Made by a program: the position numbers and the translations under genes. Positions 1-64,000 of a DNA stretch of 64,000 nucleotides are shown here, one piece after another. Numbering within the stretch: the first letter of the stretch is position 1; each line of letters begins with the position of its first letter. This DNA comes from an uncultured Thermococci archaeon. Lineage in GTDB: Archaea; Methanobacteriota_B; Thermococci; Methanofastidiosales; B48-G16. The stretch is taken from positions 32,001 to 96,000 of the forward strand of contig CAZQQT010000006.1 in NCBI GenBank assembly GCA_964595645.1. Reading direction: 5' to 3'. The notes under the pieces were generated by a model. The model made no database searches. It saw only the letters and a list, made by a program, of their open reading frames with translations, and was not told the origin of the DNA.

Positions 1-996
1 AGGAACATGTGCGATGATCCGTGGGTCGTCCGCTTTTTTAAGGAGTGAGTCCAGAAGGGTTTTCGCTTCGTCTGTTTCTTCCTGGGTCCAGTCACCGGTC
101 ACCACAATGTCGTAGTCCGCGTAGTCCTCGAGTTCCCGTGGTACGACACCTAGGGGAGACGTGAGAATGAGCTGCGTGATGCCGTAATACTGATTTCTGT
201 TCTTTACTTCTCGTTTTATCGCGCTGATAAATTTTCGATGGGATTGTGAGAGAGAGTATGGCTTTTTAGCAGAACACGGGAGCAACACAATGAAATTGGA
301 GTGTGGAGCGTAGTTCTCCTTAACCTTTTTCCTCCAGTGCACAGTCTCGGGCCTGTAGAGCGAGTCCTCCGAGATGTAGATATCTTTCTGATCTTTTATC
401 TTTACATTCTTTACAAGGTGATCCGAGAACTCTCTGTACGCAATTCTCAGGAGTCGTTTTGTTTTTATCGAGCTGTTCGCCTCTTTCTCCACATACTGCT
501 TTGTTGTATTCTCCAGAAACTCCTTCAACGCTTTTTTATGCTCTGTTGAGTACGGAAACACATCGAACCCGAGAAACGCATAGACCGGGATCTCCTCGGG
601 GTTGCAGTCGATGAAAAAAAGTGTATGTGGATACTTCTCTCTGAGCGTGAAAAACACATCCAAAAACCGCCGTTCTTCCGCACCATCGAAAAGAAAGAGT
701 TCTCCCTCACATTTTTTATACCGCTCATTCAGCTCGCGAGACTGGACCACACGGATGGGCACCACTTCTCGCGTCATCGGATGCACGAACAGCTTTCCGA
801 TATTGTGAGGGATGGAGTAGGAAGGTCGCAGATATCCATTCTCCTTGATACCCTTAAAAAATGGTTTATTATAGGTAATATCGTCAATGATGATTTTTTC
901 CCTCTCAACCCTCGCGAGACATGGCGTTTTTACCTCCTCACTGTTTTTCGTGAAGAGGCCGATCCTGTAGTTGTCGATCTCGAGCAGCTCGTACAT
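1..996 (-). CDS. arcS: Archaeosine synthase subunit alpha (3' end runs off the window)
   Basis: Not in the ORF track; hand-translated open frame from ATG at 996 (MYELLEIDNYRIGLF...) to the window edge, containing VLLPCSAKKPYSLSQSH, LTSPLGVVPRELE and YDIVVTGDW, typical of ArcS. Confidence 0.85.
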   Translation of the reverse strand, partial: MYELLEIDNYRIGLFTKNSEEVKTPCLARVEREKIIIDDITYNKPFFKGIKENGYLRPSYSIPHNIGKLFVHPMTREVVPIRVVQSRELNERYKKCEGELFLFDGAEERRFLDVFFTLREKYPHTLFFIDCNPEEIPVYAFLGFDVFPYSTEHKKALKEFLENTTKQYVEKEANSSIKTKRLLRIAYREFSDHLVKNVKIKDQKDIYISEDSLYRPETVHWRKKVKENYAPHSNFIVLLPCSAKKPYSLSQSHRKFISAIKREVKNRNQYYGITQLILTSPLGVVPRELEDYADYDIVVTGDWTQEETDEAKTLLDSLLKKADDPRIIAHVP

Positions 997-1163
997 ATAT
1001 GGTATAAGGTATACGGTACTTTAATTCTTTTTCTCCACCGCTCTACAAGAGATGTCTTTCAAAGAAAAAATCATGAGTGGGCCCGAACTGGATCAAATCT
1101 TTGATTTGGTACATCCTTTTTCATCGCAGATGAAAAATTCTTAGGGTCCACGAGCAATGTGAG

Positions 1164-1237
1164 TGGGCCCGACGGGATTTGAACCCACGACCGCCCGGTT
1201 ATGAGCCGGGTGCTCTACCAAACTAAGCTACGGGCCC
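1164..1237 (-). tRNA. tRNA with CAT anticodon, most likely tRNA-Ile2 (agmatidine type) rather than Met
   Basis: Cloverleaf GGGCCCG...CCCGG-CTCATAA-CCGGG...GTTCAAATC...CGGGCCCA; the GGGCCC acceptor stem is Ile-like. Confidence 0.9.
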
Positions 1238-1247
1238 TCAAAAGACC

Positions 1248-1268
1248 GACGTGGTCGAAGACCACGTC
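1248..1268. repeat. Perfect 9-bp hairpin in the former tRNA-Asn/tRNA-Ile2 spacer
   Basis: GACGTGGTC-GAA-GACCACGTC. Confidence 0.7.
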
Positions 1269-1277
1269 CAGCTGTAA

Positions 1278-1293
1278 CGCCGTCAGCCGGATT
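1278..1293 (-). repeat. att core: displaced 3' end of tRNA-Asn
   Basis: CGCCGTCAGCCGGATT, identical to 56156-56171. Confidence 0.9.
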
Positions 1294-1303
1294 GTGTACT
1301 CCG

Positions 1304-1318
1304 AATTTAACGCCGACC
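1304..1318 (+). repeat. Putative integrase arm/binding site, left end
   Basis: AATTTAACGCCGACC; 14/15 inverted match to 56131-56145. Confidence 0.7.
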
Positions 1319-1361
1319 AGACAACGCTTCTATGAAACTACTACTCATTCACGGAGATCCT

Positions 1362-1377
1362 TATTTAAATTTTTCGG
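1362..1377 (-). promoter_or_regulatory. Outward-facing BRE/TATA promoter pointing at tRNA-Ile2
   Basis: Minus strand CCGAAAAA-TTTAAATA; resembles CGAAAAATTTTTATA upstream of tRNA-Asn. Confidence 0.6.
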
Positions 1378-1628
1378 GAGGTTCGTGTGAGTTTCTTCTA
1401 AAATCCTATACTGTTCTCAGCAATATAGTATATGAGTTTACTACAGATCGACATAGGTTCATAATTTGCAGCCCTCTAAATCCAATGAGTTACTGAAGAG
1501 GTTGTCTTAGGTAACGTCTGTTTTGGTAAGTTATACGATACAAAATTTGTTAAGCATAACCTTTTAAACTTGGAGACTATAGGGTGTAGTAGAACAAAAT
1601 ACATAGGTAACAAAAAAAAATCGAGAAT

Positions 1629-2363
1629 ATGTATCTTGAAAATAATAAATCTGATCTGGAAAAAAAGCTTTATATGTGTAAAGTTTGTGTAGAACACAGT
1701 GGGTGCTGGGGGCCAGAGTTGACTAAGAAATATAATCCATTATCCATGACATTTTTCTGTGTAGAGAATCCAGAAGAAGACATTCTTAACTCTATTGTTA
1801 AAATAGAATCTACGAATAAATTCAATATTGAACACCTCTTAGAGAACAAAACTAGAAATGTATTGGATATAACACCTATATCCCCTTTTAATAGTGCTAA
1901 ACCATCTAAAAAAGAGTATAATAGTCTACTCCTCTATGTAAAAAGCAGAGATCCAGAGATAACCTCTCTAATAGTGGAACATGATTTGATTCCTGTTCCC
2001 CCCGTGAGAGTATATTATGGGGTAGAGCAGTGGACTTTACTCTCAGATGAAAAAGAGAAGTTTGACGAGTTTTACAGAAAGTTAAGGAGAGTAGGCAATG
2101 CAAAAATAAAGAGTTTTAAACCTTTCTCTTCGGAATTTAATCTTGATTCAAGTTTTGATGTCGCATTACCTTCTCCACTCAGCGATAGACAAAGAGAAGT
2201 GCTATCTGTTTTTCATAAAGAAGGATACTATGACTGGCCGAGAAAAACGACAATAAAAGAAGTGAGCGAAAAGTTCGACCAATGCCGTTCAACTGTACAG
2301 GAACATCTGAGAAAGGCAGAGTCGAGGATAATGTCTCTATTTATAGAAAAACACTTAAAATAG
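1629..2363 (+). CDS. HTH-10 (Bat-like) transcriptional regulator
   Basis: C-terminal LSDRQREVL...GYYDWPRKTTIKEVS...STVQEHLRKAE. Confidence 0.85.
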   Translation: MYLENNKSDLEKKLYMCKVCVEHSGCWGPELTKKYNPLSMTFFCVENPEEDILNSIVKIESTNKFNIEHLLENKTRNVLDITPISPFNSAKPSKKEYNSLLLYVKSRDPEITSLIVEHDLIPVPPVRVYYGVEQWTLLSDEKEKFDEFYRKLRRVGNAKIKSFKPFSSEFNLDSSFDVALPSPLSDRQREVLSVFHKEGYYDWPRKTTIKEVSEKFDQCRSTVQEHLRKAESRIMSLFIEKHLK

Positions 2364-2470
2364 TATTAATTTTAAAAATTTGTGGCAATTAACATTCTTA
2401 TATAGTCTTTTTTCTTTAAAAAATTTGAAAAGAGATAATGTAGTCAGTATTTGCTCTTCAAATGGTATGC

Positions 2471-2481
2471 GCATATGCCGG
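2471..2481 (+). promoter_or_regulatory. GCATATGC operator site 1
   Basis: GCATATGCCGG-AAAAAG upstream of the M24 peptidase operon. Confidence 0.7.
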
Positions 2482-2528
2482 AAAAAGAAATATTAGATAT
2501 AAGAAAGCTATTTTTTTGAGATGATCTT

Positions 2529-3680
2529 ATGAGTAGGGGGATTAAAAAAAGAGAAATAAAAAACAGGATCAGTAAAGTTAGAAAAATAATGGAAAAAGAA
2601 GGTATGAATGCGCTTATTGTAATCGGCAGATCATTTTACGACAGAGTAGGAAATTTGGCATATCTATCAAACCATATCCCCGCATTTCCAGCCTCTACAT
2701 TCAGTGGCACCGTGAAAGGCCTCGGACATGGGGTGTTGCTTCTTCCTTTGGATGATGAACCTGTGTTACTGGTAGATGGTCCTGACTACAGAGAAGACTT
2801 GGTAGCGATAGATGACGTAAGAATAGGACTTGATATGCCATCGGCACTTAAAGAGATCCTCGAAGAGAAAGAGCTGACAGAAGCTACTATTGGCATCGTG
2901 GGATCGGACATCATGCCGCTCACATTTTATTGGGATATTTCTTCCAAAATGCCTAAAATACAATTTGAAAATGCGGATGACATCGTAAATTCTTTAAGAG
3001 CTGTGAAAAGCAAAGAAGAAATTAAATTATTAAAAAAAGCAGCAGAAATAGCAGATTTAGGGCTAAAAGCTGCTTTAAATGAAATAAAAGAAGGAAAAAA
3101 GGAGTCAGAGATTTGTGCAACGGGAATAAAAGCTAGTATCGAAGCTGGAGCAGATTTTGTTCGTTATTTAAGAGTACATTCTGGAAAATGGTCCACAATG
3201 ACATCCAGATGGCCTCAAGCTACCAAAAAAAAGATAAAAACAGGGGAAATTATCAATTTGGATTTAATTGGTGCCTATAGAGGATACCAATTTGACGTGA
3301 ACAGAAGTACAATTTTGGGAAAACCAAGTAAAAAACAATATGATCTTCTGGAGGCAGGGCTAAAAGCTACCCGTTTTGCTGTAAAAATGGCAAAACCGGG
3401 GATAAAAGTGAGTGAAATAGTAGAAAAAACATTAGAATTTGCTGATGAAATGGGATATAAAGAGTATATGTCTGGATTTATGGGACACGGAATAGGGTTA
3501 GAGACAGTTGAAGATCCCTACATCTTGGAGGGTGTGAGTGGCGAATTGAGTGAGAACATGGTGGTGAATATTGAGCCTGGAATCACGGTTCCAGAATTTG
3601 CAGGAGTACGAATAGAGCAGGAAACGATAGTGAAGCAAAATCCTGAGGTTATTGTAGGAATTGATGATAAATTATGGTAA
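2529..3680 (+). CDS. M24 family (Xaa-Pro peptidase-like) metallohydrolase
   Basis: Creatinase-like N domain; LRAVKSKEEI, D..D, GHGIGLE, EPG and GVRIE ligands. Confidence 0.85.
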   Translation: MSRGIKKREIKNRISKVRKIMEKEGMNALIVIGRSFYDRVGNLAYLSNHIPAFPASTFSGTVKGLGHGVLLLPLDDEPVLLVDGPDYREDLVAIDDVRIGLDMPSALKEILEEKELTEATIGIVGSDIMPLTFYWDISSKMPKIQFENADDIVNSLRAVKSKEEIKLLKKAAEIADLGLKAALNEIKEGKKESEICATGIKASIEAGADFVRYLRVHSGKWSTMTSRWPQATKKKIKTGEIINLDLIGAYRGYQFDVNRSTILGKPSKKQYDLLEAGLKATRFAVKMAKPGIKVSEIVEKTLEFADEMGYKEYMSGFMGHGIGLETVEDPYILEGVSGELSENMVVNIEPGITVPEFAGVRIEQETIVKQNPEVIVGIDDKLW

Positions 3681-5399
3681 TTGGAGGGAAATATTATGGA
3701 AAATAATATGAAAACAGACGTTCTCGTAATTGGCTCCGGAGGTGCGGGAGCTAGAGCTGCAATCGAAGCTGCTTTAAATGGTGCTGACGTGGTTATTGCC
3801 ACTAAGGGAAATTTGGCAAAAAGTGGAATCACTCCATTGGCAGAATGGTCCTTTGAAGCGCCCTTGGGCCATGCGGACCCACAAGATAGTGCTGAAATTC
3901 ACTTTGAGGACACTGTCAGAGAAGGAAGATTTCTTTCAGATCAGAATCTAGTCGAAGCGCTAGTAAATGACGCTGTAGAGAGAGTCCATGATCTTGAGAA
4001 GTTTGGAGTCCGGTTCAAAAAAGACAACGGGAAGTTCGTCCAAACAAAGATACCGGGTCAGTCCCACCCTCGATCGGTAATGATTATTAATGGAGGATTG
4101 GGGATGATGATGGGCCTCAAAAAAGAGATGAAAAAACACGAACAAATCCGCCCTTTAGAAGACACTATCATTACAAAAATTCTTACTGAGAAAAAAAGAG
4201 TTTCTGGAGCAACGTTTTTGAATTTGCGAACAGGAGAGTTCGGCCATATTCAATGTAACGCCATTGTAATCGCTACCGGAGGACATCAGGAACTGTGGCC
4301 GGTAACAGATACTCCTCCAGAGTCTGTGGGTGATGGATTTGTCCTTGCGTACTATGCTGGAGCAGAAATGGTGGACATGGAAATGCTTCTCTTCTACCCT
4401 GTGGTAGCAGTCTATCCAGAGCATATAAGAGGAACTATAATACCATATGAATGTTGTATTGAACCTTCATATGCAAGTGGTAAGTTGATAAATGGAACAG
4501 GAGAGGAATTTTTGCCTGAAGGAAGCCCTCCTGTGAGAGACATCCTAATACGGAAGATGTTTGACGAAATAAATGAAGGAAGGGGAACAGAACATGATGG
4601 TATCTATCTCGATCTCGCTAAATCCCCCAAATCAAAGAAAGAGATAACCGGATATCTGGAAGATATGATCCCCTCAACATTTAAACATTTGCTGGATCTA
4701 GACGTCGATATCCGAGAAGAACCGATAGAAATTGCCCCTGCAGCACATTATGCATTGGGAGGAATAAAAATTAATGAGAAGGGGGAAACGAATATAACAG
4801 GACTTTATGCTGCTGGGGAATGTGCCGGAAATGTCCAGGGCGCAAACAGGTTATCGGGAAATGCTTTAACTGAAACACAGGTATTTGGCACCAGAGCAGG
4901 AAAAAACGCTGCCATTTACTCACAAAAAAAAGGACATCTCACCGCTGAAGACGACAAGGTAGCAAACGAAAAGAAGAGAATTATGGCATATCTAGAAGAA
5001 AAAGAAAACGGATCGAGGCCTCTCCATCTTAAAGAGAAGATCAAAAAGATAATGTGGAAATACGTAGGGCCAAAAAGAGAGGAAGGGGGGCTGAAGAGAG
5101 CGGTGAAAGAACTTTCAAGGCTAAGAGAAAACGATCTCGCTAAAATTTATGCGCCAAACATAAACACCTACAATTATGAATGGATGGAGGCAATTGAAGC
5201 CGATTCTATGGTAACTGTTGCTGAAATTGTAAGTGCTGCCGCACTTTTGAGAGAAGAAAGTAGGGGGCACCATTACAGAGAAGATTTTCCTGAACAGGAT
5301 GATGAAAAATGGCTTCAACACACCATGGTGAAGCTTGATAACGGAAAAATGGTTGTGGATACTGCCCCTGTAATCATGAACAAATTAACGCCGGGGTGA
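3681..5399 (+). CDS. Fumarate reductase/SdhA-family flavoprotein (non-covalent FAD, divergent active site)
   Basis: IGSGGAG, ATGG, AHYALGG, GANRLSGNAL, REESRGHHYREDFP. Confidence 0.85.
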   Translation: MEGNIMENNMKTDVLVIGSGGAGARAAIEAALNGADVVIATKGNLAKSGITPLAEWSFEAPLGHADPQDSAEIHFEDTVREGRFLSDQNLVEALVNDAVERVHDLEKFGVRFKKDNGKFVQTKIPGQSHPRSVMIINGGLGMMMGLKKEMKKHEQIRPLEDTIITKILTEKKRVSGATFLNLRTGEFGHIQCNAIVIATGGHQELWPVTDTPPESVGDGFVLAYYAGAEMVDMEMLLFYPVVAVYPEHIRGTIIPYECCIEPSYASGKLINGTGEEFLPEGSPPVRDILIRKMFDEINEGRGTEHDGIYLDLAKSPKSKKEITGYLEDMIPSTFKHLLDLDVDIREEPIEIAPAAHYALGGIKINEKGETNITGLYAAGECAGNVQGANRLSGNALTETQVFGTRAGKNAAIYSQKKGHLTAEDDKVANEKKRIMAYLEEKENGSRPLHLKEKIKKIMWKYVGPKREEGGLKRAVKELSRLRENDLAKIYAPNINTYNYEWMEAIEADSMVTVAEIVSAAALLREESRGHHYREDFPEQDDEKWLQHTMVKLDNGKMVVDTAPVIMNKLTPG

Positions 5400-5403
5400 G
5401 CGT

Positions 5404-5727
5404 ATGAAAGAAAATACTGTACTCCTAAGAATTTACAGGTCCAATACAAACGGATTCGAAAAGTACGAGGTCCCTGCTAAAGGTTCTATTACGTTACAGC
5501 GTGCCATAAAATATGTATATGAGAATTTGGATAGGACACTCGCTTTTAGGAATTATTCCTGTTATAAAGGAGTGTGTAGCAACTGTATGGTAAACCTCAA
5601 TGGGAAAAATGTCAGATCATGTAGTGTTTTGTTACAACCTGGGGAGGAAGCTGTGGTAGAACCTGCGAAGGGATTCCCCGTGATCAGAGACCTCGTTGTA
5701 GATTTCAATAGACCTCGTGAGGAATGA
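5404..5727 (+). CDS. Short SdhB/FrdB-like [2Fe-2S] protein (N-terminal domain only)
   Basis: SCYKGVCSNC...RSC...FPVIRDLVVD; no 4Fe-4S/3Fe-4S domain. Confidence 0.8.
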   Translation: MKENTVLLRIYRSNTNGFEKYEVPAKGSITLQRAIKYVYENLDRTLAFRNYSCYKGVCSNCMVNLNGKNVRSCSVLLQPGEEAVVEPAKGFPVIRDLVVDFNRPREE

Positions 5728-7361
5728 GTATGTCAGAAATCGATAAGGACTATTTACCGCCACAAGATGCATTGCCTGAGAAAATATATACACTGCCTGA
5801 GATACGATACTCCGAAAATCTAAATGTGGGAAGAGAGTTGCTTGATAAAACTACTGAAAAAAAAGGCGATAAAACTGCAATTTATTATAAAGATAAAGAA
5901 ATCACGTATTTGGAACTTCAGAAAGATGTAAACAGACTGGCAAATGCCTTGAGCGATCTAGGGATCGAAGAAAATGATAGAATGATGCTGAGGACCCCTA
6001 ATATTCCAGAGTACCTTGTGAGTAACCTCGCGTGTTGGAAGATGCAAGCCATACCTGTGTTAGTTAACCCAATGCTGAGGAAGGAGGAGATATCGTATCG
6101 GGCCAACGACTCAGAGGCAAAGGCAATCATCGTTGATGCAGAAAGTTTGAATGATGTTGAAAAGGCTAAAAACGAACTTGACACGATCGAACACATAATA
6201 GTCATAGATTACGAAAAAGAGGAATATATCTCCTTTAATAAGCTGATGGAAGGAAAATCTTCCAATTTCGAAGCGTATGATTCCCATAAAGATGATATCG
6301 CTAGATTAATATACACATCAGGTACCACAGGGAAACCGAAGGGAGTGATAAGTACCCATGCTGACCTCCTCTCCTCTTGTGGAACACATGGAAAACACGT
6401 ACTGAAACTACATGAGGAGGACGTGATAGGAGGACATCCCTCCGTTACTTTTTCCTACGGCGCTATCAATTTTTGCTTATATCCGTGGTATTTTGGAGCT
6501 AGTTTATCACTCGTTGATACATTCAGCCCTGAAAAAATGTACGAAACAATAGAACAACATGGGATAACCGTACTGTGTTGTATACCCACCGCATACAAAA
6601 TGATGCTGAGTATAGAAGATGCCGAAAAAAAATACGATCTTAGGTCTCTACGGATATGCGAAAGTGCAGGTGAATGGCTCCCCAACACCACATATAAAGA
6701 GTGGAAAAAGAGATTCGGAGTAGAAATTTTAGACAGTTTAGGTTCTTCTGAGCTCATATATTTCCTTTCCACCTATGAAAATGTACCTCCTGATAAGATA
6801 GGATCGACGGGCACTATCGTCCCAGGATACAATGCGAAAATCGTAGATGAAGGATTCAATGAAGTTCCACGAGGCACGGTGGGTAGATTGATCATAAAAG
6901 GACCTGTCGGGAATCAGTACTGGAAAAAACCAGAAAAACAAAGGGAAAGTACATGGAAAGGATGGAGTTTGGCCGGCTTACTCTACGTAGAAGACGAAGA
7001 TGGGTACTTTTGGTACAAGGGGAGAGATGACACGATGATCGTCAGTGCAGGATACAAAATTCCAGGAGGAGAGGTTGAAAATGCGCTGAACTCACATCCC
7101 GCTGTATTGGAATCGGCAATAGTCCCCTCACCACATGAGCTTAGAGGGAGTATCGTGAAGGCGTATATCGTTCTCAATCAAGGATATGAGCCATCAAACT
7201 CATTGAAAAAAGAACTACAGGATTTCGTAAAGCAAAAGATTGAGCCGTATAAGTATCCCAGAGAAATAGAATTTGTTGAAAAAGGAAAAATGCCTAAAAC
7301 CTCAACGGGAAAAATTCAACGATTTAAATTAAAAGAAAAAGAGAAGGAAAGAAAGACGTAA
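5724..7361 (+). CDS. Acyl-CoA synthetase (benzoate/2-aminobenzoate-CoA ligase-like)
   Basis: YTSGTTGKPKG, GSSE, GRDD, PYKYPREIEF, KTSTGKIQR. Confidence 0.85.
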   Translation: MSMSEIDKDYLPPQDALPEKIYTLPEIRYSENLNVGRELLDKTTEKKGDKTAIYYKDKEITYLELQKDVNRLANALSDLGIEENDRMMLRTPNIPEYLVSNLACWKMQAIPVLVNPMLRKEEISYRANDSEAKAIIVDAESLNDVEKAKNELDTIEHIIVIDYEKEEYISFNKLMEGKSSNFEAYDSHKDDIARLIYTSGTTGKPKGVISTHADLLSSCGTHGKHVLKLHEEDVIGGHPSVTFSYGAINFCLYPWYFGASLSLVDTFSPEKMYETIEQHGITVLCCIPTAYKMMLSIEDAEKKYDLRSLRICESAGEWLPNTTYKEWKKRFGVEILDSLGSSELIYFLSTYENVPPDKIGSTGTIVPGYNAKIVDEGFNEVPRGTVGRLIIKGPVGNQYWKKPEKQRESTWKGWSLAGLLYVEDEDGYFWYKGRDDTMIVSAGYKIPGGEVENALNSHPAVLESAIVPSPHELRGSIVKAYIVLNQGYEPSNSLKKELQDFVKQKIEPYKYPREIEFVEKGKMPKTSTGKIQRFKLKEKEKERKT

Positions 7362-7386
7362 AACTTTTCTTTTCTGCCAAAGTCGT

Positions 7387-7419
7387 CCGAGGGGTTACCT
7401 CCTTCCCCTCGGGCTTTTT
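7387..7419. terminator. Hairpin plus T-tract between convergent operons
   Basis: CCGAGGGG-10nt-CCCCTCGG followed by GCTTTTT. Confidence 0.6.
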
Positions 7420-7466
7420 AAAATATTTATCAAAAATCTTTTAATTAGAATACATCAACCTTAAAG

Positions 7467-8417
7467 TTATATGTTCAGCACTCCATTTTTCATTATCTCT
7501 TCACCATCGATAAAAACAGATGGCCTTTTAATAATGCAATCAAGATGAATATCTACCTCTATACTCCCTCCAAAACTAGAATTTTTTCCAAGGGCGATAT
7601 GGATGGTGCCTAAAACTTTTTCATCTTCAAGAGGATTTCCTGAAATTATTGCCGCATCATTGGTACCGATGCCAAATTCACCTACCATTTTTGCGCCTTC
7701 CCCATGAGCACTAATACACTTGTTTAATTGTTCCGCTTCACTCTCTCCTTCAATATGAAAAACAGATCCCTCCTCTATCTCAACAGTTATTTCATCCTTT
7801 ACTTTGCCAATACTAGTAATAGAACCATCTACAACAGCCTTTCCATTGATAGAATCTTCTAAAGGAGCTATGAAAGCTTCTCCAGCTGGTAAGTTTCCTA
7901 TAGATCCTTTCTTAGTCAAAATACCAAAATCTGCAATAGATTTTCTTCCTTTTATAGAAAAAGATAAATTTGTACCTTTAGATGAACTAATTTTAATATG
8001 ATTACTTTCATTAAGGATTTGAGCGATTTTTTGGCTCCTATTCCTTACCTTGCTGTAATCAGCATTCATCGTTCTAATTAATATATCTTCATTAATGCCC
8101 GGCATCGTTGCCACTCTTGTACCACTCGTATAGGCCTTCTTTACAGCTTCTGAATGTGTTAAAGAATGTGTCGTTGGACAGACTGCAACATCAGTCTTCA
8201 AGAGCGCAGAGGTTACTAGCGGAGGAGGTTCTCCATCAGTCATTTGAAACGTTGATATCTGAAGAAGAGTAGTATCAGTACTTATTGGAAGAGCAGCTGC
8301 AAACAGAGATTGACCGATAGTCGTTGTTTTTTCATCGCAAACAACAAGAAGATCTTCTTCGGATTGAAATCCCATACATTGTGACAAAACTTTAGATGCT
8401 GCATCCTTTAATTTCAC
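7467..8417 (-). CDS. M29-like (thermophilic leucyl) aminopeptidase
   Basis: NLPAGEAFIAP, GEFGIGTN, EDEKVLGTIHIALG, HLD. Confidence 0.85.
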   Translation of the reverse strand: MKLKDAASKVLSQCMGFQSEEDLLVVCDEKTTTIGQSLFAAALPISTDTTLLQISTFQMTDGEPPPLVTSALLKTDVAVCPTTHSLTHSEAVKKAYTSGTRVATMPGINEDILIRTMNADYSKVRNRSQKIAQILNESNHIKISSSKGTNLSFSIKGRKSIADFGILTKKGSIGNLPAGEAFIAPLEDSINGKAVVDGSITSIGKVKDEITVEIEEGSVFHIEGESEAEQLNKCISAHGEGAKMVGEFGIGTNDAAIISGNPLEDEKVLGTIHIALGKNSSFGGSIEVDIHLDCIIKRPSVFIDGEEIMKNGVLNI

Positions 8418-9493
8418 TTAATCACCTCCAATTGCTTAATTTTATTGTAATCTACCTCTATTCCGGGACCATTAAATTCTAAAATTGGTGATTTTTTTAA
8501 TTTCATTAAATTTTTCTTATAGAAAAAGGGACTATCAAGGTCAATATAATCGAAAATTGGAAAACTAGAAGCTATTTGTGCTGAAAATGAAATGCCTATA
8601 GAAGATTCTCCCATACATCCCATCATAAGCTCCAAGTTTGAGAGTTCTGCAATTGAAATGATATCGAGCGTCTCGAAAACACCGGATTTCATTAACTTTA
8701 TGGTGATTCCATCTACCGCATCTCTCTCACAAAGCCTCATTGCATCATTGGGGGTAAAAACAGACTCATCGGCAAAAACTGGTGCTCCAATATTGTCTCG
8801 TACAAATTTCATCCCCTCTATATCCTCTCTCAAAACTGGCTGTTCAAAAATCTCAATTTCAATATCCAGATTTTTTAGAGCTTCTACAAACTGAACTGCT
8901 TCTTTTGGCGAAAATCCTTGGTTTGCATCGATTCTTATAGAAGACTCACCAACTGCATCTCTCACAGAACTCACTCTTTCGAGATCTGTTTCAAAATCTT
9001 TCCCTACTTTGATCTTAAATATCCTAAATCCGTCTGCAGCTGCATTTTTTGCAATTTGAGCAGCCTTCTCGGAAGGAACAATAGGTATTGTTAAATCGGT
9101 TTCTATCTCTCTCTTAGTAGATCCGAGGTACTCATATATAGAAACTCCTAAAAATTTGCAATAACCGTCGAGGAGTGCCATTTCAATTGCCGCTCGGGCA
9201 CTTCGTTGATAATATATAACTTTGGAGATCTTTCTAGAAAACCCCCTAATATTTTGGATTTCTTTACCGATAATCTGATCTCTAACAGTTTCAATAGCTT
9301 CAATGACGGTGTTTTGACTTTCGCTTGTAACAAAAGAGGATGGAGCTGCCTCACCAATTCCAATCACTCCACTCTCTAAAAAAATGGCAATGAGAACATT
9401 TTTAGCATTTTTTTGGACACCTAAAGATGTTTCAAAAGGATATTTGAGGGGAAGATTTAGTCTATGGACTTTCAAATCCCTAATTTTACTCAT
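8414..9493 (-). CDS. Dipeptide epimerase (L-Ala-D/L-Glu epimerase family, enolase superfamily)
   Basis: KIKVG, DANQG, EQP, ADES, IKLMKSG, DLD. Confidence 0.88.
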   Translation of the reverse strand: MSKIRDLKVHRLNLPLKYPFETSLGVQKNAKNVLIAIFLESGVIGIGEAAPSSFVTSESQNTVIEAIETVRDQIIGKEIQNIRGFSRKISKVIYYQRSARAAIEMALLDGYCKFLGVSIYEYLGSTKREIETDLTIPIVPSEKAAQIAKNAAADGFRIFKIKVGKDFETDLERVSSVRDAVGESSIRIDANQGFSPKEAVQFVEALKNLDIEIEIFEQPVLREDIEGMKFVRDNIGAPVFADESVFTPNDAMRLCERDAVDGITIKLMKSGVFETLDIISIAELSNLELMMGCMGESSIGISFSAQIASSFPIFDYIDLDSPFFYKKNLMKLKKSPILEFNGPGIEVDYNKIKQLEVIK

Positions 9494-10389
9494 TTGAAAG
9501 CTCCTCTCGTCAACCCTGAAATTATATATCTTTGGAAGAGCAACGCAATGATTAGTGGTGGAATAGACCCTACTACACCTGCTGTTATCATGAGATCGTG
9601 AGGATTCATTTGAAGAGTGGAGGAAAACATGGAAATGACAACAGGAAGCGTATGAGAACCTATATCGCTAGTAAGTATTAACGCGAAGAAAAACTCATTC
9701 CAGCAGGTTAAAAAAACGAAAATAGCAACGGCAGCAAATCCTGGCGCAGCAATTGGCAACAAAATCCTGAAAATCACGCCAACTGTTCCACACCCATCAA
9801 TTTTAGCTGATTCTTCCATTTCGTAAGGTACAGTCTGAAAGTAGGAATAGAGCATCCATATAGCGTAGGGCAACATAAACGCCGTATAAACGAAAATTAA
9901 TCCTATATGGGTATTTATGAGTGCTAAATTCCTCAATATCATGTAAAGAGGGATTATAACAATCATGGCTGGAATCATGTTAAAAAAAAGTGTCATGAGC
10001 ATTAACTGATTTTTAGCCCTCATTTTAAAACGGGAGTACGCATAGGCAGGGAAAGATGCAAGCAAGAGTGTTAAAAGAGTTGATCCCATGGCCACAATAA
10101 AACTATTAAGCGATGCCCGTGGCACCCAGTACGCATAATCTGGCACAGCACCTTCCAAAGCTGAACCCTTTTGGTAACGTTGTTGGTGAAGAAGGATTGT
10201 TCTATAATTTATAAACGGATCTTCAGGATGGGGTTCAATCCGCGGGGTTTCTGAATGTAGTTCATAGGACGTTTGAAAACTTTGAATAACCATCCACGCA
10301 TATGGCAATAAAAGAAATCCGAAAATAATTAACGCTACTACAATAATAGGCGATTTTTTTAGGTACTTTAGTTTATTTATCACTTTCAT
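9490..10389 (-). CDS. CUT1 ABC transporter permease (MalG-like)
   Basis: EESAKIDG EAA loop, WNEFFFA, ISGLTRGAFK. Confidence 0.9.
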   Translation of the reverse strand: MKVINKLKYLKKSPIIVVALIIFGFLLLPYAWMVIQSFQTSYELHSETPRIEPHPEDPFINYRTILLHQQRYQKGSALEGAVPDYAYWVPRASLNSFIVAMGSTLLTLLLASFPAYAYSRFKMRAKNQLMLMTLFFNMIPAMIVIIPLYMILRNLALINTHIGLIFVYTAFMLPYAIWMLYSYFQTVPYEMEESAKIDGCGTVGVIFRILLPIAAPGFAAVAIFVFLTCWNEFFFALILTSDIGSHTLPVVISMFSSTLQMNPHDLMITAGVVGSIPPLIIALLFQRYIISGLTRGAFK

Positions 10390-10397
10390 GATATCAC

Positions 10398-11285
10398 TTA
10401 ATATACAACTTTTTTAGCCAAATACTTTATATAAAGGAAGGCGAGAGCGGCTGTGATGATAGCAAGAATATAAGCAGCTGTAGCTCCTTGTCCAAACCGA
10501 TAACTTTGAAATCCCTCGCGGTATACAAGCCATCCTAGCATTGTAGTACTATATCCTGGCCCACCTTGGGTCATGGCATATATTATATCGAATGTCCTGA
10601 GTAACCACATGCTCATAAACAGCACAACAATCATGATAGAGTTTCTTAAGAGGGGTAACGTGATGTGAAAAAATTCTTGAATTGTGCTTGCACCATCAAC
10701 CTTCGCAGCTTCATAAACCTCTTGGGGGATTGACTGTAATCCAGCAAGCAAAAACAGGGCTACAAAGGGCACAAATCTCCATATGGAAGCTACAGCAACT
10801 GTATAGATTGCGTTATCAGGAGAGCTTAACATGATTTTATAAGACTCCCAAATTCCCAACCTAGTCATGACATAGTTAAGCACTCCATAGTTACCATGAA
10901 AAATCCAACTCCACAGTAGCCCTATCACAATCGGGGGAATCGCCCAAGGTAAAAGAGCAAGACCGCGGGCAACCCCTCTTCCAAAAAATGATCTATTGAG
11001 TAGTAAAGCGAGCGCTAATCCAAGTAGCAACGCAAAAAAAAGTGTAAGGACAGTGAACTCCATCGTGTTCAAAAATGTTGTATGAAATTGTGGTTTCTTT
11101 AATATTCTTATATAATTAGATAGTCCCACAAATTTTATCGGTGGATTTGTTAAATCCCATTTATGTAGACTTACATAAAAAGAGTAAATGAGCGGAAAGA
11201 GGATTATGATAAATATGGTTGCATAGGCAGGAATACATGTAAAATAAAAAGGAAAAGAAAAATTTTTAAGTTTTTTAAGGTCCAT
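10398..11285 (-). CDS. CUT1 ABC transporter permease (MalF-like)
   Basis: LAGLQSIPQEVYEAAKVDGA, TQGGPG. Confidence 0.9.
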   Translation of the reverse strand: MDLKKLKNFSFPFYFTCIPAYATIFIIILFPLIYSFYVSLHKWDLTNPPIKFVGLSNYIRILKKPQFHTTFLNTMEFTVLTLFFALLLGLALALLLNRSFFGRGVARGLALLPWAIPPIVIGLLWSWIFHGNYGVLNYVMTRLGIWESYKIMLSSPDNAIYTVAVASIWRFVPFVALFLLAGLQSIPQEVYEAAKVDGASTIQEFFHITLPLLRNSIMIVVLFMSMWLLRTFDIIYAMTQGGPGYSTTMLGWLVYREGFQSYRFGQGATAAYILAIITAALAFLYIKYLAKKVVY

Positions 11286-11296
11286 TTAGCCATCAC

Positions 11297-12727
11297 CTAC
11301 TCGCCTGGAAGTCCATATTCATCAACGAAGTCTTCAAAGGCGTCGTAAATATTTTGAAGGGCTTGGTCGATCGAAATTTCACCTAATATTGCTTTTTGTA
11401 GGTTTGCTTCCACATGTTGCTCGGTAAACTCTAGGTGGAATCTCGTGTTCATTGGGGGCCACACGAAATGTGGTTGACTATGGAGATACTTCTCTTCCTG
11501 TTCCTGTAATGTCTCATAGCCCTCTTCACCAAAGACTTCTTCGAGACGCGCTTTAACTTCCGGATCTTTATCGACAGAGGGCCATGGTGATCCCCCTAGC
11601 CATTCTAACCGTCTTAATTTGCCCATTTCAGGACCGCCGAACCATTGCACAAATTCCCATGCTGCTCGTTTATATGCCTCGCCTTTTTGTTCGCAACCTT
11701 TTGTAATAGACCAAGAAGTTGTTTTGTACCATGTTTCATGAGTTCCTGGAAAGTGCATAAGACCCCACTGGTCAACTACATCTGAGGATTCCAGATCGTT
11801 GTACTTAAATGCACCGTAACCAGCACCCATAAGAAAAGCAGACTCTCCTTTCAAAAACTTACTTTCGACGTCAAAGTTATTCATTTCAAAACATGCGGGC
11901 GAAATAATTTCATGTTTGTTCAGCATGTCGTGGACGAGTTGGACAGCCTTACCAGCTCCTGAATTTTCTTCGAGGAATAGCGGATTCCAATCTTCACTCC
12001 AGAAGGGGCGTTCATTCTGGGGGGAAAGGTTCAGAGCAAGTGTCTGCCAGAGCCAATCCAATCTTCGTTCTACGGGTTTTAATTGTAACCATAGAGGGTG
12101 TTCCATTCCTTTTTTCTCTTTTAGATCAAGGCATATTTGAATCAATTCGTCCCATGTCTCAGGAGGTTCATCGTATCCCACTTCCTTAAGAAGCTCTTTG
12201 TTGTAAAACATGCACCATGTTAGCGTATACCAGGCTCCGCCTCCATATACCTTTCCGTTGTAACCCCATGCTTTAAGCTGTTCCTCTGACAAAGGTTGTT
12301 TCCACTCTTCAAATCCGGGTAGATCGTTAAGGGGTATAATCCAATTCGCAGCCGCCCAGCTTGAAGTGTACCCTGCTTCCACTAACACAACATCGACCTT
12401 TTCAGGATTTGCCACAAACAAGGTCTTCACTTTTTGTTGCAAATCCGCCTCTCCGTGGTATGTTACCGTAACATTTGGATGATTTGCCTCATAGTGTTTA
12501 TCTATCATCTCATTTACCCACTCTGTCTTCCATCTCACGCCGTAGACCTCTAATTCAATTGGTTCAGGTGCTTCTGTTGTTGTCGGTGCTTCTGTTGTTG
12601 TCGGTGCTTCTGTTGTTGTCGGTGCAGGAGTTTCCTCTCCCCCACCGATACATCCCAGTACCAAAGAAATTGATATCAGAAGACAGCTCAAAGCCACTGC
12701 CTTCTTATATTTCTTTCGTTTCGTCAT
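11297..12727 (-). CDS. ABC substrate-binding lipoprotein (family 1)
   Basis: Signal peptide, GCIGG lipobox, PTTTEA linker, MFYNKELL, PPETWDEL. Confidence 0.88.
   Translation of the reverse strand: MTKRKKYKKAVALSCLLISISLVLGCIGGGEETPAPTTTEAPTTTEAPTTTEAPEPIELEVYGVRWKTEWVNEMIDKHYEANHPNVTVTYHGEADLQQKVKTLFVANPEKVDVVLVEAGYTSSWAAANWIIPLNDLPGFEEWKQPLSEEQLKAWGYNGKVYGGGAWYTLTWCMFYNKELLKEVGYDEPPETWDELIQICLDLKEKKGMEHPLWLQLKPVERRLDWLWQTLALNLSPQNERPFWSEDWNPLFLEENSGAGKAVQLVHDMLNKHEIISPACFEMNNFDVESKFLKGESAFLMGAGYGAFKYNDLESSDVVDQWGLMHFPGTHETWYKTTSWSITKGCEQKGEAYKRAAWEFVQWFGGPEMGKLRRLEWLGGSPWPSVDKDPEVKARLEEVFGEEGYETLQEQEEKYLHSQPHFVWPPMNTRFHLEFTEQHVEANLQKAILGEISIDQALQNIYDAFEDFVDEYGLPGE
12567..12625. repeat. 18-bp tandem repeat x3.3 encoding the PTTTEA linker
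   Basis: (GGTGCTTCTGTTGTTGTC)3 GGTGC, perfect copies. Confidence 0.9.
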
Positions 12728-12774
12728 CTTTATTCACCACCTATATCTGGATAATATTTTTATTTAAGAGTTTT

Positions 12775-12787
12775 CCCAGCATATGCC
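12775..12787 (-). promoter_or_regulatory. GCATATGC operator site 2
   Basis: Minus strand GGCATATGCTGGG-AAAACT-CTTAAATA upstream of the substrate-binding protein gene. Confidence 0.75.
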
Positions 12788-12797
12788 TGCTAAAAGG

Positions 12798-13484
12798 CTA
12801 TCCTTTTTTTAATAGATATTGTGTATCTATAACTGCTCCATAATAAGCTCCCATATTCGCAATAGAGTTATTATGGATTCTCTCATTAAAATCACCACAC
12901 GCATCATCTACAATATAATTAAAATATCCTAGGTCGGCAGATGCCCTCACAGAACTCTCAACACACCCACTGGTAACAACACCTGTATAAATTAAATTGT
13001 ATATCTCCATGTTCCTCAAAGTATAGTTCAAAGATGTTGAAGTGAATATACTAGCAGTAGTCTTCTTAAAAATCATTTCATTAGGTTTAGGTTCTAGTTC
13101 ATCGATTATTTTCCCCCAAAAAGAGTTAGGTGCTGTAAACAGATTTAGCAACTTATGAGACAAACATCGTTCTCTTCCATCCTCAGTTAATGATTCTCCA
13201 GCAGTGTATATAATTTCGTAATCTCTCTTTCTAAAAACTTTGATGAGATTTTTTATATTTTTCTTTATCAGATCGTATCTTTTAGTATAATAATGATATT
13301 CGTCTTCGAATCCAGCCTCTCTTAACATTGAAAGAATTCCTCCTTCTCGAGGATTGAGACTATTTTGCATATCAACTACTATTAAAGCAGTGTTCTGTTT
13401 TCTAATGGGTTTGAATTCTTCAACAGACTCTCGATTCTCCTTTCGAACCTCGGACCAAAACTTATATATTGAATAAGTTTTCAT
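12798..13484 (-). CDS. Isochorismatase-family cysteine hydrolase
   Basis: ALIVVDMQN, FKKTTASIF, GVVTSGCVESSVR (D-K-C triad). Confidence 0.88.
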   Translation of the reverse strand: MKTYSIYKFWSEVRKENRESVEEFKPIRKQNTALIVVDMQNSLNPREGGILSMLREAGFEDEYHYYTKRYDLIKKNIKNLIKVFRKRDYEIIYTAGESLTEDGRERCLSHKLLNLFTAPNSFWGKIIDELEPKPNEMIFKKTTASIFTSTSLNYTLRNMEIYNLIYTGVVTSGCVESSVRASADLGYFNYIVDDACGDFNERIHNNSIANMGAYYGAVIDTQYLLKKG

Positions 13485-13521
13485 ACCAAAAACATCTACG
13501 TAAAATTTTATTTAGGATTTT

Positions 13522-13533
13522 CCAGCATATGCC
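13522..13533 (-). promoter_or_regulatory. GCATATGC operator site 3
   Basis: Minus strand GGCATATGCTGG-AAAATC-CTAAATA. Confidence 0.75.
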
Positions 13534-13621
13534 TATCAGAATCAATATACTTTTTAAATCTATATGGATTGTATAATTCTTACACAAATGAAAAAGGAAA
13601 AAGTAAAATACGTGGAAATTC

Positions 13622-14557
13622 TCAAAACAAATCGAGCTCAATACTATTTGATGCTTCTGTGATTCTACTCCATTCTTCTTTACTTAATTTTAGTTCTGCA
13701 GCCTTAAGATTGCTTTCTACATGTTCTATCTTTTTTGCGCCCACTACAGGAAATACATTTTCATACTTAAGTAGCCAACCTATCGCAACTTGAGGTATTT
13801 CAACGCCATGTGTTTTGGCGATATTTCTCATAACATCAAACAGAGGTTTTGCTCTTTTCGCATTTTCCTTCTTAAATATAGGGAATTTTTTTCTAGTGTC
13901 CTCCTCTGGGATCCAATTACTCTTGGTGTACTTCCCTGTCAAGAATCCAGTGGCTAAAGGAGAATACGCCATTACAGCAATATCATTTTTTCTCAAGAAA
14001 GGAAAGAATTCCTCCTCTATATCCCTTATAAGTACATTGTATTCTAGCTGATTTACGATTATCTTTCCATTTTTAAGCAGTTCCATGGCTTCTTGAACAA
14101 GGCATACTGGAAGATTAGACACTCCCACGTATCTCACTTTACCTTCTTGTAGTAATGTGTCAAAGGCCTCTATGGCTCCAGAAATGATAGGATAACAATC
14201 TAACCGGTGTATTAAAAACAGATCGATAGTATCAATCTGTAGACGTTTTAAACTTTTTTCTGCAGCTTTTATCACGTCTTTGTATCTTAAATGTCGTGGT
14301 AACACTTTTGTTGCTATTACAACTTCACCTCGGTTACCTCTCTCCTTGAGAGCCTCGCCAATAACAGATTCGGAATACCCGTCTCCGTAGCTTTCAGCAG
14401 TATCTATAAAATTGATCCCACTGTCTAATGATTTATTAATAATTGACTTAATTGTTTTCTTATCTCTTAAATTTCCACTGCTCCCACAAAACTGCCATCC
14501 TCCTAAAGCAATTCTCGATACCTCTAAATCACTTTTTCCTAGTTTTTTATATTCCAT
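13622..14557 (-). CDS. Aldo/keto reductase
   Basis: IDTAESYG, IATKV, GVSN, YSPLATGFLTGK. Confidence 0.9.
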   Translation of the reverse strand: MEYKKLGKSDLEVSRIALGGWQFCGSSGNLRDKKTIKSIINKSLDSGINFIDTAESYGDGYSESVIGEALKERGNRGEVVIATKVLPRHLRYKDVIKAAEKSLKRLQIDTIDLFLIHRLDCYPIISGAIEAFDTLLQEGKVRYVGVSNLPVCLVQEAMELLKNGKIIVNQLEYNVLIRDIEEEFFPFLRKNDIAVMAYSPLATGFLTGKYTKSNWIPEEDTRKKFPIFKKENAKRAKPLFDVMRNIAKTHGVEIPQVAIGWLLKYENVFPVVGAKKIEHVESNLKAAELKLSKEEWSRITEASNSIELDLF

Positions 14558-14620
14558 TCGTGTAATACCTCCTCGTAGTCTCTATTTACATTTATCCATT
14601 ATTCATTATATCAATTTTTT

Positions 14621-14636
14621 TCCTGCATATGTCGGG
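14621..14636. promoter_or_regulatory. GCATATG(T) operator site 4, between divergent promoters
   Basis: TCCTGCATATGTCGGG with AT-rich TATA-like elements on both sides. Confidence 0.7.
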
Positions 14637-14702
14637 ACAAACTTAATTAAATATACTTGTCAGTAGTAGTCAGTCTATTATTTTTTGAGAGGTGTTTAAA
14701 GA

Positions 14703-15671
14703 ATGACGTCAAAAGAATTGAACGTAGGAGTAGTTGGATTGGGATACATTTCTCAAAATGTACATCTCCGATCTATACTCTCTATAGAAAACGTAAATCT
14801 TAGAGCAATTTGTGACATCGAAGAAGAATGTGTTGTAAGAACGGAGGGAAAATGTAACGTAACTGAAAAGTACTGTGACCCCAAGGAAATGGCTGAGGAA
14901 AGCGGTGTGGACTGTGTAATTGTCGCAACAAAGCCGGACAATACTCATCCAAAAATAAGCAATATGTTCCTGGAAGCTGGAATAGACGTATTTTGCGAAA
15001 AGGCAATGGCCACAACACTAAAAAACGCCAAAAAAATGGTTGAAACTGCAAAAAAAGAAGAAAAAATATTAATGATAGGATTTAACAGAAGGTTTATGCC
15101 AATATCTAAAAAAGCTAAGGAAATATTGAAGGGTAAAGAATTAGATGCAGTAATACATACCTTCAATGGGTTCAGCCCAAAACCAAGAGCTCTACTTGGC
15201 AATCCTCATCCCGTTGATTTGCTCCGACATTTCTGTGAAGGAGAAGTCACCAATGTAGAGTGCACTGCTAAGTTTGATGAAGAGTATAGTGAACAAAGTA
15301 TCGTGAGTACTATAGACTTTGACTCAAATGTGACCGGCGTTCTAGTATTTGAAAATAACTGTGGAGGATATGCTGAAAATGTGGTAATACATGGAGGAAA
15401 ATACTCTGTAGCCGTAGATATGATCACGCAGACGACTTCGTACTTAGAAGGGAGCAATACTGGCATTTTCAATCCTCAGGAGTGGGCACGATGGAAACCC
15501 TCAAAATGGCTAGGGTTTGAAGGCATTAACGGATTCAAACAAGAGCTAGAAGAATTCTTTGACTGCGTGAGGACAAGGAGAAAACCTAAATTCGATGCAG
15601 AAGACGCGTATAAATCTCATGTGTTGGTAGACCAGATTTACAAGGAAGGAGGACTTCCTGGATTGGAATAA
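14703..15671 (+). CDS. Gfo/Idh/MocA oxidoreductase
   Basis: VGVVGLGYIS, VFCEKAMA, GFNRRF. Confidence 0.88.
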   Translation: MTSKELNVGVVGLGYISQNVHLRSILSIENVNLRAICDIEEECVVRTEGKCNVTEKYCDPKEMAEESGVDCVIVATKPDNTHPKISNMFLEAGIDVFCEKAMATTLKNAKKMVETAKKEEKILMIGFNRRFMPISKKAKEILKGKELDAVIHTFNGFSPKPRALLGNPHPVDLLRHFCEGEVTNVECTAKFDEEYSEQSIVSTIDFDSNVTGVLVFENNCGGYAENVVIHGGKYSVAVDMITQTTSYLEGSNTGIFNPQEWARWKPSKWLGFEGINGFKQELEEFFDCVRTRRKPKFDAEDAYKSHVLVDQIYKEGGLPGLE

Positions 15672-15679
15672 AGAGGTGA

Positions 15680-17044
15680 ATGAAAATGGAAAAACTACCA
15701 AAAATAAAAACGGAAATTCCCGGATCAAAGGGGAAAGTGCTTAGAGAACGAGAAAAAAAGGTTTTTGGTAAAGTATGGAATGAAGAGAAATTCCTGCCCG
15801 TATGGGTAGAACGAGGAGAAGGATGCATGGTAAAGGATGTTGACGGAAATACATTTCTTGACTTTATGGCAAGCGACTACAATCTCGGACATACCCACCC
15901 TGATATAGTAAAGGCTATTCAAGAACAGTCTCAAGACCTTATTTTGTATCTAGGGTTCGCCGGTTTTTGGGAAAGTATTTTAGATTTTTCTGAAAAACTC
16001 CTGGAACTTTCTCCCGGCAAATTAAAAAATGGCAAAGTTGTTACCGCAACTGGAGGAAGTGAAATAGTAGACTTTGCTGTCATGACAGCCCGCCAAGTGA
16101 CACGAAAACCCCTACTCATTTCATACTTGGGGGGATATCATGGCACTACTTCGGCAGTAATGCATTATACTACAAGAAATAGTAAACTCCGTAGAGGACT
16201 CTTCCCTTCAGTAGAAGATAATGTGTTTTTACCGTACCCATACTGTTACCGTTGTCCAATGAACTGTGAGTACCCTGGGTGCGATTTTGCGTGCATAGAT
16301 TACCTAAAATACACATTAGATACGGTTGCACCCCCAGATGAAGTTGCAGCACTACTTTTCGAATCGATGCAAGGGCCGGGAGGATACATTATTCCACCTG
16401 AGGGGTACTGGAAAGAGGTAAAGAAAGTGTGCGATGAAAATGGCATTATGATGATCGCAGATGAAATAATTACTTCTATATGGCGTACAGGAACTATGTA
16501 TGCGTTTGAACACTGGGATATAGTGCCTGATATTGTGTGTCTAGCTAAGTCATTAGCCATGGGGGCCCCACTTTCAGCCTTCGTAGCAAAAAAAGAAATT
16601 GTGGACGACGTCTACAATATTCATGGCCCAGGCTCTGCAGCAGCAGTCAGTTTTGGCGGAAATCCAATAGGATGTGCAGCAGCTTTGGCCGGATTTGAAG
16701 CGGTGGAAAGAGATAACCTCGATAAAAACGCACTGGAGAGAGGAAAACAATTCAAAAAGGGATTTGAAGAGCTTAAAGAAGAATACGAACAGATTGGAGA
16801 AATAAGATCAATGGGGCTATGGAACGGAGTTGAGCTGGTAGAAGATCCAAAGACGAAAAAACCCGCCACGAAACAAGCAAAGGAAATAGTATGGGAAGCA
16901 TACAAAAATGGACTAATAATGGGTACCTATGGCGTATACAGTAACGTACTGCGATTCTTCCCTCCGCTTATTGTAGAGGAGGAACAGATAGATAAAGCAC
17001 TGGAAATACTCCAAGATGCATTTAAAAAAGTTTTTAAAGGGTGA
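15680..17044 (+). CDS. Class III PLP aminotransferase (GabT-like fold), paralog 1
   Basis: DVDGNTFLDF, YHGTT, IADEII, PDIVCLAK, SFGGNP. Confidence 0.88.
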   Translation: MKMEKLPKIKTEIPGSKGKVLREREKKVFGKVWNEEKFLPVWVERGEGCMVKDVDGNTFLDFMASDYNLGHTHPDIVKAIQEQSQDLILYLGFAGFWESILDFSEKLLELSPGKLKNGKVVTATGGSEIVDFAVMTARQVTRKPLLISYLGGYHGTTSAVMHYTTRNSKLRRGLFPSVEDNVFLPYPYCYRCPMNCEYPGCDFACIDYLKYTLDTVAPPDEVAALLFESMQGPGGYIIPPEGYWKEVKKVCDENGIMMIADEIITSIWRTGTMYAFEHWDIVPDIVCLAKSLAMGAPLSAFVAKKEIVDDVYNIHGPGSAAAVSFGGNPIGCAAALAGFEAVERDNLDKNALERGKQFKKGFEELKEEYEQIGEIRSMGLWNGVELVEDPKTKKPATKQAKEIVWEAYKNGLIMGTYGVYSNVLRFFPPLIVEEEQIDKALEILQDAFKKVFKG

Positions 17045-18227
17045 TAGTATGGTGGATTTATATAAAAAGGTAAACTATAGATTTAAGGATGGAAAACCTG
17101 GAGAGACAAGCCTTGTGAGAGATGAAGTTAGTGGAAAAAAGGATGTAATTGACCTCGGGTACGGAGAAGTAGACTTCGATACACCTTCTCATATAAAAGA
17201 AGCTGCAAAAAAAGCGATTGATAGCGGATTCACAAGATACGCACTGCCAACGAGTGGCATAGACGAACTGAGAAATGCGATTGCAGAACATGAAAAAAAA
17301 TATAATAATATAAACGCGGATCCCAATGAGAATATACTTGCTACAGTAGGAGGACAACTTTCGATCCATCTAGCACTCCAAACAGTCCTTAATCCCGGAG
17401 ACGAAGTTATCATCGCCGATCCCTGCTTCATGTCTTACCATCCGGCGATAAACTTTGCAGGAGGAAAGTTAAAACCCGTAGAGGTAAGAGATGAGAGAGA
17501 ATCGAGAATCGATCCAGAGGATGTGAAAGAAGCGATAACACCGAACACAAAAGTAATTGTACTCGTCAGTCCTGACAATCCAACCGGATCTGTACTCGAA
17601 AGGGGAGATGTCAAAGCAATTAGTGAAATCGCACTCGATAATGACCTCGTTGTCCTTTCTGATGAGATTTATAGTAGATTTGTCTACGATGGTAAAAAAA
17701 ACTATAGTATAGCTTCATTTCCAGATATGCTAGAGAGGACAATCACTATAAACGGATTTTCAAAGGCATACGCAATGACTGGATGGAGAATCGGCTATAT
17801 TATAGCTGGAGAGTACTTAATGAACTATCTCAACAAACTACATACCAACTATGTACTCACCATCACCTCTTTCGTCCAGAAAGGCGCTGTTGCTGCACTT
17901 CAGAGTTCACAGGAGTGTGTTGACGAAATCGTAACTACCTGTGAAAGTAGGCTCGAGGCGCTGGTGAATGGTATACAGGATGCGAAAGGTATTACATGTA
18001 AAAAACCGAAGGGATCATTCTATGCCTACCCAAATGTCGAAGCTACTGGAATGAGTTCTCTCGAACTGGCCAAATACATCGCAAGGGAAGCACGAGTTGT
18101 TACCTACCCCGGTACAGCCTTCGGACCTAGTGGGGAAGGACATCTGCGAATAGCAACATCAGCTACAAATGAAGAAAGAATAAAAGAAGCTGCCGAAAGA
18201 ATTACAGAGGCGTGTGAAAAGCTGTAA
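17016..18227 (+). CDS. Class I/II PLP aminotransferase (AspC-like); start probably 17049
   Basis: PDNPTG, SDEIY, NGFSKAYAMTGWRIG. Confidence 0.9.
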   Translation: MHLKKFLKGDSMVDLYKKVNYRFKDGKPGETSLVRDEVSGKKDVIDLGYGEVDFDTPSHIKEAAKKAIDSGFTRYALPTSGIDELRNAIAEHEKKYNNINADPNENILATVGGQLSIHLALQTVLNPGDEVIIADPCFMSYHPAINFAGGKLKPVEVRDERESRIDPEDVKEAITPNTKVIVLVSPDNPTGSVLERGDVKAISEIALDNDLVVLSDEIYSRFVYDGKKNYSIASFPDMLERTITINGFSKAYAMTGWRIGYIIAGEYLMNYLNKLHTNYVLTITSFVQKGAVAALQSSQECVDEIVTTCESRLEALVNGIQDAKGITCKKPKGSFYAYPNVEATGMSSLELAKYIAREARVVTYPGTAFGPSGEGHLRIATSATNEERIKEAAERITEACEKL

Positions 18228-18315
18228 CAAAGTCTTAAATCTATTTTTTTATTATTTTTTTGTTTAATTTTAAAATTACGTTACTCACTGAAAACACAAT
18301 ATATTCTACTCTAGA

Positions 18316-19502
18316 GTGGCGAATAAAATGAAAATTAATCTCCATCTCCACTGGAAGATGGTAGGAGTAATCTATATCTCCCTAATAGTACTTAATATAA
18401 ACCTCTTTTCAATACCTCCGATACTAACAACTTTAATAAAAGACATGGGGGTAAATCATGTGGAAGCGGGATCGTTAATGACTTCTTATGTTGCTCTTTC
18501 CTGTGGTTCTCATCTGCTCGCAGGTATATTAGGGAATAGGGTGGGATTCAAAAAGATCATGGAGATGGGATTGTTAATAGTTTTTTCCTCCTCTTTACTT
18601 TTCACCTACGTCACCACCTTCATTTTCATGATAGCACTGAGAGGAGTGAGCGGAATTGGTTCTGCATTTATGCGATCACCCTGTATTGCTTATATAATTT
18701 CGTGGCCCCCATTAAAGAAAAGACCAGTGGAGTGAGTGGGCACTTAGTATCACTAAACATTGAAACTGGAATAGCATTCTTAATCACCCCTGTGATCATA
18801 GCAGTATATTCATGAAGATCATTGCTTAGATGTTACGCTATTTTAGGATTTGTAGCACTTGTTTTCTTTCTTATTATAGGTAAAGAGCCTGTAAAGGGTG
18901 ATGTGGTACAAAATACCACAACTTTCGAACAAATAAAGAAAATTTTCACCCTTCAAGTTATATCACTTGCTATAAATACTATTCATCGCTTATTTTCAAA
19001 TAGGAGGGAATATCGTATGGCTCCCCTCTTGGCTGGAAGAAGGATGTCTATTCAGTCCAACCAAGGTTGGATTGGGATCGATGATATTTATTTTGTTTGG
19101 AATTCCCAGTGCACTCTTCGGCGGATACCTGGCAGACAAAATGCAGAATGTTATACAGCTAAGTATGGCTGGAATGGTAATATCAGCAGGTAATATTTCT
19201 TACATATGGCTAGAAAAAAGTTCTTTTTTCTCATTTTGTTGTCTATTATTGTTGCACGGTGGGGAGCGTTTATGGCCATAGGACCACTGTTATCTCTCGT
19301 ACCAAAATTCGTGCATTATCGTTCCAGAGGTGCAGCAGTTGGATTTGTCAATACTATCGCTCTTTCTGATGCGCTCTTATCTTCTTTTGTTGGAGGCTAC
19401 ATAATTAAACAGATGGGAGGATATCAGTTAATCTGGATAATTTTTTCGGGAATTCTTCTGTTTTCTGTCTTTGTACTGCATCCTCTCGTACAAAAAAATT
19501 AA
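18316..19502 (+). pseudogene. MFS transporter, fragmented
   Basis: Four consecutive hydrophobic ORF pieces with MFS motifs (GILGNRVG, GGYLADK, RGAAVGFVN), frameshifts, and an in-frame TGA in YS*RSL. Confidence 0.8.
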
Positions 19503-19541
19503 ATAAAAAATAGTATTTCTACCTTCAAAAGCTGATCAAAA

Positions 19542-20636
19542 TTAAAAAAGAGCTTCTCCAGTTTTTTTAAATACATGTATTTTAGATGTATCTATAACTA
19601 AAGAAACAGTATCTCCCATATCTGCCGTTGTTCTTGGATCGACTTCAGCGGTAAATTCCTTTCCTCCTTTCTTGAGGTATAGAAACACATCTGAACCTAA
19701 CGTTTCTTTTACCTCAACGCTCGCTTCAATTCTTCCCTCTTCGGTCCTTGAAACGAACTCGGCATCGTGGATGTCTTCTGGTCTTATACCGAACGTTACA
19801 TCTTTGCTTATATAATCTTCCAAGGGATCTCTCAATCCAGAGGGTACTTTTATCTTGAAACATCCTGTATCTAGGTATAAAACATCATCTTTCTCGATAA
19901 TGGTAGCATCAAAGAAATTCATTGAAGGTGACCCGATGAATCCTGCCACAAATTCGTTTTCTGGATGGTCATATAACTGCTGAGGTGTATCTATCTGTTG
20001 AATCTCTCCTCCTTTTAACACGACTATTCTCTCGCCCATTGTCATGGCTTCTGCTTGATCATGGGTCACGTATATACTAGTAGTCTTTAGTTTTTGATGA
20101 AGTCTTATCAGTTCAGTTCTAGTCTGAATTCGCAATTTCGCATCGAGATTACTTAATGGTTCATCAAACAGGAAGACTTCAGGATACCTCACAATTGATC
20201 TCCCTAAAGCCACTCTCTGTCTCTGTCCTCCGGATAGTTCTTTCGGTTTTCTCTCTAATAAGTCTTCTATTTCCAAAAGAGCTGCTGTTTCGTGAACTCT
20301 TTCGTCTATTTCTTCCTTTGGAAATTTTTTAAGCCTGAGAGAAAAGCTCATATTTTCATAAACATTCATATGCGGATATAGCGCGTAATTCTGAAACACC
20401 ATTGCAATGTCTCTATCTTTAGGAGGTAACCCATTCACTAGTTTATCTCCGATATACATTTCCCCCTCATCTACGTTTTCTAATCCTGCTAAGCATCGGA
20501 GGGTCGTAGACTTCCCACAGCCGGAAGGACCAATTAGAACAAGAAACTCGCCTTCTTTTGCTTCAAAGCTAATATCCTCTACTGCCACTACATCTCCGAA
20601 TTTTTTTGATACAGAGTCAAATTCTACCCTTGCCAT
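19542..20636 (-). CDS. MalK/MsmX-type ABC ATPase
   Basis: GPSGCGKST, LSGGQRQR, LFDEPLSNLDAK, TOBE domain. Confidence 0.93.
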   Translation of the reverse strand: MARVEFDSVSKKFGDVVAVEDISFEAKEGEFLVLIGPSGCGKSTTLRCLAGLENVDEGEMYIGDKLVNGLPPKDRDIAMVFQNYALYPHMNVYENMSFSLRLKKFPKEEIDERVHETAALLEIEDLLERKPKELSGGQRQRVALGRSIVRYPEVFLFDEPLSNLDAKLRIQTRTELIRLHQKLKTTSIYVTHDQAEAMTMGERIVVLKGGEIQQIDTPQQLYDHPENEFVAGFIGSPSMNFFDATIIEKDDVLYLDTGCFKIKVPSGLRDPLEDYISKDVTFGIRPEDIHDAEFVSRTEEGRIEASVEVKETLGSDVFLYLKKGGKEFTAEVDPRTTADMGDTVSLVIDTSKIHVFKKTGEALF

Positions 20637-20733
20637 ATATCTCACTTTCTCCACTTCGTTTATGAAGTCAACAACCTATAAATTTGTTACAAACTTGATA
20701 TTCCTTAAACACATTTTCTATATAAATCTTTTT

Positions 20734-20750
20734 CCAATATAGTTGCTGGG
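20734..20750. promoter_or_regulatory. Degenerate operator site 5, between divergent promoters
   Basis: CCAATATAGTTGCTGGG with AAAAA-TTATA on one side and AAAAAGATTTATATA on the other strand. Confidence 0.45.
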
Positions 20751-20815
20751 AAAAATTATAAAACTTTTTGCAGATACAACACCTATGTAGGATAAAGAGT
20801 TAAAGAGGTAATTAG

Positions 20816-22165
20816 ATGAATAATTTACCCAACATAATTACTGAACCCCCAGGTCCTCGTACGAAAGAAGCGTTGGAAAAAGAGAAAGAACCGTTCTCAA
20901 CCCAATGGCCCAAAAATAGATATCTGCCCTTTGTCATCTCTGAAGGAAAAGGAGCAATTGTAAAAGATCCAGATGGAAACTCATATCTAGATTATATGGG
21001 ATGTGATTATAATCTCGGTCACTGTCACCCACATATCGTAAAAGCAATAAAAGATCAAGCCGAAGAACTTGTACTTTTTTTGAATATTACTGGTATATGG
21101 GAAAATATGAGGGAATTCGCAAATAAAATAAGAGAAATGTCCCCTGGAGAGTTAAAAGAGGGAAAAATTGTTTATTCAGCTGGTGGGAGCGGACTCGTTG
21201 CAGTTTCAACGATGTGCGCACGATATTATACTAGAAAATCCGTTATATTAACCTATGTCGGAGATTTCCATGGTACGACACCAGGAGTGATGCCCTTTAC
21301 TACACGAAGTTCCGAATCCAAAAAACATCTTTCACCAGTAATAGGAGAAACGGCATATCTCCCGTATCCTAACTGCTATAGGTGCCCTTTCGACAAATCT
21401 TATCCTGAATGTAATCTTTTTTGTGCTGAAAGTCTAAACAATACGTTAGAAACTGTCGTACACCCTGATGATGTAGCAGCACTTCTTTTTGAACCCATTC
21501 AATCTCCCTCGGGAATCATTGTCCCGCCCGAAGGCTATTGGGAGAGAATCGAGAAGATATGTAAAGAACATAGTATTGTAACGATATGCGATGAAGTGTT
21601 GACGGGTATGGGACGCACAGGTACCATGTTTGGGATTGAACACTGGGATATAGTACCTGATATTGTATGCATGGGGAAATCCTTTGCAATGGGCGTTCCT
21701 GCTGCCGCTATGATCGCGAAAAAAGAAATTGTGAATAACTGGAACTATGGATTCCCAACAATCGATAGTTTTGGTGGAAATCCTTTGGCATGTGCAGCAG
21801 GGCTGGCAGGATTGGAAGTGATCGAAAAGGAGAATCTTATGGAAAATACCATCAGAATGGGTGAGTATTTCCTGAAGGGACTGCAAGATATGTCTGAGGA
21901 GCATGAGCTAATAGGAGATGTAAGGGGAAAAGGTCTACTAATAGGTGTTGAGTTAGTGAAAGATCGTAAAACAAAAGAGCCTGCAACAGAAGAAACGAAG
22001 AAAATTATGCAGGAATGTTTTAAGAGAGGCCTAATAGTAGCGCCCTACGGCAGGTATGCTCAGGTGATAAGAATTTTTCCTCCATTAAATATAACTAAAG
22101 AACAGATCGATAAAAGTTTAGAGATAATGGATGAGGCTTTTAGAGTAGTAGAATGTAAAAGGTGA
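20816..22165 (+). CDS. Class III PLP aminotransferase, paralog 2
   Basis: DPDGNSYLDY, FHGTT, CDEVL, PDIVCMGK, SFGGNP; clearly similar to 15680-17044. Confidence 0.88.
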   Translation: MNNLPNIITEPPGPRTKEALEKEKEPFSTQWPKNRYLPFVISEGKGAIVKDPDGNSYLDYMGCDYNLGHCHPHIVKAIKDQAEELVLFLNITGIWENMREFANKIREMSPGELKEGKIVYSAGGSGLVAVSTMCARYYTRKSVILTYVGDFHGTTPGVMPFTTRSSESKKHLSPVIGETAYLPYPNCYRCPFDKSYPECNLFCAESLNNTLETVVHPDDVAALLFEPIQSPSGIIVPPEGYWERIEKICKEHSIVTICDEVLTGMGRTGTMFGIEHWDIVPDIVCMGKSFAMGVPAAAMIAKKEIVNNWNYGFPTIDSFGGNPLACAAGLAGLEVIEKENLMENTIRMGEYFLKGLQDMSEEHELIGDVRGKGLLIGVELVKDRKTKEPATEETKKIMQECFKRGLIVAPYGRYAQVIRIFPPLNITKEQIDKSLEIMDEAFRVVECKR

Positions 22166-22171
22166 ATCATC

Positions 22172-23545
22172 ATGACCCTATTTTCTGAAAAAATAGCTGA
22201 GATAGTCGATGAAATAACCTATAAAAAAATTCCAAACGATATTATAAAAAAAGCGAAATATTGTATCTTAGATTCGATTGCTTGTGGATTGGGAGCTTCC
22301 ACAATGAAAGAAGCTATTAAAATTTCTCATTTGATGGAAAAAATGGGCAGCACAGGGGGTGCTTCCATTTTCAATAGGAAGAAGAAGGTGCATCCCGCAC
22401 TGGCATCCTACACAAATTGCTATATGTGCAACCTCTTGGATTTTGATGATACCTACACATCACAATCTGTTGCAGGGCACCCAGGAGCGACAATAGTCCC
22501 CTCCTCAATGGCAGTTGGAGAAATGTTGAATATTTCTGGAAAAGATCTGCTAGAAGCTGTTATCGCCGGATATGAATCCTCAATAAGAATTGCTCAGTAT
22601 TACGCACCTACAAGCGATAGATTTAAGATAGTGGCAGGTATAAATACATGGCAAGTATTCTCAACTGCAGCTTCCGTTGCAAAAACAATCAATCTAGAAA
22701 TAAACGAGATAGTTTCGGCTATTTGCATCGCAGGAATAGGAGCTCCTGTACCTTCTGTGAGAAAGGTGGGGTTAGAGGGTATTACTCAGATGAAAAACAA
22801 CTTTGGATTAGTGGGATTGAATGGTACAATCTCAGCACTACTCGCGTCAGAAGGAATTGACGGCAATAAAGAACTATTTGAAGGAATGAATGGATTTTGG
22901 GCAATGGCTGGAAGTGATCAGTTCAAAATGGAAATAATCCCACTATCATCAAAATGGTTTATAGAGGATGTATCTTTTAAACCATATCCATTCTGCAGAT
23001 GTACGCACGCTACACTTGATGCTCTCGAACAAATAATGACTGAAAATTCCATAGAATCGCAAAATATAAAGAAAATTGATGTGTATACATTCTATGATGC
23101 TGTTGCTCTTAATTTTATTCCTAAAAACTTAATTAAATCACAGCAATCTCTTCTCTTTGCGATTGCAAAGGAAATACTGAAACAGGAAGGAGAATATAAC
23201 TGGAATAGTATGGATGTCCTGAATGATGAAACTGTAAAGGATATAATAAATAAAATCAGAGTACATGAAACGGAAGAAGCAAATAAATTGTATAAAGAGG
23301 AGGGAATCGATTCCTCAAATGTAATTGTTACTTTAAAAGATGGGAAAACTTTGGAAAAAAAGGTCTTTGGTGCTAAAGGGTGCGCAGAACACCCGATGGA
23401 CGAAAAGGAGATCTTGGAAAAGGCTCACTGGCTTATATCGCAGATCCTTGATTCCACTAGAGTTGAGGAGATAGTTTCTTCGATAATGAAGTTAGAGAAG
23501 GTAGATGATGTTGAGAAAATAGCAAGAATTTACCGATCAGACTAA
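22172..23545 (+). CDS. MmgE/PrpD family protein
   Basis: LDFDDT, GHPG, FKPYPFCRCTH. Confidence 0.88.
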   Translation: MTLFSEKIAEIVDEITYKKIPNDIIKKAKYCILDSIACGLGASTMKEAIKISHLMEKMGSTGGASIFNRKKKVHPALASYTNCYMCNLLDFDDTYTSQSVAGHPGATIVPSSMAVGEMLNISGKDLLEAVIAGYESSIRIAQYYAPTSDRFKIVAGINTWQVFSTAASVAKTINLEINEIVSAICIAGIGAPVPSVRKVGLEGITQMKNNFGLVGLNGTISALLASEGIDGNKELFEGMNGFWAMAGSDQFKMEIIPLSSKWFIEDVSFKPYPFCRCTHATLDALEQIMTENSIESQNIKKIDVYTFYDAVALNFIPKNLIKSQQSLLFAIAKEILKQEGEYNWNSMDVLNDETVKDIINKIRVHETEEANKLYKEEGIDSSNVIVTLKDGKTLEKKVFGAKGCAEHPMDEKEILEKAHWLISQILDSTRVEEIVSSIMKLEKVDDVEKIARIYRSD

Positions 23546-24490
23546 CAACACAGCAGCCATCTCTCCTTTCTGAATAGGTGGTCCTGTGATGAGGAGTATT
23601 TTTCCCTCGGTGGATGAGCGTATTCTTTCTTGAATATTACCCCAGTAATCCTTCACTATAGCAATACTTTCATCTTTACCCACGGTATCCCCTACTTTTT
23701 TTAGGGGAAGAAGGAATCCGTTGTTGTGTGAGTTCAAAATTGAAAAATTATGGAATTTTTTAGATTTTTTGATCTCCGGAAGCTCTCCTGAGATCATATC
23801 CAAATAGACTAATACGTTACGTACTCCTCTATAAAGTTTTTCTACACACTGTTCATCCACAATACCCCGTCCTCCACATTCTGCCACAATAGAGGGGACT
23901 CCTACATTTGTCGCCTCCTCAGCAAGTGTTCCTTGGATGTCTCCATCTCCTTCGCTGGACATGACAGCACCGAGATCCATCAACGTTGCCATTTTTTCCA
24001 GTGTAGCGTCAGTACGGGTATCCCCAGTTTTTTTATAGCTCGCATACGCACAGAGATCCTCAATTAAATCCCCACAATGCAGATCAACAATGTACTGACA
24101 GCGGTCCGTCAAAAAATTGAATAGGGTAAAGGCTATTTTATCACTAATAGAACCTGTAACGTTACCGGGAAAAACTCTATTAAGATTCTTTTCATCGAGG
24201 GGGCAGGTATACACAGATCTGTTCTCAAAGGCGGGCACATTCACTAGAGGGAATACGATCAATGCCCCTTTTAGATCCTCAGGCGAAATCCTTTCGATAA
24301 GGGTAAATGCAGTACAGGTAGCATTGTATTCTGAACCGTGAATTCCTGCCGTGACGCCGACAGTGGGACCATCCTTTGAGCCTTTCAGAACAATAACTGG
24401 AATAGTAACTCCGTCCACCACAAGCTCAGACGTATATAGTGTACCGGCTTCAATATCTTCAATCTGAAGATCTAACTCTGACGAACCCAT
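23537..24490 (-). CDS. Succinylglutamate desuccinylase/aspartoacylase (M14) family
   Basis: GIHGSE, NLNRVFPG, DLHCG, ECGG. Confidence 0.88.
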   Translation of the reverse strand: MGSSELDLQIEDIEAGTLYTSELVVDGVTIPVIVLKGSKDGPTVGVTAGIHGSEYNATCTAFTLIERISPEDLKGALIVFPLVNVPAFENRSVYTCPLDEKNLNRVFPGNVTGSISDKIAFTLFNFLTDRCQYIVDLHCGDLIEDLCAYASYKKTGDTRTDATLEKMATLMDLGAVMSSEGDGDIQGTLAEEATNVGVPSIVAECGGRGIVDEQCVEKLYRGVRNVLVYLDMISGELPEIKKSKKFHNFSILNSHNNGFLLPLKKVGDTVGKDESIAIVKDYWGNIQERIRSSTEGKILLITGPPIQKGEMAAVLLV

Positions 24491-24499
24491 TTACATCCC

Positions 24500-25747
24500 T
24501 TATCTGTCCTGGTTGCAGAATTTTTCCTTGGTGCGCACCACTATCTCCTTGAACTCCTCCTCAGTCAGTAAGCCTTTCTTTTCCTCTCCAAGAACTTTAA
24601 CTTCCTCGAGTACTTTAGGAATGAGTTCATCGCTCATGTCGATATTGAGGTTATCCAACATGTGTCGTATCGATGCTTTCCCACTCTTTTTGCCTAAGAC
24701 TATCTCAACGCCGTCCCGATTCAACAGATCCCATGTGAAGGGGAAGAGAACGAGGGGTGTTACATCTTTCTCTCTCAATTTAAGCAGGATGTTGACTAAC
24801 AGCCCTGACTCTATGGTGAAGGCATTTTTACCAGTAATAGGCTTGGATACAGGAATTTCTACTCCTGAAAACTCTTCAACCATCGTTGAGAGTTCATAGA
24901 GTTTCTCATGCTTGATATCCAAATTTACATTGTAGAGGAGGTAAAGAGAGAGTGTTACTTCATCTAAGGGGGGCATTCCCGCCCCTTCTCCCATGCCATT
25001 AACAGTTGTATGGGCCATCTCGGCTCCACTGGCAAGTGCTGTTACAGTATTTGCCGTAGCCATCCCGAAGTTATTATGGAAATGAGATTCTATGGGAATT
25101 TTTATCCTTTTTTTTATCCAGTTGATGAAATGCATGGTAGAAATTGGAGTTAGAACACCAAAAGTATCTGCAAAACAGAGAGAATCGGGGTGAACTTCCG
25201 ACACCTTCTTGAGAATACGTTCCAGTAGCTTGGGCTCCGATCGTGTAGAATCTACGAAGAAAGAAGTGGCGTTAATTCCATGGTCCTTTGCGTACTGAAG
25301 CGTTGAAGTCGACTTTTCAATGGCTTCGTCTATTGTCCAGCGATACCCTTGTTCTATCAGATCTTTACTGGTAGGAAACTCACAGAGAACACCATCAACA
25401 TTACAATCAAGAGCATGATCTACATCACTCGTAATCGACCGTGAAAAACATACGATCTCTGCATCCAATCCCAAATTCCCAATCTTTTTGGCAGTTTCTT
25501 TATCCTGTTTTGACACAAGTGGTAGCCCCAGATCGATTCTATCAACACCAATCTCATCGAGCATTTGAACAATTTTAATTCTTTCTTCGCCTCGCAAAAC
25601 GACGCCTGGCTGTTGTTCACCATCTCTCAGTGTCTCATCATTGATTTTGATATCTTCTATTTTTATTTTGTTTTTGACTTCGGGAACAAAATTATAGGGA
25701 GACGTCCACCAGCATTCTCCTTTCCACGGTTTGCTTTCTTGATTCAT
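24500..25747 (-). CDS. DRE-TIM metallolyase (homocitrate/isopropylmalate synthase-like)
   Basis: DETLRDGEQ, HFHNNFG, NGMGEGAG, LGKKSG; AGGTGA RBS before ATG at 25747. Confidence 0.85.
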   Translation of the reverse strand: MNQESKPWKGECWWTSPYNFVPEVKNKIKIEDIKINDETLRDGEQQPGVVLRGEERIKIVQMLDEIGVDRIDLGLPLVSKQDKETAKKIGNLGLDAEIVCFSRSITSDVDHALDCNVDGVLCEFPTSKDLIEQGYRWTIDEAIEKSTSTLQYAKDHGINATSFFVDSTRSEPKLLERILKKVSEVHPDSLCFADTFGVLTPISTMHFINWIKKRIKIPIESHFHNNFGMATANTVTALASGAEMAHTTVNGMGEGAGMPPLDEVTLSLYLLYNVNLDIKHEKLYELSTMVEEFSGVEIPVSKPITGKNAFTIESGLLVNILLKLREKDVTPLVLFPFTWDLLNRDGVEIVLGKKSGKASIRHMLDNLNIDMSDELIPKVLEEVKVLGEEKKGLLTEEEFKEIVVRTKEKFCNQDR

Positions 25748-25796
25748 GATCTCACCTAAGTTAAAGATTTTATATAAAGAATTAGTATAATAATTG

Positions 25797-25811
25797 CCCC
25801 AGCATATGCTG
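25797..25811 (-). promoter_or_regulatory. GCATATGC operator site 6
   Basis: Perfect palindrome CAGCATATGCTG followed on the minus strand by GGG-CAATTA-TTATA. Confidence 0.75.
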
Positions 25812-25852
25812 ACGATGCTCATACTGCTGAAATAAAAAATTTGTAGTTAGTT

Positions 25853-26788
25853 TTACTTCACACAATCGTTTTGTAGCACGACCCTCTGATTCGTCGCATC
25901 CAGTGTTACTTTACAACCTATTGGAATTGTTGTGTTTGGGGTATTATGTCCAAAATCGTCACATTTCAACACAGGAAACTCATATTCTTTTACCGCATTT
26001 ATTACAATATCTTCGTAAGATATGTTGCTCTCATGATTGTAGTACCCGATCCACATCCCTTTGATTTGCTTAAACACACCCATCTGTCGCAGACGATGTA
26101 GTTCGCATTCCACATGGGCAGGTGTACTTTTTTTGCCAAAACTCTCTAAAAACAGTATTGTATCTTTAAAATGAGGTAGGTACTGCGTTCCCGCCAGCTT
26201 GTTCATACAGTTTAGGTTGCCTCCTACCAACACGCCTTCAGCAACTCCTTCTTTGATGCATTTCCATTTTGAATTATGAGGTATTTCACCGATAGTTCCT
26301 TCAACTAATCTCTGTTTGAATTCGTGTACATCATACTCGGTATAGTCCCCCCCAAATCCCCAGATCACGTCATTTCCATGAAAGGTGATTAACCCTGTCT
26401 CTTTATAGATCGCATTTAGTAGTACGGTGATATCACTAATTCCAAGGAATATTTTCGGGTTATTTTTTATAGCATCAAAATTCAACAGAGGTAGCACCGT
26501 GTTTGCATTTGATCCTCCCTGGCTACAGATGATCGCGTTCACACCGGCGTCTTCAAACATTGAATTGATATCGTCTGCTTTCTCTCGAGGGGTCGCTGAA
26601 TATCCTAATGTGTTTTTCAATGCATTGCGTGCCACTTTGACCTCAAATCCACATGTGTTGAGGAATTCAACGCCTTTCTCGAACCGTGTTCTCACGTCTT
26701 CAGTTACAGGTGCAGAAGGAGACACAATCCCCACGGTGTCACCCCTCTGGAGTTTTTTGGGAATCATTACTATACATGATACCGGCAT
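25853..26788 (-). CDS. S66 peptidase (LD-carboxypeptidase/MccF family)
   Basis: GIVSPSA, QGG, GISDIT, GGNL, FLE, FGH. Confidence 0.88.
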   Translation of the reverse strand: MPVSCIVMIPKKLQRGDTVGIVSPSAPVTEDVRTRFEKGVEFLNTCGFEVKVARNALKNTLGYSATPREKADDINSMFEDAGVNAIICSQGGSNANTVLPLLNFDAIKNNPKIFLGISDITVLLNAIYKETGLITFHGNDVIWGFGGDYTEYDVHEFKQRLVEGTIGEIPHNSKWKCIKEGVAEGVLVGGNLNCMNKLAGTQYLPHFKDTILFLESFGKKSTPAHVECELHRLRQMGVFKQIKGMWIGYYNHESNISYEDIVINAVKEYEFPVLKCDDFGHNTPNTTIPIGCKVTLDATNQRVVLQNDCVK

Positions 26789-26967
26789 TTATTTAAGCTT
26801 TTCGTCTCTTATTTTGTTTAAACGCTAATTTATGTACTTGTTTGTATAAAAACTTTCAAAAAGTACTTAAATATACTTATATAGTGATTAAATGGGGGAA
26901 AGATATAAGAACCTGAAAGAGTTCAAACTTCATGTTAGTACTCTAAGAAATATACCCAGAAAGTACT

Positions 26968-26977
26968 GGCATATGCC
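26968..26977 (+). promoter_or_regulatory. GCATATGC operator site 7
   Basis: GGCATATGCC upstream of TTTTAAAA and cysK. Confidence 0.65.
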
Positions 26978-27015
26978 CTCACAATTATTTTAAAAAAGAA
27001 AGAGAAATAAGTGAT

Positions 27016-27966
27016 ATGCTTACTGATCCTTTGGAAGACATGCTCGAGCTGATAGGCAACACACCAATGCTCAAATTAAAACGAATATCACAGAAGATAT
27101 CTGCTGAAATCTGGGCAAAACTGGAATATTTCAATCCAAGTGGGAGTATAAAAGACAGAATTGCACTAAAAATGCTTGAGGAAGCAGAAAAACGAAATGA
27201 AATCTCCAAAGGAGGAATAGTGATAGAACCGACATCAGGAAACACTGGTGTGGCATTAGCACTGGTATGTACATTGAAAGGGTACAAAATGATTGCGGTC
27301 ATGCCGGAAGCGGTAAGTGAAGAGCGAAGAAAAATTGTGAAACTTCTTGGTGGAGAAGTAGAACTCGTTAAATGCCTCAACAAGGAGAAAGGTGTAACGA
27401 AGGAGGATATGGAAGCCGTCGTGGCACGTGCTGAAGAGCTCACTGAACAGTATTCGAACTCCTTCATGCCCGATCAGTTTACGAATGAGGATAACCCAAA
27501 GGCACATGCTGAGACCACTGCAGCTGAAATCTTGAACCAAACGGGGAAAAAACTTAACGCCTTTGTGGCCGCATGTGGGACAGGAGGGACCTTCACTGGA
27601 ATTGCACGAAAACTCAAAGAAAGATGTCTAGATGTCAAGAATGTGGTGGTAGAACCTAGTGGTTCTGCTGTCCTTTCAGGGTGCGAACCGTGTCATCATA
27701 AGATTCAAGGGATTGGAGAGGGATTCATCCCAGATGTTATGGATACGGAATTAGTCGATGAGATAATTCAGGTCAGCGGTAAAGACGCAATTGCCACCGC
27801 TCTTCAACTTTGGAAAAAAGAAGGTGTGACAGCAGGCATCTCAAGCGGTGCCAATGTGTTTGCTTCTCTCGCGATAGGAAAGGACATGAGCAAAGGAGAT
27901 ATTATCGTGACGCTGATACCGGATCACGGATTGAGATATCTCTCAGTAAAAGAATTTAGTCTATAA
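27016..27966 (+). CDS. cysK: Cysteine synthase family PLP enzyme
   Basis: KLEYFNPSGSIKDR, PTSGNTG, GTGGT, HKIQGIG. Confidence 0.88.
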   Translation: MLTDPLEDMLELIGNTPMLKLKRISQKISAEIWAKLEYFNPSGSIKDRIALKMLEEAEKRNEISKGGIVIEPTSGNTGVALALVCTLKGYKMIAVMPEAVSEERRKIVKLLGGEVELVKCLNKEKGVTKEDMEAVVARAEELTEQYSNSFMPDQFTNEDNPKAHAETTAAEILNQTGKKLNAFVAACGTGGTFTGIARKLKERCLDVKNVVVEPSGSAVLSGCEPCHHKIQGIGEGFIPDVMDTELVDEIIQVSGKDAIATALQLWKKEGVTAGISSGANVFASLAIGKDMSKGDIIVTLIPDHGLRYLSVKEFSL

Positions 27967-28305
27967 CGACAGTATAGAACAATAAGATTCATCGAGAATT
28001 CTCATTATTATCTTTTAGTACTTCCCATGAAAATTAGGACCAATCTATTCAGATGAATTACTATAATTTGGTTATCTGGATTTTCGTTTCGGTATCAGTT
28101 ATTTTTTAACTACTTTTGCGGTTTTGATCATGATGGAGTTATAAGTAGAGGGCGGACTTCAGTACACAAAGTCCTAAGCCGATCCTTGCTTTTGGAGCTT
28201 TATGGAGATATTTTTCATCTCATCACTCTTATATACTTAAAGAAGAAATAAGAAAAAAAAAAGAAAAATTATGTACAGGTAATCCCACTTCTCTCCTGAA
28301 TCGCC

Positions 28306-28596
28306 TCACTTGAGCCTTTTCTCAAAAAAGTCGCCGACGAATGTACCAACAATGAAGAATATCGCGAAAAGGATCGCGTTGACGAAGACGCTGACGAACC
28401 CTGTACCGAATGGGAAGAGCCAGCTTGGGAGAGAGTTGCCCGCAAGGTATCCAAGAAGTCCAAAGACGATAGCGAGAATAATGGAGTATAGAATCCCTTT
28501 CTTTAATAGTCCCCACTGTTTCTCTTCGCCCGGCTTCACGTATCCGTAGATCGCCCCAAGGAGAAGTCCTATCCAGAACAACATGTAGTTTTTCAC
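28306..28596 (-). CDS. Small membrane protein
   Basis: Three hydrophobic segments; GGAGGTGA RBS. Confidence 0.75.
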   Translation of the reverse strand: MKNYMLFWIGLLLGAIYGYVKPGEEKQWGLLKKGILYSIILAIVFGLLGYLAGNSLPSWLFPFGTGFVSVFVNAILFAIFFIVGTFVGDFFEKRLK

Positions 28597-29563
28597 CTCC
28601 TATGTTTTTTTTACTAATATACATAATTAAGAACTATATAAATGTTGCTGTACGTTTATTATAATGCCTCTAACGTAGTGGTAAAATGGTGGTAAAATTC
28701 TCTCACCTCCTTTCCCACTTCCTGCTAGGCGGGAAATTTCGCCTCTCGCACCATAGGGATCTCCACGATATCGCCTTCTTTTTCCCGTTTTTTCCTCCAA
28801 AATTTCCCAAAACATACATATTGGGAAATGCAAAAAAGGATCTAGGTCGTCTTCAAGATATGTAACTACGTGCCTATCTCTCTTCACGTCTGACCCCCAA
28901 AATCGTGATAATTACTGCGATTTTCGATCGATCGTTCTTTGTGAGTAGTTTGATACATGAGGATCTGCTGTCTCCTATATCTTGTGAAGGATCATCTCTT
29001 AGAAGATCATGATCGTTCGTGTTCTGATGAACGTGTTGTGGAATCATGAGTGTGGATGGTTCATGACGTACAATCCAAGAAAAGAGTACACAACAATAGG
29101 TATCACAATGAGCGACTGACAATGATTACTAGGGTCTCCATCCGAATTCATACAGATTTCCAAAAATTTCATGATCCCTTCTTTTCTTGTTTATCAAAAA
29201 AGGAATTTGGAGCTCCCATTCGTTAATCTAAGCCGTTCAAGGGGTCAGTTCTCCCCTTTTTTCCGTTTCCATAACATCCCGAAACTGGTTTGATCTGTTT
29301 CATCATATGAATCATATATGAAAAACTTGTTACATCCCTTCTCCGGAGAGTTCCATCGACCCCCTTGTTTTTTTCTCAACGTTCTCTTGTTTTCTACGGT
29401 TTCTCATCGAGATTCCACCCGTTTTGAACGCAGTTTCGTGATTTTTGAAGGTGAATTCATATGAATTTCCGTATTCATATATGAATAAGTAACTATTATG
29501 CCCCCCCTCCCTCTTTAGAAAGGGTGCTGGGAGGAAAATGTGTGGTATGCTATGTAGCTTCCA

Positions 29564-30345
29564 TCACACGTCTATATCAACTGTCACCCCAACCCTCTCT
29601 TTCCCAAGAAATACTGGGGCGACCTCGTGCCATGTGTATTGAGGGAAGACATAGGGGTAGTTCCCCTGACGGATGTATCGATACACATGTTTCACGTACT
29701 GAGTCACGAGCACGTAGGAGCACTTGTCCATCTCCCCCACGAGTTTGGGCGAGATCTTGTTTTGGGATGTTCAGCCTACGAGGGATCGGTGGGAGAGGTC
29801 GAGGTACACGTCCACCTCCGGCAGGATCCTCCCGTCGTCGTGACAGTACATCGCGATGTCACCACAGGAGAGGAGACCGAACGTCTTCCCGTTGAACATG
29901 AAGACTCGCTTCTCGTTCTGTGCGGAGAACCCCCGTTGATCGCCCTTTCCTCGCTCCAGCCAACACTCCCAGATGTGGGTGACGTACCCGTACTCTCCGT
30001 AGTCCCATTTAAGAAGGCGACAATGGAGTCGATCCCGCGGTACGGGTTGTATTGTCGTTCTCCTTCCCTTTTCTCACTGAAAAGATCGATGCCCACGACG
30101 AGCGGCACCTTCTCCTCCAGGTGCGTGTTGAGGAGCGGGAGTACCTCGTTAGAGATGAGATCTTTGGCACTGGAGAACTGCGTGGGCTGCAGGGAGAAAA
30201 AGTTGTGGGAAGTGACGAGCATGTCCGTCTGCGGCGTGATCGCTACATCTAAAAGGTCTACCGCCCGTTCGTAGTCCCACGAGTCACTACAGTACTTCTC
30301 CTGAAAGAAGCGTTTACATTCCGGGATGATGAGTCGTACCTTCAT
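29564..30345 (-). pseudogene. Disrupted gene, nitrilase/carbon-nitrogen hydrolase-like fold
   Basis: Frameshift near 30010; the continuation reads KWDYGEYGYVTHIWE...TFGLLSCGDI...DVYLDLSH..G*TSQ... to TGA at 29564. Confidence 0.6.
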
Positions 30346-30486
30346 CGTTCACCTCACACGATACTACTCCCCGCAATTTTCCACAGGTCCTCGTGGAGCA
30401 ACGCGAGGAGACAGTTGGTACACTCTCGTTCGGTGGGATTCTCTCGAGGACACTCTCTCTTCTCTACCCACCTACATTCCATGCCA

Positions 30487-31347
30487 TCACCCCGGAAACC
30501 CCTTCTCCGTGAACTCGAAGCTCACTTCGTACTGTTTTAACTCGAGACCGGGGAACAGTGATTTGGAGTACTTGAGGTTTTTATCGAAGTCCTCCGCGAC
30601 GATAATCGCCCGAACATCCTGCGTTTCCTCCGCGATATGTTCCTTCACGTACCCCACGTACCGCATGATCTGTCCCATCACCTTGTCTCTCACCATTCCT
30701 GTCTTGATCTCGATCACCACAAGATCGTCGTTCCTATCGACGGCGAGGATATCGATCCTCCCGGCATCAGTAGAGTACTCACTCCCCGTCCTCCCTTCAT
30801 ACGGTTGGAGTCCTTCTTCTAGGAAGTCGAGGTTGTGAAGGATGTACTCGTGGAGATCCCGTTCCAGGCTTATGGACGCTCGGTAGCGTTCTTCTACCGT
30901 TTCCTCATCCTCCTCAATTTCTACAACGTCCTCTACTTCATGATCCTCAACACCCCCTAGTTCATTCAGCGAGTAGTAGTCCTTTTCAACTACAGGGTTG
31001 CCAGCTCTCACATTTTTTAAGAATAACTTCTTTTCTTCATCGGTGAGTAGTTTGTACCTCCCCCGTCCATCCGTGACAAACAGCGGGTTCTTTTTCCACG
31101 GAACGCTGGGGTAGTTTTTCCTCGATTTCATGTTGATGGTGTGGCAGAGAATTTGGAGGTAGATCGTGTTCTCGTTCACCTCATCAGAAGGGTACATCTC
31201 CTTCACTTTTCTCTTGATAGAGCTCGGATGGAGCCAGCGGTGCTCTCCATCGAGCTCCTTGGCTGCCTCCTGACACATTTTCCAGACGTACTTAGAGTAG
31301 TGAGGCATACGATCTCTCTTGTGAGAATACATAAAAACCTTTCCCAT
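30487..31347 (-). CDS. NucS/EndoMS-like PD-(D/E)xK nuclease with N-terminal wHTH-like domain
   Basis: LERDLHE, GRIDILAVD, VVIEIK, GQIMRY; acidic linker. Confidence 0.82.
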   Translation of the reverse strand: MGKVFMYSHKRDRMPHYSKYVWKMCQEAAKELDGEHRWLHPSSIKRKVKEMYPSDEVNENTIYLQILCHTINMKSRKNYPSVPWKKNPLFVTDGRGRYKLLTDEEKKLFLKNVRAGNPVVEKDYYSLNELGGVEDHEVEDVVEIEEDEETVEERYRASISLERDLHEYILHNLDFLEEGLQPYEGRTGSEYSTDAGRIDILAVDRNDDLVVIEIKTGMVRDKVMGQIMRYVGYVKEHIAEETQDVRAIIVAEDFDKNLKYSKSLFPGLELKQYEVSFEFTEKGFPG

Positions 31348-31362
31348 TCTGAATCGTTTCGC

Positions 31363-31884
31363 CTATCTTAGTTGACGGATTTTCTCCCATTGTTCTCTGT
31401 GGTCCATAATTTGTTCAGGTTTCACGCTCATGCCCTTATACAAGTTCCCATTCTTGCAGATCTGTTGGGGCCAGACCGGCACGTTTTTTTCGTCGATTAT
31501 TACCTCTCCTTCGGAGATGTCAGATTCCAATTCCGTGTACAGCATCTTCTTCCAATTCTGGGCTGTGAGTATATAAAAATCAGGACGTTCATTCGGTTTC
31601 TTGTTCTCAAAATCCACAAAGATTAATACCTCGTCTCCCTCATGGACCCCCGTGCAGTTCGGCCACACTCTCCTCTGTTTACTCCTCACTATCGCGGTAA
31701 TGCTCTTGTGTGTCGTTTCGACAGCTATTTTATTCCCTCTCCCTTTTATACTTACACGGAAGTCTCTTTTGCAAAGCTCACTGGCGGCTGCAAACGTCGC
31801 TGCCAACCCCAACATCCTCTTTGGAATGCTCATCGCACTACTCTTTGTTTTGAAATTTTTAAGTTTTTGTTTTCTGAAAATCAA
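31363..31884 (-). CDS. Hypothetical protein, degenerate PD-(D/E)xK-like fold
   Basis: AASELCKRDF...VRSKQ...IFVDF...PDFYIL pattern; catalytic acids not evident. Confidence 0.5.
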   Translation of the reverse strand: MIFRKQKLKNFKTKSSAMSIPKRMLGLAATFAAASELCKRDFRVSIKGRGNKIAVETTHKSITAIVRSKQRRVWPNCTGVHEGDEVLIFVDFENKKPNERPDFYILTAQNWKKMLYTELESDISEGEVIIDEKNVPVWPQQICKNGNLYKGMSVKPEQIMDHREQWEKIRQLR

Positions 31885-31951
31885 TATCGTGACTGTTGCG
31901 TTGAAGATACAGTGTAAAAGTATTTTATAGATTAATCCTTATACTGTATGT

Positions 31952-32614
31952 ATGAACTATGTAGGACGATTAGAGAAGGAGAGCTGCCCTTGCGAATGTC
32001 ACTTCAGAAAGAAAGATCTCCCGATAATAACGATCCCGGCACCAAAAAATCCTGAGATAATCCTCGTCTCACGAGACCCCACTACAGATTTTCTCCCAAT
32101 CTATGCGTACTCTGAGCAGTATGATGCAGAACAACGACGAAAAATGTTGTTCACCGCGGCTATCCCTCATCTCCTGATTGTACAGATAACGAAATTTCTG
32201 AGGGTAGGAAAAGAAAAAGGAGAGAATGAAGAGAGAATCTCTACACTGTACGAGCAAAGAGGAAAGCTCTTCACACTGTACGAGAGTACGTACTGGACAC
32301 ACCTACAGAAATGTCCTACAGTCAGCTGTGCGAAAAATGGGTTCAAAAAGAAGTATGCTAGAATATGTGCAGACAAATGGCTAGAGGAAGAGTTGTCTCA
32401 TGTGGTGGAAGCTCATGACATAAAAGCTCTTATTGCGTTGGGAAACGACGTTCAAGAATGGATAGATAAGTGGAACGGAAACAGAGGGAGTAAGATAATA
32501 AGTTTGCCCCACCCCTCCAATCAAAACAATCGGTACTGGTGTCGTAACGAGAAGTACCAACAGAAGATCAACGAAATGGAAGAGGAAATTGAGGAACTTG
32601 TGGATCTGCTTTGA
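31952..32614 (+). CDS. Uracil-DNA-glycosylase superfamily protein
   Basis: IILVSRDP, YWTHLQKC, IALG, LPHPS. Confidence 0.8.
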   Translation: MNYVGRLEKESCPCECHFRKKDLPIITIPAPKNPEIILVSRDPTTDFLPIYAYSEQYDAEQRRKMLFTAAIPHLLIVQITKFLRVGKEKGENEERISTLYEQRGKLFTLYESTYWTHLQKCPTVSCAKNGFKKKYARICADKWLEEELSHVVEAHDIKALIALGNDVQEWIDKWNGNRGSKIISLPHPSNQNNRYWCRNEKYQQKINEMEEEIEELVDLL

Positions 32615-32883
32615 ATCATTTGGCATTGAGAAAAAGAAAACGTTTACTGATACTAACTTTAAAGAACTATCAACGTTTACTTACTCTCTGATAAAATAAT
32701 TGAAAAATATATGCACCATATATTCTTCTCCTCTCTTACTCCGATCACCTAAAAATAGTCATGACACAGCGAAATATGGAGGAATGTAAAATTAAAAATT
32801 TTTAAAGTATAAACATCTTCTTTTCGAACTTGTTGCTATGAAATAAAAAGAAATAAATGATTTTATAATAAAATAAAAAATTC

Positions 32884-33438
32884 TTAAGGTTTTCCAGAAA
32901 AAATAACAACAAAAACAGCTAAATAAGAGATAAATATCAATAAAATGGCCGAAACTATATTGAAAGAAAGTACAAGAACAAGACCAAAATCAAACCAGAG
33001 GAGAATCATCCCGATATTGATACCTAAAAGTAGCTTGTGTGCACGTATGTTCGTGTCAGGGCCTGGAGTGTATACCTTCTTAAATGAGTTTATAAGATCT
33101 TCTTTGGGCAGATCAACAAAATTTTCGTCTGTATTATCTAAAAGAGTATACAATTCTTTATTTTTCCTTTGGGAGATATGTACGTTCAAAGTTGTGAGGA
33201 TAGAAAATAGAATTGCAAACCCTAAAAAAAGTATTATCAAATTCGATCTTAAATTTCTATTCATTTGTTCTATAAGCCCTGTAATTGTCAAAAGAAAAAT
33301 TGAAGTGATAAATAAAAGAAAATATGTTTTTTCCATGGCGAATTTTGTGTAATTAGGTATTTCATTTCCAATTGTTTTTATATACTCTATTATCGTATTA
33401 AAATTCCCTGTATCTTTTGGTTTCCTTTCTTCGCCCAT
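32884..33438 (-). CDS. Hypothetical membrane protein (about 4 TM)
   Basis: AT-rich ORF with hydrophobic segments and upstream TATA. Confidence 0.7.
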   Translation of the reverse strand: MGEERKPKDTGNFNTIIEYIKTIGNEIPNYTKFAMEKTYFLLFITSIFLLTITGLIEQMNRNLRSNLIILFLGFAILFSILTTLNVHISQRKNKELYTLLDNTDENFVDLPKEDLINSFKKVYTPGPDTNIRAHKLLLGINIGMILLWFDFGLVLVLSFNIVSAILLIFISYLAVFVVIFSGKP

Positions 33439-33506
33439 ACGATAAAGTCAGAATCAATCCTTAAATAAGTTTTTATTATTTTTTCAGAAATTATAAGGCC
33501 ATTCTT

Positions 33507-34150
33507 TTAGGCATGATGTATCTTTTCTTTCTCGAATTTCACTTTCTCTAGGTCACTGTGAAATCTATCTATTTCTTCTTGCATCAACCAATCTCTTTTG
33601 GGGTTTGGCCATTTTTCGAGTCCTTTTTTAGAGTAATAAAGGAACATATTGCTCACGGTAGCAAAAATATTCTGGCATGCTCGATCGTAGTCTTCACAGT
33701 CTGGAGGAGGAAAGGGCAAATCTCCAGATTTATGATATAGTTCCGTAACTTCTTCGTCCATCCTTTGCATTTCGGCGACAAATTTTTCTTCGGTGATCTT
33801 TTCTTGTTCATATTCTTCGAAATGCTGAGTTGCCCGCTCCGCAAAATATATCATCTCATTTAGTACAGGTTCAAGGGCACCTAAAAACTCCTCCTTATTC
33901 CCTTGATATCTCTCAAAAAGTTCTTTGCGATCCTTATAACGGTCATTCCAAAGAATTTCGATCCCTTCTAAAGTCTCATTGCCTCCTATCCCCGAGGGAC
34001 GAATCTCTGTTGGTAAGGATGAATCTATCCAACAACTCCGACAAACCCAATTTGCATTTTGTATATCTTCCATGTCGTGGGCGATAAATAGCCATACTAC
34101 ATGAGCAGGCGTTTCTCCCCACCGTCTTTCTACTCGTTCATTGCGGTAAT
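33507..34150 (-). pseudogene. Probable C-terminal fragment of a larger protein
   Basis: Frame stays open upstream of the ATG (NNYRNERVERRWGETPAHVVWLFIAHDMED) to a stop, with no start signal. Confidence 0.5.
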
Positions 34151-34317
34151 TATTCTAGTAAAATAAAGATGATTTGAAACATCAATAAAGCCAATCTTTT
34201 GATCTTATATCTATTTTTTCGAATTTCGATTTTCATATCTTTATCCCGTATTTGGTTTACAATATCGGTATTGAACTGTTCTTCTTGTATGATTCCAATG
34301 TTTCCTTTTTACATTTT

Positions 34318-35880
34318 TTACCTTTTTTTATCAATGGAACGTCTTATCTCTATTTCATCTTTTCGCTCCTTAAATTCTTTAACTTTTCCCTTTATCCATT
34401 CTTTTGTTCCTTTAAAGGCATCTTCGGCATTAACTTCTTTATCTTCTAACTTAAAATGAATTAAGTTATTCCACTCCTCAGCTTCCGCGATAAGTTTGTC
34501 TATGTGTTCTATTAACCCCCCAACTTGACTTTCTTCTCTTTCCTCGCCTTCACGAATAAAATCATTTAAAAACTTATATTTCTCTTCTAATTCGAATTTA
34601 GTATCCTCATTGCTTATAGAAACATTCAAATCTCTACCAAATTCCATTCTTGAGTAAGTTAACAGCAAAAGATAGTAATAGTAAATGTAATGAATAGCGT
34701 CATGGAAATCTCTTAGATCAGTAAAGTGTTTCCACGCTGTATCTCCCTTCCCTCCATATAAAAACATCAGAGTAACGAATTTAATGTCAAAGCTAACTGG
34801 GGACTCATTGGCATGCCTCGTTATCGAATCCTCTGGTGTTGTGTGCGTCCAAAGTTCTTTGAGATATTTCTGAACATCGATATTTTCATGTTCTCTACAA
34901 AAGAAGAGATACCATCCAACATCAAAAAAAGTTTTGTACAGGAGAGAACTGACATGAAGGTTGTCCACGTCGTTCTCTATCTCTGTCATAATCTTTTCCT
35001 TATTTTCTTTGAACTCTGATACTTGGTGTCTGATCCGCTCTTTGAGATTATCAAAGTTGTTCCCTCTCCAATCTTCAAATTTTTCAGGATGAGTTCTCCG
35101 TCGGTGATCTATATCGATAGCATCACAACTTTTTTCTGTGTGATCGAAGAACTCTTGAAGCATTTTTTTGAAGTTCTCATATAAATCCCTTGAGAAAAAA
35201 TTTTTAAAGAGGATAAATCTAAGGTAAAAGAGTAATTTTCTGCGTCTTTTCATAAAAGATGTAGTTTCTTCCGAACTAAAATAGTGAAATGGCACATTTG
35301 ATAGAGGAAGTTCATTTTCAATCTTTTGTTTCGATCTTAAAGGATCTAGGTGTAATGATAGGCTAAAAATATGTATCTCATCCTTGAAAAGATCGAAATC
35401 ATCGTTATCTACAATTATTTCATTACTGCGAAAAATATTGGTGCAAATAAAATTCTCCATGTATTCTTCACGAAATTTTTTGAGAGGTAGAGGATACTGC
35501 AAGACTCCCGGGAATACCTGTAGTAATCGATATTTCGAGTTATCATTAGTCTGTATAGCCACCTCTAAAAATTGGGAAAAAAAGTTTCCATGAATAGACG
35601 GAGTATCCATTATTTCGCTCAATACATCTTTATTTCCTACAATTTGAAGTGTTTTGAAAATATAATTAGATAGCGTATCAACGATCTCCCTCACTACATT
35701 ATCATTGCCCACTTGAATGGCGTTTTTGAATAGTCTAAATTTTTGTTCAAGTAAATACTTAGAAATTCTATTTTTTTCTTCGGGTAGATAGAAGAGACTT
35801 TTTTTCTCTATCGTATACTTCTCCGGGTTTTGAGCTTTCAATTTTAAGAAATTTTCAAAGATCTCAAATTTCGTCTCCAA
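34318..35880 (-). CDS. Hypothetical protein (520 aa, helical)
   Basis: Long ORF; no motif recognised. Confidence 0.7.
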   Translation of the reverse strand: METKFEIFENFLKLKAQNPEKYTIEKKSLFYLPEEKNRISKYLLEQKFRLFKNAIQVGNDNVVREIVDTLSNYIFKTLQIVGNKDVLSEIMDTPSIHGNFFSQFLEVAIQTNDNSKYRLLQVFPGVLQYPLPLKKFREEYMENFICTNIFRSNEIIVDNDDFDLFKDEIHIFSLSLHLDPLRSKQKIENELPLSNVPFHYFSSEETTSFMKRRRKLLFYLRFILFKNFFSRDLYENFKKMLQEFFDHTEKSCDAIDIDHRRRTHPEKFEDWRGNNFDNLKERIRHQVSEFKENKEKIMTEIENDVDNLHVSSLLYKTFFDVGWYLFFCREHENIDVQKYLKELWTHTTPEDSITRHANESPVSFDIKFVTLMFLYGGKGDTAWKHFTDLRDFHDAIHYIYYYYLLLLTYSRMEFGRDLNVSISNEDTKFELEEKYKFLNDFIREGEEREESQVGGLIEHIDKLIAEAEEWNNLIHFKLEDKEVNAEDAFKGTKEWIKGKVKEFKERKDEIEIRRSIDKKR

Positions 35881-36241
35881 TATCTTTTTAACAACTATAT
35901 CCTCCCCCCTTCATATCGAAATATACATGTAAATAAGGAGATTGAACAAAAAGAGAGAAAATTCATAGAAAAAATTCAACAGTGAACTTTGGCCATGCCT
36001 CTTAGGGTTTATTTCAAAATAGAATCTAGAAAGATTGTAGATGAAACTTCTGGACTTTTCAGCGCTCCACCTTAGTATCTTGAGCCATTAAGCTTTGACC
36101 TTCTCGGGCACATCCTCCCCATAATGGATTATCAGTTTCATCCTGAGATTGATGCTTGTATGCTTGGGGTAGGTAGTGTCTCTTCTATCTTGAGCAAAAG
36201 TACTTTAAACAAAAAATCGTAATAATATATATGGCATTGCT

Positions 36242-36697
36242 ATGGACGAGGCTAAAGTTCAATCCATATTGAAACACTGGTTTGAGAAACGAGGATTTAG
36301 GACGATAGAGAATATGAGGTTATCTCCTGGAAATAATGTCGATTTGGTCGCTCAAAAAGATAACGAGAAATGGATCGTGGAGATAAAAGGCGACTACAAC
36401 AGTAGTACAGCTCAATATAGTGTGAACTTTGATACGGGTATGGGCCAAATTCTAAAAAGTATTTCAAAATTGAATAATAAAGTGAAATATGCCATTTGTA
36501 TACCCTTTAGTAGGACAGAACGTGGCGAGAGACTTTCTTATAGACTCATCCTCAATAAATACTCAAAATCCATTGCATTCAAAACACTCCAAATTCATCT
36601 TATTCTAGTTCGAGACAATGAATCTGTTGAACTAATATACCCAGAAGGAGTCAGTTCGTTTCTGGATACAATTGATCCAGCGATAAAGAGGAGGTAA
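36242..36697 (+). CDS. Small PD-(D/E)xK restriction-endonuclease-like protein
   Basis: E..VQ, VDLVAQK, IVEIKG, GMGQIL. Confidence 0.75.
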   Translation: MDEAKVQSILKHWFEKRGFRTIENMRLSPGNNVDLVAQKDNEKWIVEIKGDYNSSTAQYSVNFDTGMGQILKSISKLNNKVKYAICIPFSRTERGERLSYRLILNKYSKSIAFKTLQIHLILVRDNESVELIYPEGVSSFLDTIDPAIKRR

Positions 36698-36701
36698 GTA
36701 T

Positions 36702-37334
36702 ATGAAAAAGAGTTTAATATTGATTCCGTGTTGCGGTTCTAAAAAGGAGGGTGGTACAGTAGAGTACGACAGGGATATCTCTATCTTCCACTACCTACCA
36801 GAAAGATCGCGAGATCACTTGATGAGACTGAGGAGAACATTGTTCGAGTATTTTTCTCTTCCCAGGGGGAAAGATATAGAGTATCCTGATGAGAATACGG
36901 TACAGTATATGGAAGCTTATAAAAGATACACCGGAACTTACTCCCAGATTTACCGACGAATTTCTTCCTTCGCATGGAAAAAATTAGAAAAAACACCGCA
37001 ACTCGATCTGGTGATAGTTTCCGCATTATATGGGATAGTGAGATTCAACGAACCGATACGAAACTATAACAGAACGATGAAGGACAAGGTACAGAACCAG
37101 ACGCTAAAGACATGGTGGAGGAAACATGGCCTATGTGAGATTGTGAGAGGGTACATTGAGAACAACAGGATCACAGAATTGCATAACGTGCTGTCAAACG
37201 ATTACAACGATGCTCTTCGAGGGTGTTTTGAGAAGGTATTTACAACGTACGTCTACCATGATTTCTCAGAGTATAGAAGTGGAAGTAATGCCCATCGAGG
37301 AAAATGGGTGGACACCTTTGTAAAGAATTTTTAG
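36702..37334 (+). CDS. YaaA/DUF6884-like protein
   Basis: ILIPCCGSKK, AYKRYTG, IVSALYGIV, IRNYN. Confidence 0.75.
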   Translation: MKKSLILIPCCGSKKEGGTVEYDRDISIFHYLPERSRDHLMRLRRTLFEYFSLPRGKDIEYPDENTVQYMEAYKRYTGTYSQIYRRISSFAWKKLEKTPQLDLVIVSALYGIVRFNEPIRNYNRTMKDKVQNQTLKTWWRKHGLCEIVRGYIENNRITELHNVLSNDYNDALRGCFEKVFTTYVYHDFSEYRSGSNAHRGKWVDTFVKNF

Positions 37335-37399
37335 AAAGAAGTAACGAGGATACTCTGATAACAGTAAGTACTTATATGATAAGGAAAAAAGTAAGAGTG

Positions 37400-38095
37400 A
37401 TGAGTAGAAAGATACCCAAAAATATTACACGGGAAGATGTGGTTCACGCTCTACAAGAGATTCAAGAAAAGGGAGTTCCTTCGAGATACGGATATAGAAC
37501 AAACTATGTACTGTTCGAAAATGAAAAGTTCCCGCCGAAGTATGTGATCATGGTCGCTAATAAATACGCAAATGGAAGAGAGTTGGATGCTTCTGAGCTC
37601 TATACTAACGGAGCTCGAAAATACTTAAGAGATCTTGGATTTAAAGTAATAAGAGAGGAAAAAGAAGGAATAAACGATGATGAAACAGCGGAAGAACGCT
37701 ACCAGGCCTCTGTTAGTTTGGAGAGGGATCTTCATGAATTTCTTTTTCGAAATCTCGACTTCCTAGAAGAAGGACTCCAACCGTATGAAGGGAGGACGGG
37801 GAGTGAGTACTCTACTGATGCCGGGAGGATCGATATTCTCGCTGTCGATAGGAACGGCGATCTCGTGGTAATCGAGATCAAGACGGGGACGGTAAAAGAC
37901 AAAGTGATGGGACAAATCATGCGGTACGTGGGGTTCGTGAAGGAGCACATCGCAGAGAAAACGCAGGATGTCCGGGCTATTATCGTCGCGGATGACTTCG
38001 ATGAAAACCTCAAATACTCCAAATTGATGTTTCCTAATCTCGAGTTAAAACGGTACGAAGTGAGCTTCGAGTTCACGGAGAAGAAATTTTTATAG
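37400..38095 (+). CDS. NucS/EndoMS-like nuclease with N-terminal domain resembling the McrA-type head domain
   Basis: IPKNITREDV...FPPKYVI...YLRDLGF followed by a C-terminal domain nearly identical to 30487-30900. Confidence 0.82.
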   Translation: MSRKIPKNITREDVVHALQEIQEKGVPSRYGYRTNYVLFENEKFPPKYVIMVANKYANGRELDASELYTNGARKYLRDLGFKVIREEKEGINDDETAEERYQASVSLERDLHEFLFRNLDFLEEGLQPYEGRTGSEYSTDAGRIDILAVDRNGDLVVIEIKTGTVKDKVMGQIMRYVGFVKEHIAEKTQDVRAIIVADDFDENLKYSKLMFPNLELKRYEVSFEFTEKKFL

Positions 38096-38145
38096 GTGAG
38101 TAGATGGTCTTTAAAAGATCAGATAAGTTATCAAGGTAGGAGGAG

Positions 38146-38835
38146 ATGTTAGATTCGTTAGAGAGAGTACATCAGAAAGTTAGGAACAACAAAAAAGAGG
38201 AGAAATCCTTTTGTGCGGGGTACCCTTTGGCGGACAACTATGATGGGCCTGTTTTCATTGAACATGCAGGCAAGTCTGCCCCAAAGGTAATAATTGTATC
38301 TGAAAGTCCGGCTGGATTTGAGAGCATAGAATATGATTTTTCAAAGATAGATAGATGGAAAGAGAAAGTAATGGATGAGATCAGGAACTTCACGAGGTGG
38401 GAGACGATAGGGCAGTTGAACACATTGGCAAAATTTTTGGCAGCGTTAACGGCGAATAACATGTCCGACCCCGAGAATCCAATTACCGTTAACCCAATAT
38501 ACTGGACCCATGCAGTGAAATGTTTTATCCAAAGAGATGAACCGTTACACAAAGCAAAAAGACGATTGGGCAAAAGATTTGATAAGGCTTGTAGGTTTTG
38601 TGCGGGATATTTGTAAGAAGAGATCAAAACCATCAATCCCAAAGTTGTTGTTTTAGTGGGTAGCAAAGCTTTCGATGCTGTGTTTCCGAGAAGGAAAAGA
38701 GATATAATTGGAAAGTCTATAAAGTTCCTCGAAGCAGAATTCATTTATACGTACCATCCAAACGCAAGAATAAAAAGGAACTACAAGAAAAAGGCGTTCG
38801 TTCATGCCAGAAAAAGAATAAAAAGCTATTTGTAA
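38146..38835 (+). pseudogene. UDG-superfamily gene with one internal TAA
   Basis: IIVSESP, YWTHAVKC, then YL*EEIKTINPKVVVLVG...TYHPNA in the same frame to 38835. Confidence 0.8.
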
Positions 38836-38912
38836 GAAAAAAGTATTTAGAAATATTACATATATGTTATTATTCAACGTGACAAGTATTTTATCCTTAG
38901 AACGCGTAGCGA

Positions 38913-39200
38913 TCAAATTTCAACTCTGCTCTTTCCAAAAGAGGCTTCAGCTTGTTTGAGGATAGGTTCTATCAAGGGTTCATACTCGTTGTAAGAGAAA
39001 TCCCTATCTTTCAGTATCTTTTTAATCTCGGTTTTCATTTTAAATCGCATTTTTTGTCGCTTTGTCCAATCAATCTTCGCTTTCTTTTTTAGTCGAGTTT
39101 GAATTTCAATAGCATTTTCTTTCAGCTACTCTGAGAGAATTTCTTTTTCGGTGTGTTGCGAAATCGCATCATAAAATGCGAGTTCATCTTCATTCAGTTC
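38913..39200 (-). pseudogene. hsdR: Remnant of type I restriction subunit HsdR C-terminus (DUF3387-like)
   Basis: Hand translation ELNEDELAFYDAI...SE*LKE...KIDWTKRQKMRFKMKTEIKKIL...ILKQAEA. Confidence 0.75.
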
Positions 39201-39493
39201 AATCGTATACTCTATGTTTAATACTATCACTCTCCTTTGCGTGGGGAGGAGTGACGTTGAAGGCACTAATAACCATGCTAATAAGGACTAACAAGACCAC
39301 AAGTTCTCATTTCAATCAATCACTGTACATTTTACAAATAGAAATACTTAAGATTTTCGATAGATGATGCCAGTGTAACAAGTCCATACTTCTTGAGAGA
39401 ACTACGAACAAAATGACTGTTTTCCCAAAATAGAGTGTATGTGATGGATTTCTGTAGATTATATAGTACGAAGATTTCCCTATGATACTCAGA

Positions 39494-41535
39494 TCAACGC
39501 AACATCTTCCGTGCGAACACATAGATAAACAGTGCGATGAAGAACGCACCGATGAGGGATTCTACTGCCGAGAGCCAGCGACTCGTATTGCCTTTCGGCT
39601 TGATATATTTCGTTCCGAGTGTGGAGAATGACGCGATGCTGAAGAGAAGGCAGTAGGCGAAATTGCCGAAGGTTCTTCTAATGCCTACAGTATGTGTTTT
39701 GATAAAAGAAAAAAAGAAGCATATAGGGGAAAAAATCTTTCTATCGCGATTATTTATCTCCCAAGAAAAAAATCTGTAAAAGTTGTTGTCTAATCTATAT
39801 GGTCGAGTATTAATCTCGATTCCTAAAATCAAGAATAATCCTGCAAATCCTAATATGGTAAAAAATGAACAAATTAAAATATTTTTGATTCTTTCTCCAT
39901 ATCCACAAGTTAAATATAGAACTTGTAGCTTCCACCAGTCGAGTTGTGTTATAGATGCTTTTTTTCTCTTCATCTCCATCTCACGATAAAAAAAGTGACC
40001 TGCCATCTCACTGTTACCATGATTTTGAAATGAAATCTTTATATTTCGATATATTTTTTCCAATTGACTACAGCATAGATTTCTATCTGTCTCTTCATAA
40101 ATTTTATAATCTTCTGGTCATCCACAATCAACGAAATCTACGTTCGATAGATAAGCTCCAGAAAAAAATGTTCCATTTAGATCGGTCTCTTCAATTCGAG
40201 CATGTCCAAAGCCTTCAAAATGCTCTAAATGAATTATTCGAATTTTTTTAGGCTTTAAATAAAAAATGTATCCAAATCTTGCATTTTCTAGTTTTAAATC
40301 ATCTTCAAAAACTATTTCGGCAAAACAAGTATCACCATAAAACTTCGTTTTACTAAAATTAGCTTCTACATAAAAGATACAGGCGTCAAAATCTGTTGGA
40401 CCACGAAACTCTGTTCCTTCAAAACTTACGTTTGATTCTCCATTTTCTTTACCAAAAGTTGTATTTTTATTATCTGTATGTCGTTGAAACCGTACCATAT
40501 CTTCAAAAACAGCATCTTCAAAAGATACATTGCCCTCAAATGTCACACCACTGAAATCTGCTTCACCTTCGAAAATTGTGCCTTCATCCAATCCTCCTTT
40601 TTAAACCATGCTTCCTTTTTAAACGTGGTATCTAAAAAGAGAACTTCATCTGTAAATGTTATATCGTTGAAATTAGCAGTACCGTTGAAGTCTACATGTT
40701 CAAAGTATGCGTATCCTTTGAAGGTTGTGTGTTTAGATGGTGAGTCTTCTTCAGGCTCTATACTATTGAATTCTACACCTTCTTCAAAAGTAACATTGTC
40801 AAAAATTGTATTTCCATTAAACGTAACGTTTTGAAAAGATGCATTTCCTTTTACAATACTTGTACTGTCGCTCTGCCCGAAACGGAAATTATTTTCAAAG
40901 ACTGATCCTTTGAAGTTAACACTACTATCAAACTTGAATTCCCAAAATGATATATCTTTTTGGAAGATTGCGTTTTTGAAATGCACAAAGTCTGTGGCAT
41001 TTATATCGTGAAAGTTTACCTCTTCCTCAAAAGTTGCCTTATTGAATTTTGTACCGCCCTTTTTAAATGATACGCCCATAAATTTTGCTTTCTCTTTGAA
41101 TGTAACCCCAATAAAACTGGCATAATTATTTCCACGGTTTTCAAACGTAACATTCTCGAAAAGAACATTATCTTCAAACGTAGCATTACAAAAATTTGCA
41201 TCTGTCAGAGTAGTGTCACTACAACTTACATCCTCCTCAAAAATCGCATTGCTAAAGTCTACATCTGCAAAGGTGCCCTCACTCAAATCGATCTCAAAAG
41301 GAAATATATACCACGAAAAATCGTAGTCATGACGTTTTATCTTTTCTTCGAATTCTTCTTTTCTTTCAGTTAGTTCTTCTATTTTCTCCTCCACTTCCTC
41401 TTTTATCTTTTCATATTTCTCAATAGTGCTTCCCAATCTGATCTCCTTCTCTTTTTTCTCTGGTAAATCTTCGAACCTTCCTTCAAGTTTATTTATTTTT
41501 TTATCGATCTCCTTTTTTTTCTTTTTTGGGCATAT
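39494..41535 (-). pseudogene. Pentapeptide-repeat protein with C-terminal two-TM ion-channel-like domain, disrupted
   Basis: F..A.F repeats in 40118-41436; frameshift near 40600; in-frame TGA at 40118 (DCG*PEDY); C-terminal GYGER...SFSTLG...ESLIG. Confidence 0.8.
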
Positions 41536-41636
41536 GAAAAAATCAAAAGGCTATAGAATTGTTAAGTTTACTTAGAATTACTATTACGTAACCAAAATGT
41601 CTTCTCCACTCCTGCATTAACTCACATTAAATATCG

Positions 41637-41659
41637 TAACGTTTTACAAGAAAACGTTA
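41637..41659. repeat. Inverted repeat upstream of the small recombinase
   Basis: TAACGTTTT-ACAAG-AAAACGTTA; third half-site at 41722-41730 overlapping the TATA box. Confidence 0.65.
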
Positions 41660-41755
41660 GGATTTTCTTCTCACCCCCGGGTAGATCCCCCACTACACAA
41701 AAGAATTTTCGGGAATTATCATAACGTTTTTATAGAACATTAGCCTAATACAATC

Positions 41756-42325
41756 ATGAAAAAACCGATCCTCAAGGAAGACGTGCGGATCCTCCGACCC
41801 TCAGAGTACGATCAGCTCCGGGACGCGATCCCCAAAATGCACCACCAGATCTTTCTCGATACCCTGCTCTACAGTGGGATGCGGTACATCGAAGTGCAGC
41901 GGTTCCAGGACCATCCAGAGTGGTACGAGAAAGAGACCAGGACGATCCACATCCCCAAGGAAGGAGGGAAAAAGAAAAAGCGGACCATGAAGGATCGGTA
42001 CGTGCACCTCAACCAATCGGGATCGAATACCGTCTCCCTTTTCTTTAAACTGGACCAGGATCTCCCAGCACGGGCCACGTGGTACCAGGATCTCCAACGG
42101 TGGGGCGAGTATACCCGGATGGATACGAATGGGCTCTGTGCGAAAATGACCAGGAAAACGTGGGAATCGTGGCTCCTCACAGCCTACCCCAAGGCCACCA
42201 TCCAGGTCTGCATGTCCATGGGACATACCAAGCTTACCGCGATGGAACACTACCTGAATTTACCGTTTACTGACAGCGAACGTAAGGAGATCATCGAGAG
42301 AGTTGCAGGATGGGGAGGACTGTAA
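41756..42325 (+). CDS. Minimal tyrosine recombinase (catalytic domain only)
   Basis: YSGMRYIE, KMTRKTW, MGHT, HY (R..K..R..H..Y). Confidence 0.8.
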   Translation: MKKPILKEDVRILRPSEYDQLRDAIPKMHHQIFLDTLLYSGMRYIEVQRFQDHPEWYEKETRTIHIPKEGGKKKKRTMKDRYVHLNQSGSNTVSLFFKLDQDLPARATWYQDLQRWGEYTRMDTNGLCAKMTRKTWESWLLTAYPKATIQVCMSMGHTKLTAMEHYLNLPFTDSERKEIIERVAGWGGL

Positions 42326-42350
42326 CATGAAGATTCTGAGATGAGAGTAG

Positions 42351-43115
42351 ATGTTAGAGGAATGTATAAGCAAGGAGAGAGCGGAAGATCTTAGGAAACA
42401 GCATTCTGAATTATTAAAAGATATAAGAGATAAGGGAATGGAGGTGTTAAAGTCAATAAAAGAAGGAGAGAGGGATGAAGACGACTGGATAATTGTGGCG
42501 GAAGAATTGAGGAAAAAACTAATCGAATTCTATTCCCGGGTTATCAACGAGATCCCCGAACTTAAAACAAAAGGAGACAAGATAGATTTCCTTAAAAAGC
42601 TCTTTTCCCCAGCAGATCAGAGATCGCCCTGGGGAATAGATATAGAATATGCAATGTGTAAGGCTATCGGTTGTAGTTGGGGATATTTCAGGCGTAGAAA
42701 TGGAGAAGTAACCTCAAAGCGAAGGAAAAAAGTATTCAAACGTGATAAAAACAAGTGCGTTCGTTGCGGATCCAAAAAAAATCTTGCGGTTCATCATATT
42801 ATTCCTGTTCGCTCCTCGAAAGAAGGCGGTACAGAGGAAATAGACAATCTTGTCACGTTATGTAAAAAGTGTCATTTGGAGATGCACGGAGGGGACTATG
42901 GAGGAGATGTTCCCTATCGTGACACGGATGATTTTTGGGTACGCATTATTCAGGATAGCATGGAGTGTGTGGGTAAAAGGATAGCAAAAAGACTTTATCA
43001 GCATTTTGGGGACATAGAATCTATTAAAAAAGCTAGCACAAATGATTTAAAAGGAATTAAGGGAGTGTCAGAAAAAAGAGCTAGATTGATACATAGACAA
43101 CGAGAAAAACTATAG
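42351..43115 (+). CDS. HNH endonuclease with C-terminal helix-hairpin-helix domain
   Basis: CVRC...VHHIIP...GG...NLVTLCKKCH; VGKRIAKRLYQHFG...IKGVSEKRA. Confidence 0.82.
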   Translation: MLEECISKERAEDLRKQHSELLKDIRDKGMEVLKSIKEGERDEDDWIIVAEELRKKLIEFYSRVINEIPELKTKGDKIDFLKKLFSPADQRSPWGIDIEYAMCKAIGCSWGYFRRRNGEVTSKRRKKVFKRDKNKCVRCGSKKNLAVHHIIPVRSSKEGGTEEIDNLVTLCKKCHLEMHGGDYGGDVPYRDTDDFWVRIIQDSMECVGKRIAKRLYQHFGDIESIKKASTNDLKGIKGVSEKRARLIHRQREKL

Positions 43116-43303
43116 CAATGCAGATATGTCATGCGAAGGTAGATTTTCAGAACGTCGAGGTGAGAAGACAAGAATCAACAACTATCAGAAAAAAGACAAT
43201 AGAACTCTATAAAGAGCTTGGGAGTATCAGTGCGATGCATAGAAAGATGAAGGGGATAAGTTACGGATCAGTGTATGGAATTATTAGGGGTTAGGAAAAG
43301 AGT

Positions 43304-44043
43304 TCAATCTCTTAGCAGAAATCCTATCTCATGTTCCAACATTTCTTCATTAAATTCTTCTTCATTAAAGAATTTTTTATAAATATTTTTTAAATTATGA
43401 AAAAACTTGTTTATTTCTACTATATCATTTATAATTGATTGAGAAGCCTCAGATTTAATATTGCTATCTTCCTCTTTGTATATATCGAGCAATATGTCAT
43501 ATTCAGATCCTATATTCTTTAATTTCGTATAAATTTGAATAAAAATTTTTGTTTCATTTTCTCCTAATGCCTCAAAATGCTCCATAAACTTTTTGTAAGC
43601 CGTATCTTCAGGAACTTTTACTTTTGCTCTATGTTTAAACAATTTTTGCAAATCGGTATCTCCAGGAAGAATCCCTCGTGGCCTTAGAGGATATTGGTCT
43701 ATGATCTCCCCTCTTTGTTCTGCTTTCTGACGAAAATATTCCTCATTTTCTCTTCTTCTTTCTTCCTCAATGTCTTTCTCAACACTTATTATGTAAGTAT
43801 AGGCGTATTCTCTTATACGAAGAAGAGTTTTAATATTTATATTTATTTCTTCGATAATTATTCTCCTTATTGCCATTTTCTTGTTCTTTAATCTTTTTTC
43901 TTCTCTTCTTATTCTATTTTTTTATTTTTTTCAATTTTTTCTGTATCTTTTCTGGATTTTCTTGATTCCAAAACTATGAACAAAGTAAATACTACATATA
44001 CTGCAGTAACAGTAATTGATATCCACTGAGGATTTAAACTCAT
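43304..44043 (-). pseudogene. Membrane-anchored hypothetical gene, apparently frameshifted in an A-rich tract
   Basis: ATG at 44043 gives MSLNPQWISITVTAVYVVFTLFIV (TM) ending near 43915; the 190-aa ORF follows. Confidence 0.55.
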
Positions 44044-44189
44044 ACTTAATAGTTCAATTTCTTGATATAAAAATGCCTTCTATCAAAAAAAGAACTCCTC
44101 AAAATCCACTTCATATTACTGAAAAACAACCTATCAATGATCAGACGTTTTTGGTTCGGTATTAGAATCTTTAAGCAAATTTAATATTC

Positions 44190-45272
44190 TCACTGAAGCT
44201 TGTTTTTTAAACCAGACCATAACAAAAACACTAAAAAAAGAAACGCAAGGAAACGAATCCAACGGAGACTAGTACAAAAAATTGTTGTGGGCTCTGTGGG
44301 GTCTTGCTCCACAAAATATAATATGCTTGTGTCGAGAATGATAATTAGAACTGTTAAAATTGAAACATATTTTAGATGCTTTTTTATATATTCTCCAATT
44401 TTCATTGAAATTGATTTTATATCTCTTTTTATAAAATACCAAAATAGAAACTTTGGCTCTTTTTTATTTTTTGTTTGTCGATACCCTAAAAAGAGACATA
44501 CTGAGTACACCACAAGGCAGATACCAGGAACAATAAATAGAATATACAATACATTTTTCTCAAGAGTTGTAGCTTCTAAGGATTTTATATGCACCAAATA
44601 TCCAGCACCCAAAAAAAGGGACCCTACAAAGAGAAATACAGCAGAAAGATAAAAATTTGATGTGATGTTGCGAATTCTTTTTTTTGACAGTGCGTGTGAA
44701 CAATCCTCTTCATTATAGATTTCTTCTTCGATTCCTTTCTTAGAATAAGTATATTCTATAAGCAAATTCTTATATTTGGATGTTTTTAGTAAACTATTTG
44801 CAAAGGTTTTATTGAGAAATTTAGGTACTACGAGAATTATAAAAAACCAAAGAGGGGCAAATAGGGCAAATAAGTCTTTTTTTGGAATATCTTCTAGAGC
44901 AGTTAGTAAAAAAGTGGAGCCGAATAAGAAGATAAAAGATATCACGCCGGTGAAAACTCCATGAACTGAGATGTACCTCCACATGTTATCCTCAAAAATA
45001 ACTGCATAAAATCTCATGATCGTAAATAATACTACAATCACAGTGGAAGTCATAATAAGAAATTTTATTGTGTTTCGAAAATCTTCTCCTTGGTTAGATT
45101 CTACGGTAGCATTAACATCTATCTTATCTTCCTTTTTAACATTATATTGGGATGAAGGGAGATAAATAAATGACAATAGAAGAATTAAAAGCGAAAGTAG
45201 AGCTGTAAAATATATTAGATCTTCATGTCGCAAATCTCTATTTCGTCTTTCTTCCTCTCCTTCACTTCTCAT
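44190..45272 (-). CDS. Hypothetical multi-pass membrane protein
   Basis: About 8 hydrophobic segments; very AT-rich. Confidence 0.7.
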   Translation of the reverse strand: MRSEGEEERRNRDLRHEDLIYFTALLSLLILLLSFIYLPSSQYNVKKEDKIDVNATVESNQGEDFRNTIKFLIMTSTVIVVLFTIMRFYAVIFEDNMWRYISVHGVFTGVISFIFLFGSTFLLTALEDIPKKDLFALFAPLWFFIILVVPKFLNKTFANSLLKTSKYKNLLIEYTYSKKGIEEEIYNEEDCSHALSKKRIRNITSNFYLSAVFLFVGSLFLGAGYLVHIKSLEATTLEKNVLYILFIVPGICLVVYSVCLFLGYRQTKNKKEPKFLFWYFIKRDIKSISMKIGEYIKKHLKYVSILTVLIIILDTSILYFVEQDPTEPTTIFCTSLRWIRFLAFLFLVFLLWSGLKNKLQ

Positions 45273-45576
45273 TAGAATATTGTTCCCTTTTTTATATAAA
45301 AACTTTATCACCAAAATGCCTCTAAACAAAGATAAAATTCTTTAAATTTTATAAATCAAGCACGAATTCTAATCTTTATTTGTCCAAAGACTTCTTTATA
45401 GATTTTTTTATTCCCGACCCATATTAATCCTTATACGAAGAAAATATTCCACATAACGTATGTATGGGGTATCACGGAGATGAGAATTTCCATGATTTTA
45501 AGATATTTTAGGAATAGGTGTTATGCTTAAAATAAATGAGACAATCTAAAGTAGATTTTTGGTGATTTTCGCATGT

Positions 45577-46287
45577 TTAACTTGAGTATTCTTTTTTATA
45601 AAGCTCAAGTAGTTTGTTTTTCATGTTACAAGATTCTTTTATTTGTTCGAAAAAAATTTCCTTTACTCTCCTATACATCCATTTATAAAATTCCGTAATT
45701 AGCTCGTGATATTCGCTTATAGCTACTTTGAGATCAATCTCTCTTTCATGTTTCTCGATATATTTTTTCGAATGGGATTTCCACCCGTTCCATCTTAATA
45801 AATCCTGTTTATCCAAAGTGATCTTTTTTTGCATTGGAGAATTTCCGTTTTTAAAGAAAAGAGTTGCTTGTGCGATAGGTAGTTGATAATGGAGTGTGTA
45901 ATTTCTTAAATCTCTTAAAAATTCTCCTTTTTCTTTAATTTTCCTTTTTTTTATTTCTTTTTTATATTCCCTTTTAAATTGAGAGTTATTTAAATGCTTA
46001 GAGAAATTGCGAGTATGATCGATTAAAGATTTAACACTTGCTAAATAATTATGAAGAAACCTCAAAAACTCTCTTAAGAAGAATTGACGTTTTTTTCTAT
46101 TCTCATTGTGCCATATAGTTGGATCATCTTCATAAAATTTTATAGCTTCGGAGATTTCTTTATAATTCCTGTTTAATGTATAGTGTGAAATAGCCAAATG
46201 TTTTGTCATGTTAATGATTTTAGTTCCCCTCATGTCTTCCCATTGATCGTATAGTTCATTGAATTTTTTCCTTCCCGATTCGTTCAT
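45577..46287 (-). CDS. HEPN-like protein
   Basis: LHNYLASVKSLIDH and LRNYTLH (RxxxxH) in a helical protein. Confidence 0.65.
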   Translation of the reverse strand: MNESGRKKFNELYDQWEDMRGTKIINMTKHLAISHYTLNRNYKEISEAIKFYEDDPTIWHNENRKKRQFFLREFLRFLHNYLASVKSLIDHTRNFSKHLNNSQFKREYKKEIKKRKIKEKGEFLRDLRNYTLHYQLPIAQATLFFKNGNSPMQKKITLDKQDLLRWNGWKSHSKKYIEKHEREIDLKVAISEYHELITEFYKWMYRRVKEIFFEQIKESCNMKNKLLELYKKEYSS

Positions 46288-46810
46288 TTAATAACATTTA
46301 GAGTTAATAATTATAAACATTTTTGGTGATTTTCGTAAATTGTTTACATTTTGAAAAAAAGAGTATTTCCGATTGATAGGATGAGTGATGAGGATAAAGA
46401 CGAAAGGGTGAGATCTAAACATGGACGACATGGATACCACTTTTTTTTATTGTAATTTTTGCGTTAATAATCTCCATACTAAATTTAATTATACGTTTTT
46501 TGATTTTTGGGGGGGTAGGTCTAAAATAGAAATTAAGATGGTGTCCAAGAAGTTTGTAGGTCGCAATCTTCCTCCGAGAGGAGAAAAAATTTTAAAGGTA
46601 ACAGCAGTAAACAAAAGGAGAAGACCTGTTATTCTTTCTAAATTTGGAATAGAACACAAAGAAAGAGGGATACCTTTGGAAACAATTTACAATAAGAATA
46701 ACGGGCCGATAAAGGAAAGCGTGAAGAAGAACGCTCCAAAAGCAAAAGTAGTAGAAGTGGAGTAACCCTCCATTCCATTTTTTATTTTCCTTTGAAACAT
46801 TCCTTTCTCA

Positions 46811-47035
46811 TTATTCTTTTCTCACGAGCATCTCTTTCCCCTCGATATCTGTCCGCAGGACACCGATCCGTTTTCCGATATATTGCTCAACGTCAAGGGA
46901 GATAGGAGATCGCACGTAATGGTCATCGAACTCTAAGAGTGTCAGATCGTCCTCGGTGATCACTGCTCTCAACGTACCGACGTACTCATGCCAGTACCGC
47001 AACACAAGTATTTCTTTCATGGGAGATATAGGCAT
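46811..47035 (-). CDS. Small hypothetical protein
   Basis: Compact beta-rich ORF with backbone-like GC content. Confidence 0.55.
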   Translation of the reverse strand: MPISPMKEILVLRYWHEYVGTLRAVITEDDLTLLEFDDHYVRSPISLDVEQYIGKRIGVLRTDIEGKEMLVRKE

Positions 47036-47810
47036 TTGTAGTTAAAAGGGTATCCATGGAACATTCTATATCGCTGACGTTACCACACCACTAACCAGTA
47101 TACTGTAGTGGAGAAGAAAAGATATAGTTATGTCGTATAGTTTTAAATATAGTATTGAATAGATAGAGAGTGAAGATTATAACTGTTTTTTTCAAGTTGG
47201 GAAAAGATATTTATAGAATGAAAAGCATGTATTTTTGGTATGAAAGTGAAGAAGAGCATACGAGAAGCCTCGACAGAACTTCTCAAAAAGTAAAAAACTA
47301 TTTACCTAAAATAGAAGAGGAAGATTCTAATTATTTATTTGATATTGACATAGGGAGCAAAGATTATCCTCAACGGAGGGGAAAAGAAAATTTTGGTCAC
47401 AGACAGGGGCGTTACGAGCAGTACTGGATCTTACTAATGATAGATTTTACGAAAGATCTCTTTCGGAAAATCTAAGAAAAATAATAGATAAATGGAGGAG
47501 AATCATTAAAAGAGAGGATGTTGATTGATATCAAAAAATGCTCGTTTATCGAGATCGTTTTGTCAATGAAGAAAATTTTTTAAAAACTTAGCAGTTACAC
47601 ATAATATGAAATATTCTATAAAATGAAACGACTCAAAAGATGATAATTTTCATTATTTGAGTAGAATCGTACTGAAATTATAAAGGGGAAGGGTCTGCCT
47701 CCTTACCCTTTCCCATCTTCGTCTAATTAGTAGATAAAATCCGAAAGTTTATAGGGAACTGGGCCGATAAATTTAAATATTTTTTAATAAAAACGTCGTT
47801 GGCTACCCAA

Positions 47811-48038
47811 ATGATAGAAAAACCGTTTGATACGATCCACCGATCGCTGGGGGAACCAGTGATGATAACGTTAAAAAATGGAAGAGTGTTTAAGGGAACA
47901 CTAACGGGGTACGACACCCATATGAACCTCGTGCTCACCAAAGTAGAAGAGGTTGAGCATGGAGAAGTAGTACGGGAGGTAAGCTATCTCGTGATTCGGG
48001 GTGGCTGGGTGCTCTTCCTCTCCCCCAGCATAACGTGA
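47811..48038 (+). CDS. Sm-like archaeal protein (Lsm/SmAP)
   Basis: Sm1 VMITLKNGRVFKGTLTGYDTHMNLVL, Sm2 LVIRGGWV; upstream CGATAAATTTAAATA promoter. Confidence 0.9.
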   Translation: MIEKPFDTIHRSLGEPVMITLKNGRVFKGTLTGYDTHMNLVLTKVEEVEHGEVVREVSYLVIRGGWVLFLSPSIT

Positions 48039-48367
48039 GGATATAAGATCACCAATAACACTCGTTCTTTTGCTGCCAGGGCGCATGATTGCATAATTCG
48101 TTCTGACGATCCATTCCTCTATAGCCTTGTTCATAACTTCTGTTCTCGGTGGTTAATGCAACACAGCAGTTAGGATCGGAATCTTTATATATTCGAGTAC
48201 TAAAGAGTAGTATTCGGAGGTAGATCTTCATCTAACTACGGAAGTATCGATCCTATTGAAAGGACTCTGGAGGCTGGATCCCTGCGAGATATTAAGGCAG
48301 GAGACGAAAAGTTCATGTTTCTCAGATAGAACTTTCTTTGTGGTTCGATAATTGAAGGTAATTGTAT

Positions 48368-49735
48368 ATGCAGGTACTGATTCTAGCTGCTGGCGAGGGA
48401 TTTAGATTAAGTAAAATAGCTGGTGAATCTCCCAAATCTCTCCTCTGCGTAGCAGGCGTCCCGATAATAGAACGTATATTGAGGTCAATTAGGGAGTTGG
48501 AGATAGACAAAATTCACATCGTTCTGGGATATAATGGAGATAAAATAATTGAGAGGATTGGGAATAGTTATGAGGGGGTACACATCCAGTATATTGAAAA
48601 TCCAGAATGGAAGAAGGGAAATCTATACTCACTATTCGTTGCAAAAGAATTCCTGAAGGAAAATTTTTTACTTCTGATGTCCGATCACTTGTTTGATCCT
48701 CGCATAGTAAGACACATTACAGAACAAAAGATAGGAAGTGATGCGGTGATCCTGGCTGTTGATAAGTGCAAGGCTAAGCATGAGGATGGCAAGGTCCTGG
48801 TGGGGAACGGAAAGATCCAAGACATTGGCAAGGATTTAAAGGACTACAATTGTGTGGATACTGGGATATTTCTATGCTCTCCAAAAATATTCCACTACGC
48901 GGAAAAGGCACTGAGAAATGGTAGTAGTGAGCTTGCTGAGGGAATTAAATACGCTGCAGAGGAGGGGCAAGCAAGAACGTTTGGCATAAACTTAATACCC
49001 TTACACCTTCCGAAAATGCGTAAGGATGTAAAGCCATACTGGATCGATATAGACACACCAAAAAACCTCACGAAGGCCAAAGAGATTATAGTTGAAAGCT
49101 CAGCAAAGGAAGCCTCTGACCTATTGGCTCATTACTTTCACCGACCTATAGAAAACAGCATTGTAGGTCATCTCTCGGATACAAGGATCACGCCAAACCA
49201 AGTGACTATTCTAGTGAATATAGTCGCTTACACTGTAACTGCCTTGTTCTTCTTTGGACACTTACTAATGGCCTCGATACTAACATTTGTCGTGGGGATT
49301 ATGGATGGTCTTGACGGCAAGCTTGCGAGAGTCAAGGGGAAATCCACCAAACTCGGTACCTTGGAACACCCCTTCGACCTGCTCTATGAGTTCTTTTGGA
49401 TCGCCAGTCTGGGACTGTTCCTATCCAACACTCTGCAGAGTACAACACCAGCCACCTTGGCAATACTCTCCATAATCGTCATAGCATTCTATCGTCAGGT
49501 TTATGATCGATTTGGAAGGACAATGGGGAAAAGCCTGGATGTTTATGGAGAGTTCGAGCGAAAATTCCGGAGGATCGCTGGGAGGAGGAATCTCTACAAC
49601 ATCCATATCTTAGCGTGGATTCTTGTTGGTGCACCTCTCTACTCGTTGGTAACGATCCTACTCCACTCCGTAGTCACCTCATTTGTGTACACCATTCGCG
49701 CCGCGATTCACATGCACAAAGCCGAGAAGAAATAA
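48368..49735 (+). CDS. Bifunctional NTP-transferase/CDP-alcohol phosphotransferase (IPCT/DIPPS-like)
   Basis: ILAAGEGFRL..PK, MSDH, DTGIF, WIDIDT; TPNQVT, DGLDGKLAR...G...D. Confidence 0.85.
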   Translation: MQVLILAAGEGFRLSKIAGESPKSLLCVAGVPIIERILRSIRELEIDKIHIVLGYNGDKIIERIGNSYEGVHIQYIENPEWKKGNLYSLFVAKEFLKENFLLLMSDHLFDPRIVRHITEQKIGSDAVILAVDKCKAKHEDGKVLVGNGKIQDIGKDLKDYNCVDTGIFLCSPKIFHYAEKALRNGSSELAEGIKYAAEEGQARTFGINLIPLHLPKMRKDVKPYWIDIDTPKNLTKAKEIIVESSAKEASDLLAHYFHRPIENSIVGHLSDTRITPNQVTILVNIVAYTVTALFFFGHLLMASILTFVVGIMDGLDGKLARVKGKSTKLGTLEHPFDLLYEFFWIASLGLFLSNTLQSTTPATLAILSIIVIAFYRQVYDRFGRTMGKSLDVYGEFERKFRRIAGRRNLYNIHILAWILVGAPLYSLVTILLHSVVTSFVYTIRAAIHMHKAEKK

Positions 49736-50337
49736 ATTCTCTCCAATGTGACATACGTAAAACTCAATACAGGAAGAGGACCTCATTCTTAATCCCAAGG
49801 AGAAGAAGGAAGAGTTACCCTTAATAAACCCTCACAATCCTTGGTTGTGTCCATAACAGCCCTACCTGTGTAGGTTTCTGTTTTCAGTGATTAATGCGAC
49901 ACATTGCTTTCGCTGCAGTTCGGTTTCAACGGCGGGACTCTTACGCTTTAGATTTTAATACTGCGTGCACGAATAGTCGCATGTCTTGTACCCTGAGAAG
50001 CCGTGAGGCGTTGAACATAGGGCGATCACTTACGGGTGAGAGAATACAATCCTGGAGTGTAGAGCCAAAGGATAAGGTGGTGATCGAAAGCTTTATTAAG
50101 AATTATATCTATAAAAACATACAGATAGGGGATATTTTCTGAAACAACAAGAGGAGATATCTGTAAGAAGTGAACGGAGGGTAAGTATGCGGGGGACGGG
50201 AACTGCACACATCATTATTTACACAGAGCGTAAGTGAATAGTATCATAAAATCCTGATAATTATCACAATTCGAACAAAGAAAAAAGAATACGTGTTATA
50301 CCACTCACGAGACACGATCGATCAGAAATCACAGTAA

Positions 50338-50598
50338 TTACCGCGATTTTCCACCGGAGAGACGATCCTCGTCAAGGATCCGATCCTTGAGTTCGGGCGT
50401 GAAGAGGGGGGTGGACGTCACGAACTTCGGAGAGAGCTCCGATACCTTAGGGCTCCGCCCCATGCGGTAGACGTAGAGTGGACATTGATGGAGATGACAA
50501 CGGCGGACCTCCCCCGGCGATCCGTTCGAACAGTCCAGACAGTACCGCCGGATCGCCTTCAACGGGGTCGTCCGGATCCACGATGCTTCGATTCTCAT
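50338..50598 (-). CDS. Small Cys-rich (Zn-finger) mobile-element protein
   Basis: KAIRRYCLDC...C...CPLYVYRMG; overlaps the upstream stop (ATGA). Confidence 0.75.
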   Translation of the reverse strand: MRIEASWIRTTPLKAIRRYCLDCSNGSPGEVRRCHLHQCPLYVYRMGRSPKVSELSPKFVTSTPLFTPELKDRILDEDRLSGGKSR

Positions 50599-52553
50599 GC
50601 GGTCACCCCAGCAGTATCCATCGGCTCCATTTTTATCGTCCTGTACCCTCCTCTGGCCTCCCAGATGTCTCCTCGTTCGAGTGAGAAGGGAATACCAACG
50701 CGGAGCACGAACTCCTTGGTCAGGCCTCGAGCCACAGCCTCACTGAGAATCGCGTCAAGAGGAACTCCCTCGTGCTGCGACTGCAGGTCCCCCACAACCC
50801 CGAGTAGTACCTCAAATTTCTCATGCTGGGTGAATGGAGCAGATCGCCGATCCTCCTTGGACAGGTCGGACACGGTCGGACACGACCCCTCTTGTCCAAC
50901 GGATACTCCTCCGTTTCCCCGTTGCTTCTCATTTTGGGCGTCAATGATACCGTGGGATCGGTTGGACACCGTGCTGGAGTACGAGTAGATCTCCTCGACG
51001 AGGTCATCGAGATTCTTCCCCTCGGGTATACAGCCATTCTTCCCGTGATGTGTCCAAGCTCTCGAGACATCCAACAAGAACGATTTTAGGCTCTGTTTGT
51101 CGAGAGTGATTGGATATTCCCCATTGTCCAGGGCTGTCCAAGCTGTCCAATCCTTGCCCGTTTTCCAGTAGTGCCATGGACTGGTCTTCCATTCTCCCTC
51201 TTTCTCTCGATCCACGTACCCCAGATCGTAGAGGGTGTTCAGATACCGTCCCACCGTTTTTCTCGAGACGTTCTCCTTCCTTCTGAACATGCTCTCATAC
51301 ACCTCTGTACATCCCTTGGCTCGCTCTCGTTCCATGGGCAGGAGATCCAGGATTTCCTGTTCCTTCCGGTTCAGCTTACTGGACGTCTGTGCCCCGACCA
51401 CCTTCCAGAGGTCCATGGCGATCCGGTAGTCCTCGAGGGTGGCGAACAGGACACCGTGGAGAGCGTACCGCTCACGTTGGTGGGCGATGGCAGAAGCCTT
51501 GATGAGGGTGAGGAGGAACTTCGGAATCCTCCTATCGTGCGTCGCTCGTGTGAAAATCTTCTTTAACGCTCGCTTGTATGGGATGATCACGATATACTCC
51601 CTCTCCATGAGTAGCTGGGTGACCGCCCTCGCCACCGTGTAGCTCTCCGGCAACGCTCTCTCGAGACCGCATGCGGCCCGCTCGACTGTCAGTGCGATGG
51701 CCTTTTCGTCCGTCTCTTCTTCCTCGGAGGGATTGATCACCGTAAACCTGTTCATGAACTCCTCATGTTTTGGCTGGTGTACCGCCGCACACCACACCAC
51801 GATGTAGTTTGGGATGGAGAGGTCTCTCGTCTCCCGTTGCCCATTTTTTCCTTCTCCAGTAGCCCAGTGTCGTGATTTCGAGTGGTTATTCGATGTGATG
51901 GCCATAATAACATTGATCGCCTCCAGAGAATTATTGAACTCGTCGATGAACAAGATGCTGTGTTCGAGGAGCCTCTTCCGTTCTTCTGAGAGGTAGTAAA
52001 GTGCCTTCCCCGTGATACTCGATAGAATTATCCTTTTATGAACAGGGAAGAGCTCTATCACCGTCCCCATTAAGTGGGATTTCCCCTTTCCAGAGGCCCC
52101 GGTGGCGAACACATGCTCCTGGTGGCCCCAGAGGCAGGCGGTGAGTCCGGAGAGGTAGAGGTACTTCGATCGATCCCGATCCCCCACATGGACCAGTTCG
52201 ACCTGATCGGCCATCCACTCCATCACATTCTCGTGGGCGAGGATGTGCTCTGCTTTCTGTATGGTAGAGTTCTCAAAGTACTCGGGGATTCCAAGATCCT
52301 TACAGACCTCGTAGAACGATCGTGTGTCACCTCTGTCCTCCTCGATGGAGGAAAATCGTGAGCTCAAGAAGGCTTCTAGATTGGCGCCTTCGATGGTGTA
52401 CTTCTTTTTGACCTCCTCCAGCTGTCTGAAGACAGCGGTGGGGAGTACCGCCCTGTTCTCTTTCTCGTCCGTGATAAACGTCCCGATTAGGGTTTCCCAG
52501 TACTCCCACGCTCGGTTGAGCTCCTCCTGATTGCCATCCCACTTTCCGTTCAT
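50595..52553 (-). CDS. P-loop NTPase with wHTH, putative replication protein/helicase
   Basis: GASGKGKS, ILFIDE, FMNRF; C-terminal wHTH; GC-rich. Confidence 0.75.
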   Translation of the reverse strand: MNGKWDGNQEELNRAWEYWETLIGTFITDEKENRAVLPTAVFRQLEEVKKKYTIEGANLEAFLSSRFSSIEEDRGDTRSFYEVCKDLGIPEYFENSTIQKAEHILAHENVMEWMADQVELVHVGDRDRSKYLYLSGLTACLWGHQEHVFATGASGKGKSHLMGTVIELFPVHKRIILSSITGKALYYLSEERKRLLEHSILFIDEFNNSLEAINVIMAITSNNHSKSRHWATGEGKNGQRETRDLSIPNYIVVWCAAVHQPKHEEFMNRFTVINPSEEEETDEKAIALTVERAACGLERALPESYTVARAVTQLLMEREYIVIIPYKRALKKIFTRATHDRRIPKFLLTLIKASAIAHQRERYALHGVLFATLEDYRIAMDLWKVVGAQTSSKLNRKEQEILDLLPMERERAKGCTEVYESMFRRKENVSRKTVGRYLNTLYDLGYVDREKEGEWKTSPWHYWKTGKDWTAWTALDNGEYPITLDKQSLKSFLLDVSRAWTHHGKNGCIPEGKNLDDLVEEIYSYSSTVSNRSHGIIDAQNEKQRGNGGVSVGQEGSCPTVSDLSKEDRRSAPFTQHEKFEVLLGVVGDLQSQHEGVPLDAILSEAVARGLTKEFVLRVGIPFSLERGDIWEARGGYRTIKMEPMDTAGVTA

Positions 52554-52798
52554 TGTTTCTTCCTCCGTGTAAGTGTGAAGAGCCGGATGTTCACATTACT
52601 GTAGAGCTCTTCAGCCTTTCCGAGGCCCTTTAATGCGTCCAAATGCTTCAGTGCGGTGGTTCTTGTCGTCCTCGCATCTTTAGCAATCTCGCCAATGGAC
52701 TTAGGTCGCTCTGTGGAGAGGACCCCGAGTATCCTTCTCCGTATCGCAAGATCCGGACTCGGTCCATTCTTTCGATCTCCGTGGGGGTTGTTATCCAT
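52550..52798 (-). CDS. wHTH DNA-binding protein
   Basis: RRILGVL...SIGEIAKD...RTTALKHLDAL; translationally coupled to the NTPase; start uncertain. Confidence 0.75.
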   Translation of the reverse strand: MDNNPHGDRKNGPSPDLAIRRRILGVLSTERPKSIGEIAKDARTTRTTALKHLDALKGLGKAEELYSNVNIRLFTLTRRKKQ

Positions 52799-53027
52799 AA
52801 TCGACACTGAACCCCCTCCCTTCTTAAACACGATACGCACCTCCCCATATATCCACTGAAAGGTGAAGTGATCGAGAAACGTTAAATGAAGTGTCCAAGA
52901 TGACTTCTTCATTCCACAAAATACCTCCAAAAAACGTACTGATCGTGTTTCTAAAGGCCACATATATCGATTTCCATGGAATTGGCCGAATTGACGGTAT
53001 TAAAAGGGGGAATGGGCAGCGTGAGAA

Positions 53028-53222
53028 AGGATACTGTGGAATTATTGCCCCAATTGCCGCTCACAACTTCTTCAACATTGCTGTCATTCTCATGGGGTAG
53101 AAAATGACTGCAAAGACACTTATTAATTAACAAGTGTCTTCAGAGCACGTGATGGAGAGTAGAAGTGCGTATCCCCTTTAAGAACCCCCCGTTCGCGAAG
53201 AAGGTGGAGTTGATAAAAAATG
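53028..53222. repeat. ~195-bp direct repeat, copy 1
   Basis: Matches 54518-54713; conserved ends, diverged central hairpin. Confidence 0.9.
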
Positions 53223-53643
53223 AGTCGACGGGGACACGGAGAACCACATCGTTACTAGTAGGAGAGAGTAATGTATACTGGAAAAGGTCTCGCCGAAGTT
53301 CGCAGTCAATTCCACAGTGCAATTGTGCTCAGGAGGTAGGAGATGTTTTGAAAGACAGTACTGGTGGTCAGTACTGTTTTTGGAGCACAGTATGGAGAGG
53401 GATCGTACCTATCAGCTGTATACCCCTTCGTTCTTGAAAGGGTAAAAACTGCCATGAAAAAGAATGATCGGATTAAGAGTTAGAAGAACTTGAATAGTGA
53501 AATCAAAGGATGGTAGATATTTAATCTAGCTAATGCCATCTAATTTTATTCAATAATCTAGAGGCAGGATACTACTGTTGTCCATAGCTGGAACCTGTAA
53601 GCGACACCCTTAAATACGTCGAAAGTAGATACATGGTAAGGAG

Positions 53644-53865
53644 GTGAAAATCGTGCATGAAAAAGAAATAGAAATGAAAATGCAAGAGCTCCCTGAAGAT
53701 TTGAGAAGAGAGGTTTTAGACTATGTGGAGTTTCTGTTGAGAAAGTATGACGATAGAAAGATCGCAGCAAAAAAGTTTACGTTTAACTGGGAAGGTGGTC
53801 TCGCAGAGATAGGGGATACATTTACCTCTGTTGAGCTACAACATAAAACGTTGGAGTGGCGGTAA
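53644..53865 (+). CDS. DUF2281-type antitoxin
   Basis: LPEDLRREVLDYVEFL...FNWEGGL...SVELQH. Confidence 0.8.
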   Translation: MKIVHEKEIEMKMQELPEDLRREVLDYVEFLLRKYDDRKIAAKKFTFNWEGGLAEIGDTFTSVELQHKTLEWR

Positions 53866-54242
53866 TGTTTTTAGTTGATACGAATGTATTTTTGGAGATA
53901 CTCTTGACGCGAGATAAAAAAGAAGATTGTAAGCAATTTTTGAATGACAATATTGGAAATCTCACCATGACAGATTTTTCTTTGCACTCTATTGGTGTAA
54001 TTCTATTTAGATATAGGAAAGAGGATATTTTTCAGAACTTTGTTGAAGATATCATACCGAGTATCAAACTTCTCTCATTGCCGAGGGAGCTGTATAGAAA
54101 AATTGCACACGTCAGAACGAGCTTGAATTTAGATTTTGATGACGCTTATCAGTATAGCATGGCTAAATATTATAGGCTGGAACTGGTTACGATGGATAAG
54201 GATTTTGAGAGGATAGAAGATGTTGAAGTGTTGTTCTTGTAG
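53865..54242 (+). CDS. vapC: PIN-domain toxin
   Basis: LVDTNVFLE, LDFDDA, TMDKDF. Confidence 0.88.
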   Translation: MFLVDTNVFLEILLTRDKKEDCKQFLNDNIGNLTMTDFSLHSIGVILFRYRKEDIFQNFVEDIIPSIKLLSLPRELYRKIAHVRTSLNLDFDDAYQYSMAKYYRLELVTMDKDFERIEDVEVLFL

Positions 54243-54517
54243 ATTTTTTTTATTTCGCCAAAGGAATTTCATCTATATCAAGAAAGACAAATGTCACTGA
54301 GAGGCACAAGCGGTGAGATCACGTTCTTAAAAAAAGATGGCAGTGAGTTGATTGTCAAAAAAGACAGGAAAAAGAAACATTTTCTCTTCTGAGCTTGTTC
54401 AAAGGAAGAACTTCAGAGGCTGCTGAATGGTGATCTGGGTAGGGTTATTCAACTCGAGTCGTGCCGCTACCGATCTCCGAATTTAGAGTATTGAAACGAA
54501 ATGGGAGAGTTTTGGGG

Positions 54518-54713
54518 AGGATACTGTGGAATTATTGCCCCAATTGCCGCTCACAACTTCTTCAACATTGCAGTCATTCTCATGAGTTAGGAGATGCCCG
54601 GAAGTACACTTATGACTATCATAAGTGTACACGGAGCACGTGATGGAGAGTAGAAGTGCGTATCCCCTTTAAGAACCCCCTGTTCGCGAAGGAGGTGGAG
54701 TTGATACAAAATG
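54518..54713. repeat. ~195-bp direct repeat, copy 2
   Basis: Matches 53028-53222. Confidence 0.9.
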
Positions 54714-54860
54714 GGTATAGACGACTATAAAAAGAAACTGGTAGACCACGCGAAAACCTCACCGTGGAGGACTTCGCCACGAAGATCCGGGAAGGTGAGC
54801 CGTCACTGCCTATGGCAACAAAGGAGAAAAAGGTACCTCCCACGTCTTTGAATGGCCGGA

Positions 54861-56093
54861 TCACGTAGGTTCTTCCTCTTTTTTTCGTTTCTCCACCAGC
54901 TCTCGGAACTCCCGATGGAGTGAGGGATACTTCTGGAGGATCGTCATGAGATCCATGAGTTTATCCAGGTTTTTCAGCTCCTCCGGGTCCGCCCTGGCGA
55001 TCAGGGGGATGGCCCTCATGAGCTTCTCGGCACCCCGATCCATCCTCGCCCGCTCCTCCTCGCTGAGCACCGTTCCACACCGGCTACAGTACCGCTCCGT
55101 GGGACCGTTCACGTACCCGCACCGAGGACACTTTGTGATGTCACTTTTTTCCTCTTCCTCCTTTTTCAAGCCGTACATGCCAAGGACCCTGTTGTCGATA
55201 TCGCGACCACTAAGGTGGACGTAGGTGGCGGTCATGTCGCTTCCCTGGACCCACCCCATGTAGGCACACAGCTCGGGCTCAGTGAGATGTTTGAGGAGAT
55301 CCCGAACCCTGGAGTGACGGAAGAGGTGAGGATGGACATCTTTGTCAATCCCCGCTTTCTTCGCGATTTTTCTGATTCGCTGCCGGAAGGAGTGGTAGGT
55401 GAGGGGCCGGTGGTCGTCCACGAGGGTCACCCAGAGGGGAGCGTCCCGCTCATCTCTCCGGGGATGGACATCCAACCACTTCGCGAGAATCGACGTGGAG
55501 GTCACGAGGCGGACGGGACGCTCTCCTGTTTTCCCCATCACTTTGATGACCGCTCCGTAGTCATCGAAGGACACATTTTTGATTTTGAGGTGACCGAGTT
55601 CTCCAATTCGCAGTCCCCCCTCGTAGAGTACCGCGATGATCGCCTTATCTCTGATGTACGGGGCAGCCTCGATCATCTTCGTGATGTCCTCCTTCGTGAG
55701 GAGATCGTCCGGTGACTTCCGCCGCGTCTTCTTCACCGTGGTCTTCACGTCTTTCGTCAGCTCTTCTTTCTCTAAGTAGCGGAACAGCCGTTTCAACACG
55801 ACCTTGTAATCTGCTTTGGTCCATTCAGAGTAGTCCGACCGTTCCAACTCTGCGAGAAAAGAGATCACGTCCTGCTCATCCCACTCGGTGAAGGGTTTCT
55901 CCTCTGTCCGTTCTACCATCATCTTCAAATGTCCCGCATATTTGGAGATCCGTGCCTTCGATAGTCCCTCCGCAGTGAGTTTCTCGAGAAAGTTCTCCAC
56001 GATCTCTACATTCTCTTCGTTGTCGAACGCTTCAATGGCACCCTTGTAGAGCTCAATTCTGCGGTCGTAATTGTAGAGGTTATTTTCTTTCAT
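54861..56093 (-). CDS. Tyrosine integrase with C-terminal Zn ribbon
   Basis: GLRIGE, GKTG, HPHLFRHS, GW...TYVHL; CPRC...CSRC. Confidence 0.92.
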   Translation of the reverse strand: MKENNLYNYDRRIELYKGAIEAFDNEENVEIVENFLEKLTAEGLSKARISKYAGHLKMMVERTEEKPFTEWDEQDVISFLAELERSDYSEWTKADYKVVLKRLFRYLEKEELTKDVKTTVKKTRRKSPDDLLTKEDITKMIEAAPYIRDKAIIAVLYEGGLRIGELGHLKIKNVSFDDYGAVIKVMGKTGERPVRLVTSTSILAKWLDVHPRRDERDAPLWVTLVDDHRPLTYHSFRQRIRKIAKKAGIDKDVHPHLFRHSRVRDLLKHLTEPELCAYMGWVQGSDMTATYVHLSGRDIDNRVLGMYGLKKEEEEKSDITKCPRCGYVNGPTERYCSRCGTVLSEEERARMDRGAEKLMRAIPLIARADPEELKNLDKLMDLMTILQKYPSLHREFRELVEKRKKEEEPT

Positions 56094-56130
56094 ATAGTAT
56101 CTTAGCGACGCTATCCTTTATTAAGTTTAC

Positions 56131-56145
56131 GGTAGGCGTTAAATT
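56131..56145 (-). repeat. Putative integrase arm/binding site, right end
   Basis: Minus strand AATTTAACGCCTACC. Confidence 0.7.
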
Positions 56146-56155
56146 AAGAAAAGAG

Positions 56156-56229
56156 CGCCGTCAGCCGGATTTGAACCGGCGGCCGCCTGGTTAACAGCCA
56201 GGTGCTCTACCGAACTAAGCTATGACGGC
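56156..56229 (-). tRNA. tRNA-Asn(GTT), integration target
   Basis: GCCGTCA...CCTGG-CTGTTAA-CCAGG...GTTCAAATC...TGACGGCG. Confidence 0.95.
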
Positions 56230-56296
56230 ACATACTACACAATCCCGAGTACCTATAAAAATTTTTCGTGTGTGAAAATATAAAGGAAAAGAGGGA

Positions 56297-56614
56297 TTAT
56301 CCGAACAGGGAACCGAGCCCCTCGAGGGCCTCTTCTTCAGAAGCTTCCTCTTCTTCTTCCTCTTCTTCCTCTTCCTCTTTTTCTTCTTTGGCTTCTTCCT
56401 TCGCTGCTCCCGAAGGTGCTCCAGCAGCCGGAGCCACCATCTGTCCAGACTTGATAGCCTCATCAATATCGACGCCTTCCAGCGCTGCGATGAGTGCTTT
56501 GACTCTCGTCTCATCAGCATCAATGCCGGCAGCTTTCACTACCTCCGTTATATTTTCCTCACTTATTTCTTTTCCAGCTGAATGAAGAACCATTGCTGCA
56601 TATACATACTCCAT
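56297..56614 (-). CDS. rpl12: 50S ribosomal protein P1/L12
   Basis: [11 protein letters not shown], acidic tail, GLGSLFG. Confidence 0.95.
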
Positions 56615-56624
56615 TTAATTCACC

Positions 56625-57440
56625 TCATTTTAGTATAGACGAAAGGGCCGAAGCATCTCGATGTGCTTTGCCCAGTATTATTTTTATCGTATCTTTATTT
56701 ACTACCTGTAACTCAAGAGCTAAGGAGATTGCCTCTCTCTGTGCCTTTCCGATAAGCGCGGTAATTGTTTCTCTTTCTGCAATTCCTGCGTAGAGTGCGA
56801 GGTTCATTGCGTCATTATACGCACGTGCGATATTTTCCTTGTACTGTTGCGTGTCCACTTTCAGTACCTCGGGTTTGAAGATCGTGCCATCCTCGTAGGT
56901 AGCAACTAAGTCCAACCCGACTTCCATGGGCTCCATCTTCAGTTTCGTCAGAATATCTGCCAGTTTCTTCGATATCTCTTCGCCCTCTTTGACGACGACG
57001 GTGTCCTTTTTCACGTGGATACTTCCCTTCTTCACCTGTGCAGGAACACCAACACTCTGCAGTTCACCGATCATCGGGCCCGGCGGGAATCCTGTGTCTC
57101 CCTTCTCAACAACGATGTCGCGTGGTGCTTTCTCTCCAGCCTTTGCAGGAGCAGGAGCCTTTCCCTCTTCAAGCGCCTTGTAGAGTTTGAAGGAGTTCAT
57201 ATCGGTGAAGATAAATCCAGCGTTGCCTTTCACGCGATCCATAATCTCGCTGTCTCCCAGCGCCAGTTTCATCAACGTGTTTCTCGCGACGCGAAGTGTT
57301 GCCTTATCTCGTAGGTTGCCTCGCATCTGCTGCATCTGTTTTGAAGGAATATCGTTAATATTCACAATGGCAAAGATCTCATGGCTGTCTAAAAGCTCTT
57401 TTAGCTCTTTCACCGTCTCTTTTTTCCATTTAGTCGTCAT
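56625..57440 (-). CDS. rpl10: 50S ribosomal protein L10/P0
   Basis: WKKETV, RVARNTL, TGFPPGP. Confidence 0.93.
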   Translation of the reverse strand: MTTKWKKETVKELKELLDSHEIFAIVNINDIPSKQMQQMRGNLRDKATLRVARNTLMKLALGDSEIMDRVKGNAGFIFTDMNSFKLYKALEEGKAPAPAKAGEKAPRDIVVEKGDTGFPPGPMIGELQSVGVPAQVKKGSIHVKKDTVVVKEGEEISKKLADILTKLKMEPMEVGLDLVATYEDGTIFKPEVLKVDTQQYKENIARAYNDAMNLALYAGIAERETITALIGKAQREAISLALELQVVNKDTIKIILGKAHRDASALSSILK

Positions 57441-58072
57441 TACATCACCTTGACAGTAGGACCCATCGTTGTTTTAACCAAGATCGATTTAAAAACATTT
57501 CTCCCCTGATACTTTCGCTCTACAGCATTTACCACAGTGTTTCCGTTCTCTGCAATTTCATCGTCATCCATGGCTTCACTCCCTATCATCGTTTGAATCA
57601 AGGGGGCGTCGCGGGTATTGATTCGTACCGATTTTTCCAGTTTTTCAATCACTGGCTCGAGCGATGCGGTCGGTGGGAGAATTGTGGGCATCTTATTCCG
57701 TCGTCCCAGCACCGGACCGAGCGCCTTCCCAATGAACGGCATCATATCCGCCTGTGCAATGAAAAAATCGTACTCATTTGCCATTTTTCGTGCTTCCCGT
57801 TTTTCTTCAACAATGTCTTCTAACTCGTCCTTGGAAAAAACAGGAAGTCCATGGTTTTTTGCTCGTACTGCCATATCGCCCTCTGCGAAGACTCCAATTT
57901 TTGTTTCTTTCCCTTGACCATTGGGAAGCGCAATCTCTTCTTTCATTTTGTTCTCGGGATCTTTCATATCTACGTCGCGTAGGTTGATAATGATGTCAAT
58001 CGATTGTGTGAAGTTTCTCGGCTTACTTTTCTCCTTCGCCTCCTTCACCGCTTTTTTTAGTTCGTCCAGCAT
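57440..58072 (-). CDS. rpl1: 50S ribosomal protein L1
   Basis: RNFTQSID, LGPVLGRRNKMP, KTTMGP. Confidence 0.95.
   Translation of the reverse strand: MLDELKKAVKEAKEKSKPRNFTQSIDIIINLRDVDMKDPENKMKEEIALPNGQGKETKIGVFAEGDMAVRAKNHGLPVFSKDELEDIVEEKREARKMANEYDFFIAQADMMPFIGKALGPVLGRRNKMPTILPPTASLEPVIEKLEKSVRINTRDAPLIQTMIGSEAMDDDEIAENGNTVVNAVERKYQGRNVFKSILVKTTMGPTVKVM
58008..58048 (-). promoter_or_regulatory. L1-binding translational autoregulatory site within rpl1 mRNA
   Basis: GUGAAGGAGGC...GCCGAGAAACUUCAC 24 nt after the start, matching the Methanococcales L1 operator pattern as I recall it. Confidence 0.75.
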
Positions 58073-58080
58073 TCAATCAC

Positions 58081-58554
58081 CTAAAACATATTGTCGTACT
58101 TTCCTTCATCAATTTCTTGTATTACCTCTCGTGGATTCTTTCCTTCTACACTCACTCCTGCAGAAAGACAGGTCCCCAATACTTCTTTTACACCACTCTT
58201 CATATCTCCAGAAAGCATCCCCTCCCTTTTCATCCTTGCTATTTTTAAAGCTTTCTCCACACTCAGATCGCCTATGATTTCTGATCCAGGATTCTGCGAA
58301 CCCTTTTCTGCACCGATCTCTTTGAGTATGAGCGAGGATGTTGGTGGTGTACCTACTTTGATCTCAAAGTTCTTCTTCTCATCCACAATCACCTTGACGG
58401 GGACCTTCATCCCCTCAAAATCCTTCGTCTTTTTGTTAATTTCTTGTATGACATTGCCTATATTCACACCCATTGGACCCAAGGCTGGACCCAGTGGTGG
58501 ACCTGCTGAAGCCTGTCCTCCATCGACAAGAGCTTCCAATGTTTTCTTCGCCAT
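58081..58554 (-). CDS. rpl11: 50S ribosomal protein L11
   Basis: GGQASAGPPLGPALGP. Confidence 0.95.
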   Translation of the reverse strand: MAKKTLEALVDGGQASAGPPLGPALGPMGVNIGNVIQEINKKTKDFEGMKVPVKVIVDEKKNFEIKVGTPPTSSLILKEIGAEKGSQNPGSEIIGDLSVEKALKIARMKREGMLSGDMKSGVKEVLGTCLSAGVSVEGKNPREVIQEIDEGKYDNMF

Positions 58555-58558
58555 GATA

Positions 58559-59014
58559 TCACCTCTTTTCAATCATCCGTACGTAATCTCCCTTCACAGT
58601 GATGGGAATTGGAACGGCTGCACTCAGGAGCTCTACGGTGAGCTCTTCCTTCGACTCATCGACTCGTACTACCTTTGCTTTCTCCCCTTTAAATGCACCA
58701 CCAATAATCTCGACGATATCTCCTTTCTCGATTCCTGTCACTGTGGGTTTCGCTTCTAAAAAATGCTCAATCTCGTCCAGTGCTACTTCTCCTTCGAGAA
58801 TTCCTCTCACATTGTGAATTCCTTCAACTGCTTCCTCCACAGCGCCAATATCCTCTGCTTCGAGGAATATATAGCCTTTCAAAGGCTCTGGAGCGAGGAT
58901 TGAAAAAACTTTTATTCCTTTATTTTTTATCGCAGCCTCCATCATGGAGGCCACATTTTTCTCCTGATTGACAGTAACCTTTACTGTAAAAATCTTAGAA
59001 GCTCGTTCTTCCAT
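58559..59014 (-). CDS. spt5: Transcription elongation factor Spt5
   Basis: NGN domain (KGYIFLEA) and KOW (GDIVEIIGGAFKG). Confidence 0.95.
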   Translation of the reverse strand: MEERASKIFTVKVTVNQEKNVASMMEAAIKNKGIKVFSILAPEPLKGYIFLEAEDIGAVEEAVEGIHNVRGILEGEVALDEIEHFLEAKPTVTGIEKGDIVEIIGGAFKGEKAKVVRVDESKEELTVELLSAAVPIPITVKGDYVRMIEKR

Positions 59015-59019
59015 TGAAA

Positions 59020-59205
59020 TCACGCATACCGTGTTATTAATTCGGCAATAAGTATTATTAAAAAGCCTAATAGTCCAATCAAAACTATACCCAATCCAGT
59101 AATCTTAGAAGTCTGAGTATACTCTTGTTTATCGGGCTTTTTTGCCAGTCTCCATACTCGTCTGCTACTTTTGAAAAAATTTAAAATTTTATCTTGTGTT
59201 CCCAT
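59020..59205 (-). CDS. secE: Protein translocase SecE/Sec61-gamma
   Basis: RRVWRLAKKPDKQEY plus a TM helix. Confidence 0.92.
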   Translation of the reverse strand: MGTQDKILNFFKSSRRVWRLAKKPDKQEYTQTSKITGLGIVLIGLLGFLIILIAELITRYA

Positions 59206-59215
59206 TGTATTCACC

Positions 59216-60346
59216 TTACAGGAAGTCTATACCGAGATCGTACTTCTCTCCTTCCTCACCTACAAACATCTCTGATCGTTTTGGCCCCAGCACATACGGG
59301 GAACTGACACCCGAGACAACGACCATCACCCGCAGGGCATTCTTCAAGTCCTCATCTATTTGGGCACCCCATATAATCTGGGCCTCCGGATCGAGTTCGT
59401 TGGAAATAATTTCTACTACTCGTTCGGCCTCTTCAAGCTTCATATCTGATGAACCGGTCACATTGACAAGTGCACCGGTCGATCCTGAGATATCGATATC
59501 GATCAACGGGGAGTGTAACGCTTCTTCCACAGCTTCGACGGATCTATTCTCTGTATCGCTTTCTCCAAGACCTATCATCGCAACTCCTCCGTCTTCCATC
59601 ACCGATCTCACATCTGCGAAGTCCAGGTTCACAATCCCTGCTTTTGTAATGAGATCTGTGATTCCCATAACAGCTCTGATGAGAATATCGTCCGACACTT
59701 TAAAGGCTGCTGAAATGGGCAGACCCGGTGCCATCTCCAAGAGTTTATCATTGGGGATGACAATCACCGTATCTGCGGCCTTTCTCAGATTCTCCAGACC
59801 TTTTTCTGCATTTCTCTGTCTTCGTATACCCTCTACAGTGAAAGGAATTGTCACAATAGCGACCGTTAACGCACCAATCTTTTTTGCCACTTCTGCAATG
59901 ATTGGAGCCGATCCTGTGCCGGTACCGCCTCCAAGTCCGCAGGTGATAAAGACCATATCTGCTCCTTCCAGCGCGTCCCGAATAAGTCTCTCATCTTCTT
60001 TTGCGGCCTCTTCTCCAAGTCGTGGATCGTTTCCGGCTCCAAGACCCTTGGTGACACTTTTACCTATCAAAATTCGTTTTGCGGCCTTCTTATTGAGTAG
60101 ATCCTGTGCATCTGTATTTACCGAGATAGCTTCTGCTCCTTCTATTCCTACTTCCATCAGTCTCTGAATCGCATTTCCTCCAGCGCCCCCAGTGCCCACT
60201 ACTTTTATCTTTGCCTGAGCCTGCTGTAAAATTGTTCTCAACTCTTCGTCAGTGTAATCATACCCTTCTTCAGTCTCGGTCTCAGACCTTATCTTTTTTT
60301 CTCCTTCCTCTGCCCTTTGGACCGCATTCTCAATGAGAGATTTCAC
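59216..60346 (-). CDS. ftsZ: Cell division protein FtsZ (FtsZ1 by gene context)
   Basis: GGAGGNA, GLGGGTGTG, NLDFAD; GTG start after GGAGG. Confidence 0.95.
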   Translation of the reverse strand: MKSLIENAVQRAEEGEKKIRSETETEEGYDYTDEELRTILQQAQAKIKVVGTGGAGGNAIQRLMEVGIEGAEAISVNTDAQDLLNKKAAKRILIGKSVTKGLGAGNDPRLGEEAAKEDERLIRDALEGADMVFITCGLGGGTGTGSAPIIAEVAKKIGALTVAIVTIPFTVEGIRRQRNAEKGLENLRKAADTVIVIPNDKLLEMAPGLPISAAFKVSDDILIRAVMGITDLITKAGIVNLDFADVRSVMEDGGVAMIGLGESDTENRSVEAVEEALHSPLIDIDISGSTGALVNVTGSSDMKLEEAERVVEIISNELDPEAQIIWGAQIDEDLKNALRVMVVVSGVSSPYVLGPKRSEMFVGEEGEKYDLGIDFL

Positions 60347-60548
60347 GATATTCCCTCCAAACAAGTAAATTTACCACTATTCTTATTCTTATTACTACTC
60401 TTCCATCTTCATTATATATAAACTTTCTGCTTTAATTGGCATCTTGATACCGTATTTTACGGTGTGAGGTTTAAAAAGCTTTTCTATCATTAGATGACGT
60501 TGCCCCTACCAAAAGGCTTTTATAATAAAAATCTCCACGTATTTTAAC

Positions 60549-60619
60549 GCCGAGGTAGCAAAGTGGTTATGCACTGGACTGCAGATCCAGGTACGAGGGT
60601 TCGAATCCCTCCCTCGGCT
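60549..60619 (+). tRNA. tRNA-Cys(GCA)
   Basis: GCCGAGG...CTGGA-CTGCAGA-TCCAG...GGTTCGAATCCCT-CCCTCGGC-T. Confidence 0.93.
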
Positions 60620-60711
60620 TGCGTGAATCCCTTTTTTGCGAAAAAAAGCGATTTTATTCTAAAAAACAGCATATCATCTATTCTTTTATGAGTATGGATC
60701 ATGGAGGCTCT

Positions 60712-61143
60712 TTAGAATCCTGGTATTTCAGGTGCCTCTTCTGCTAATTCGTGTGTTTTGTACGTCTTTACTTGTTTTTGGTTGTTTAGGTGTTTATCGT
60801 TACTCCATATCCCACAGTTAAGCCTTAGAGCTAATGCTAGAAAAGGAACGTCATTTGGGTCGTTGAGAGCTTTCTTAGCTTTTTCTAAGTTACTTTCATA
60901 TTCTTTTTTAGGTACTACGATGATTTGATTGTAGATTCTCAGGAGCAAGGGAGTGAGTGCTTTGGGATTTCCTCCTCTCGACTCTATTTTTTCTTTTATC
61001 AGTTCTTTATGCTTGTTTATTTCATTTTGGAGTTGTTCGGGAACGTAGAGTTCTAGTGAAGGGTGTTGTATGAGTTCTCTGGTCTTTTCTTTATTGGCTA
61101 TTAGTGCTGAGATTACTATATTGGAGTCTACTACTAGTTTCAT
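60712..61143 (-). CDS. vapC: PIN-domain toxin
   Basis: VVDSNIVISAL, DPNDVPFLALA, WSNDK. Confidence 0.88.
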   Translation of the reverse strand: MKLVVDSNIVISALIANKEKTRELIQHPSLELYVPEQLQNEINKHKELIKEKIESRGGNPKALTPLLLRIYNQIIVVPKKEYESNLEKAKKALNDPNDVPFLALALRLNCGIWSNDKHLNNQKQVKTYKTHELAEEAPEIPGF

Positions 61144-61148
61144 CTTAT

Positions 61149-61373
61149 CTATACTTCATGTTTTTTAGCTATTCTTTGTTTTACTTTTTTCTTTATTTCT
61201 TCTAGATCCTCTTCTTCTAGTTGTAGTGATTGCGCTAGTGCTTCTGTTTCTCTTATTTTCTCTAGGTATTCATTGAGTGCTTTTCTTATTACTTCGCTCC
61301 AGTTTATCTCCTTGTATTTCTCCATCTCTTCTTTGGTGTCTTTTGATACCCTTACTGATACTATTTCAGACAT
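61149..61373 (-). CDS. RHH antitoxin
   Basis: IVSVRV...INWSEVIRKAL; upstream of the PIN gene. Confidence 0.8.
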   Translation of the reverse strand: MSEIVSVRVSKDTKEEMEKYKEINWSEVIRKALNEYLEKIRETEALAQSLQLEEEDLEEIKKKVKQRIAKKHEV

Positions 61374-61961
61374 ATTTTCACCTCTTAGTTGAACTTTTTT
61401 GAGTCTCATCTTGTATTACATGTAATACACTTTATATAGTTATGGGTTATAAAGTGGGGTTATCGTCACAGCTGTTGAATTTTTTGGTATTTTCATCTGC
61501 CTATCTAGAGCATGCCAAAAGACTGATGACTTCTGGCACATGAGGTGTCAACTAATGGATGATGGCATACTCAAAGAACGGACTATGAACTATACGATGG
61601 AACGCGAGTGCAAACGAGGCGGATTTTGTTTTTGCAGACTGGAAGAACCAAATAGATCAGATAGGTATATCACGTCTATACGGGGGCCCGTTAGAGAAAA
61701 CAAGACTTACACAATTTTTTCCTCGGCATATAATTAGTTATTTCCTCAATGAGTTTTCCAATGAAAGAAATTTAATAATACACGGGAGGATTGAGCCTCT
61801 AATGAAAAAACCAGTTAGAAATACTTTATTAATTTTATTCGCTCTTTTAGATTTCATAAGGGAACTAAGTGAAAAAAATAACATAAGTCTTACTGTCATC
61901 GTATCGTCCTCAAACCAACTTCACCATAAAGCTCATTGCAACAAGTACCCTCTATGGATGC

Positions 61962-62225
61962 TCAATATCCTTTCCCCCGTGTGAACACGTCGATCACTTT
62001 CACCACGTCCTTCTCGATCGTGTAGATGATCCTGTACCTACCGACTCTCAACCGGTACTTTAGCGGATGGGTACTAGTGAGCTTCTTTAAGTCTGCCCTG
62101 GATCGAGCTCTATACGGATCCTCTTTGAGCTTCGTAAGCAAGGATCTGATCCGTTCCTGGAGAGAGTCCTCCAGTGAATGGAACTGTTTCCGAAACGTAG
62201 TCCAAACGAGTACTGTGTACGTCAT
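61962..62225 (-). CDS. relE: RelE/ParE family toxin
   Basis: YRLRVGRYRIIY, RGKGY. Confidence 0.88.
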   Translation of the reverse strand: MTYTVLVWTTFRKQFHSLEDSLQERIRSLLTKLKEDPYRARSRADLKKLTSTHPLKYRLRVGRYRIIYTIEKDVVKVIDVFTRGKGY

Positions 62226-62416
62226 AGCTTCTCAAGCGGGATAAACTCATCCTCTTCGAGGATCCTGTTCCATCGATCATCCAGTTTTTTCCAGCCTACT
62301 TCCTCTATCAGTGTACGGATAATTGTATCGTAGCTTTCCCCCTTGTTCCCGAGCTTTCGGAGCATTTCCTTTGTCTCTTGTGAGACTGCCACCGTCGTTT
62401 TTGACATGAGCATCAC
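62222..62416 (-). CDS. RHH antitoxin
   Basis: TTVAVSQETKEML..LG.KGESYDTIIR; overlaps the relE start. Confidence 0.8.
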   Translation of the reverse strand: MMLMSKTTVAVSQETKEMLRKLGNKGESYDTIIRTLIEEVGWKKLDDRWNRILEEDEFIPLEKL

Positions 62417-62569
62417 CTATACTCATTATAACGATTATGATATTTATAAAGATTATGGCGATATACTCTCAGCTGACATAGTATTATTCAACTCATATTT
62501 CATGGATCGTCTCCATCCCGTGAGCCAGTATCAGCAACATTTTTAGGTATGCAAAAGAAAAGTACTACT

Positions 62570-63361
62570 ATGAAATACATAACGATTCGAGGTCAAAAAA
62601 TTCCTGCAATTGGATTAGGTACATGGCAGTTAAAAGGAAAAGAAGGGAAAATAGCCATAAAAACCGCACTGGATCTAGGATACCGACATATCGACACCGC
62701 ACAGATGTACAACAACGAAAGTGAAGTCGGTGAAGCAATAGCAGATCATGAAATTCCTCGCGACGAGATATTCGTGACAACGAAACTCGACAGGATGAAT
62801 TTGAGATATGATACTGTATCGAGCTCCTTTAAAGAAAGTTTGGAGAGACTCAGCATGGACTATGTAGACCTCTTGTTAATCCACTGGCCCAGTGAAACTG
62901 TCCCTCTTGAGGAAACACTGAATGCAATGAATGAACTTCGCAACGCAGGAAAGGTTGAACATATCGGTGTGAGTAACTTCTCTGTAGAGTTAATGAAAAA
63001 AGCGCAGAAGTATTCCGAAGCACCTATTTTCTGCAATCAGGTTGAGTACCACCCTTTTTACTCGCAGAAAGAAATTATCAGCTACTGCCAGAACAATGAG
63101 ATTGTGTGTACTGCCTATAGCCCTCTGGCAAAGGGAAGAGCAATAAATAACAAAACATTAACAGAGATAGGAAAAAAGTACGGGAAAACAGCTGCCCAGA
63201 TTACATTGAGGTGGCATATCCAACAGGAGAACGTGATACCGATCCCAAAAGCTTCCTCGAGGAGACATTTAAAGGAGAATATTGACATCTTCAATTTCAC
63301 GCTGAGCGAGAAAGATATGGGGAGGATTTTTCAACTGGAAAAAGGAATGAAACTGATATAA
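62570..63361 (+). CDS. Aldo/keto reductase (DkgB-like)
   Basis: GLGTW, HIDTAQMY, LLIHWP, GVSNF, IPKAS. Confidence 0.92.
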   Translation: MKYITIRGQKIPAIGLGTWQLKGKEGKIAIKTALDLGYRHIDTAQMYNNESEVGEAIADHEIPRDEIFVTTKLDRMNLRYDTVSSSFKESLERLSMDYVDLLLIHWPSETVPLEETLNAMNELRNAGKVEHIGVSNFSVELMKKAQKYSEAPIFCNQVEYHPFYSQKEIISYCQNNEIVCTAYSPLAKGRAINNKTLTEIGKKYGKTAAQITLRWHIQQENVIPIPKASSRRHLKENIDIFNFTLSEKDMGRIFQLEKGMKLI

Positions 63362-63366
63362 ATACA

Positions 63367-64000
63367 TTAAAGCTCCAGATCCACTTTTTTCAGTCTTGCA
63401 GAGTTAGTCACGACGTTCACGCTAGAGAACGCCATAGCAGCCTCAGCGATCAATGGGTGAAGTAATCCAGCAAAGGCCACAGGAATGGCAATCACATTGT
63501 ACGCAAATGCCCATATCAAATTTTGTCTGATCTTCCGGAATGTTGCATTGGAGAGTTTCACTGCTTTGACCACTGCCGAAAGATCCCCTTTCACTAACAC
63601 AATATCACCGCTTTCTATTGCAATATCGGTGCCAGTGCCGATTGCGATTCCCACATCCGCTTGTTCCAGTGCCGGTGCATCATTGATGCCGTCACCTACC
63701 ATTGCCACCAGCTCTCCTCCTTGCTGGAGTCTTCTGATCTCGTTCACTTTTTCATCAGGAAGCACCTCCGCGATGACACGGGAGATGCCCACTTCTCGTG
63801 CGATGGCGTCGGCAGTAGCCTTGTTATCACCGGTGAGCATTACAGGTTCAAGTCCCTCCTTCTTCAGGAACTGTATGGCCCGGGCCGAGTCTTCCTTCAC
63901 CTGATCCGCGATACCGATCAGACCCTTTACCTCGTTATCAACTGCAACAAACACAACTGTTTTTGCCTCCTGCTGAAGCCGCTCAAATTCATCTTCGTAT
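63367..64000 (-). CDS. copA: P1B heavy-metal ATPase, C-terminal part
   Basis: MLTGDN, GDGINDAPAL, YN..AIP, MAFSS. Confidence 0.88.
   Translation of the reverse strand, partial: YEDEFERLQQEAKTVVFVAVDNEVKGLIGIADQVKEDSARAIQFLKKEGLEPVMLTGDNKATADAIAREVGISRVIAEVLPDEKVNEIRRLQQGGELVAMVGDGINDAPALEQADVGIAIGTGTDIAIESGDIVLVKGDLSAVVKAVKLSNATFRKIRQNLIWAFAYNVIAIPVAFAGLLHPLIAEAAMAFSSVNVVTNSARLKKVDLEL

Follow-up and report, generated by a model that had tools for sequence, protein, structure and literature searches.

A mosaic 55-kb island inserted at an archaeal tRNA-Asn gene, with inverted arms around its integration core that recur in the integrase family

The DNA analyzed here, a 64,000-nucleotide stretch of an archaeal genome (the window), contains an island of 54,862 bp (1294-56155) bounded by a 16-nt repeat of the tRNA-Asn 3' end. 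Insertion of this DNA at tRNA-Asn is strongly supported by comparison with the empty sites of relatives. It is very probable that the island, a mosaic, entered by site-specific recombination at the single tRNA-Asn gene by means of its own integrase, with the arrangement of flanking arms described below. An island of this sort at a tRNA gene is ordinary; the mirror-image design of the arms recurs in a little-studied family of archaeal integrases.

The integration site has the following parts.
1163-1237 (-): tRNA with a CAT anticodon, called by ARAGORN; a host gene, directly downstream of tRNA-Asn in relatives
1238-1277 (-): original host spacer between tRNA-Asn and the CAT tRNA, a near-match to the G001 spacer
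1278-1293 (-): attL core, the displaced original 3'-terminal 16 nt of tRNA-Asn
56156-56171 (-): attR core, the element-supplied 3' end of tRNA-Asn
56156-56229 (-): tRNA-Asn(GTT), intact, with its last 16 nt supplied by the element

ARAGORN called tRNA-Asn(GTT) at 56155-56229 (-). Reading of the acceptor stem placed the discriminator G, the true end of the gene, at 56156, and the 16-mer at 56156-56171 is therefore the exact 3'-terminal 16 nt of tRNA-Asn, a gene with a single copy in the genome. A search of the window confirmed the claim of an earlier sequence-only reading that these 16 nt are repeated exactly at 1278-1293. The 16-mer had exactly these two copies, 16/16 identical, with no further copy in the window even at up to 3 mismatches, and two matches were obtained in 0 of 100 shuffles. 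Identity between the copies ended on either side of the 16 nt, and the base following the discriminator differed between them, as expected if the element supplies the end. The CAT tRNA is probably tRNA-Ile2, because its acceptor and anticodon stems resemble those of tRNA-Ile(GAT). The motif TAACGCC was present at the host/core junction (1275-1281), where the same reading had noted it; this is host sequence, with AACGCC at the same place in the relatives' empty sites, and the density of the 7-mer across this genome is about 4 per 64 kb.

In four relatives from two genera, one of the same genus (G001) and three of the same family (G002, G003, and G005), tRNA-Asn and the CAT tRNA (Ile2 or Met) were adjacent with nothing between them. 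These relatives are MAGs at approximately 75% DNA identity. The G001 spacer is 41 nt and matches 1238-1277 of the window, and alignment with the empty sites placed both breakpoints at the 16-nt block. No DNA orthologous to the 55 kb was found in the five nearest relatives (G001-G005). Unlinked tRNA genes and cargo in the core genome had been named beforehand as evidence against an insertion; the relatives instead have adjacent tRNAs and lack the cargo. The locus has the marks of a tRNA-integrated island, namely an intact tRNA with a displaced 3' fragment and an empty site with breakpoints at the repeat. Together with attL and attR and a zinc-ribbon tyrosine integrase at the tRNA-proximal end, these findings bear out the proposed 55-kb insertion in the tRNA-Asn 3' end.

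The integrase and its promoter lie beside the tRNA.
54861-56093 (-): integrase, 410 aa, intact
56117-56124 (-): putative TATA-like box of the integrase gene, about 27 nt upstream of the ATG, identified by eye; position conserved in homologues

The integrase ATG is 62 bp from the core and tRNA. The protein consists of a SAM-like core-binding domain, a catalytic domain (Pfam PF00589, E 1e-23, plus a SAM-like N domain), a CxxC...CxxC zinc ribbon (C322-C339), and a helical tail. R162, K188, H256, R259, W281, and Y291 were invariant in a 16-sequence alignment, which identifies the protein as a tyrosine recombinase, and the zinc ribbon was invariant among homologues. The protein has more than 1900 homologues and aligned with homologues over 97-99% of its length, and the family was found in Methanosarcinales, Theionarchaea-like lineages, and others, with several copies in some genomes. 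The closest solved structure, that of Pyrococcus abyssi XerA, spans just residues 19-299. On the N-terminal side the SAM-like domain is preceded by only about 30 residues, and the extra C-terminal module (zinc ribbon plus helices) has no solved relative. The predicted model of the integrase was low-confidence (pLDDT 57). A second element in the same genome has an integrase paralogue of 53.5% identity, next to which 13 nt of the tRNA-Glu 3' end are repeated (contig C3), and a separate XerA-like gene is present on the same contig. We rejected the possibility that the integrase is a XerA chromosome dimer resolvase: at E<=1e-40 the gene was absent from four of the five nearest relatives (G001, G002, G003, and G005), it is patchy in the phylum (16/133 genomes) and tRNA-adjacent, and the XerA-like gene is separate. 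An SSV-type suicidal integrase was also rejected, given the intact ORF and a core lying upstream of the ATG.

Two inverted arms flank the core when the island ends are joined.
56131-56145: integrase-side arm, directly upstream of the integrase BRE/TATA, with 10 bp between it and the core
1304-1318: distal arm, inside the element, 10 bp from the attL core

These 15-nt arms are reverse complements at 14/15 positions, and each is exactly 10 bp off the core, so the symmetric attP proposed from the sequence alone held. The arm score was reached by 0 of 2000 shuffles of one arm region, and at no more than 1 mismatch the 15-mer was found only at these two places genome-wide. Similar inverted arms, as that reading had anticipated, were found beside homologous integrases. 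Eight att sites of the family, including that of the window, had inverted arms around the core; of the other seven, two were strong and five weak. The strong sites were the window (14/15), a Methanosarcina element (13/15), and an attP-like site from a metagenome (16/20), and in these three the dyad was within 1 nt of the core centre. At 5/8 sites the arms were individually not significant (p 0.05-0.18), and the Fisher combined p for the family with the window excluded was approximately 1e-5. Arm-to-core spacing ranged from 0 to 28 bp, and core repeats from 12 to 20 nt. The order core-spacer-arm-TATA-ATG was kept in homologues, with the integrase-side arm always just upstream of the integrase TATA; the conserved part of this arm is a TTTRAY..CC.ACC-like element abutting the TATA box, and TAACGCC as such, which that reading took for the recognition motif, is a putative one. 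The motif was conserved among elements with different tRNA targets and is therefore not target-specific. The family also includes contiguous arm-core-arm sites that carry a tRNA fragment and have no tRNA; by their sequence, these sites show that the core is element-borne.

Several known systems share parts of this arrangement. Islander-type islands likewise combine a tRNA gene regenerated intact with a displaced 3' piece marking the far border, a tRNA-proximal integrase, and variable cargo (PMC4383910). The island of the window differs in being archaeal, in its 55 kb, a large size for an archaeal integrated element, in its core of only 16 bp, and in its near-perfect inverted arms around the core. 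Bacteroides NBU1 also integrates at a tRNA 3' end, and its attN1 element site has a common core of approximately 14 bp between inverted repeats; NBU1 is bacterial, and its integrase is unrelated to the window integrase. The SNJ2-type integrase of haloarchaeal pleolipoviruses, found in Halobacteria only according to a review, is by description, like that of the window, a classical unsplit archaeal tyrosine integrase; its core at a tRNA 3' end is short (13-14 bp), and an accessory wHTH protein is the proposed binder of its conserved P/P' flanking arms (PMC5861418). However, SNJ2 Int requires Orf2 and Orf3 in its operon, no zinc ribbon is reported, and the description of its arms is of conserved flanks and not, as in the window, of an inverted pair. 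The best solved relatives, XerA of P. abyssi and Thermoplasma (PDB 4a8e, 5hxy), share the catalytic set of the window integrase and, across residues 19-299, its two-domain fold; XerA, however, resolves chromosomes at dif, a site of 11-6-11 layout, whereas the window integrase is tRNA-adjacent and has a C-terminal extension of approximately 110 aa. Integrases of SSV, pTN3, and pT26-2 (Thermococcales, Sulfolobales) are archaeal, tRNA-targeting, and from the same class of hosts, but their att of 40-50 bp or more lies inside the integrase ORF and the gene is split on integration (PMC7253208, PMC5495485); in the window the gene is intact, and att, with its 16-bp core, does not overlap the ORF.

Lambda Int resembles the window in having extra sites outside the core on the element side only; its asymmetric arms, read by the N-terminal domain, lie at distances of tens to >100 bp (PMC8371274). 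In contrast, the arms of the window family are symmetric and 3-15 bp from the core, and the integrase is almost without an N-terminal extension; therefore, a domain or protein other than the lambda type would have to read the arms. The att region of KplE1 IntS overlaps the integrase promoter, as it does the putative promoter in the window; autoregulation is documented there, and such overlap is predicted for many tRNA-associated integrases (PMC2951348).

The island is a mosaic and not a clean element, with a plasmid-like backbone of approximately 6 kb, a defence/remnant zone, a tRNA-Leu att fragment, and a peptide-catabolism cluster. GC within it varies between 0.30 and 0.52; the genome mean is 0.43.
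1629-27966: cargo cluster of bacterial-type peptide catabolism (Pfam scans)
28000-48300: defence-like/remnant zone, AT-rich and mixed (Pfam scans)
41756-42325 (+): ORF of 189 aa with only a tyrosine-recombinase catalytic domain, a weak match below Pfam/NCBIfam cut-offs
50082-50201 (-): remnant of another element, a tRNA-Leu(GAG) fragment plus about 105 bp of homology
50338-52963 (-): backbone genes common to small elements of the same integrase family
53028-53225 and 54518-54716: direct repeats of about 200 bp, approximately 90% identical, flanking a toxin-antitoxin pair
53644-54242 (+): the DUF2281-PIN toxin-antitoxin pair, between these repeats

The cargo cluster encodes an HTH_10 regulator, M24, M29, and S66 peptidases, an MR/MLE (dipeptide-epimerase-like) enzyme, a CUT1-type ABC importer, an FrdA-like flavoprotein (nearest named relatives bacterial, at approximately 50% identity) with a 2Fe-2S partner, an acyl-CoA ligase, aminotransferases, and PrpD-like, AstE-like, HMGL-like, and PALP enzymes. 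An MFS gene in the cluster (18316-19193) looks broken. In the defence zone, two PDC-S02-like PD-(D/E)XK nucleases sit in a 408-bp inverted repeat (30502-30909 / 37676-38083), accompanied by Mrr-like, UDG-like, and HNH-HhH genes and a pentapeptide/ion-channel gene broken into three ORFs (39494-41436); by tblastn, the 189-aa ORF is unrelated to the island integrase family. In the remnant, the last 15 nt of tRNA-Leu(GAG) (50187-50201) are followed by the homologous stretch, which matches the tRNA-proximal end of the tRNA-Glu element on contig C3. The remnant marks the edge of the GC-rich backbone and had no inverted arms. The backbone encodes an 86-aa ORF, a 137-aa HTH_20/DUF7342 protein, and a 652-aa protein with a central wHTH that an Atlas lead tentatively places in PF27228, a family of plasmid and virus proteins. 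No capsid, terminase, or VirB4/VirD4-type transfer genes were detected by Pfam in the island, where many small backbone ORFs are without a family. IMG/VR labels the contexts of some relatives as proviruses.

In the mechanism that we propose, an element-borne copy of the tRNA-Asn 3' end would have recombined with the host's single tRNA-Asn gene. The recombinase would be the island's own classical (non-split) tyrosine integrase, with its XerA-like two-domain core, zinc ribbon, and helical tail. Integration would have pushed the original 16-nt tRNA end to 1278-1293, with the element giving a perfect replacement. In the predicted circular form, the core would lie between the two inverted arms, 10 bp off each side, and these may be the outer binding sites of the recombination complex, with either the extra C-terminal module of the integrase or the small HTH protein of the element as candidate binder. 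The integrase-side arm would also act as an operator of the abutting leaderless integrase promoter. Only the approximately 6 kb beside the tRNA is the usual plasmid-like backbone of the family; the other 49 kb, with the defence genes, the remnants of other elements, and the peptide-catabolism cluster, would have been fused before or after integration.

We extend this mechanism only tentatively to the whole family. It is doubtful, but could be the case, that inverted outer arms define a large archaeal zinc-ribbon integrase family whose C-terminal module reads them in a symmetric four-site attP. On the same speculative footing, attL and attR would keep one arm each, and this geometry would set directionality and shut the integrase promoter. 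If true, archaeal integrases would have their first described arm-site system, in which geometry, instead of a lambda-like asymmetric intasome, governs directionality and promoter shut-off.

The island could also be a fossil, a 6-kb integrase element plus other DNA that accreted at a tRNA-Asn hot spot, and it would no longer move as a unit. This has a substantial chance of being correct, although we do not favor it. Tandem integrations with internal deletions, or insertions into the first element, would be the route, with the arms coming from two related elements. The sharply differing GC regimes, the usual family element size of only 6.7-14 kb, the tRNA-Leu att remnant exactly at the backbone boundary, and the split pentapeptide/ion-channel and MFS genes are all consistent with accretion, as are attP-like junctions within chromosomal contigs (L081, L110, L129), which suggest that tandem arrays are common. 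However, no internal copy of the Asn core was found, even at 3 mismatches, and with cores at 16/16, arms at 14/15, and an intact integrase, nothing required for excision is visibly broken. The predicted attP junction was not found in public metagenome and viral contigs. The tRNA-Leu remnant and the broken genes point to an old island that may have lost its mobility; present-day excision, as the earlier reading proposed it, would be a prediction.

A rather unlikely alternative is that the arms form a transcriptional operator and not recombination sites. A regulator or Int would bind the arm by the integrase TATA, a second inverted copy would be near only in the excised circle, and integrase expression would track integration state. 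The integrase-side arm abuts BRE/TATA in every homologue of the approximately 50% identity clade, elements with different tRNA targets share the motif, the HTH_20/DUF7342 gene belongs to the shared backbone, and KplE1 offers the precedent of an autoregulated promoter overlapped by att. Yet a pure operator needs no second copy symmetric about the crossover core, and at the three strong sites the dyad falls within 1 nt of the core centre. The arms could also serve both roles. It is far less probable that the 16-nt repeat arose as a target-site duplication of a transposon-like (for example, casposon-like) element, the arms being its subterminal inverted repeats and the integrase a passenger. Inverted repeats near the ends plus a short direct repeat are a classic transposon signature, and casposons too target tRNA 3' ends. 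This origin is disfavored by the lack of any Cas1, PolB, or transposase among approximately 60 island ORFs scanned with Pfam and by the variable repeat length in the family, unlike a fixed duplication. The element-borne core of the arm-core-arm sites and the differing base after the discriminator also argue against it.

The recombination reading yields, for a lineage that has received little study, a cleanly bounded archaeal island whose borders are known to the base pair, with empty sites in relatives and an intact integrase. Its 27 kb of bacterial-like peptide and amino-acid catabolism and its defence genes lie wholly within the integrase-bounded insertion, direct evidence that this group has acquired metabolism by horizontal transfer. 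If the four-site model is true, the intact 55-kb island would be a natural substrate moving bacterial-type cell-wall-peptide catabolism between archaea. A short core centred between inverted arms, one of them abutting the integrase promoter, recurs in a widespread and biochemically untouched family, and directionality control and autoregulation in archaeal integrases become testable with a 66-bp substrate. The insertion also splits the tRNA-Asn/CAT-tRNA unit, a dicistron in relatives; the promoter of the downstream CAT tRNA must therefore be one that the element either left in place or brought with it.

The CAT-anticodon tRNA (probably tRNA-Ile2) lies just outside the left end of the island (1294-56155), and the integrase and tRNA-Asn at its right end:

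1163-1237, minus strand, CAT-anticodon tRNA (ARAGORN)
54861-56093, minus strand, integrase, an intact open reading frame with its start 62 bp from the tRNA end
56155-56229, minus strand, tRNA-Asn(GTT) (ARAGORN)
60549-60619, plus strand, tRNA-Cys (ARAGORN)

Reading of the acceptor stem placed the discriminator G of tRNA-Asn at 56156, so that the last 16 nt of the gene are exactly 56156-56171. As the sequence-only reading had claimed, these 16 nt recur exactly at 1278-1293; the 16-mer CGCCGTCAGCCGGATT (plus strand) is the same at both sites, has no further copy in the window at 3 or fewer mismatches, and gave two matches in 0 of 100 shuffles. Because tRNA-Asn is a single-copy gene in this genome, regeneration of its end is essential.

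We searched 30 relatives for the empty site with the right flank as the query. The CAT tRNA directly adjoins tRNA-Asn in a relative of the same genus (G001) and in three of the same family (G002, G003, and G005). The spacer between them is 41 nt in G001, near-identical to window 1238-1277, and 1 nt in G003 and G005. In alignment A2, the left junction matches the empty site from the CAT tRNA through the spacer and 16-nt block and then diverges, and the right junction rejoins the empty site at the 16-nt block and continues through tRNA-Asn. Beside the discriminator, the left junction keeps the host base and the right junction has a different one, as expected if the element supplied the new tRNA end. 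In the five nearest relatives, DNA matches to the 54,862 bp enclosed by the cores do not exceed paralogue level (65-72%). Alternatively, the two tRNAs could have been unlinked in relatives, with the cargo present as core genome. Because the tRNAs are instead adjacent and no orthologous match to the island was found in the nearest relatives, the reading of the 54,862 bp as an insertion at tRNA-Asn is strongly supported. The island is real, precisely bounded, and of a known kind, and its structure had been read correctly from the sequence.

In the relatives (L003/L005), tRNA-Asn and the CAT tRNA are on the same strand, 1-41 nt apart, and are probably one transcript. The insertion places 55 kb between them in the window, so expression of the CAT tRNA must now start from a promoter located at the island's left end or within it; a TATA-like sequence, TTTAAATA, at approximately 1363-1378 is directed outward from that end. 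G001 (L002:418-515) has two copies, 63 nt apart, of a ~35-nt segment containing the CAT tRNA 3' end, a finding that suggests another small insertion event at this tRNA.

In the 410-aa integrase, a SAM-like core-binding domain and a Phage_integrase domain are accompanied by a zinc ribbon. Homologues number more than 1900; the ones with 50-55% identity are in MAGs named Methanomicrobia, Theionarchaea, and Syntropharchaeia, and the ones with 41-46% are in Methanosarcina genomes. Residues R162, K188, H256, R259, W281, and Y291 were invariant in an alignment of 16 sequences, as were cysteines C322, C325, C336, and C339. The closest solved structures are archaeal XerA proteins, with coverage of residues 19-299 only; compared with these, the window integrase has a family-specific extension, its last ~110 residues, which comprises the zinc ribbon and helices. 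An AlphaFold model from the shallow 16-sequence alignment (pLDDT 57) was too poor for use. The integrase is classical rather than of the SSV type, as that type is defined in a review of archaeal tyrosine recombinases (PMC8371274), because the gene is not split by integration. According to the same review, archaeal att cores span 8 to more than 100 bp, so the 16-bp core is inside the known range. A second open reading frame, 41756-42325, was considered as a copy of this integrase family and rejected, having no tblastn match to it and only sub-threshold, XerA-like similarity.

The claim of 14/15 inverted arms 10 bp either side of the core was correct as written. The arm on the integrase side, GGTAGGCGTTAAATT (56131-56145), and the distal arm, AATTTAACGCCGACC (1304-1318), match as reverse complements in 14 of their 15 positions, and exactly 10 bp separate each from the core. 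This score was reached by 0 of 2000 shuffles, and no other place in the genome has the 15-mer with up to 1 mismatch. Joined through one core, the two arm regions (56131-56155 and 1294-1318) would make an attP of 66 bp. TAACGCC at the host junction (1275-1281) had also been offered as evidence for a recognition motif. That evidence was rejected because this third copy belongs to the host and is also conserved where relatives have the empty site, and because no resemblance between arm and attB was found in other family elements. Mimicry of attB by the arms is thus unproven and possibly a coincidence, and TAACGCC is at present a hypothetical recognition motif.

Sites of related integrases were then compared:

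C3:52076-66119 of the source genome (G000), paralogue element of ~14 kb, GC 0.37, in tRNA-Glu(TTC), with a 13-nt core repeat
14-kb element in tRNA-Thr of a relative
6.7-kb element in tRNA-Thr on a metagenome contig
10.4-kb element in tRNA-Thr of a Methanosarcina genome, with a 15-nt repeat
L129, L110, and L081, three contiguous arm-core-arm sites on long contigs, with a tRNA 3' fragment and no tRNA

The paralogue on contig C3 is 53.5% identical to the island integrase and adjoins a 13-nt copy of the tRNA-Glu 3' end, 14 kb from the intact tRNA. This is a second family element in the same genome; its integrase lies on the opposite side of the core, at the end farther from the intact tRNA. The three contiguous sites are either unintegrated replicons or tandem-array junctions of related elements. 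Arms were scored by taking the best ungapped inverted match between the two 45-nt flanks of the core and comparing it with shuffles:

Window: 14/15, 10 and 10 nt from the core, p ~5e-4
Methanosarcina element: 13/15, 7 and 5 nt from the core, p 0.004
Contiguous site L129: 16/20, 3 and 5 nt from the core, p 0.0015
Five other sites: weaker, at variable distance, p 0.05-0.18

The combined p for inverted arms was ~1e-5 with the window left out, and in the three strong cases the dyad is 1 nt or less from the centre of the identity block. All homologues of the ~50% identity clade have the same upstream order: the core, 9-12 nt, a motif of 15-17 nt, a TATA-like box, and the ATG about 25 nt on. This constant order makes the arm a conserved feature of the family, adjacent to the promoter. 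The motif resembles TTTRAY..CC.ACC, and the window version contains TAACGCC. The expectation that the arm motif would be conserved beside homologous integrases thus held on the integrase side, and the inverted partner across the core is recurrent, with variable strength. Of 20 regions around homologues from relatives, most end at contig breaks and only 2 have a tRNA in range; a pattern search for the far-end core of one homologous element returned integrase-side copies only, and IMG/VR provirus records of relatives are cut at the integrase start, without arm sequence. An attachment site with its short core midway between inverted arms, of which one lies against the integrase promoter, appears to be a trait of the family, which is an uncharacterised group of archaeal integrases.

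The arms could serve in the recombination complex, in control of the integrase promoter, or both. Their symmetry about the core centre and their position just outside the ends of a canonical core-type site argue for the former; there would then be two arms at the element site and none at the chromosomal site, with a single arm at each of attL and attR. The fixed position of the integrase-side arm relative to the TATA box argues for a regulatory role, and in the KplE1 prophage the attL region overlaps an autoregulated integrase promoter (PMC2951348). The two roles are compatible. Candidate readers of the arms would be the C-terminal module of the integrase and the 137-aa HTH_20/DUF7342 protein encoded at 52550-52963 in the backbone; for the SNJ2 system, the proposed binder of conserved P/P' arms is a wHTH accessory protein (PMC5861418).

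With identical cores, near-identical arms, and an intact integrase, the island shows no visible defect in anything that excision requires. Neither the predicted attP junction nor the core joined to an arm through 10 nt was found by exact searches of public metagenome and viral contigs. Continued excision of the whole 55 kb seems to us possible but on balance doubtful, and present-day mobility of the island is a hypothesis.

The island is a mosaic in composition, against a genome mean GC of 0.43:

1.6-28 kb, cargo cluster, GC 0.37-0.42
29-32 kb, GC 0.49
43-47 kb, GC 0.30
49-57 kb, GC 0.50-0.52
53028-53225 and 54518-54716, direct repeats of ~200 bp, ~90% identical, bracketing a DUF2281-PIN toxin-antitoxin pair

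Only 50.3-56.1 kb (integrase, HTH protein, and an 86-aa ORF) is common to the small family elements; this backbone also has a 652-aa wHTH protein with resemblance to a plasmid/virus family (an Atlas lead). The DUF2281-PIN pair sits between the integrase and the HTH gene. The last 15 nt of tRNA-Leu(GAG) (50187-50201) stand exactly on the boundary of the backbone and are followed by ~105 bp with homology to the contig C3 element at its tRNA-proximal end. This junction was rejected as a second symmetric attP, being without inverted arms (p 0.74), and no second Leu core was found in the window. No internal Asn core is left in the island, and the data do not decide between fusion in a plasmid before integration and accretion afterwards. 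Beside the tRNA-Leu remnant, inside the island, is a fused NTP-transferase/CDP-alcohol phosphatidyltransferase (48362-49735), which has the architecture of the inositol-phosphate cytidylyltransferase/DIP-phosphate synthase of thermophiles.

In the middle zone, two PDC-S02-like nucleases form a 408-bp inverted repeat (87%), and Mrr-, UDG-, and HNH-type genes and a weak, catalytic-only recombinase are also present. The repeat (30502-30909 and 37676-38083, ~6.8 kb between) consists of the C-terminal halves of PD-(D/E)XK (NucS_C-like) proteins, a pair that matches the candidate defence family PDC-S02. Three ORFs (39494-41436) are the pieces of a split pentapeptide-repeat/ion-channel gene, of which an intact 641-aa homologue directly follows a family integrase on a metagenome contig (L114:1650-3575).

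A cluster of transport and catabolism genes takes up the left 27 kb, with M24, M29, and S66 peptidases, a dipeptide-epimerase-like enzyme, an ABC importer, an FrdA-like flavoprotein (nearest named relatives bacterial, ~50% identity), a CoA ligase, aminotransferases, and other enzymes. No homologue of the left end of the island (1294-2400) was found in any fetched element. The S66 LD-carboxypeptidase, MR/MLE dipeptide-epimerase-like enzyme, M29 and M24 peptidases, and ABC importer occur together (7467-12727, 25853-26788, and 2529-3680), a set that, judged from its gene content, looks like archaeal scavenging of bacterial cell-wall peptides.

Follow-up and report, generated by a model that had tools for sequence, protein, structure and literature searches.

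Which compound would an archaeon take up with a sugar-type importer whose genes are joined, judging by their sequences, to those of peptide, D-amino-acid and N-acyl-amino-acid enzymes? The question is raised by a 26-kb accessory gene island of an uncultured Thermococci archaeon (assembly GCA_964595645.1). The stretch analysed, hereafter the window, comprises 64,000 nt (contig CAZQQT010000006.1, positions 32,001 to 96,000), and the genome searched is of 1.97 Mb and 99.96 % complete. Window proteins were assigned to families with Pfam and NCBIfam. All families listed in the initial annotation were recovered at their given places, and three identities had to be corrected. The genes and associated features are as follows:

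1629..2363, +, HTH_10 DNA-binding protein (Pfam HTH_10, 60 bits, residues 184-235)
2529..3680, +, PepQ-like M24 hydrolase with Creatinase_N domain (Pfam, 142 bits)
3681..5399, +, FrdA/TfrA/NadB-like flavoprotein (FAD_binding_2 and Succ_DH_flav_C)
5404..5727, +, 107-aa 2Fe-2S protein (Fer2_3, 76 bits)
5724..7361, +, AMP-forming acyl-CoA ligase (AMP-binding, 281 bits)
7387..7419, no strand, G+C-rich hairpin with T-run (sequence read directly)
7467..8417, -, short NicX/M29-like metalloenzyme (Pfam M29, 76 bits, partial coverage)
8414..9493, -, TM0006-like dipeptide epimerase, MR/MLE, MLE subgroup (PDB 2zad 234 bits, 1jpm 220 bits)
9490-10389 and 10398-11285, -, two ABC permeases (BPD_transp_1)
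11297..12727, -, CUT1-type solute-binding lipoprotein (SBP_bac_1, 97 bits)
12798..13484, -, isochorismatase-family cysteine amidase (Pfam, 114 bits)
13622..14557, -, aldo-keto reductase, AKR (Pfam, 256 bits)
14703..15671, +, GFO/IDH/MocA dehydrogenase, GFO (Pfam, 85 bits)
15680..17044, +, class III aminotransferase-fold enzyme AT3a (Pfam, 314 bits)
17016..18227, +, AspAT-like class I/II aminotransferase (Pfam, 238 bits)
18316..19520, +, frameshifted MFS transporter pseudogene, several changes of reading frame (MFS_1 on first fragment)
19542..20654, -, MalK/UgpC-type ABC ATPase with TOBE domain (UgpC subfamily, 461 bits, cut-off 432)
20816..22165, +, second class III aminotransferase-fold enzyme AT3b (PDB comparisons)
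22172..23545, +, MmgE/PrpD-family protein (Pfam, 168 and 88 bits)
23537..24490, -, AstE/AspA-family zinc deacylase (Pfam, 106 bits)
24500..25747, -, HMGL-like Claisen-type synthase (Pfam, 198 bits, and HCS_D2)
25853..26788, -, S66 peptidase (Pfam, 129 and 97 bits)
27016..27966, +, CysK/CysM-type PLP enzyme (TIGR01136, 368 bits, cut-off 344)

Operons, common operator and recurring core

In the operon of the importer, epimerase and NicX-like genes, stop and start codons share 4 nt at two junctions, which couples the NicX-like and epimerase genes translationally to the permease genes, and the remaining gaps are of 8 and 11 nt. Downstream of the NicX-like gene the hairpin at 7387-7419 separates two convergent operons. 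Together these features support the co-transcription proposed in the initial annotation.

At least six island promoters, and up to eight, carry one common operator, in which the palindrome nGCATATGCn precedes GGRAAA and a TATA box; six are in good form and two in weaker form. The sites read are:

2469..2486, +, upstream of the M24 operon, GCGCATATGCCGGAAAAA, then TATA-like box
12771..12788, -, upstream of the importer operon, AGGCATATGCTGGGAAAA and TATA
13517..13534, -, upstream of the isochorismatase gene, AGGCATATGCTGGAAAAT and TATA
14617..14640, no strand, palindrome common to the divergent AKR and GFO promoters, read on both strands
20734..20755, no strand, degenerate operator between ATPase and AT3b, small indel in the window copy
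25794..25811, -, upstream of HMGL-AstE, CAGCATATGCTGGGGCAA and TATA
26968..26977, no strand, perfect palindrome GGCATATGCC, about 40 nt upstream of the CysK start

At 14617..14640, operator, GGRA(A/C)A and TATA can be read in both directions. The palindrome before CysK has a TATA-like run downstream on the + strand, and about 180 nt separate it from the start of S66; the S66 gene's own promoter has no adjoining operator. The pattern GCATATGCNGGRAAA, with up to two mismatches, matches the window nine times (two matches within permease genes) against 0.67 expected, and none of 100 shuffles reached nine. Exact matches number five genome-wide: four lie in a 12-kb part of the island and the fifth inside a coding sequence, and no promoter outside the island was found to bear the operator. 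On a related metagenomic contig, L027, whose proteins are 68-81 % identical to those of the island, two orthologous promoters have retained the operator. One is that of HMGL-AstE, whose operator stood outside the matrix training set and is the best non-training match with a TATA box; with this promoter and L027 the HMGL start was revised, probably to 25747 from 25822. The other is the ATPase/AT3b site, degenerate in the window and canonical in L027, where the N-terminus of an ABC ATPase was read at the same divergent position. The HTH_10 protein, the sole candidate regulator within the island, whose N-terminal 180 aa matched no family, is possibly the regulator that binds this operator.

A core of genes recurs on other contigs, comprising the CUT1 importer, GFO, class III enzyme, class I aminotransferase, AstE, epimerase, NicX-like protein, HMGL-like synthase, PrpD-like protein and acyl-CoA synthetase (ACS). 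In contig L026 a first module (A) reads HMGL-SBP-permease-permease-AT3-AT1/2-GFO-ACS, followed by AstE-GFO-AT3-AT1/2-SBP-permease-permease-epimerase-NicX-glyoxalase, while contig L024 holds AstE-NicX-ACS-HMGL. AT3b is 81 % identical to its counterpart in L027 and 71 % in L026. The other contigs carry ADP-forming synthetases for CoA activation where the island has an AMP-forming ligase. S66 and M24 do not recur with the core: S66 is not adjacent to it in L027 and is missing from L027, L026 and L024, and no linkage of M24 to the core was found on other contigs. The common operator and the recurrence of the core on unrelated contigs support the view that the genes form a single co-regulated unit, the core of which is conserved, and this part of the earlier reading stands.

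Closest relatives and catalytic residues of the island proteins

The epimerase is closest to Thermotoga maritima TM0006, an enzyme with L-Ala-D/L-Phe, -Tyr and -His as substrates (PMC5808125). The archaeal enzyme differs from YkfB in that G25 occupies the position of Arg24, the residue that binds the Glu carboxylate (bioRxiv 10.1101/2022.05.01.490185). Because it keeps K160/K162 (KxK), the second lysine K266, the metal ligands D189/E217/D242 and D318-L-D320, a DxD motif of the kind that binds a free alpha-ammonium group (10.1101/2022.05.01.490185), the pathway probably passes through a dipeptide whose N-terminus is free and whose C-terminal residue can be epimerised.

The supposed M29 aminopeptidase is a short form of 316 aa, closer in sequence and predicted fold to the dioxygenase NicX than to full-length M29 peptidases. 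Against the PDB it matched NicX with E 3.8e-9 and AmpS with E 1.6e-3, and its model (pLDDT 95.6) gave TM 0.81-0.84 to NicX and 0.64-0.70 to PepS/AmpS/AmpT. The five M29-type metal ligands E180, E247, H273, H291 and D293 are invariant across 23 NicX-like homologues, one of which adjoins an OPT peptide transporter and two Asp/Glu-racemase-family genes.

The protein taken for an M14 (MpaA) peptidase has no Pfam Peptidase_M14 match and is an AstE/AspA-family deacylase, closest to DoeB (82 bits to its structure). The zinc and catalytic residues H51, E54, H138 and E204 are invariant. Among 1.84 billion representatives only one other 50 %-identity cluster exceeds 232 bits. One AstE homologue lies within a peptide-type ABC operon.

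Of the three aminotransferases annotated, the class I/II enzyme stands, with no NCBIfam cut-off reached, whereas the other two are closest to archaeal PLP racemases and omega-transaminases. AT3a best matched the Ala/Ser racemase 9wqz (305 bits) and 7vno (294 bits), and AT3b matched 9wqz (305 bits) and the broad-specificity racemase 9wrf (274 bits); the top scores of both were to Pyrococcus horikoshii amino-acid racemases, and neither reached a curated NCBIfam racemase cut-off. One AT3/PrpD pair elsewhere adjoins an M19 dipeptidase and a peptide-type ABC importer.

GFO carries K100 and D172-x3-H176, the triad of sugar and cyclitol dehydrogenases, and its closest solved chain is the T. maritima dehydrogenase 3ezy (84 bits). 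The AKR scored 169 bits with a YdjG-like model (cut-off 550), and the isochorismatase-family protein, with D38 and C174 present, 78 bits with RutB (cut-off 378). M24 scored 163 of the 630 bits required for PepQ_Arch and 74 of 613 for DoeA, and the flavoprotein 491 of 718 for TfrA; the 107-aa protein holds just the 2Fe-2S domain of SdhB/TfrB. The CoA ligase lies near the cut-off of the benzoate-CoA ligase family (368.5 against 375 bits). The HMGL-like synthase is of the IPMS, homocitrate or citramalate synthase type, and the PrpD-like protein matched IRG1, cis-aconitate decarboxylase and IDS epimerase all at 70-88 bits. S66 retains S118, E215 and H281 and is nearer to MccF-like chains (156 bits) than to LdcA (72 bits). 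The binding protein is Trp-rich with a Thr/Pro linker, and had no orthologue in 40 related genomes.

A proposed route and its rivals

We tentatively prefer, at somewhat below an even chance, an accessory regulon under one regulator, with which the cell would import and degrade a small peptide or an N-acyl amino-acid conjugate having a D-configured centre, such as dead bacteria release. From the observed genes, operons, operator, linkage and intact residues we infer all substrates, the step order and the regulator. The compound would be taken up by the CUT1 system and trimmed by the NicX/M29-like metalloenzyme and the epimerase, which would turn an L-Xaa-D-Yaa dipeptide into the L-L form, with M24 as a possible dipeptidase. 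The AstE/DoeB-like deacylase would then deacylate an N-alpha-acylated amino or diamino acid, releasing a short-chain acid. The class III enzymes may act as racemase or omega-transaminase, and the class I aminotransferase and GFO would then form 2-oxo or hydroxy acids from the amino acids. The freed acid would be activated by the CoA ligase and processed onward by the HMGL-like synthase and PrpD-like enzyme, and a dicarboxylate handled by the FrdA-like flavoprotein; the roles of HMGL, PrpD, FrdA and AKR are assigned on chemical plausibility. The racemase, peptidase and peptide-transporter neighbours noted above for NicX-like, AT3/PrpD and AstE homologues agree with this route. Against this reading, the binding protein resembles sugar binders only (54 bits or less to its closest solved chains), and such a protein and GFO are unneeded in a plain peptide pathway and stay unexplained. 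The modelled NicX-like fold is also closer to a dioxygenase than to a peptidase, and the class III enzymes fall short of the curated racemase cut-offs. Since module A of L026 combines importer, AT3, AT1/2 and GFO and includes no hydrolase, the core that is taken up may be a small molecule resembling an amino sugar.

The earlier guess, murein fragments imported as glycan-linked or free stem peptides, would have S66 cut the terminal D-Ala, an AstE-type enzyme replace MpaA or amidase, the epimerase flip L-Ala-D-Glu, the isochorismatase deamidate iso-Gln, and GFO, transaminases and AKR handle amino sugars. Among single substrates, murein alone would require D-peptide enzymes together with GFO and a binding protein of the sugar type; S66 and epimerase are paired in B. 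subtilis ykfA-D and E. coli ycjG (PMC5808125), and an Ala/Ser racemase is the top match of both class III enzymes. We nevertheless consider it unlikely. Two of the three observations named beforehand as counter-evidence were found as sequence proxies, the TM0006-like epimerase with its Gly at the Arg24 position and an S66 nearer to MccF; S66 moreover lacks an operator near its own promoter and linkage to the core, AstE is not of M14 type, and the island has no glycosidase. Amidase_2, Amidase_3, NlpC/P60 and MurQ were not found in the genome, while control genomes gave matches. Similarly improbable is the ectoine alternative raised by the initial annotation, taken here as a pathway of the Doe or arginine succinyltransferase (AST) type that degrades an N-acetylated diamino acid or a cyclic solute. 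M24 would open the ring, AstE deacylate, the class III enzyme transaminate the omega-amine, and a dehydrogenase and AspAT finish, the released acetate being activated and condensed by HMGL. DoeB remains the closest solved relative and sole NCBIfam match of the AstE protein, and AstE and a class III enzyme are neighbours on three independent contigs (at place lc-Qggfm of a further contig, in L026, and in the four-gene block shared by L027 and the window), paralleling the DoeB/DoeD and AstE/AstC pairs. The operator at M24 and the CoA ligase or ACS with HMGL, suited to use of the released acid, also agree with it. Curated cut-offs, however, failed for DoeA (given above) and DoeB (118 of 403 bits), diaminobutyrate transaminase models score well under the top matches, M24 is unlinked to the core elsewhere, there is no aldehyde dehydrogenase, and the DxD epimerase, NicX-like enzyme and sugar-type binding protein are left without a role.

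That the island serves to degrade a free amino sugar, an aminocyclitol or a glycated amine likewise has a low probability. Such a route would proceed by CUT1 uptake, class III deamination, carbonyl adjustment by GFO and AKR and removal of an N-acetyl by AstE, the peptide enzymes acting on a conjugated form of the same compound. The sugar-type, Trp-rich binding protein, the triad and best solved relative of GFO, and hydrolase-free module A speak for it, and the AKR and the glyoxalase-like gene of L026 would suit dicarbonyl sugars. The island, however, lacks genes for a sugar kinase, glycosidase, deglycase and deaminase, PrpD, HMGL and FrdA are left without a role, and known GFO-transaminase pairs involve DegT-type, not class III, transaminases. 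Several unrelated scavenging operons under one regulator, such as a general nitrogen or amino-acid regulon, are very unlikely. The chemically mixed enzyme set, the palindrome at the biosynthetic-type CysK and the unlinked S66 and M24 would fit them, but no promoter beyond the island has the operator, and the core genes recur together on contigs of 33 %, 36 % and 55 % G+C that are differently regulated.

Transcription units and operator of the island

The gene cluster of about 26 kb at approximately 2529-27966 of the window (the island) is a putative substrate-inducible catabolic island assembled from known enzyme families, and every family named for it in the initial annotation was recovered in place by Pfam and NCBIfam scans. 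Its genes are arranged as follows, where AT3a and AT3b are two class III aminotransferase-fold enzymes, AT1/2 a class I/II aminotransferase, GFO a GFO/IDH/MocA dehydrogenase and AKR an aldo-keto reductase.

Genes and transcription units of the island
M24 hydrolase, FrdA-like flavoprotein, 2Fe-2S protein, CoA ligase: tight transcription unit, gaps of 0, 4 and -4 nt
Binding protein, permease, permease, epimerase, NicX-like protein: tight unit, gaps of 11, 8, -4 and -4 nt
7387-7419: G+C-rich hairpin and T-run at the end of the importer/epimerase/NicX-like unit, facing the convergent CoA-ligase gene
GFO, AT3a (15680-17044), AT1/2: tight unit, gaps of 8 and -29 nt
18316-19520, plus strand: MFS transporter gene 3' of AT1/2, with several frameshifts and stops
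AT3b (20816-22165), PrpD: tight unit, gap of 6 nt
HMGL, AstE: tight unit, gap of 9 nt
ABC ATPase, isochorismatase, AKR, S66, CysK: each a lone gene

The start of HMGL was placed at 25747 by comparison with L027, a metagenomic relative of the island, and the broken MFS gene may be a decayed second uptake route of the same regulon.

The claim that these genes form a co-regulated pathway was borne out by a defined operator and a conserved core. In the intergenic regions read, the operator consists of a palindrome nGCATATGCn with GGRAAA immediately after it and, a few bases on, an A/T-rich TATA-like box.

Operator copies in the island
2469-2486: good copy, 5' of the M24 operon
12771-12788: good copy, 5' of the importer operon
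13517-13534: good copy, 5' of the isochorismatase gene
14617-14640: good copy on both strands, a single palindrome common to AKR and GFO
20734-20755: copy that carries a small indel, lying between the genes for the ATPase and AT3b
25794-25811: good copy, 5' of HMGL-AstE
26968-26977: perfect GGCATATGCC, about 40 nt 5' of CysK

A relaxed operator pattern matched nine times in the window against 0.67 expected, a count reached by none of 100 shuffles, and two of the nine matches fall within permease genes. The 13-base core has five exact matches genome-wide, four of them in the island; the fifth (contig C7, around 100100) was rejected as it lies in G+C-rich coding sequence and has no TATA box. With a matrix built from five operator sites, the HMGL site, which had been left out of it, was the best further match with a TATA box 3'. 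L027 is syntenic with the window (identity of 81 % for AT3b, 74 % for PrpD, 68 % for AstE and 79 % for HMGL) and carries canonical copies 5' of the AT3b/ATPase pair and 5' of HMGL, and this conservation argues that the operator is functional. As the host copy between ATPase and AT3b has an indel relative to the canonical copy of L027, control of this promoter pair may be weakened in the host genome. Close to the promoter of S66 there is no operator copy, and a different gene takes the place of S66 upstream of HMGL in L027. The position of the operator just 5' of the BRE/TATA region is as expected for a regulator that touches the basal machinery; within the island a single gene (1629-2363) codes for a DNA-binding protein, of HTH_10 type, which we infer to be the candidate regulator acting on the operator.

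Importer and enzymes of the island

The CUT1 importer set is complete, with an SBP_bac_1 binding protein, two BPD_transp_1 permeases and a MalK-type ATPase with a TOBE domain; the ATPase scored 461 bits against a UgpC subfamily cut-off of 432 and forms its own transcription unit 7 kb away. Used as a query against genome contigs, the binding protein gave a single match (Clostridiales, 23 % identity), and in a protein-atlas search it met generic sugar-binder clusters only. Residues 1-56 of this protein (11297-12727, minus strand) hold a lipobox-like LVLGC and a repeated TTTEAP linker, and its N-terminus shares 50-77 % identity with many other proteins of the host lineage; these matches indicate a putative common export and anchor signal.

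The catalytic residues of the epimerase, the isochorismatase and S66 are intact. The epimerase carries the invariant catalytic set of the MLE subgroup, namely K160/K162 (KxK), K266 and the metal ligands D189/E217/D242. [quoted passage not shown] In the alignment, D318-L-D320 of the island enzyme falls on the FDFD of YkfB (D321/D323), and Gly25, invariant throughout the clade, stands at the position of Arg24. From the catalytic set and the DxD, the enzyme is predicted to be of the true dipeptide-epimerase type. An assignment as L-Ala-D/L-Glu epimerase of YkfB/YcjG type was not sustained, as an Arg24 equivalent is missing, the curated scores were missed (NF041118, 312 bits for a cut-off of 500; NF011708, 97 for 343) and the enzyme is like TM0006 of T. 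maritima, its best solved match (PDB 2zad, 234 bits). TM0006 prefers L-Ala-D/L-Phe, -Tyr and -His (PMC5808125); it shares with the island enzyme the catalytic Lys pair, the metal ligands, the DxD and a lack of Arg at the Glu-binding position, whereas the island enzyme scores below the cut-off of the NCBIfam model built on TM0006 (312 of 500 bits).

Homologues of the epimerase (47-49 % identity) on two other contigs (L019:8949-11068 and L020:1848-3967) are translationally coupled to a DUF1611 gene, distantly DgcN-like (196 of 480 bits), and the pair is inserted among the archaeal ribosomal-protein genes L1, L10 and L11. An N-acetyl-D-Glu racemase (DgcA/DgcN) reading prompted by this adjacency was set aside: DgcA scores reached 141-150 of 400 bits, the DUF1611-adjoining homologue keeps the DxD, and the island has neither a DUF1611 gene nor an acyltransferase.

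The neighbouring "M29 aminopeptidase" does match Pfam PF02073 (76 bits, cut-off 27), but only over profile positions 183-351 of 406, and neither the full-length M29 architecture nor the nearest fold agrees with that name. The protein has 316 aa against about 410 aa for full-length M29 and misses the N-terminal part; by sequence it is nearer to NicX (E 3.8e-9) than to AmpS (E 1.6e-3). Its predicted model (pLDDT 95.6) superposes on NicX with a TM of 0.81-0.84 and on PepS/AmpS/AmpT with 0.64-0.70, followed by the crocagin enzymes CgnB and CgnE. E180, E247, H273, H291 and D293 are invariant in 23 homologues, and this E, E, H, H-x-D pattern, compared by spacing, would correspond to the five metal ligands of AmpS. 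The fold is shared with P. putida NicX, a 2,5-dihydroxypyridine dioxygenase, at an identity of just 19 %, whereas the neighbours of this family are peptide transporters and racemases and not nicotinate genes, so that a NicX-type dioxygenase role fits the gene contexts poorly. On contig L021 (4895-11524), a NicX-like gene of 47-48 % identity lies among genes for an OPT transporter, DUF1177, Asp/Glu racemase, a DUF917-type protein, AroM and a nitroreductase; this run is another racemase-rich gene cluster.

The supposed M14 enzyme belongs instead to the AstE/AspA family, with its invariant HxxE...H...E set, and its nearest structure is DoeB (82 bits). An exhaustive HMMER search over 1.84 billion representatives gave one cluster at 381 bits, with the runner-up at 231 bits; members of the AstE clade are rare in public data. 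S66 proved twice as close to MccF-type enzymes as to LdcA (149-156 bits for MccF-like chains against 47-72 bits for LdcA) and fell below the cut-off of the curated LdcA model PRK11253 (106 of 378 bits); its Ser-Glu-His triad, assigned by sequence motif, is S118, E215 and H281. In GFO, K100 and D172-x3-H176 form the triad known from inositol and sugar dehydrogenases.

The families of the three annotated aminotransferases stood, while both class III enzymes turned out to be nearest to P. horikoshii Ala/Ser racemase, followed in the PDB ranking by Ile 2-epimerase, broad-specificity racemase and an omega-transaminase-type chain (7vno). Under curated cut-offs AT3a and AT3b scored 309 and 344 of 800 bits for Leu/Met racemase and 328 and 329 of 639 bits for the Ala/Ser racemase family. 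As their best PDB matches mix both kinds, they are putative racemases or transaminases. The P. horikoshii cluster for D-amino-acid utilisation holds BAR PH0138, transporter PH0137 and regulator DARP (PMC13628549, PMC6047364). Among solved structures, AT3a and AT3b have their closest relatives in P. horikoshii enzymes of this class III-fold kind. Like the island, this cluster is archaeal and places a class III-fold PLP enzyme and a transporter under a local regulator; it comprises two regulated genes and an FFRP regulator, whereas the island numbers some twenty genes and has another operator, with an HTH_10 protein as its candidate regulator.

Conserved core and distribution in the host lineage

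The closest homologue of the epimerase (53-54 % identity) lies on a 27.8-kb contig of 55 % G+C (L018; in its extended form L026, Logan SRR14802574). L026:1-20936 holds two paralogous importer/AT3/AT1-2/GFO modules in tandem on one strand, and AstE, the epimerase and the NicX-like gene occur in the second only.

Related gene sets on other contigs (ACS, ADP-forming acyl-CoA synthetase)
L026, module A: HMGL, binding protein, permease, permease, AT3, AT1/2, GFO, ACS-alpha, ACS-beta
L026, module B: AstE, GFO, AT3, AT1/2, binding protein, permease, permease, epimerase, NicX-like, glyoxalase-like
L024: AstE, NicX-like, ACS-alpha, ACS-beta, HMGL
One further contig: AstE adjoining a class III enzyme
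L025: AstE within a peptide-type ABC operon that also has a class I aminotransferase
L035: class III enzyme, Asp-dehydrogenase-like gene, two PrpD genes, M19 dipeptidase, peptide-type ABC importer

Judged by identity, the importer, AT3a, AT1/2 and GFO of the window are of A type, and its AT3b, AstE, epimerase and NicX-like protein of B type. The two modules of L026 suggest two related substrates, one free and one conjugated. NCBIfam returned no equivalog for the L026 and L024 paralogues.

The host is an archaeon, and its genome, 99.96 % complete, comprises 1.97 Mb on 14 contigs. In GTDB, the host phylum counts 133 species, of which 97 fall into a single family of a sister order; it is probably the Thermococci group. 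The host SSU rRNA scored 1569 bits with the archaeal model, a result weak alone as the same model also matched every bacterial control genome; archaeal traits are the HTH_10 and DUF5591 genes and the BRE/TATA-type promoters. The island is accessory within the host's own lineage, because the binding protein has no orthologue among 40 relatives of the host, AstE was not found in the five same-family genomes searched (69-94 % complete), AT3b has only paralogues of 36-39 % identity in same-family genomes, and the epimerase has relatives of only 40-41 % identity, in two genomes. The G+C content is 39.4 % in the island against 43.2 % in the genome, and a tRNA gene borders the island on one side.

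Candidate substrates of the regulon

Most economically, and as a tentative choice, the island can be explained as a regulon serving a small peptide or N-acyl amino-acid conjugate that contains a D-centre. This reading draws on the catalytic motifs and the conserved linkage, and from the peptide- and racemase-rich contexts in which related NicX-like, AstE and AT3/PrpD genes stand. The conjugate would be taken up, trimmed and epimerised, then deacylated, and the amino acid racemised or transaminated, while the released acid would be used through CoA activation and a Claisen-type condensation. An N-alpha-acylated diamino acid would be a reasonable intermediate by analogy, because the recurring pairing of AstE with a class III enzyme mirrors DoeB/DoeD and AstE/AstC. 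The island resembles the Doe (DoeA/DoeB/DoeD) and AstC/AstE systems in linking an AstE/AspA deacylase to a class III PLP enzyme and in having an M24 gene in the regulon, but differs from them in its dipeptide epimerase, another transporter type and the lack of a semialdehyde dehydrogenase. Ectoine catabolism itself, raised earlier as an alternative, became less likely as the equivalog scores were missed (DoeA, 74 and 66 bits for 613 and 575; DoeB, 118 for 403), and M24 stands outside the conserved core. The sugar-type binding protein, the canonical sugar-dehydrogenase triad of GFO and the hydrolase-free module A of L026 are left unexplained by a peptide or N-acyl conjugate. As these features point to a carbohydrate-like part in the substrate, that reading is held tentatively, and an amino-sugar or aminocyclitol substrate, which all three would favour, is kept as a rival that we consider unlikely.

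Murein is the one substrate that would call for sugar-type as well as D-peptide-type enzymes, and cleavage of an N-acyl linkage by an AstE-type amidase is conceivable. The guess of muropeptide scavenging was nevertheless weakened, since two of the three points on which it had been staked, the types of the epimerase (Gly in place of Arg24, best match TM0006) and of S66 (closer to MccF than to LdcA), went against it by proxy, and now appears improbable. The enzymes for freeing the stem peptide from the glycan are missing from the host genome, in which Amidase_2, Amidase_3, NlpC/P60 and MurQ did not rise above cut-off while control genomes matched; the MurQ search gave just a 36-bit SIS-like match. 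Bacterial murein-peptide recycling (B. subtilis ykfABCD; E. coli ldcA, mpaA, ycjG, pepD) links an MLE epimerase, S66, a zinc amidase, a dipeptidase and an importer (PMC5808125), and the island joins the same kinds of protein. Unlike the bacterial systems, it has an archaeal host, a peripheral, MccF-like S66, an epimerase with no Arg24 equivalent, an amidase of the AstE/AspA family and not MpaA or NlpC/P60, a sugar-type and not an Opp/Dpp importer, and a core with extra GFO, two class III enzymes, HMGL and PrpD. It is likewise doubtful that bacterial cell-wall fragments, or some similar glyco-peptide, nourish the archaeon by a non-canonical route. Fragments would then enter via the sugar-type importer, the AstE-type amidase would replace AmpD or MpaA, the TM0006-like epimerase and class III-fold racemases would handle D-residues, GFO and a class III transaminase would strip the amine from the amino sugar by a route so far undescribed, and the single island-specific operator would switch the whole set. 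Heat-driven glycation products were downgraded as a substrate, since the 16S rRNA G+C of 55.5 % suggests that the host is probably not a hyperthermophile. Lysine (alpha-aminoadipate) biosynthesis was rejected for HMGL, PrpD and the transaminases because the island lacks LysW, X, Y and Z, homoaconitase and homoisocitrate dehydrogenase.

Uncultured archaea of sediments and digesters are thought to feed on dead bacteria, which are rich in D-amino acids, by pathways that are poorly defined. The island offers a clean test case: its regulon is defined by an operator of its own, its conserved core is compact, its catalytic sites are intact and its enzyme subfamilies are rare. The ligand of the binding protein, once found, would lead at one stroke to functions for several subfamilies that lack annotation, namely the short M29/NicX-like family, the AstE clade, the two class III clades and the PrpD clade, and would also tell whether archaeal sugar-type ABC importers carry peptide conjugates.

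At 3681-5727 (plus strand), the FrdA/TfrA-like flavoprotein is paired with a protein of 107 aa that consists of a 2Fe-2S domain only and has no membrane anchor. The pair shares its operator with M24 and the CoA ligase, and may serve as a soluble dehydrogenase whose substrate is an amino or dicarboxylic acid.

Follow-up and report, generated by a model that had tools for sequence, protein, structure and literature searches.

The question raised by this locus is whether two neighbouring groups of genes are copies of one multi-gene system against modified DNA, as an earlier note proposed, or separate genes assembled on one mobile element of a small methanogen-related archaeon. The window, the whole stretch of 64,000 nucleotides that was analysed, contained open reading frames (ORFs) at all coordinates claimed for the seven genes, and the domain assignments mostly held. 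The stretch that carries them is best read, with modest confidence, as variable cargo on an integrated element, whose end lies at a tRNA-Asn near 56.2 kb, and as a set of separate DNA-targeting modules, not a single system. GC content was lower (0.30-0.37) in stretches flanking the modules on both sides, and an HNH gene was among the island contents. The ORF at 41756-42325 (189 aa) showed a weak phage-integrase-family match, under the Pfam cut-off. An ORF at 54861-56093 lies by the tRNA-Asn, at the island end. No methyltransferase was found by a Pfam scan of the island ORFs (27-52 kb). A search of the whole window with the TIGR00348 model did not find the HsdR remnant that had been placed next to the modules, and the ArcS domain described at the window start was recovered as DUF5591 (window positions 1-339, minus strand), running over the left edge.

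Each module encodes a NucS_C-type PD-(D/E)xK nuclease. The left one (30487-31347, minus strand) carries a DUF7669 winged-helix N-domain (Pfam DUF7669, E = 1e-8; NucS_C, E = 6e-12), and the right one (37400-38095, plus strand; NucS_C, E = 5e-13) carries a head identified as ScoMcrA_N (PF26345) by precomputed Pfam annotation and an atlas lead; its alternative start at 37304 would overlap the YaaA-like gene upstream. The two proteins share 86% identity over 138 aa in their C-domains and have unrelated N-domains. The left nuclease retains the motifs GRIDILAVD, VVIEIK and GQIMRY, and the AF2 model of its N-domain (pLDDT 81.5) matched winged-helix domains at Z 7-8.6. The right head shares 40% identity with the N-terminal end of an AAA_5 McrB-like protein from genome G035, and at least three head types are joined to the one conserved nuclease across the family. 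These sequence features support the view that both proteins are intact PD-(D/E)xK enzymes with interchangeable heads. The nuclease domains form an inverted repeat of 408 nt (left arm 30502-30909, right arm 37676-38083), about 87% complementary (86.5% identity) with a perfect run of 83 nt. Mismatches numbered 9, 11 and 35 at the first, second and third codon positions, a third-position bias; the two copies have probably been homogenised by recombination, and both genes are probably under purifying selection.

A PADLOC search, in which a null result was to favour novelty, was not null, as both nucleases matched the defence candidate PDC-S02 (left, E = 1e-27; right, E = 5e-29). PDC-S02 is an uncharacterised single-gene phage-defence candidate, publicly annotated as 'endonuclease NucS domain-containing protein' or DUF91, and no published activity for any member was found in the literature. 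The C-terminal 140 residues of the window nucleases account for the match, and their family is likewise stand-alone, with variable neighbours and plasmid-borne members; the match spans no more than the nuclease half of the model, which has 308 positions, and the heads here are DUF7669 and ScoMcrA_N. As in type IV enzymes (ScoMcrA, McrBC, Mrr and DpnI-type), a nuclease is combined with a swappable DNA-binding head. The ScoMcrA_N head is common to the right nuclease, ScoMcrA and McrB-family proteins, and the left winged helix resembles that of DpnI (Z 7.0), among many others. ScoMcrA reads DNA through its SBD and SRA domains, and its head is without known function (PMC6224610); DUF7669 is a generic winged helix. 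The label of 'reader' given to the heads is therefore not supported, and modification dependence of the window nucleases is putative. None of the head domains is proven to read modified DNA, which counts against a type IV-like reading; that reading is otherwise consistent with the integrated element and with the lack of a methyltransferase among the scanned ORFs. The NucS/RecB-type domain would be the effector of each stand-alone nuclease, the head would most likely decide which DNA gets bound, and the enzymes would most likely restrict foreign DNA in a type IV-like way, without a methyltransferase.

A UDG fold is encoded in both modules, as had been claimed, but the two genes resemble each other only remotely (hhalign probability 72%, 27% identity) and the right one is broken. 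UDG-L (31952-32614, plus strand), divergent from the small protein gene p173, scored 23.5 bits with PF03167, just below the cut-off of 24.3. Its AF2 model (pLDDT 92.9) matched the Thermus thermophilus family 4 UDG 1ui1, 4zby and UdgX at Z 12.4, 12.2 and 12.0, and it shares four conserved Cys and an HPS motif with family 4 Fe-S UDGs. The family comprises 104 cluster representatives; in 47 sequences the four Cys and S40 of the SRDPT motif are invariant, and D42 and P43 of SRDPT, together with H187 and S189 of HPS, are kept in at least 90%. Judged by the SRDPT and HPS motifs and the four Cys, UDG-L looks active. Its motif A differs, being SRDPT instead of GE(A/G)PG, and its identity to solved UDGs is about 15%. 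UDG-R (38146-38835, plus strand) contains an in-frame TAA at 38614-38616 (codon 157), reaches PF03167 by read-through only (E = 3e-11), and its match in the genome search was flagged with '1 TAA' inside; as its sequence stands, UDG-R is a pseudogene. The pair would represent two Fe-S glycosylase genes, unrelated by descent and additional to the canonical housekeeping UDG that the genome also encodes (132 bits). UDG-L was found in none of the 33 other genomes of the order. The precedent invoked for defence glycosylases of the UDG fold is real, with Brig1-3 described (PMC11078745, 10.1101/2025.10.29.685425, 10.64898/2026.02.25.707755). Like Brig-type genes, UDG-L is an additional copy carried by a mobile element (PMC11078745; 10.1101/2025.10.29.685425); its neighbourhoods are defence-like in part only. 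Each glycosylase most likely acts, or in the case of UDG-R acted, alone, and would, in the manner of Brig-type enzymes, excise some unusual pyrimidine.

A small PD-(D/E)xK protein had also been assigned to both modules, and the right one fits. This protein, nuc151 (36242-36697, plus strand), is the first gene of the right run and matched Mrr_cat (E = 1e-4; 22.8 bits, cut-off 21). The left protein, p173 (31363-31884, minus strand; probable start 31833), precedes the co-directional left nuclease gene by 15 nt, had no match in Pfam, PADLOC or NCBIfam, and showed no sequence similarity to nuc151. Atlas leads for p173 were NOV_C, PDDEXK_5 and DpnI. Its homologues (40% identity, two Halobacteriota genomes) bear TDILIE...QVK, a D..E..QVK motif, with a weak PDDEXK_5 match; p173 lacks the motif Asp and Lys through a 3-residue deletion and replacement of Lys by Ser. 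From its sequence, p173 is probably a degenerate PD-(D/E)xK fold and looks inactive.

The gene at 36702-37334 (plus strand) encodes a YaaA/DUF328 (DpdC family)-like protein with PCxxxK and SALYG motifs, above the PF03883 cut-off (E = 4e-11, 43 bits), with weak matches to DUF6884, PDC-M57A and DpdC (E = 0.009 for the DpdC model). The family alignment conserves C10, K14 and S107-G111, which correspond to CxxxK and (L/V)SAxxG, the motifs given for DUF6884 (PMC11701544). The resemblance of the PCxxxK motif to the ArcS domain, also proposed, amounted to a 17-column hhalign match, although the ArcS domain itself is present. In the Dpd system, DpdC turns preQ0 into ADG within DNA (PMC10164549); unlike that system, the module has no DpdA/TGT-like or DpdB gene, and the partner is a small Mrr-like nuclease. 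Of 132 other genomes in the phylum, 1 has the YaaA-like gene. In one other archaeon (G298), a nuc151 homologue (61% identical) lies directly upstream of a YaaA-like gene, beside housekeeping genes. The two may form a coupled pair that travels together.

The main alternative refines the earlier proposal: the genes would cooperate as a base-excision-coupled restriction module. The YaaA/DpdC-like enzyme would flip an unusual base of the invading DNA and either alter or mark it; the glycosylase would excise that base, and the DNA so damaged would be cut by the head-plus-NucS_C nuclease, perhaps with the small Mrr-like nuclease. The parts would be interchangeable among lineages, with other glycosylases elsewhere taking the place of the UDG fold seen here. 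No more than 0.7 kb separates each UDG-fold gene from a NucS_C fusion, a double proximity that by a rough estimate is unlikely to arise by chance (a few per cent) even within a 28-kb island, and the right-hand genes are co-oriented and operon-like, with gaps of 4-65 nt. YaaA/DUF6884 genes adjoin related nucleases (loci L005 and L006) and a McrB-like protein (L185) with the same heads; these three recurrent cases argue that at least some of the genes cooperate. A DUF6884 gene (E = 7e-41) is divergent from a ScoMcrA_N-NucS_C gene on a Hadarchaeota contig; at L006 a DUF7669-NucS_C gene, a DUF2400/endonuclease I-like ORF and a DUF6884-like gene follow each other on one strand; and in G035 a YaaA-like gene adjoins a ScoMcrA_N-AAA_5 protein. 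Base editing inside DNA by DpdC (PF03883; PMC10164549) and the base-modifying partner BapA, which works with Brig3 (10.64898/2026.02.25.707755), offer parallels.

Against cooperation, no relative of UDG-L, nuc151 or p173 was found within 6 kb at 80 nuclease-family loci, a DUF6884-type gene was present at only 2 of these, and none of 80 UDG-L family loci had an adjacent NucS_C gene (two had one nearby, at 4.3 and 6.3 kb), counts that cover relatives other than the closest (50-74% identity), which lie on short contigs. Nuclease-family neighbours across 78 loci vary and include Mrr, AAA_5 and NA-iREase1; the family is on 31 plasmids, and one member adjoins an Abi gene and IS elements. The neighbours of UDG-L are heterogeneous as well (RNase III, UvrD-like, Eco57I/MmeI methylases, NERD and HEPN, also ribosomal genes). 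The left module lacks a YaaA-like gene and has an apparently inactive small protein, the right glycosylase is broken, and G298 has the nuc151/YaaA pair without nuclease fusion or glycosylase. One conserved multi-gene system was thus not borne out, since lack of co-occurrence elsewhere is what the earlier note itself had named as refuting it; what is 'present twice' is the nuclease domain only, and cooperation of the genes appears doubtful.

Less probable still is that the genes help the element or host to repair DNA or tolerate damage, rather than serving in defence. UDG-fold enzymes would then clear deaminated bases, YaaA/DUF6884-type proteins would bind DNA that is damaged or abasic, and NucS-type nucleases would incise lesions or mismatches. 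The nucleases share the RecB-type domain and the D, ExK and QxxxY motifs with the repair nuclease NucS/EndoMS (PDB 2vld and 5gke, E = 6e-8 and 1e-4), but they lack its mismatch-binding N-domain, their NCBIfam NucS equivalog scores of 65-68 bits are far under the cut-offs of 216, and no C-terminal PCNA-binding motif was visible in them. An HTH-NucS_C gene in a Methanogaster MAG adjoins ORFs read from sequence as endonuclease IV-like and endonuclease III-like, a Cupriavidus plasmid family member lies between imuA-imuB-dnaE2 and ligD/ku, and housekeeping genes are among the UDG-L neighbours. The DUF6884 member YfjM was found among proteins that interact with abasic and RNA-base lesions, and a role in peroxide stress is described for YaaA (PMC11701544). 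The sporadic occurrence of UDG-L and the YaaA-like gene, carriage by a mobile element, the canonical UDG already in the host and the nuclease match to a defence candidate argue against repair. Decaying cargo without current function, its adjacency a historical accident of island recombination, is very improbable: the UDG-R nonsense codon, the residues lost from p173, the stretch at 28.0-30.4 kb in which no convincing gene was found and the weak integrase-like ORF agree with decay, but the genes for both nucleases, UDG-L, nuc151 and the YaaA-like protein are intact and retain conserved motifs, and the nuclease copies differ mainly at third codon positions.

Because these genes do not stay together in relatives elsewhere, we lean towards a cluster of separate DNA-conflict genes on an integrated element rather than one new four-gene defence system. 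The gene identities, folds and motifs, the stop codon in UDG-R, the nuclease paralogy and the variable neighbourhoods are direct observations, whereas a defence function, the substrates and independent action are inferred. The modules would plausibly be stand-alone type IV-like nucleases of the PDC-S02 kind, Fe-S glycosylases of the UDG fold that stand alone, and a pair made up of a nuclease and a YaaA-like protein, each of which may act independently in defence.

The candidate defence genes are located in an island of patchy base composition that runs from near position 28 kb to the tRNA-Asn gene at 56155-56229, with lower-GC patches flanking the modules on both sides. The window is 32001-96000 of contig 6 in a 1.97-Mb genome (99.96% complete) from a small phylum represented by 133 species genomes. 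A 410-aa ORF (54861-56093) lies in the island near the tRNA-Asn gene, a 189-aa ORF (41756-42325) showed a weak phage-integrase-family match below the Pfam cut-off, and an HNH-HhH gene, pentapeptide-repeat and ion-channel genes are also present; the nuclease and glycosylase genes are therefore cargo of an integrated element. The left side of the island (28000-30400) contains short or overlapping ORFs only, with no clear gene and no family match, and looks like degraded sequence. Between the two modules, three low-GC genes (30-40% GC; p184, p188 and p520, encoding 184, 188 and 520 aa) occupy 32884-35880; these and p173 (31363-31884, minus strand), upstream of the left nuclease, had zero matches in Pfam, PADLOC and NCBIfam. 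No named defence system was identified among all ORFs with the same three resources. The ORFs listed in the earlier note were all present, as was the ArcS domain at the start of the window (DUF5591, at its left edge), and an HsdR remnant placed next to the module was undetected, the TIGR00348 model matching contig 7 only.

Both NucS fusions are real. The left nuclease (30487-31347, minus strand) joins a DUF7669 head to NucS_C (PF01939, E 6e-12), and the right nuclease (37400-38095, plus strand) joins NucS_C (PF01939, E 5e-13) to a head assigned to PF26345 in precomputed Pfam and named ScoMcrA_N in the atlas. The heads are unrelated. Over 138 residues the nuclease halves share 86% identity, and as DNA they form a 408-nt inverted repeat of 86.5% identity with an 83-nt perfect run. 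This repeat and the distribution of its mismatches by codon position (9/11/35) suggest that the copies have recombined with each other and that purifying selection has acted on both. Segmental duplication of the whole module was rejected, since gene order and orientation differ between the sides and the likeness is limited to the nuclease domain. The 21-sequence family alignment revealed one conserved nuclease with at least three head types, in which D177, E191, K193, Q204 and Y208 (D, ExK, QxxxY) were invariant. The intact nuclease motifs, with no methyltransferase family detected by Pfam among the island ORFs scanned (27-52 kb), are a type IV-type feature. In PADLOC, the nucleases match the candidate PDC-S02 (E 1e-27 to 5e-29), over model positions 162-306 of 308 only. 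No published activity was found in the literature searched for the nuclease family listed under PDC-S02.

The AF2 model of DUF7669 (pLDDT 81.5) is a winged helix with Z scores of 8.6-7 to the gyrase WHD, Fur and histone H5, and to the DpnI winged helix among many others. For the ScoMcrA head domain, a small size and a flexible attachment have been described, with no function known (PMC6224610). Both heads are plausible candidate DNA-binding modules, and recognition of modified bases is proven for neither.

The left UDG-fold gene (UDG-L, 31952-32614, plus strand) scored 23.5 bits against PF03167, just below the cut-off, and an exhaustive profile search recovered 104 cluster representatives of its family. 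Alignment of 47 full-length members showed that C12, C16, C121 and C139 are invariant, and we infer from the sequence that these four cysteines bind a [4Fe-4S] cluster. S40 of the (I/V)SRDPT motif is likewise invariant, and D42, P43 and the H187 and S189 of HPS are kept in at least 90% of the members. Sequence search of UDG-L against the PDB gave no match; its AF2 model (pLDDT 92.9) adopts the UDG alpha/beta fold and resembles Fe-S UDGs of family 4 as well as UdgX, with a Foldseek E of 4.5e-4 and VIA Z scores of 12.4 to 1ui1 (169 residues aligned, rmsd 3.6), 12.2 to S. tokodaii UDG and 12.0 to UdgX. The consensus of family 4 UDGs is GE(A/G)PG for motif A and HP(S/A) for motif B. The genes here differ in motif A, which reads (I/V)SRDPT in UDG-L and SESPAG in the right-hand gene (UDG-R); motif B is kept as HPS in UDG-L and reads HPN in UDG-R. 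Their likeness to Brig1, Brig2 and Brig3 is shown at the level of the UDG fold.

UDG-R (38146-38835, plus strand) is a single frame broken by an in-frame TAA at 38614-38616 into ORFs of 156 and 59 codons, and read through with X it matches PF03167 at E 3e-11. The TAA marks either a pseudogene or a sequencing error; there was no sign of TAA being read as sense in this genome. UDG-L bears only a remote relationship to UDG-R (hhalign probability 72%, at 27% identity), and a separate canonical UDG is encoded on contig 10 (132 bits). UDG-L was absent from all 33 other genomes of the order, and UDG-R had no close relative among 400 Halobacteriota genomes. A viral origin of the UDG-L and YaaA-like families was dropped, because pattern scans of IMG/VR returned zero matches to either. 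For the small membrane protein that follows UDG-L (32884-33438), one metagenome contig (L086, 917-1546) encodes a strong homologue (E 6e-47; weak 8xMP match) directly 3' of a UDG-L homologue.

The YaaA-like gene (36702-37334, plus strand) matches PF03883 with 43.4 bits against a cut-off of 29.6. It retains PCxxxK and SALYG, and C10, K14 and S107-G111 are invariant in the family alignment; CxxxK and SAxxG are the two motifs given by the Pfam curators for the related DUF6884 (PMC11701544). The resemblance to the ArcS motif put forward in the earlier note stands insofar as the PCxxxK strands align, but over 17 columns only. The PF03883 member DpdC converts preQ0 to ADG inside DNA (PMC5699537, PMC10164549). 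The Dpd system differs in that DpdC is accompanied by DpdA (TGT-like) and DpdB, whereas no TGT match was found inside the island. The PF01702 (TGT) matches of the genome are at C5:96699 and C6:99299; the latter is a second TGT-family gene (341 aa, G000:C6:99299-100243), 3.3 kb past the right end of the window, besides the tRNA enzyme on contig 5. A YaaA-like gene of a Halobacteriota genome (L181, G280:C44, 3130-3771) carries one in-frame TAG, either a pseudogene mutation or a pyrrolysine codon. The small protein nuc151 (36242-36697, plus strand), encoded upstream of the YaaA-like gene, gave a marginal Mrr_cat match. p173 showed no similarity to nuc151; its homologues in two other archaea (40% identical) carry a TDILIE...QVK motif and weak PDDEXK_5 matches and sit in unrelated contexts, and in p173 itself a 3-residue deletion has removed the motif Asp, while Ser replaces the Lys.

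The nuclease family was sampled at 80 loci from species genomes. The queries were the proteins encoded in the window and two family profiles, one for UDG-L and one for the YaaA-like genes; within 6 kb they detected nothing related to nuc151, p173 or the UDG-like genes of the window. The Pfam tally of 148 immediate neighbours of the nucleases was heterogeneous (Mrr_cat 3, AAA_5 2, NA-iREase1 2, and many housekeeping families). One plasmid copy of the nuclease family adjoins an Abi gene and IS elements. At 80 metagenome loci of UDG-L (464 kb in total), the neighbours included RNase III, UvrD-like helicases, Eco57I/MmeI methylases, NERD and HEPN together with ribosomal and metabolic genes, and the largest neighbour cluster was drawn from 5 loci. 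The earlier note had proposed a modified-base defence system present twice and had itself named co-occurrence elsewhere as one yardstick. By this measure a conserved four-gene system is unsupported, since a UDG-L-family gene was found at 0/80 nuclease loci, and a NucS_C gene at 2/80 UDG-L loci, 4.3 and 6.3 kb away and adjacent in neither.

The reading we favour, with modest confidence, is that the island is a hotspot of separate modules, all of whose functions are inferred. It would hold two stand-alone and probably type IV-like nucleases of the PDC-S02 kind, each a head with NucS_C; a couple of independent Fe-S UDG-fold genes, one of them apparently dead; and the nuc151/YaaA-like pair as a separate module. 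This pair recurs at another locus (L184, G298:C58, 100-947), where a 61%-identical nuc151 homologue is directly upstream of a truncated YaaA-like gene. Its neighbours there include genes for an amino-acid kinase and an Fe-S oxidoreductase, and neither a NucS fusion nor a glycosylase accompanies it.

Rather doubtful is the alternative that the nuclease, glycosylase and YaaA-like genes form one cooperative module, for which the double adjacency within the island, the operon-like run on the right-hand side and recurring YaaA/DUF6884 links argue. At three loci, genes of YaaA/DUF6884 type adjoin a gene related to the nucleases or to their heads. On a Hadarchaeota contig (L005, 4939-6741), a DUF6884 gene (E 7e-41) is divergent from the best full-length ScoMcrA_N-NucS_C homologue, and in an uncultured archaeon (L006, 963-3730) a DUF6884-like gene lies two genes after a DUF7669-NucS_C gene, with a 436-aa DUF2400/endonuclease I-like ORF between them. 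At the third (L185, G035:C117, 2-3429), a YaaA-like gene is divergent from a 903-aa AAA_5 (McrB-like) protein, inside whose gene the contig ends; the N-terminus of this protein is ScoMcrA_N-like and 40% identical to the head of the right nuclease. In L005, L006 and a further locus, L007, the ORFs beside DUF6884 or NucS genes had no significant similarity to one another or to solved glycosylases. Brig3 is aided by a base-modifying partner (10.64898/2026.02.25.707755), and this helper together with the base conversion by DpdC in DNA provides a precedent for cooperation.

An unlikely extension is that the immunity carried by archaeal mobile elements includes a modular type, 'excise-then-cut', represented in the window by two versions that differ in composition and have partly decayed. 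An unusual base in invading DNA would be processed by a YaaA/DUF6884 enzyme resembling DpdC and by a DNA glycosylase, whatever its fold. The DNA would then be cleaved by a NucS_C nuclease that is directed by its exchangeable head, a winged helix or ScoMcrA_N.

A function in repair, suggested by some members of the nuclease family that lie among repair genes, appears quite improbable. In Methanogaster, an HTH-NucS_C gene is beside ORFs that resemble endonuclease IV and endonuclease III by sequence reading only, and the Cupriavidus plasmid copy (NZ_CP151112.1, L203, 4917-5621) lies between an imuA-imuB-dnaE2 mutagenesis cassette and ligD/ku; the hypothetical gene 3' of a plasmid NucS-domain gene is neither YaaA-like nor UDG-like. 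The nucleases share with canonical NucS/EndoMS the C-terminal RecB-like PD-(D/E)xK domain with D, ExK and QxxxY, but the canonical N-terminal DNA-binding/dimerisation domain is absent and DUF7669 or ScoMcrA_N stands in its place; the NCBIfam NucS equivalog NF003270 matched the C-half only, and its scores of 65 and 68 bits are about one third of the 216-bit cut-off. That the genes are decaying remnants is very improbable.

The main result is one of caution: that two gene sets are adjacent and look alike on one island does not turn them into a system, and the comparative data fail to bind them together. Each of the parts belongs to a known kind, as an uncharacterised variant. Archaeal defence genes are poorly charted, especially in uncultured relatives of methanogens. 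Three leads emerge: a nuclease family with exchangeable heads, already a PADLOC candidate; a distinct Fe-S UDG-fold clade of about 100 sequence clusters with an SRDPT active-site motif, whose role could lie in repair or in Brig-like defence; and the pair of a small nuclease and a DpdC-like protein. The second and third of these are the most useful. If the genes did cooperate, they would add to recent work in which defence glycosylases were found to be assisted by enzymes that modify bases.
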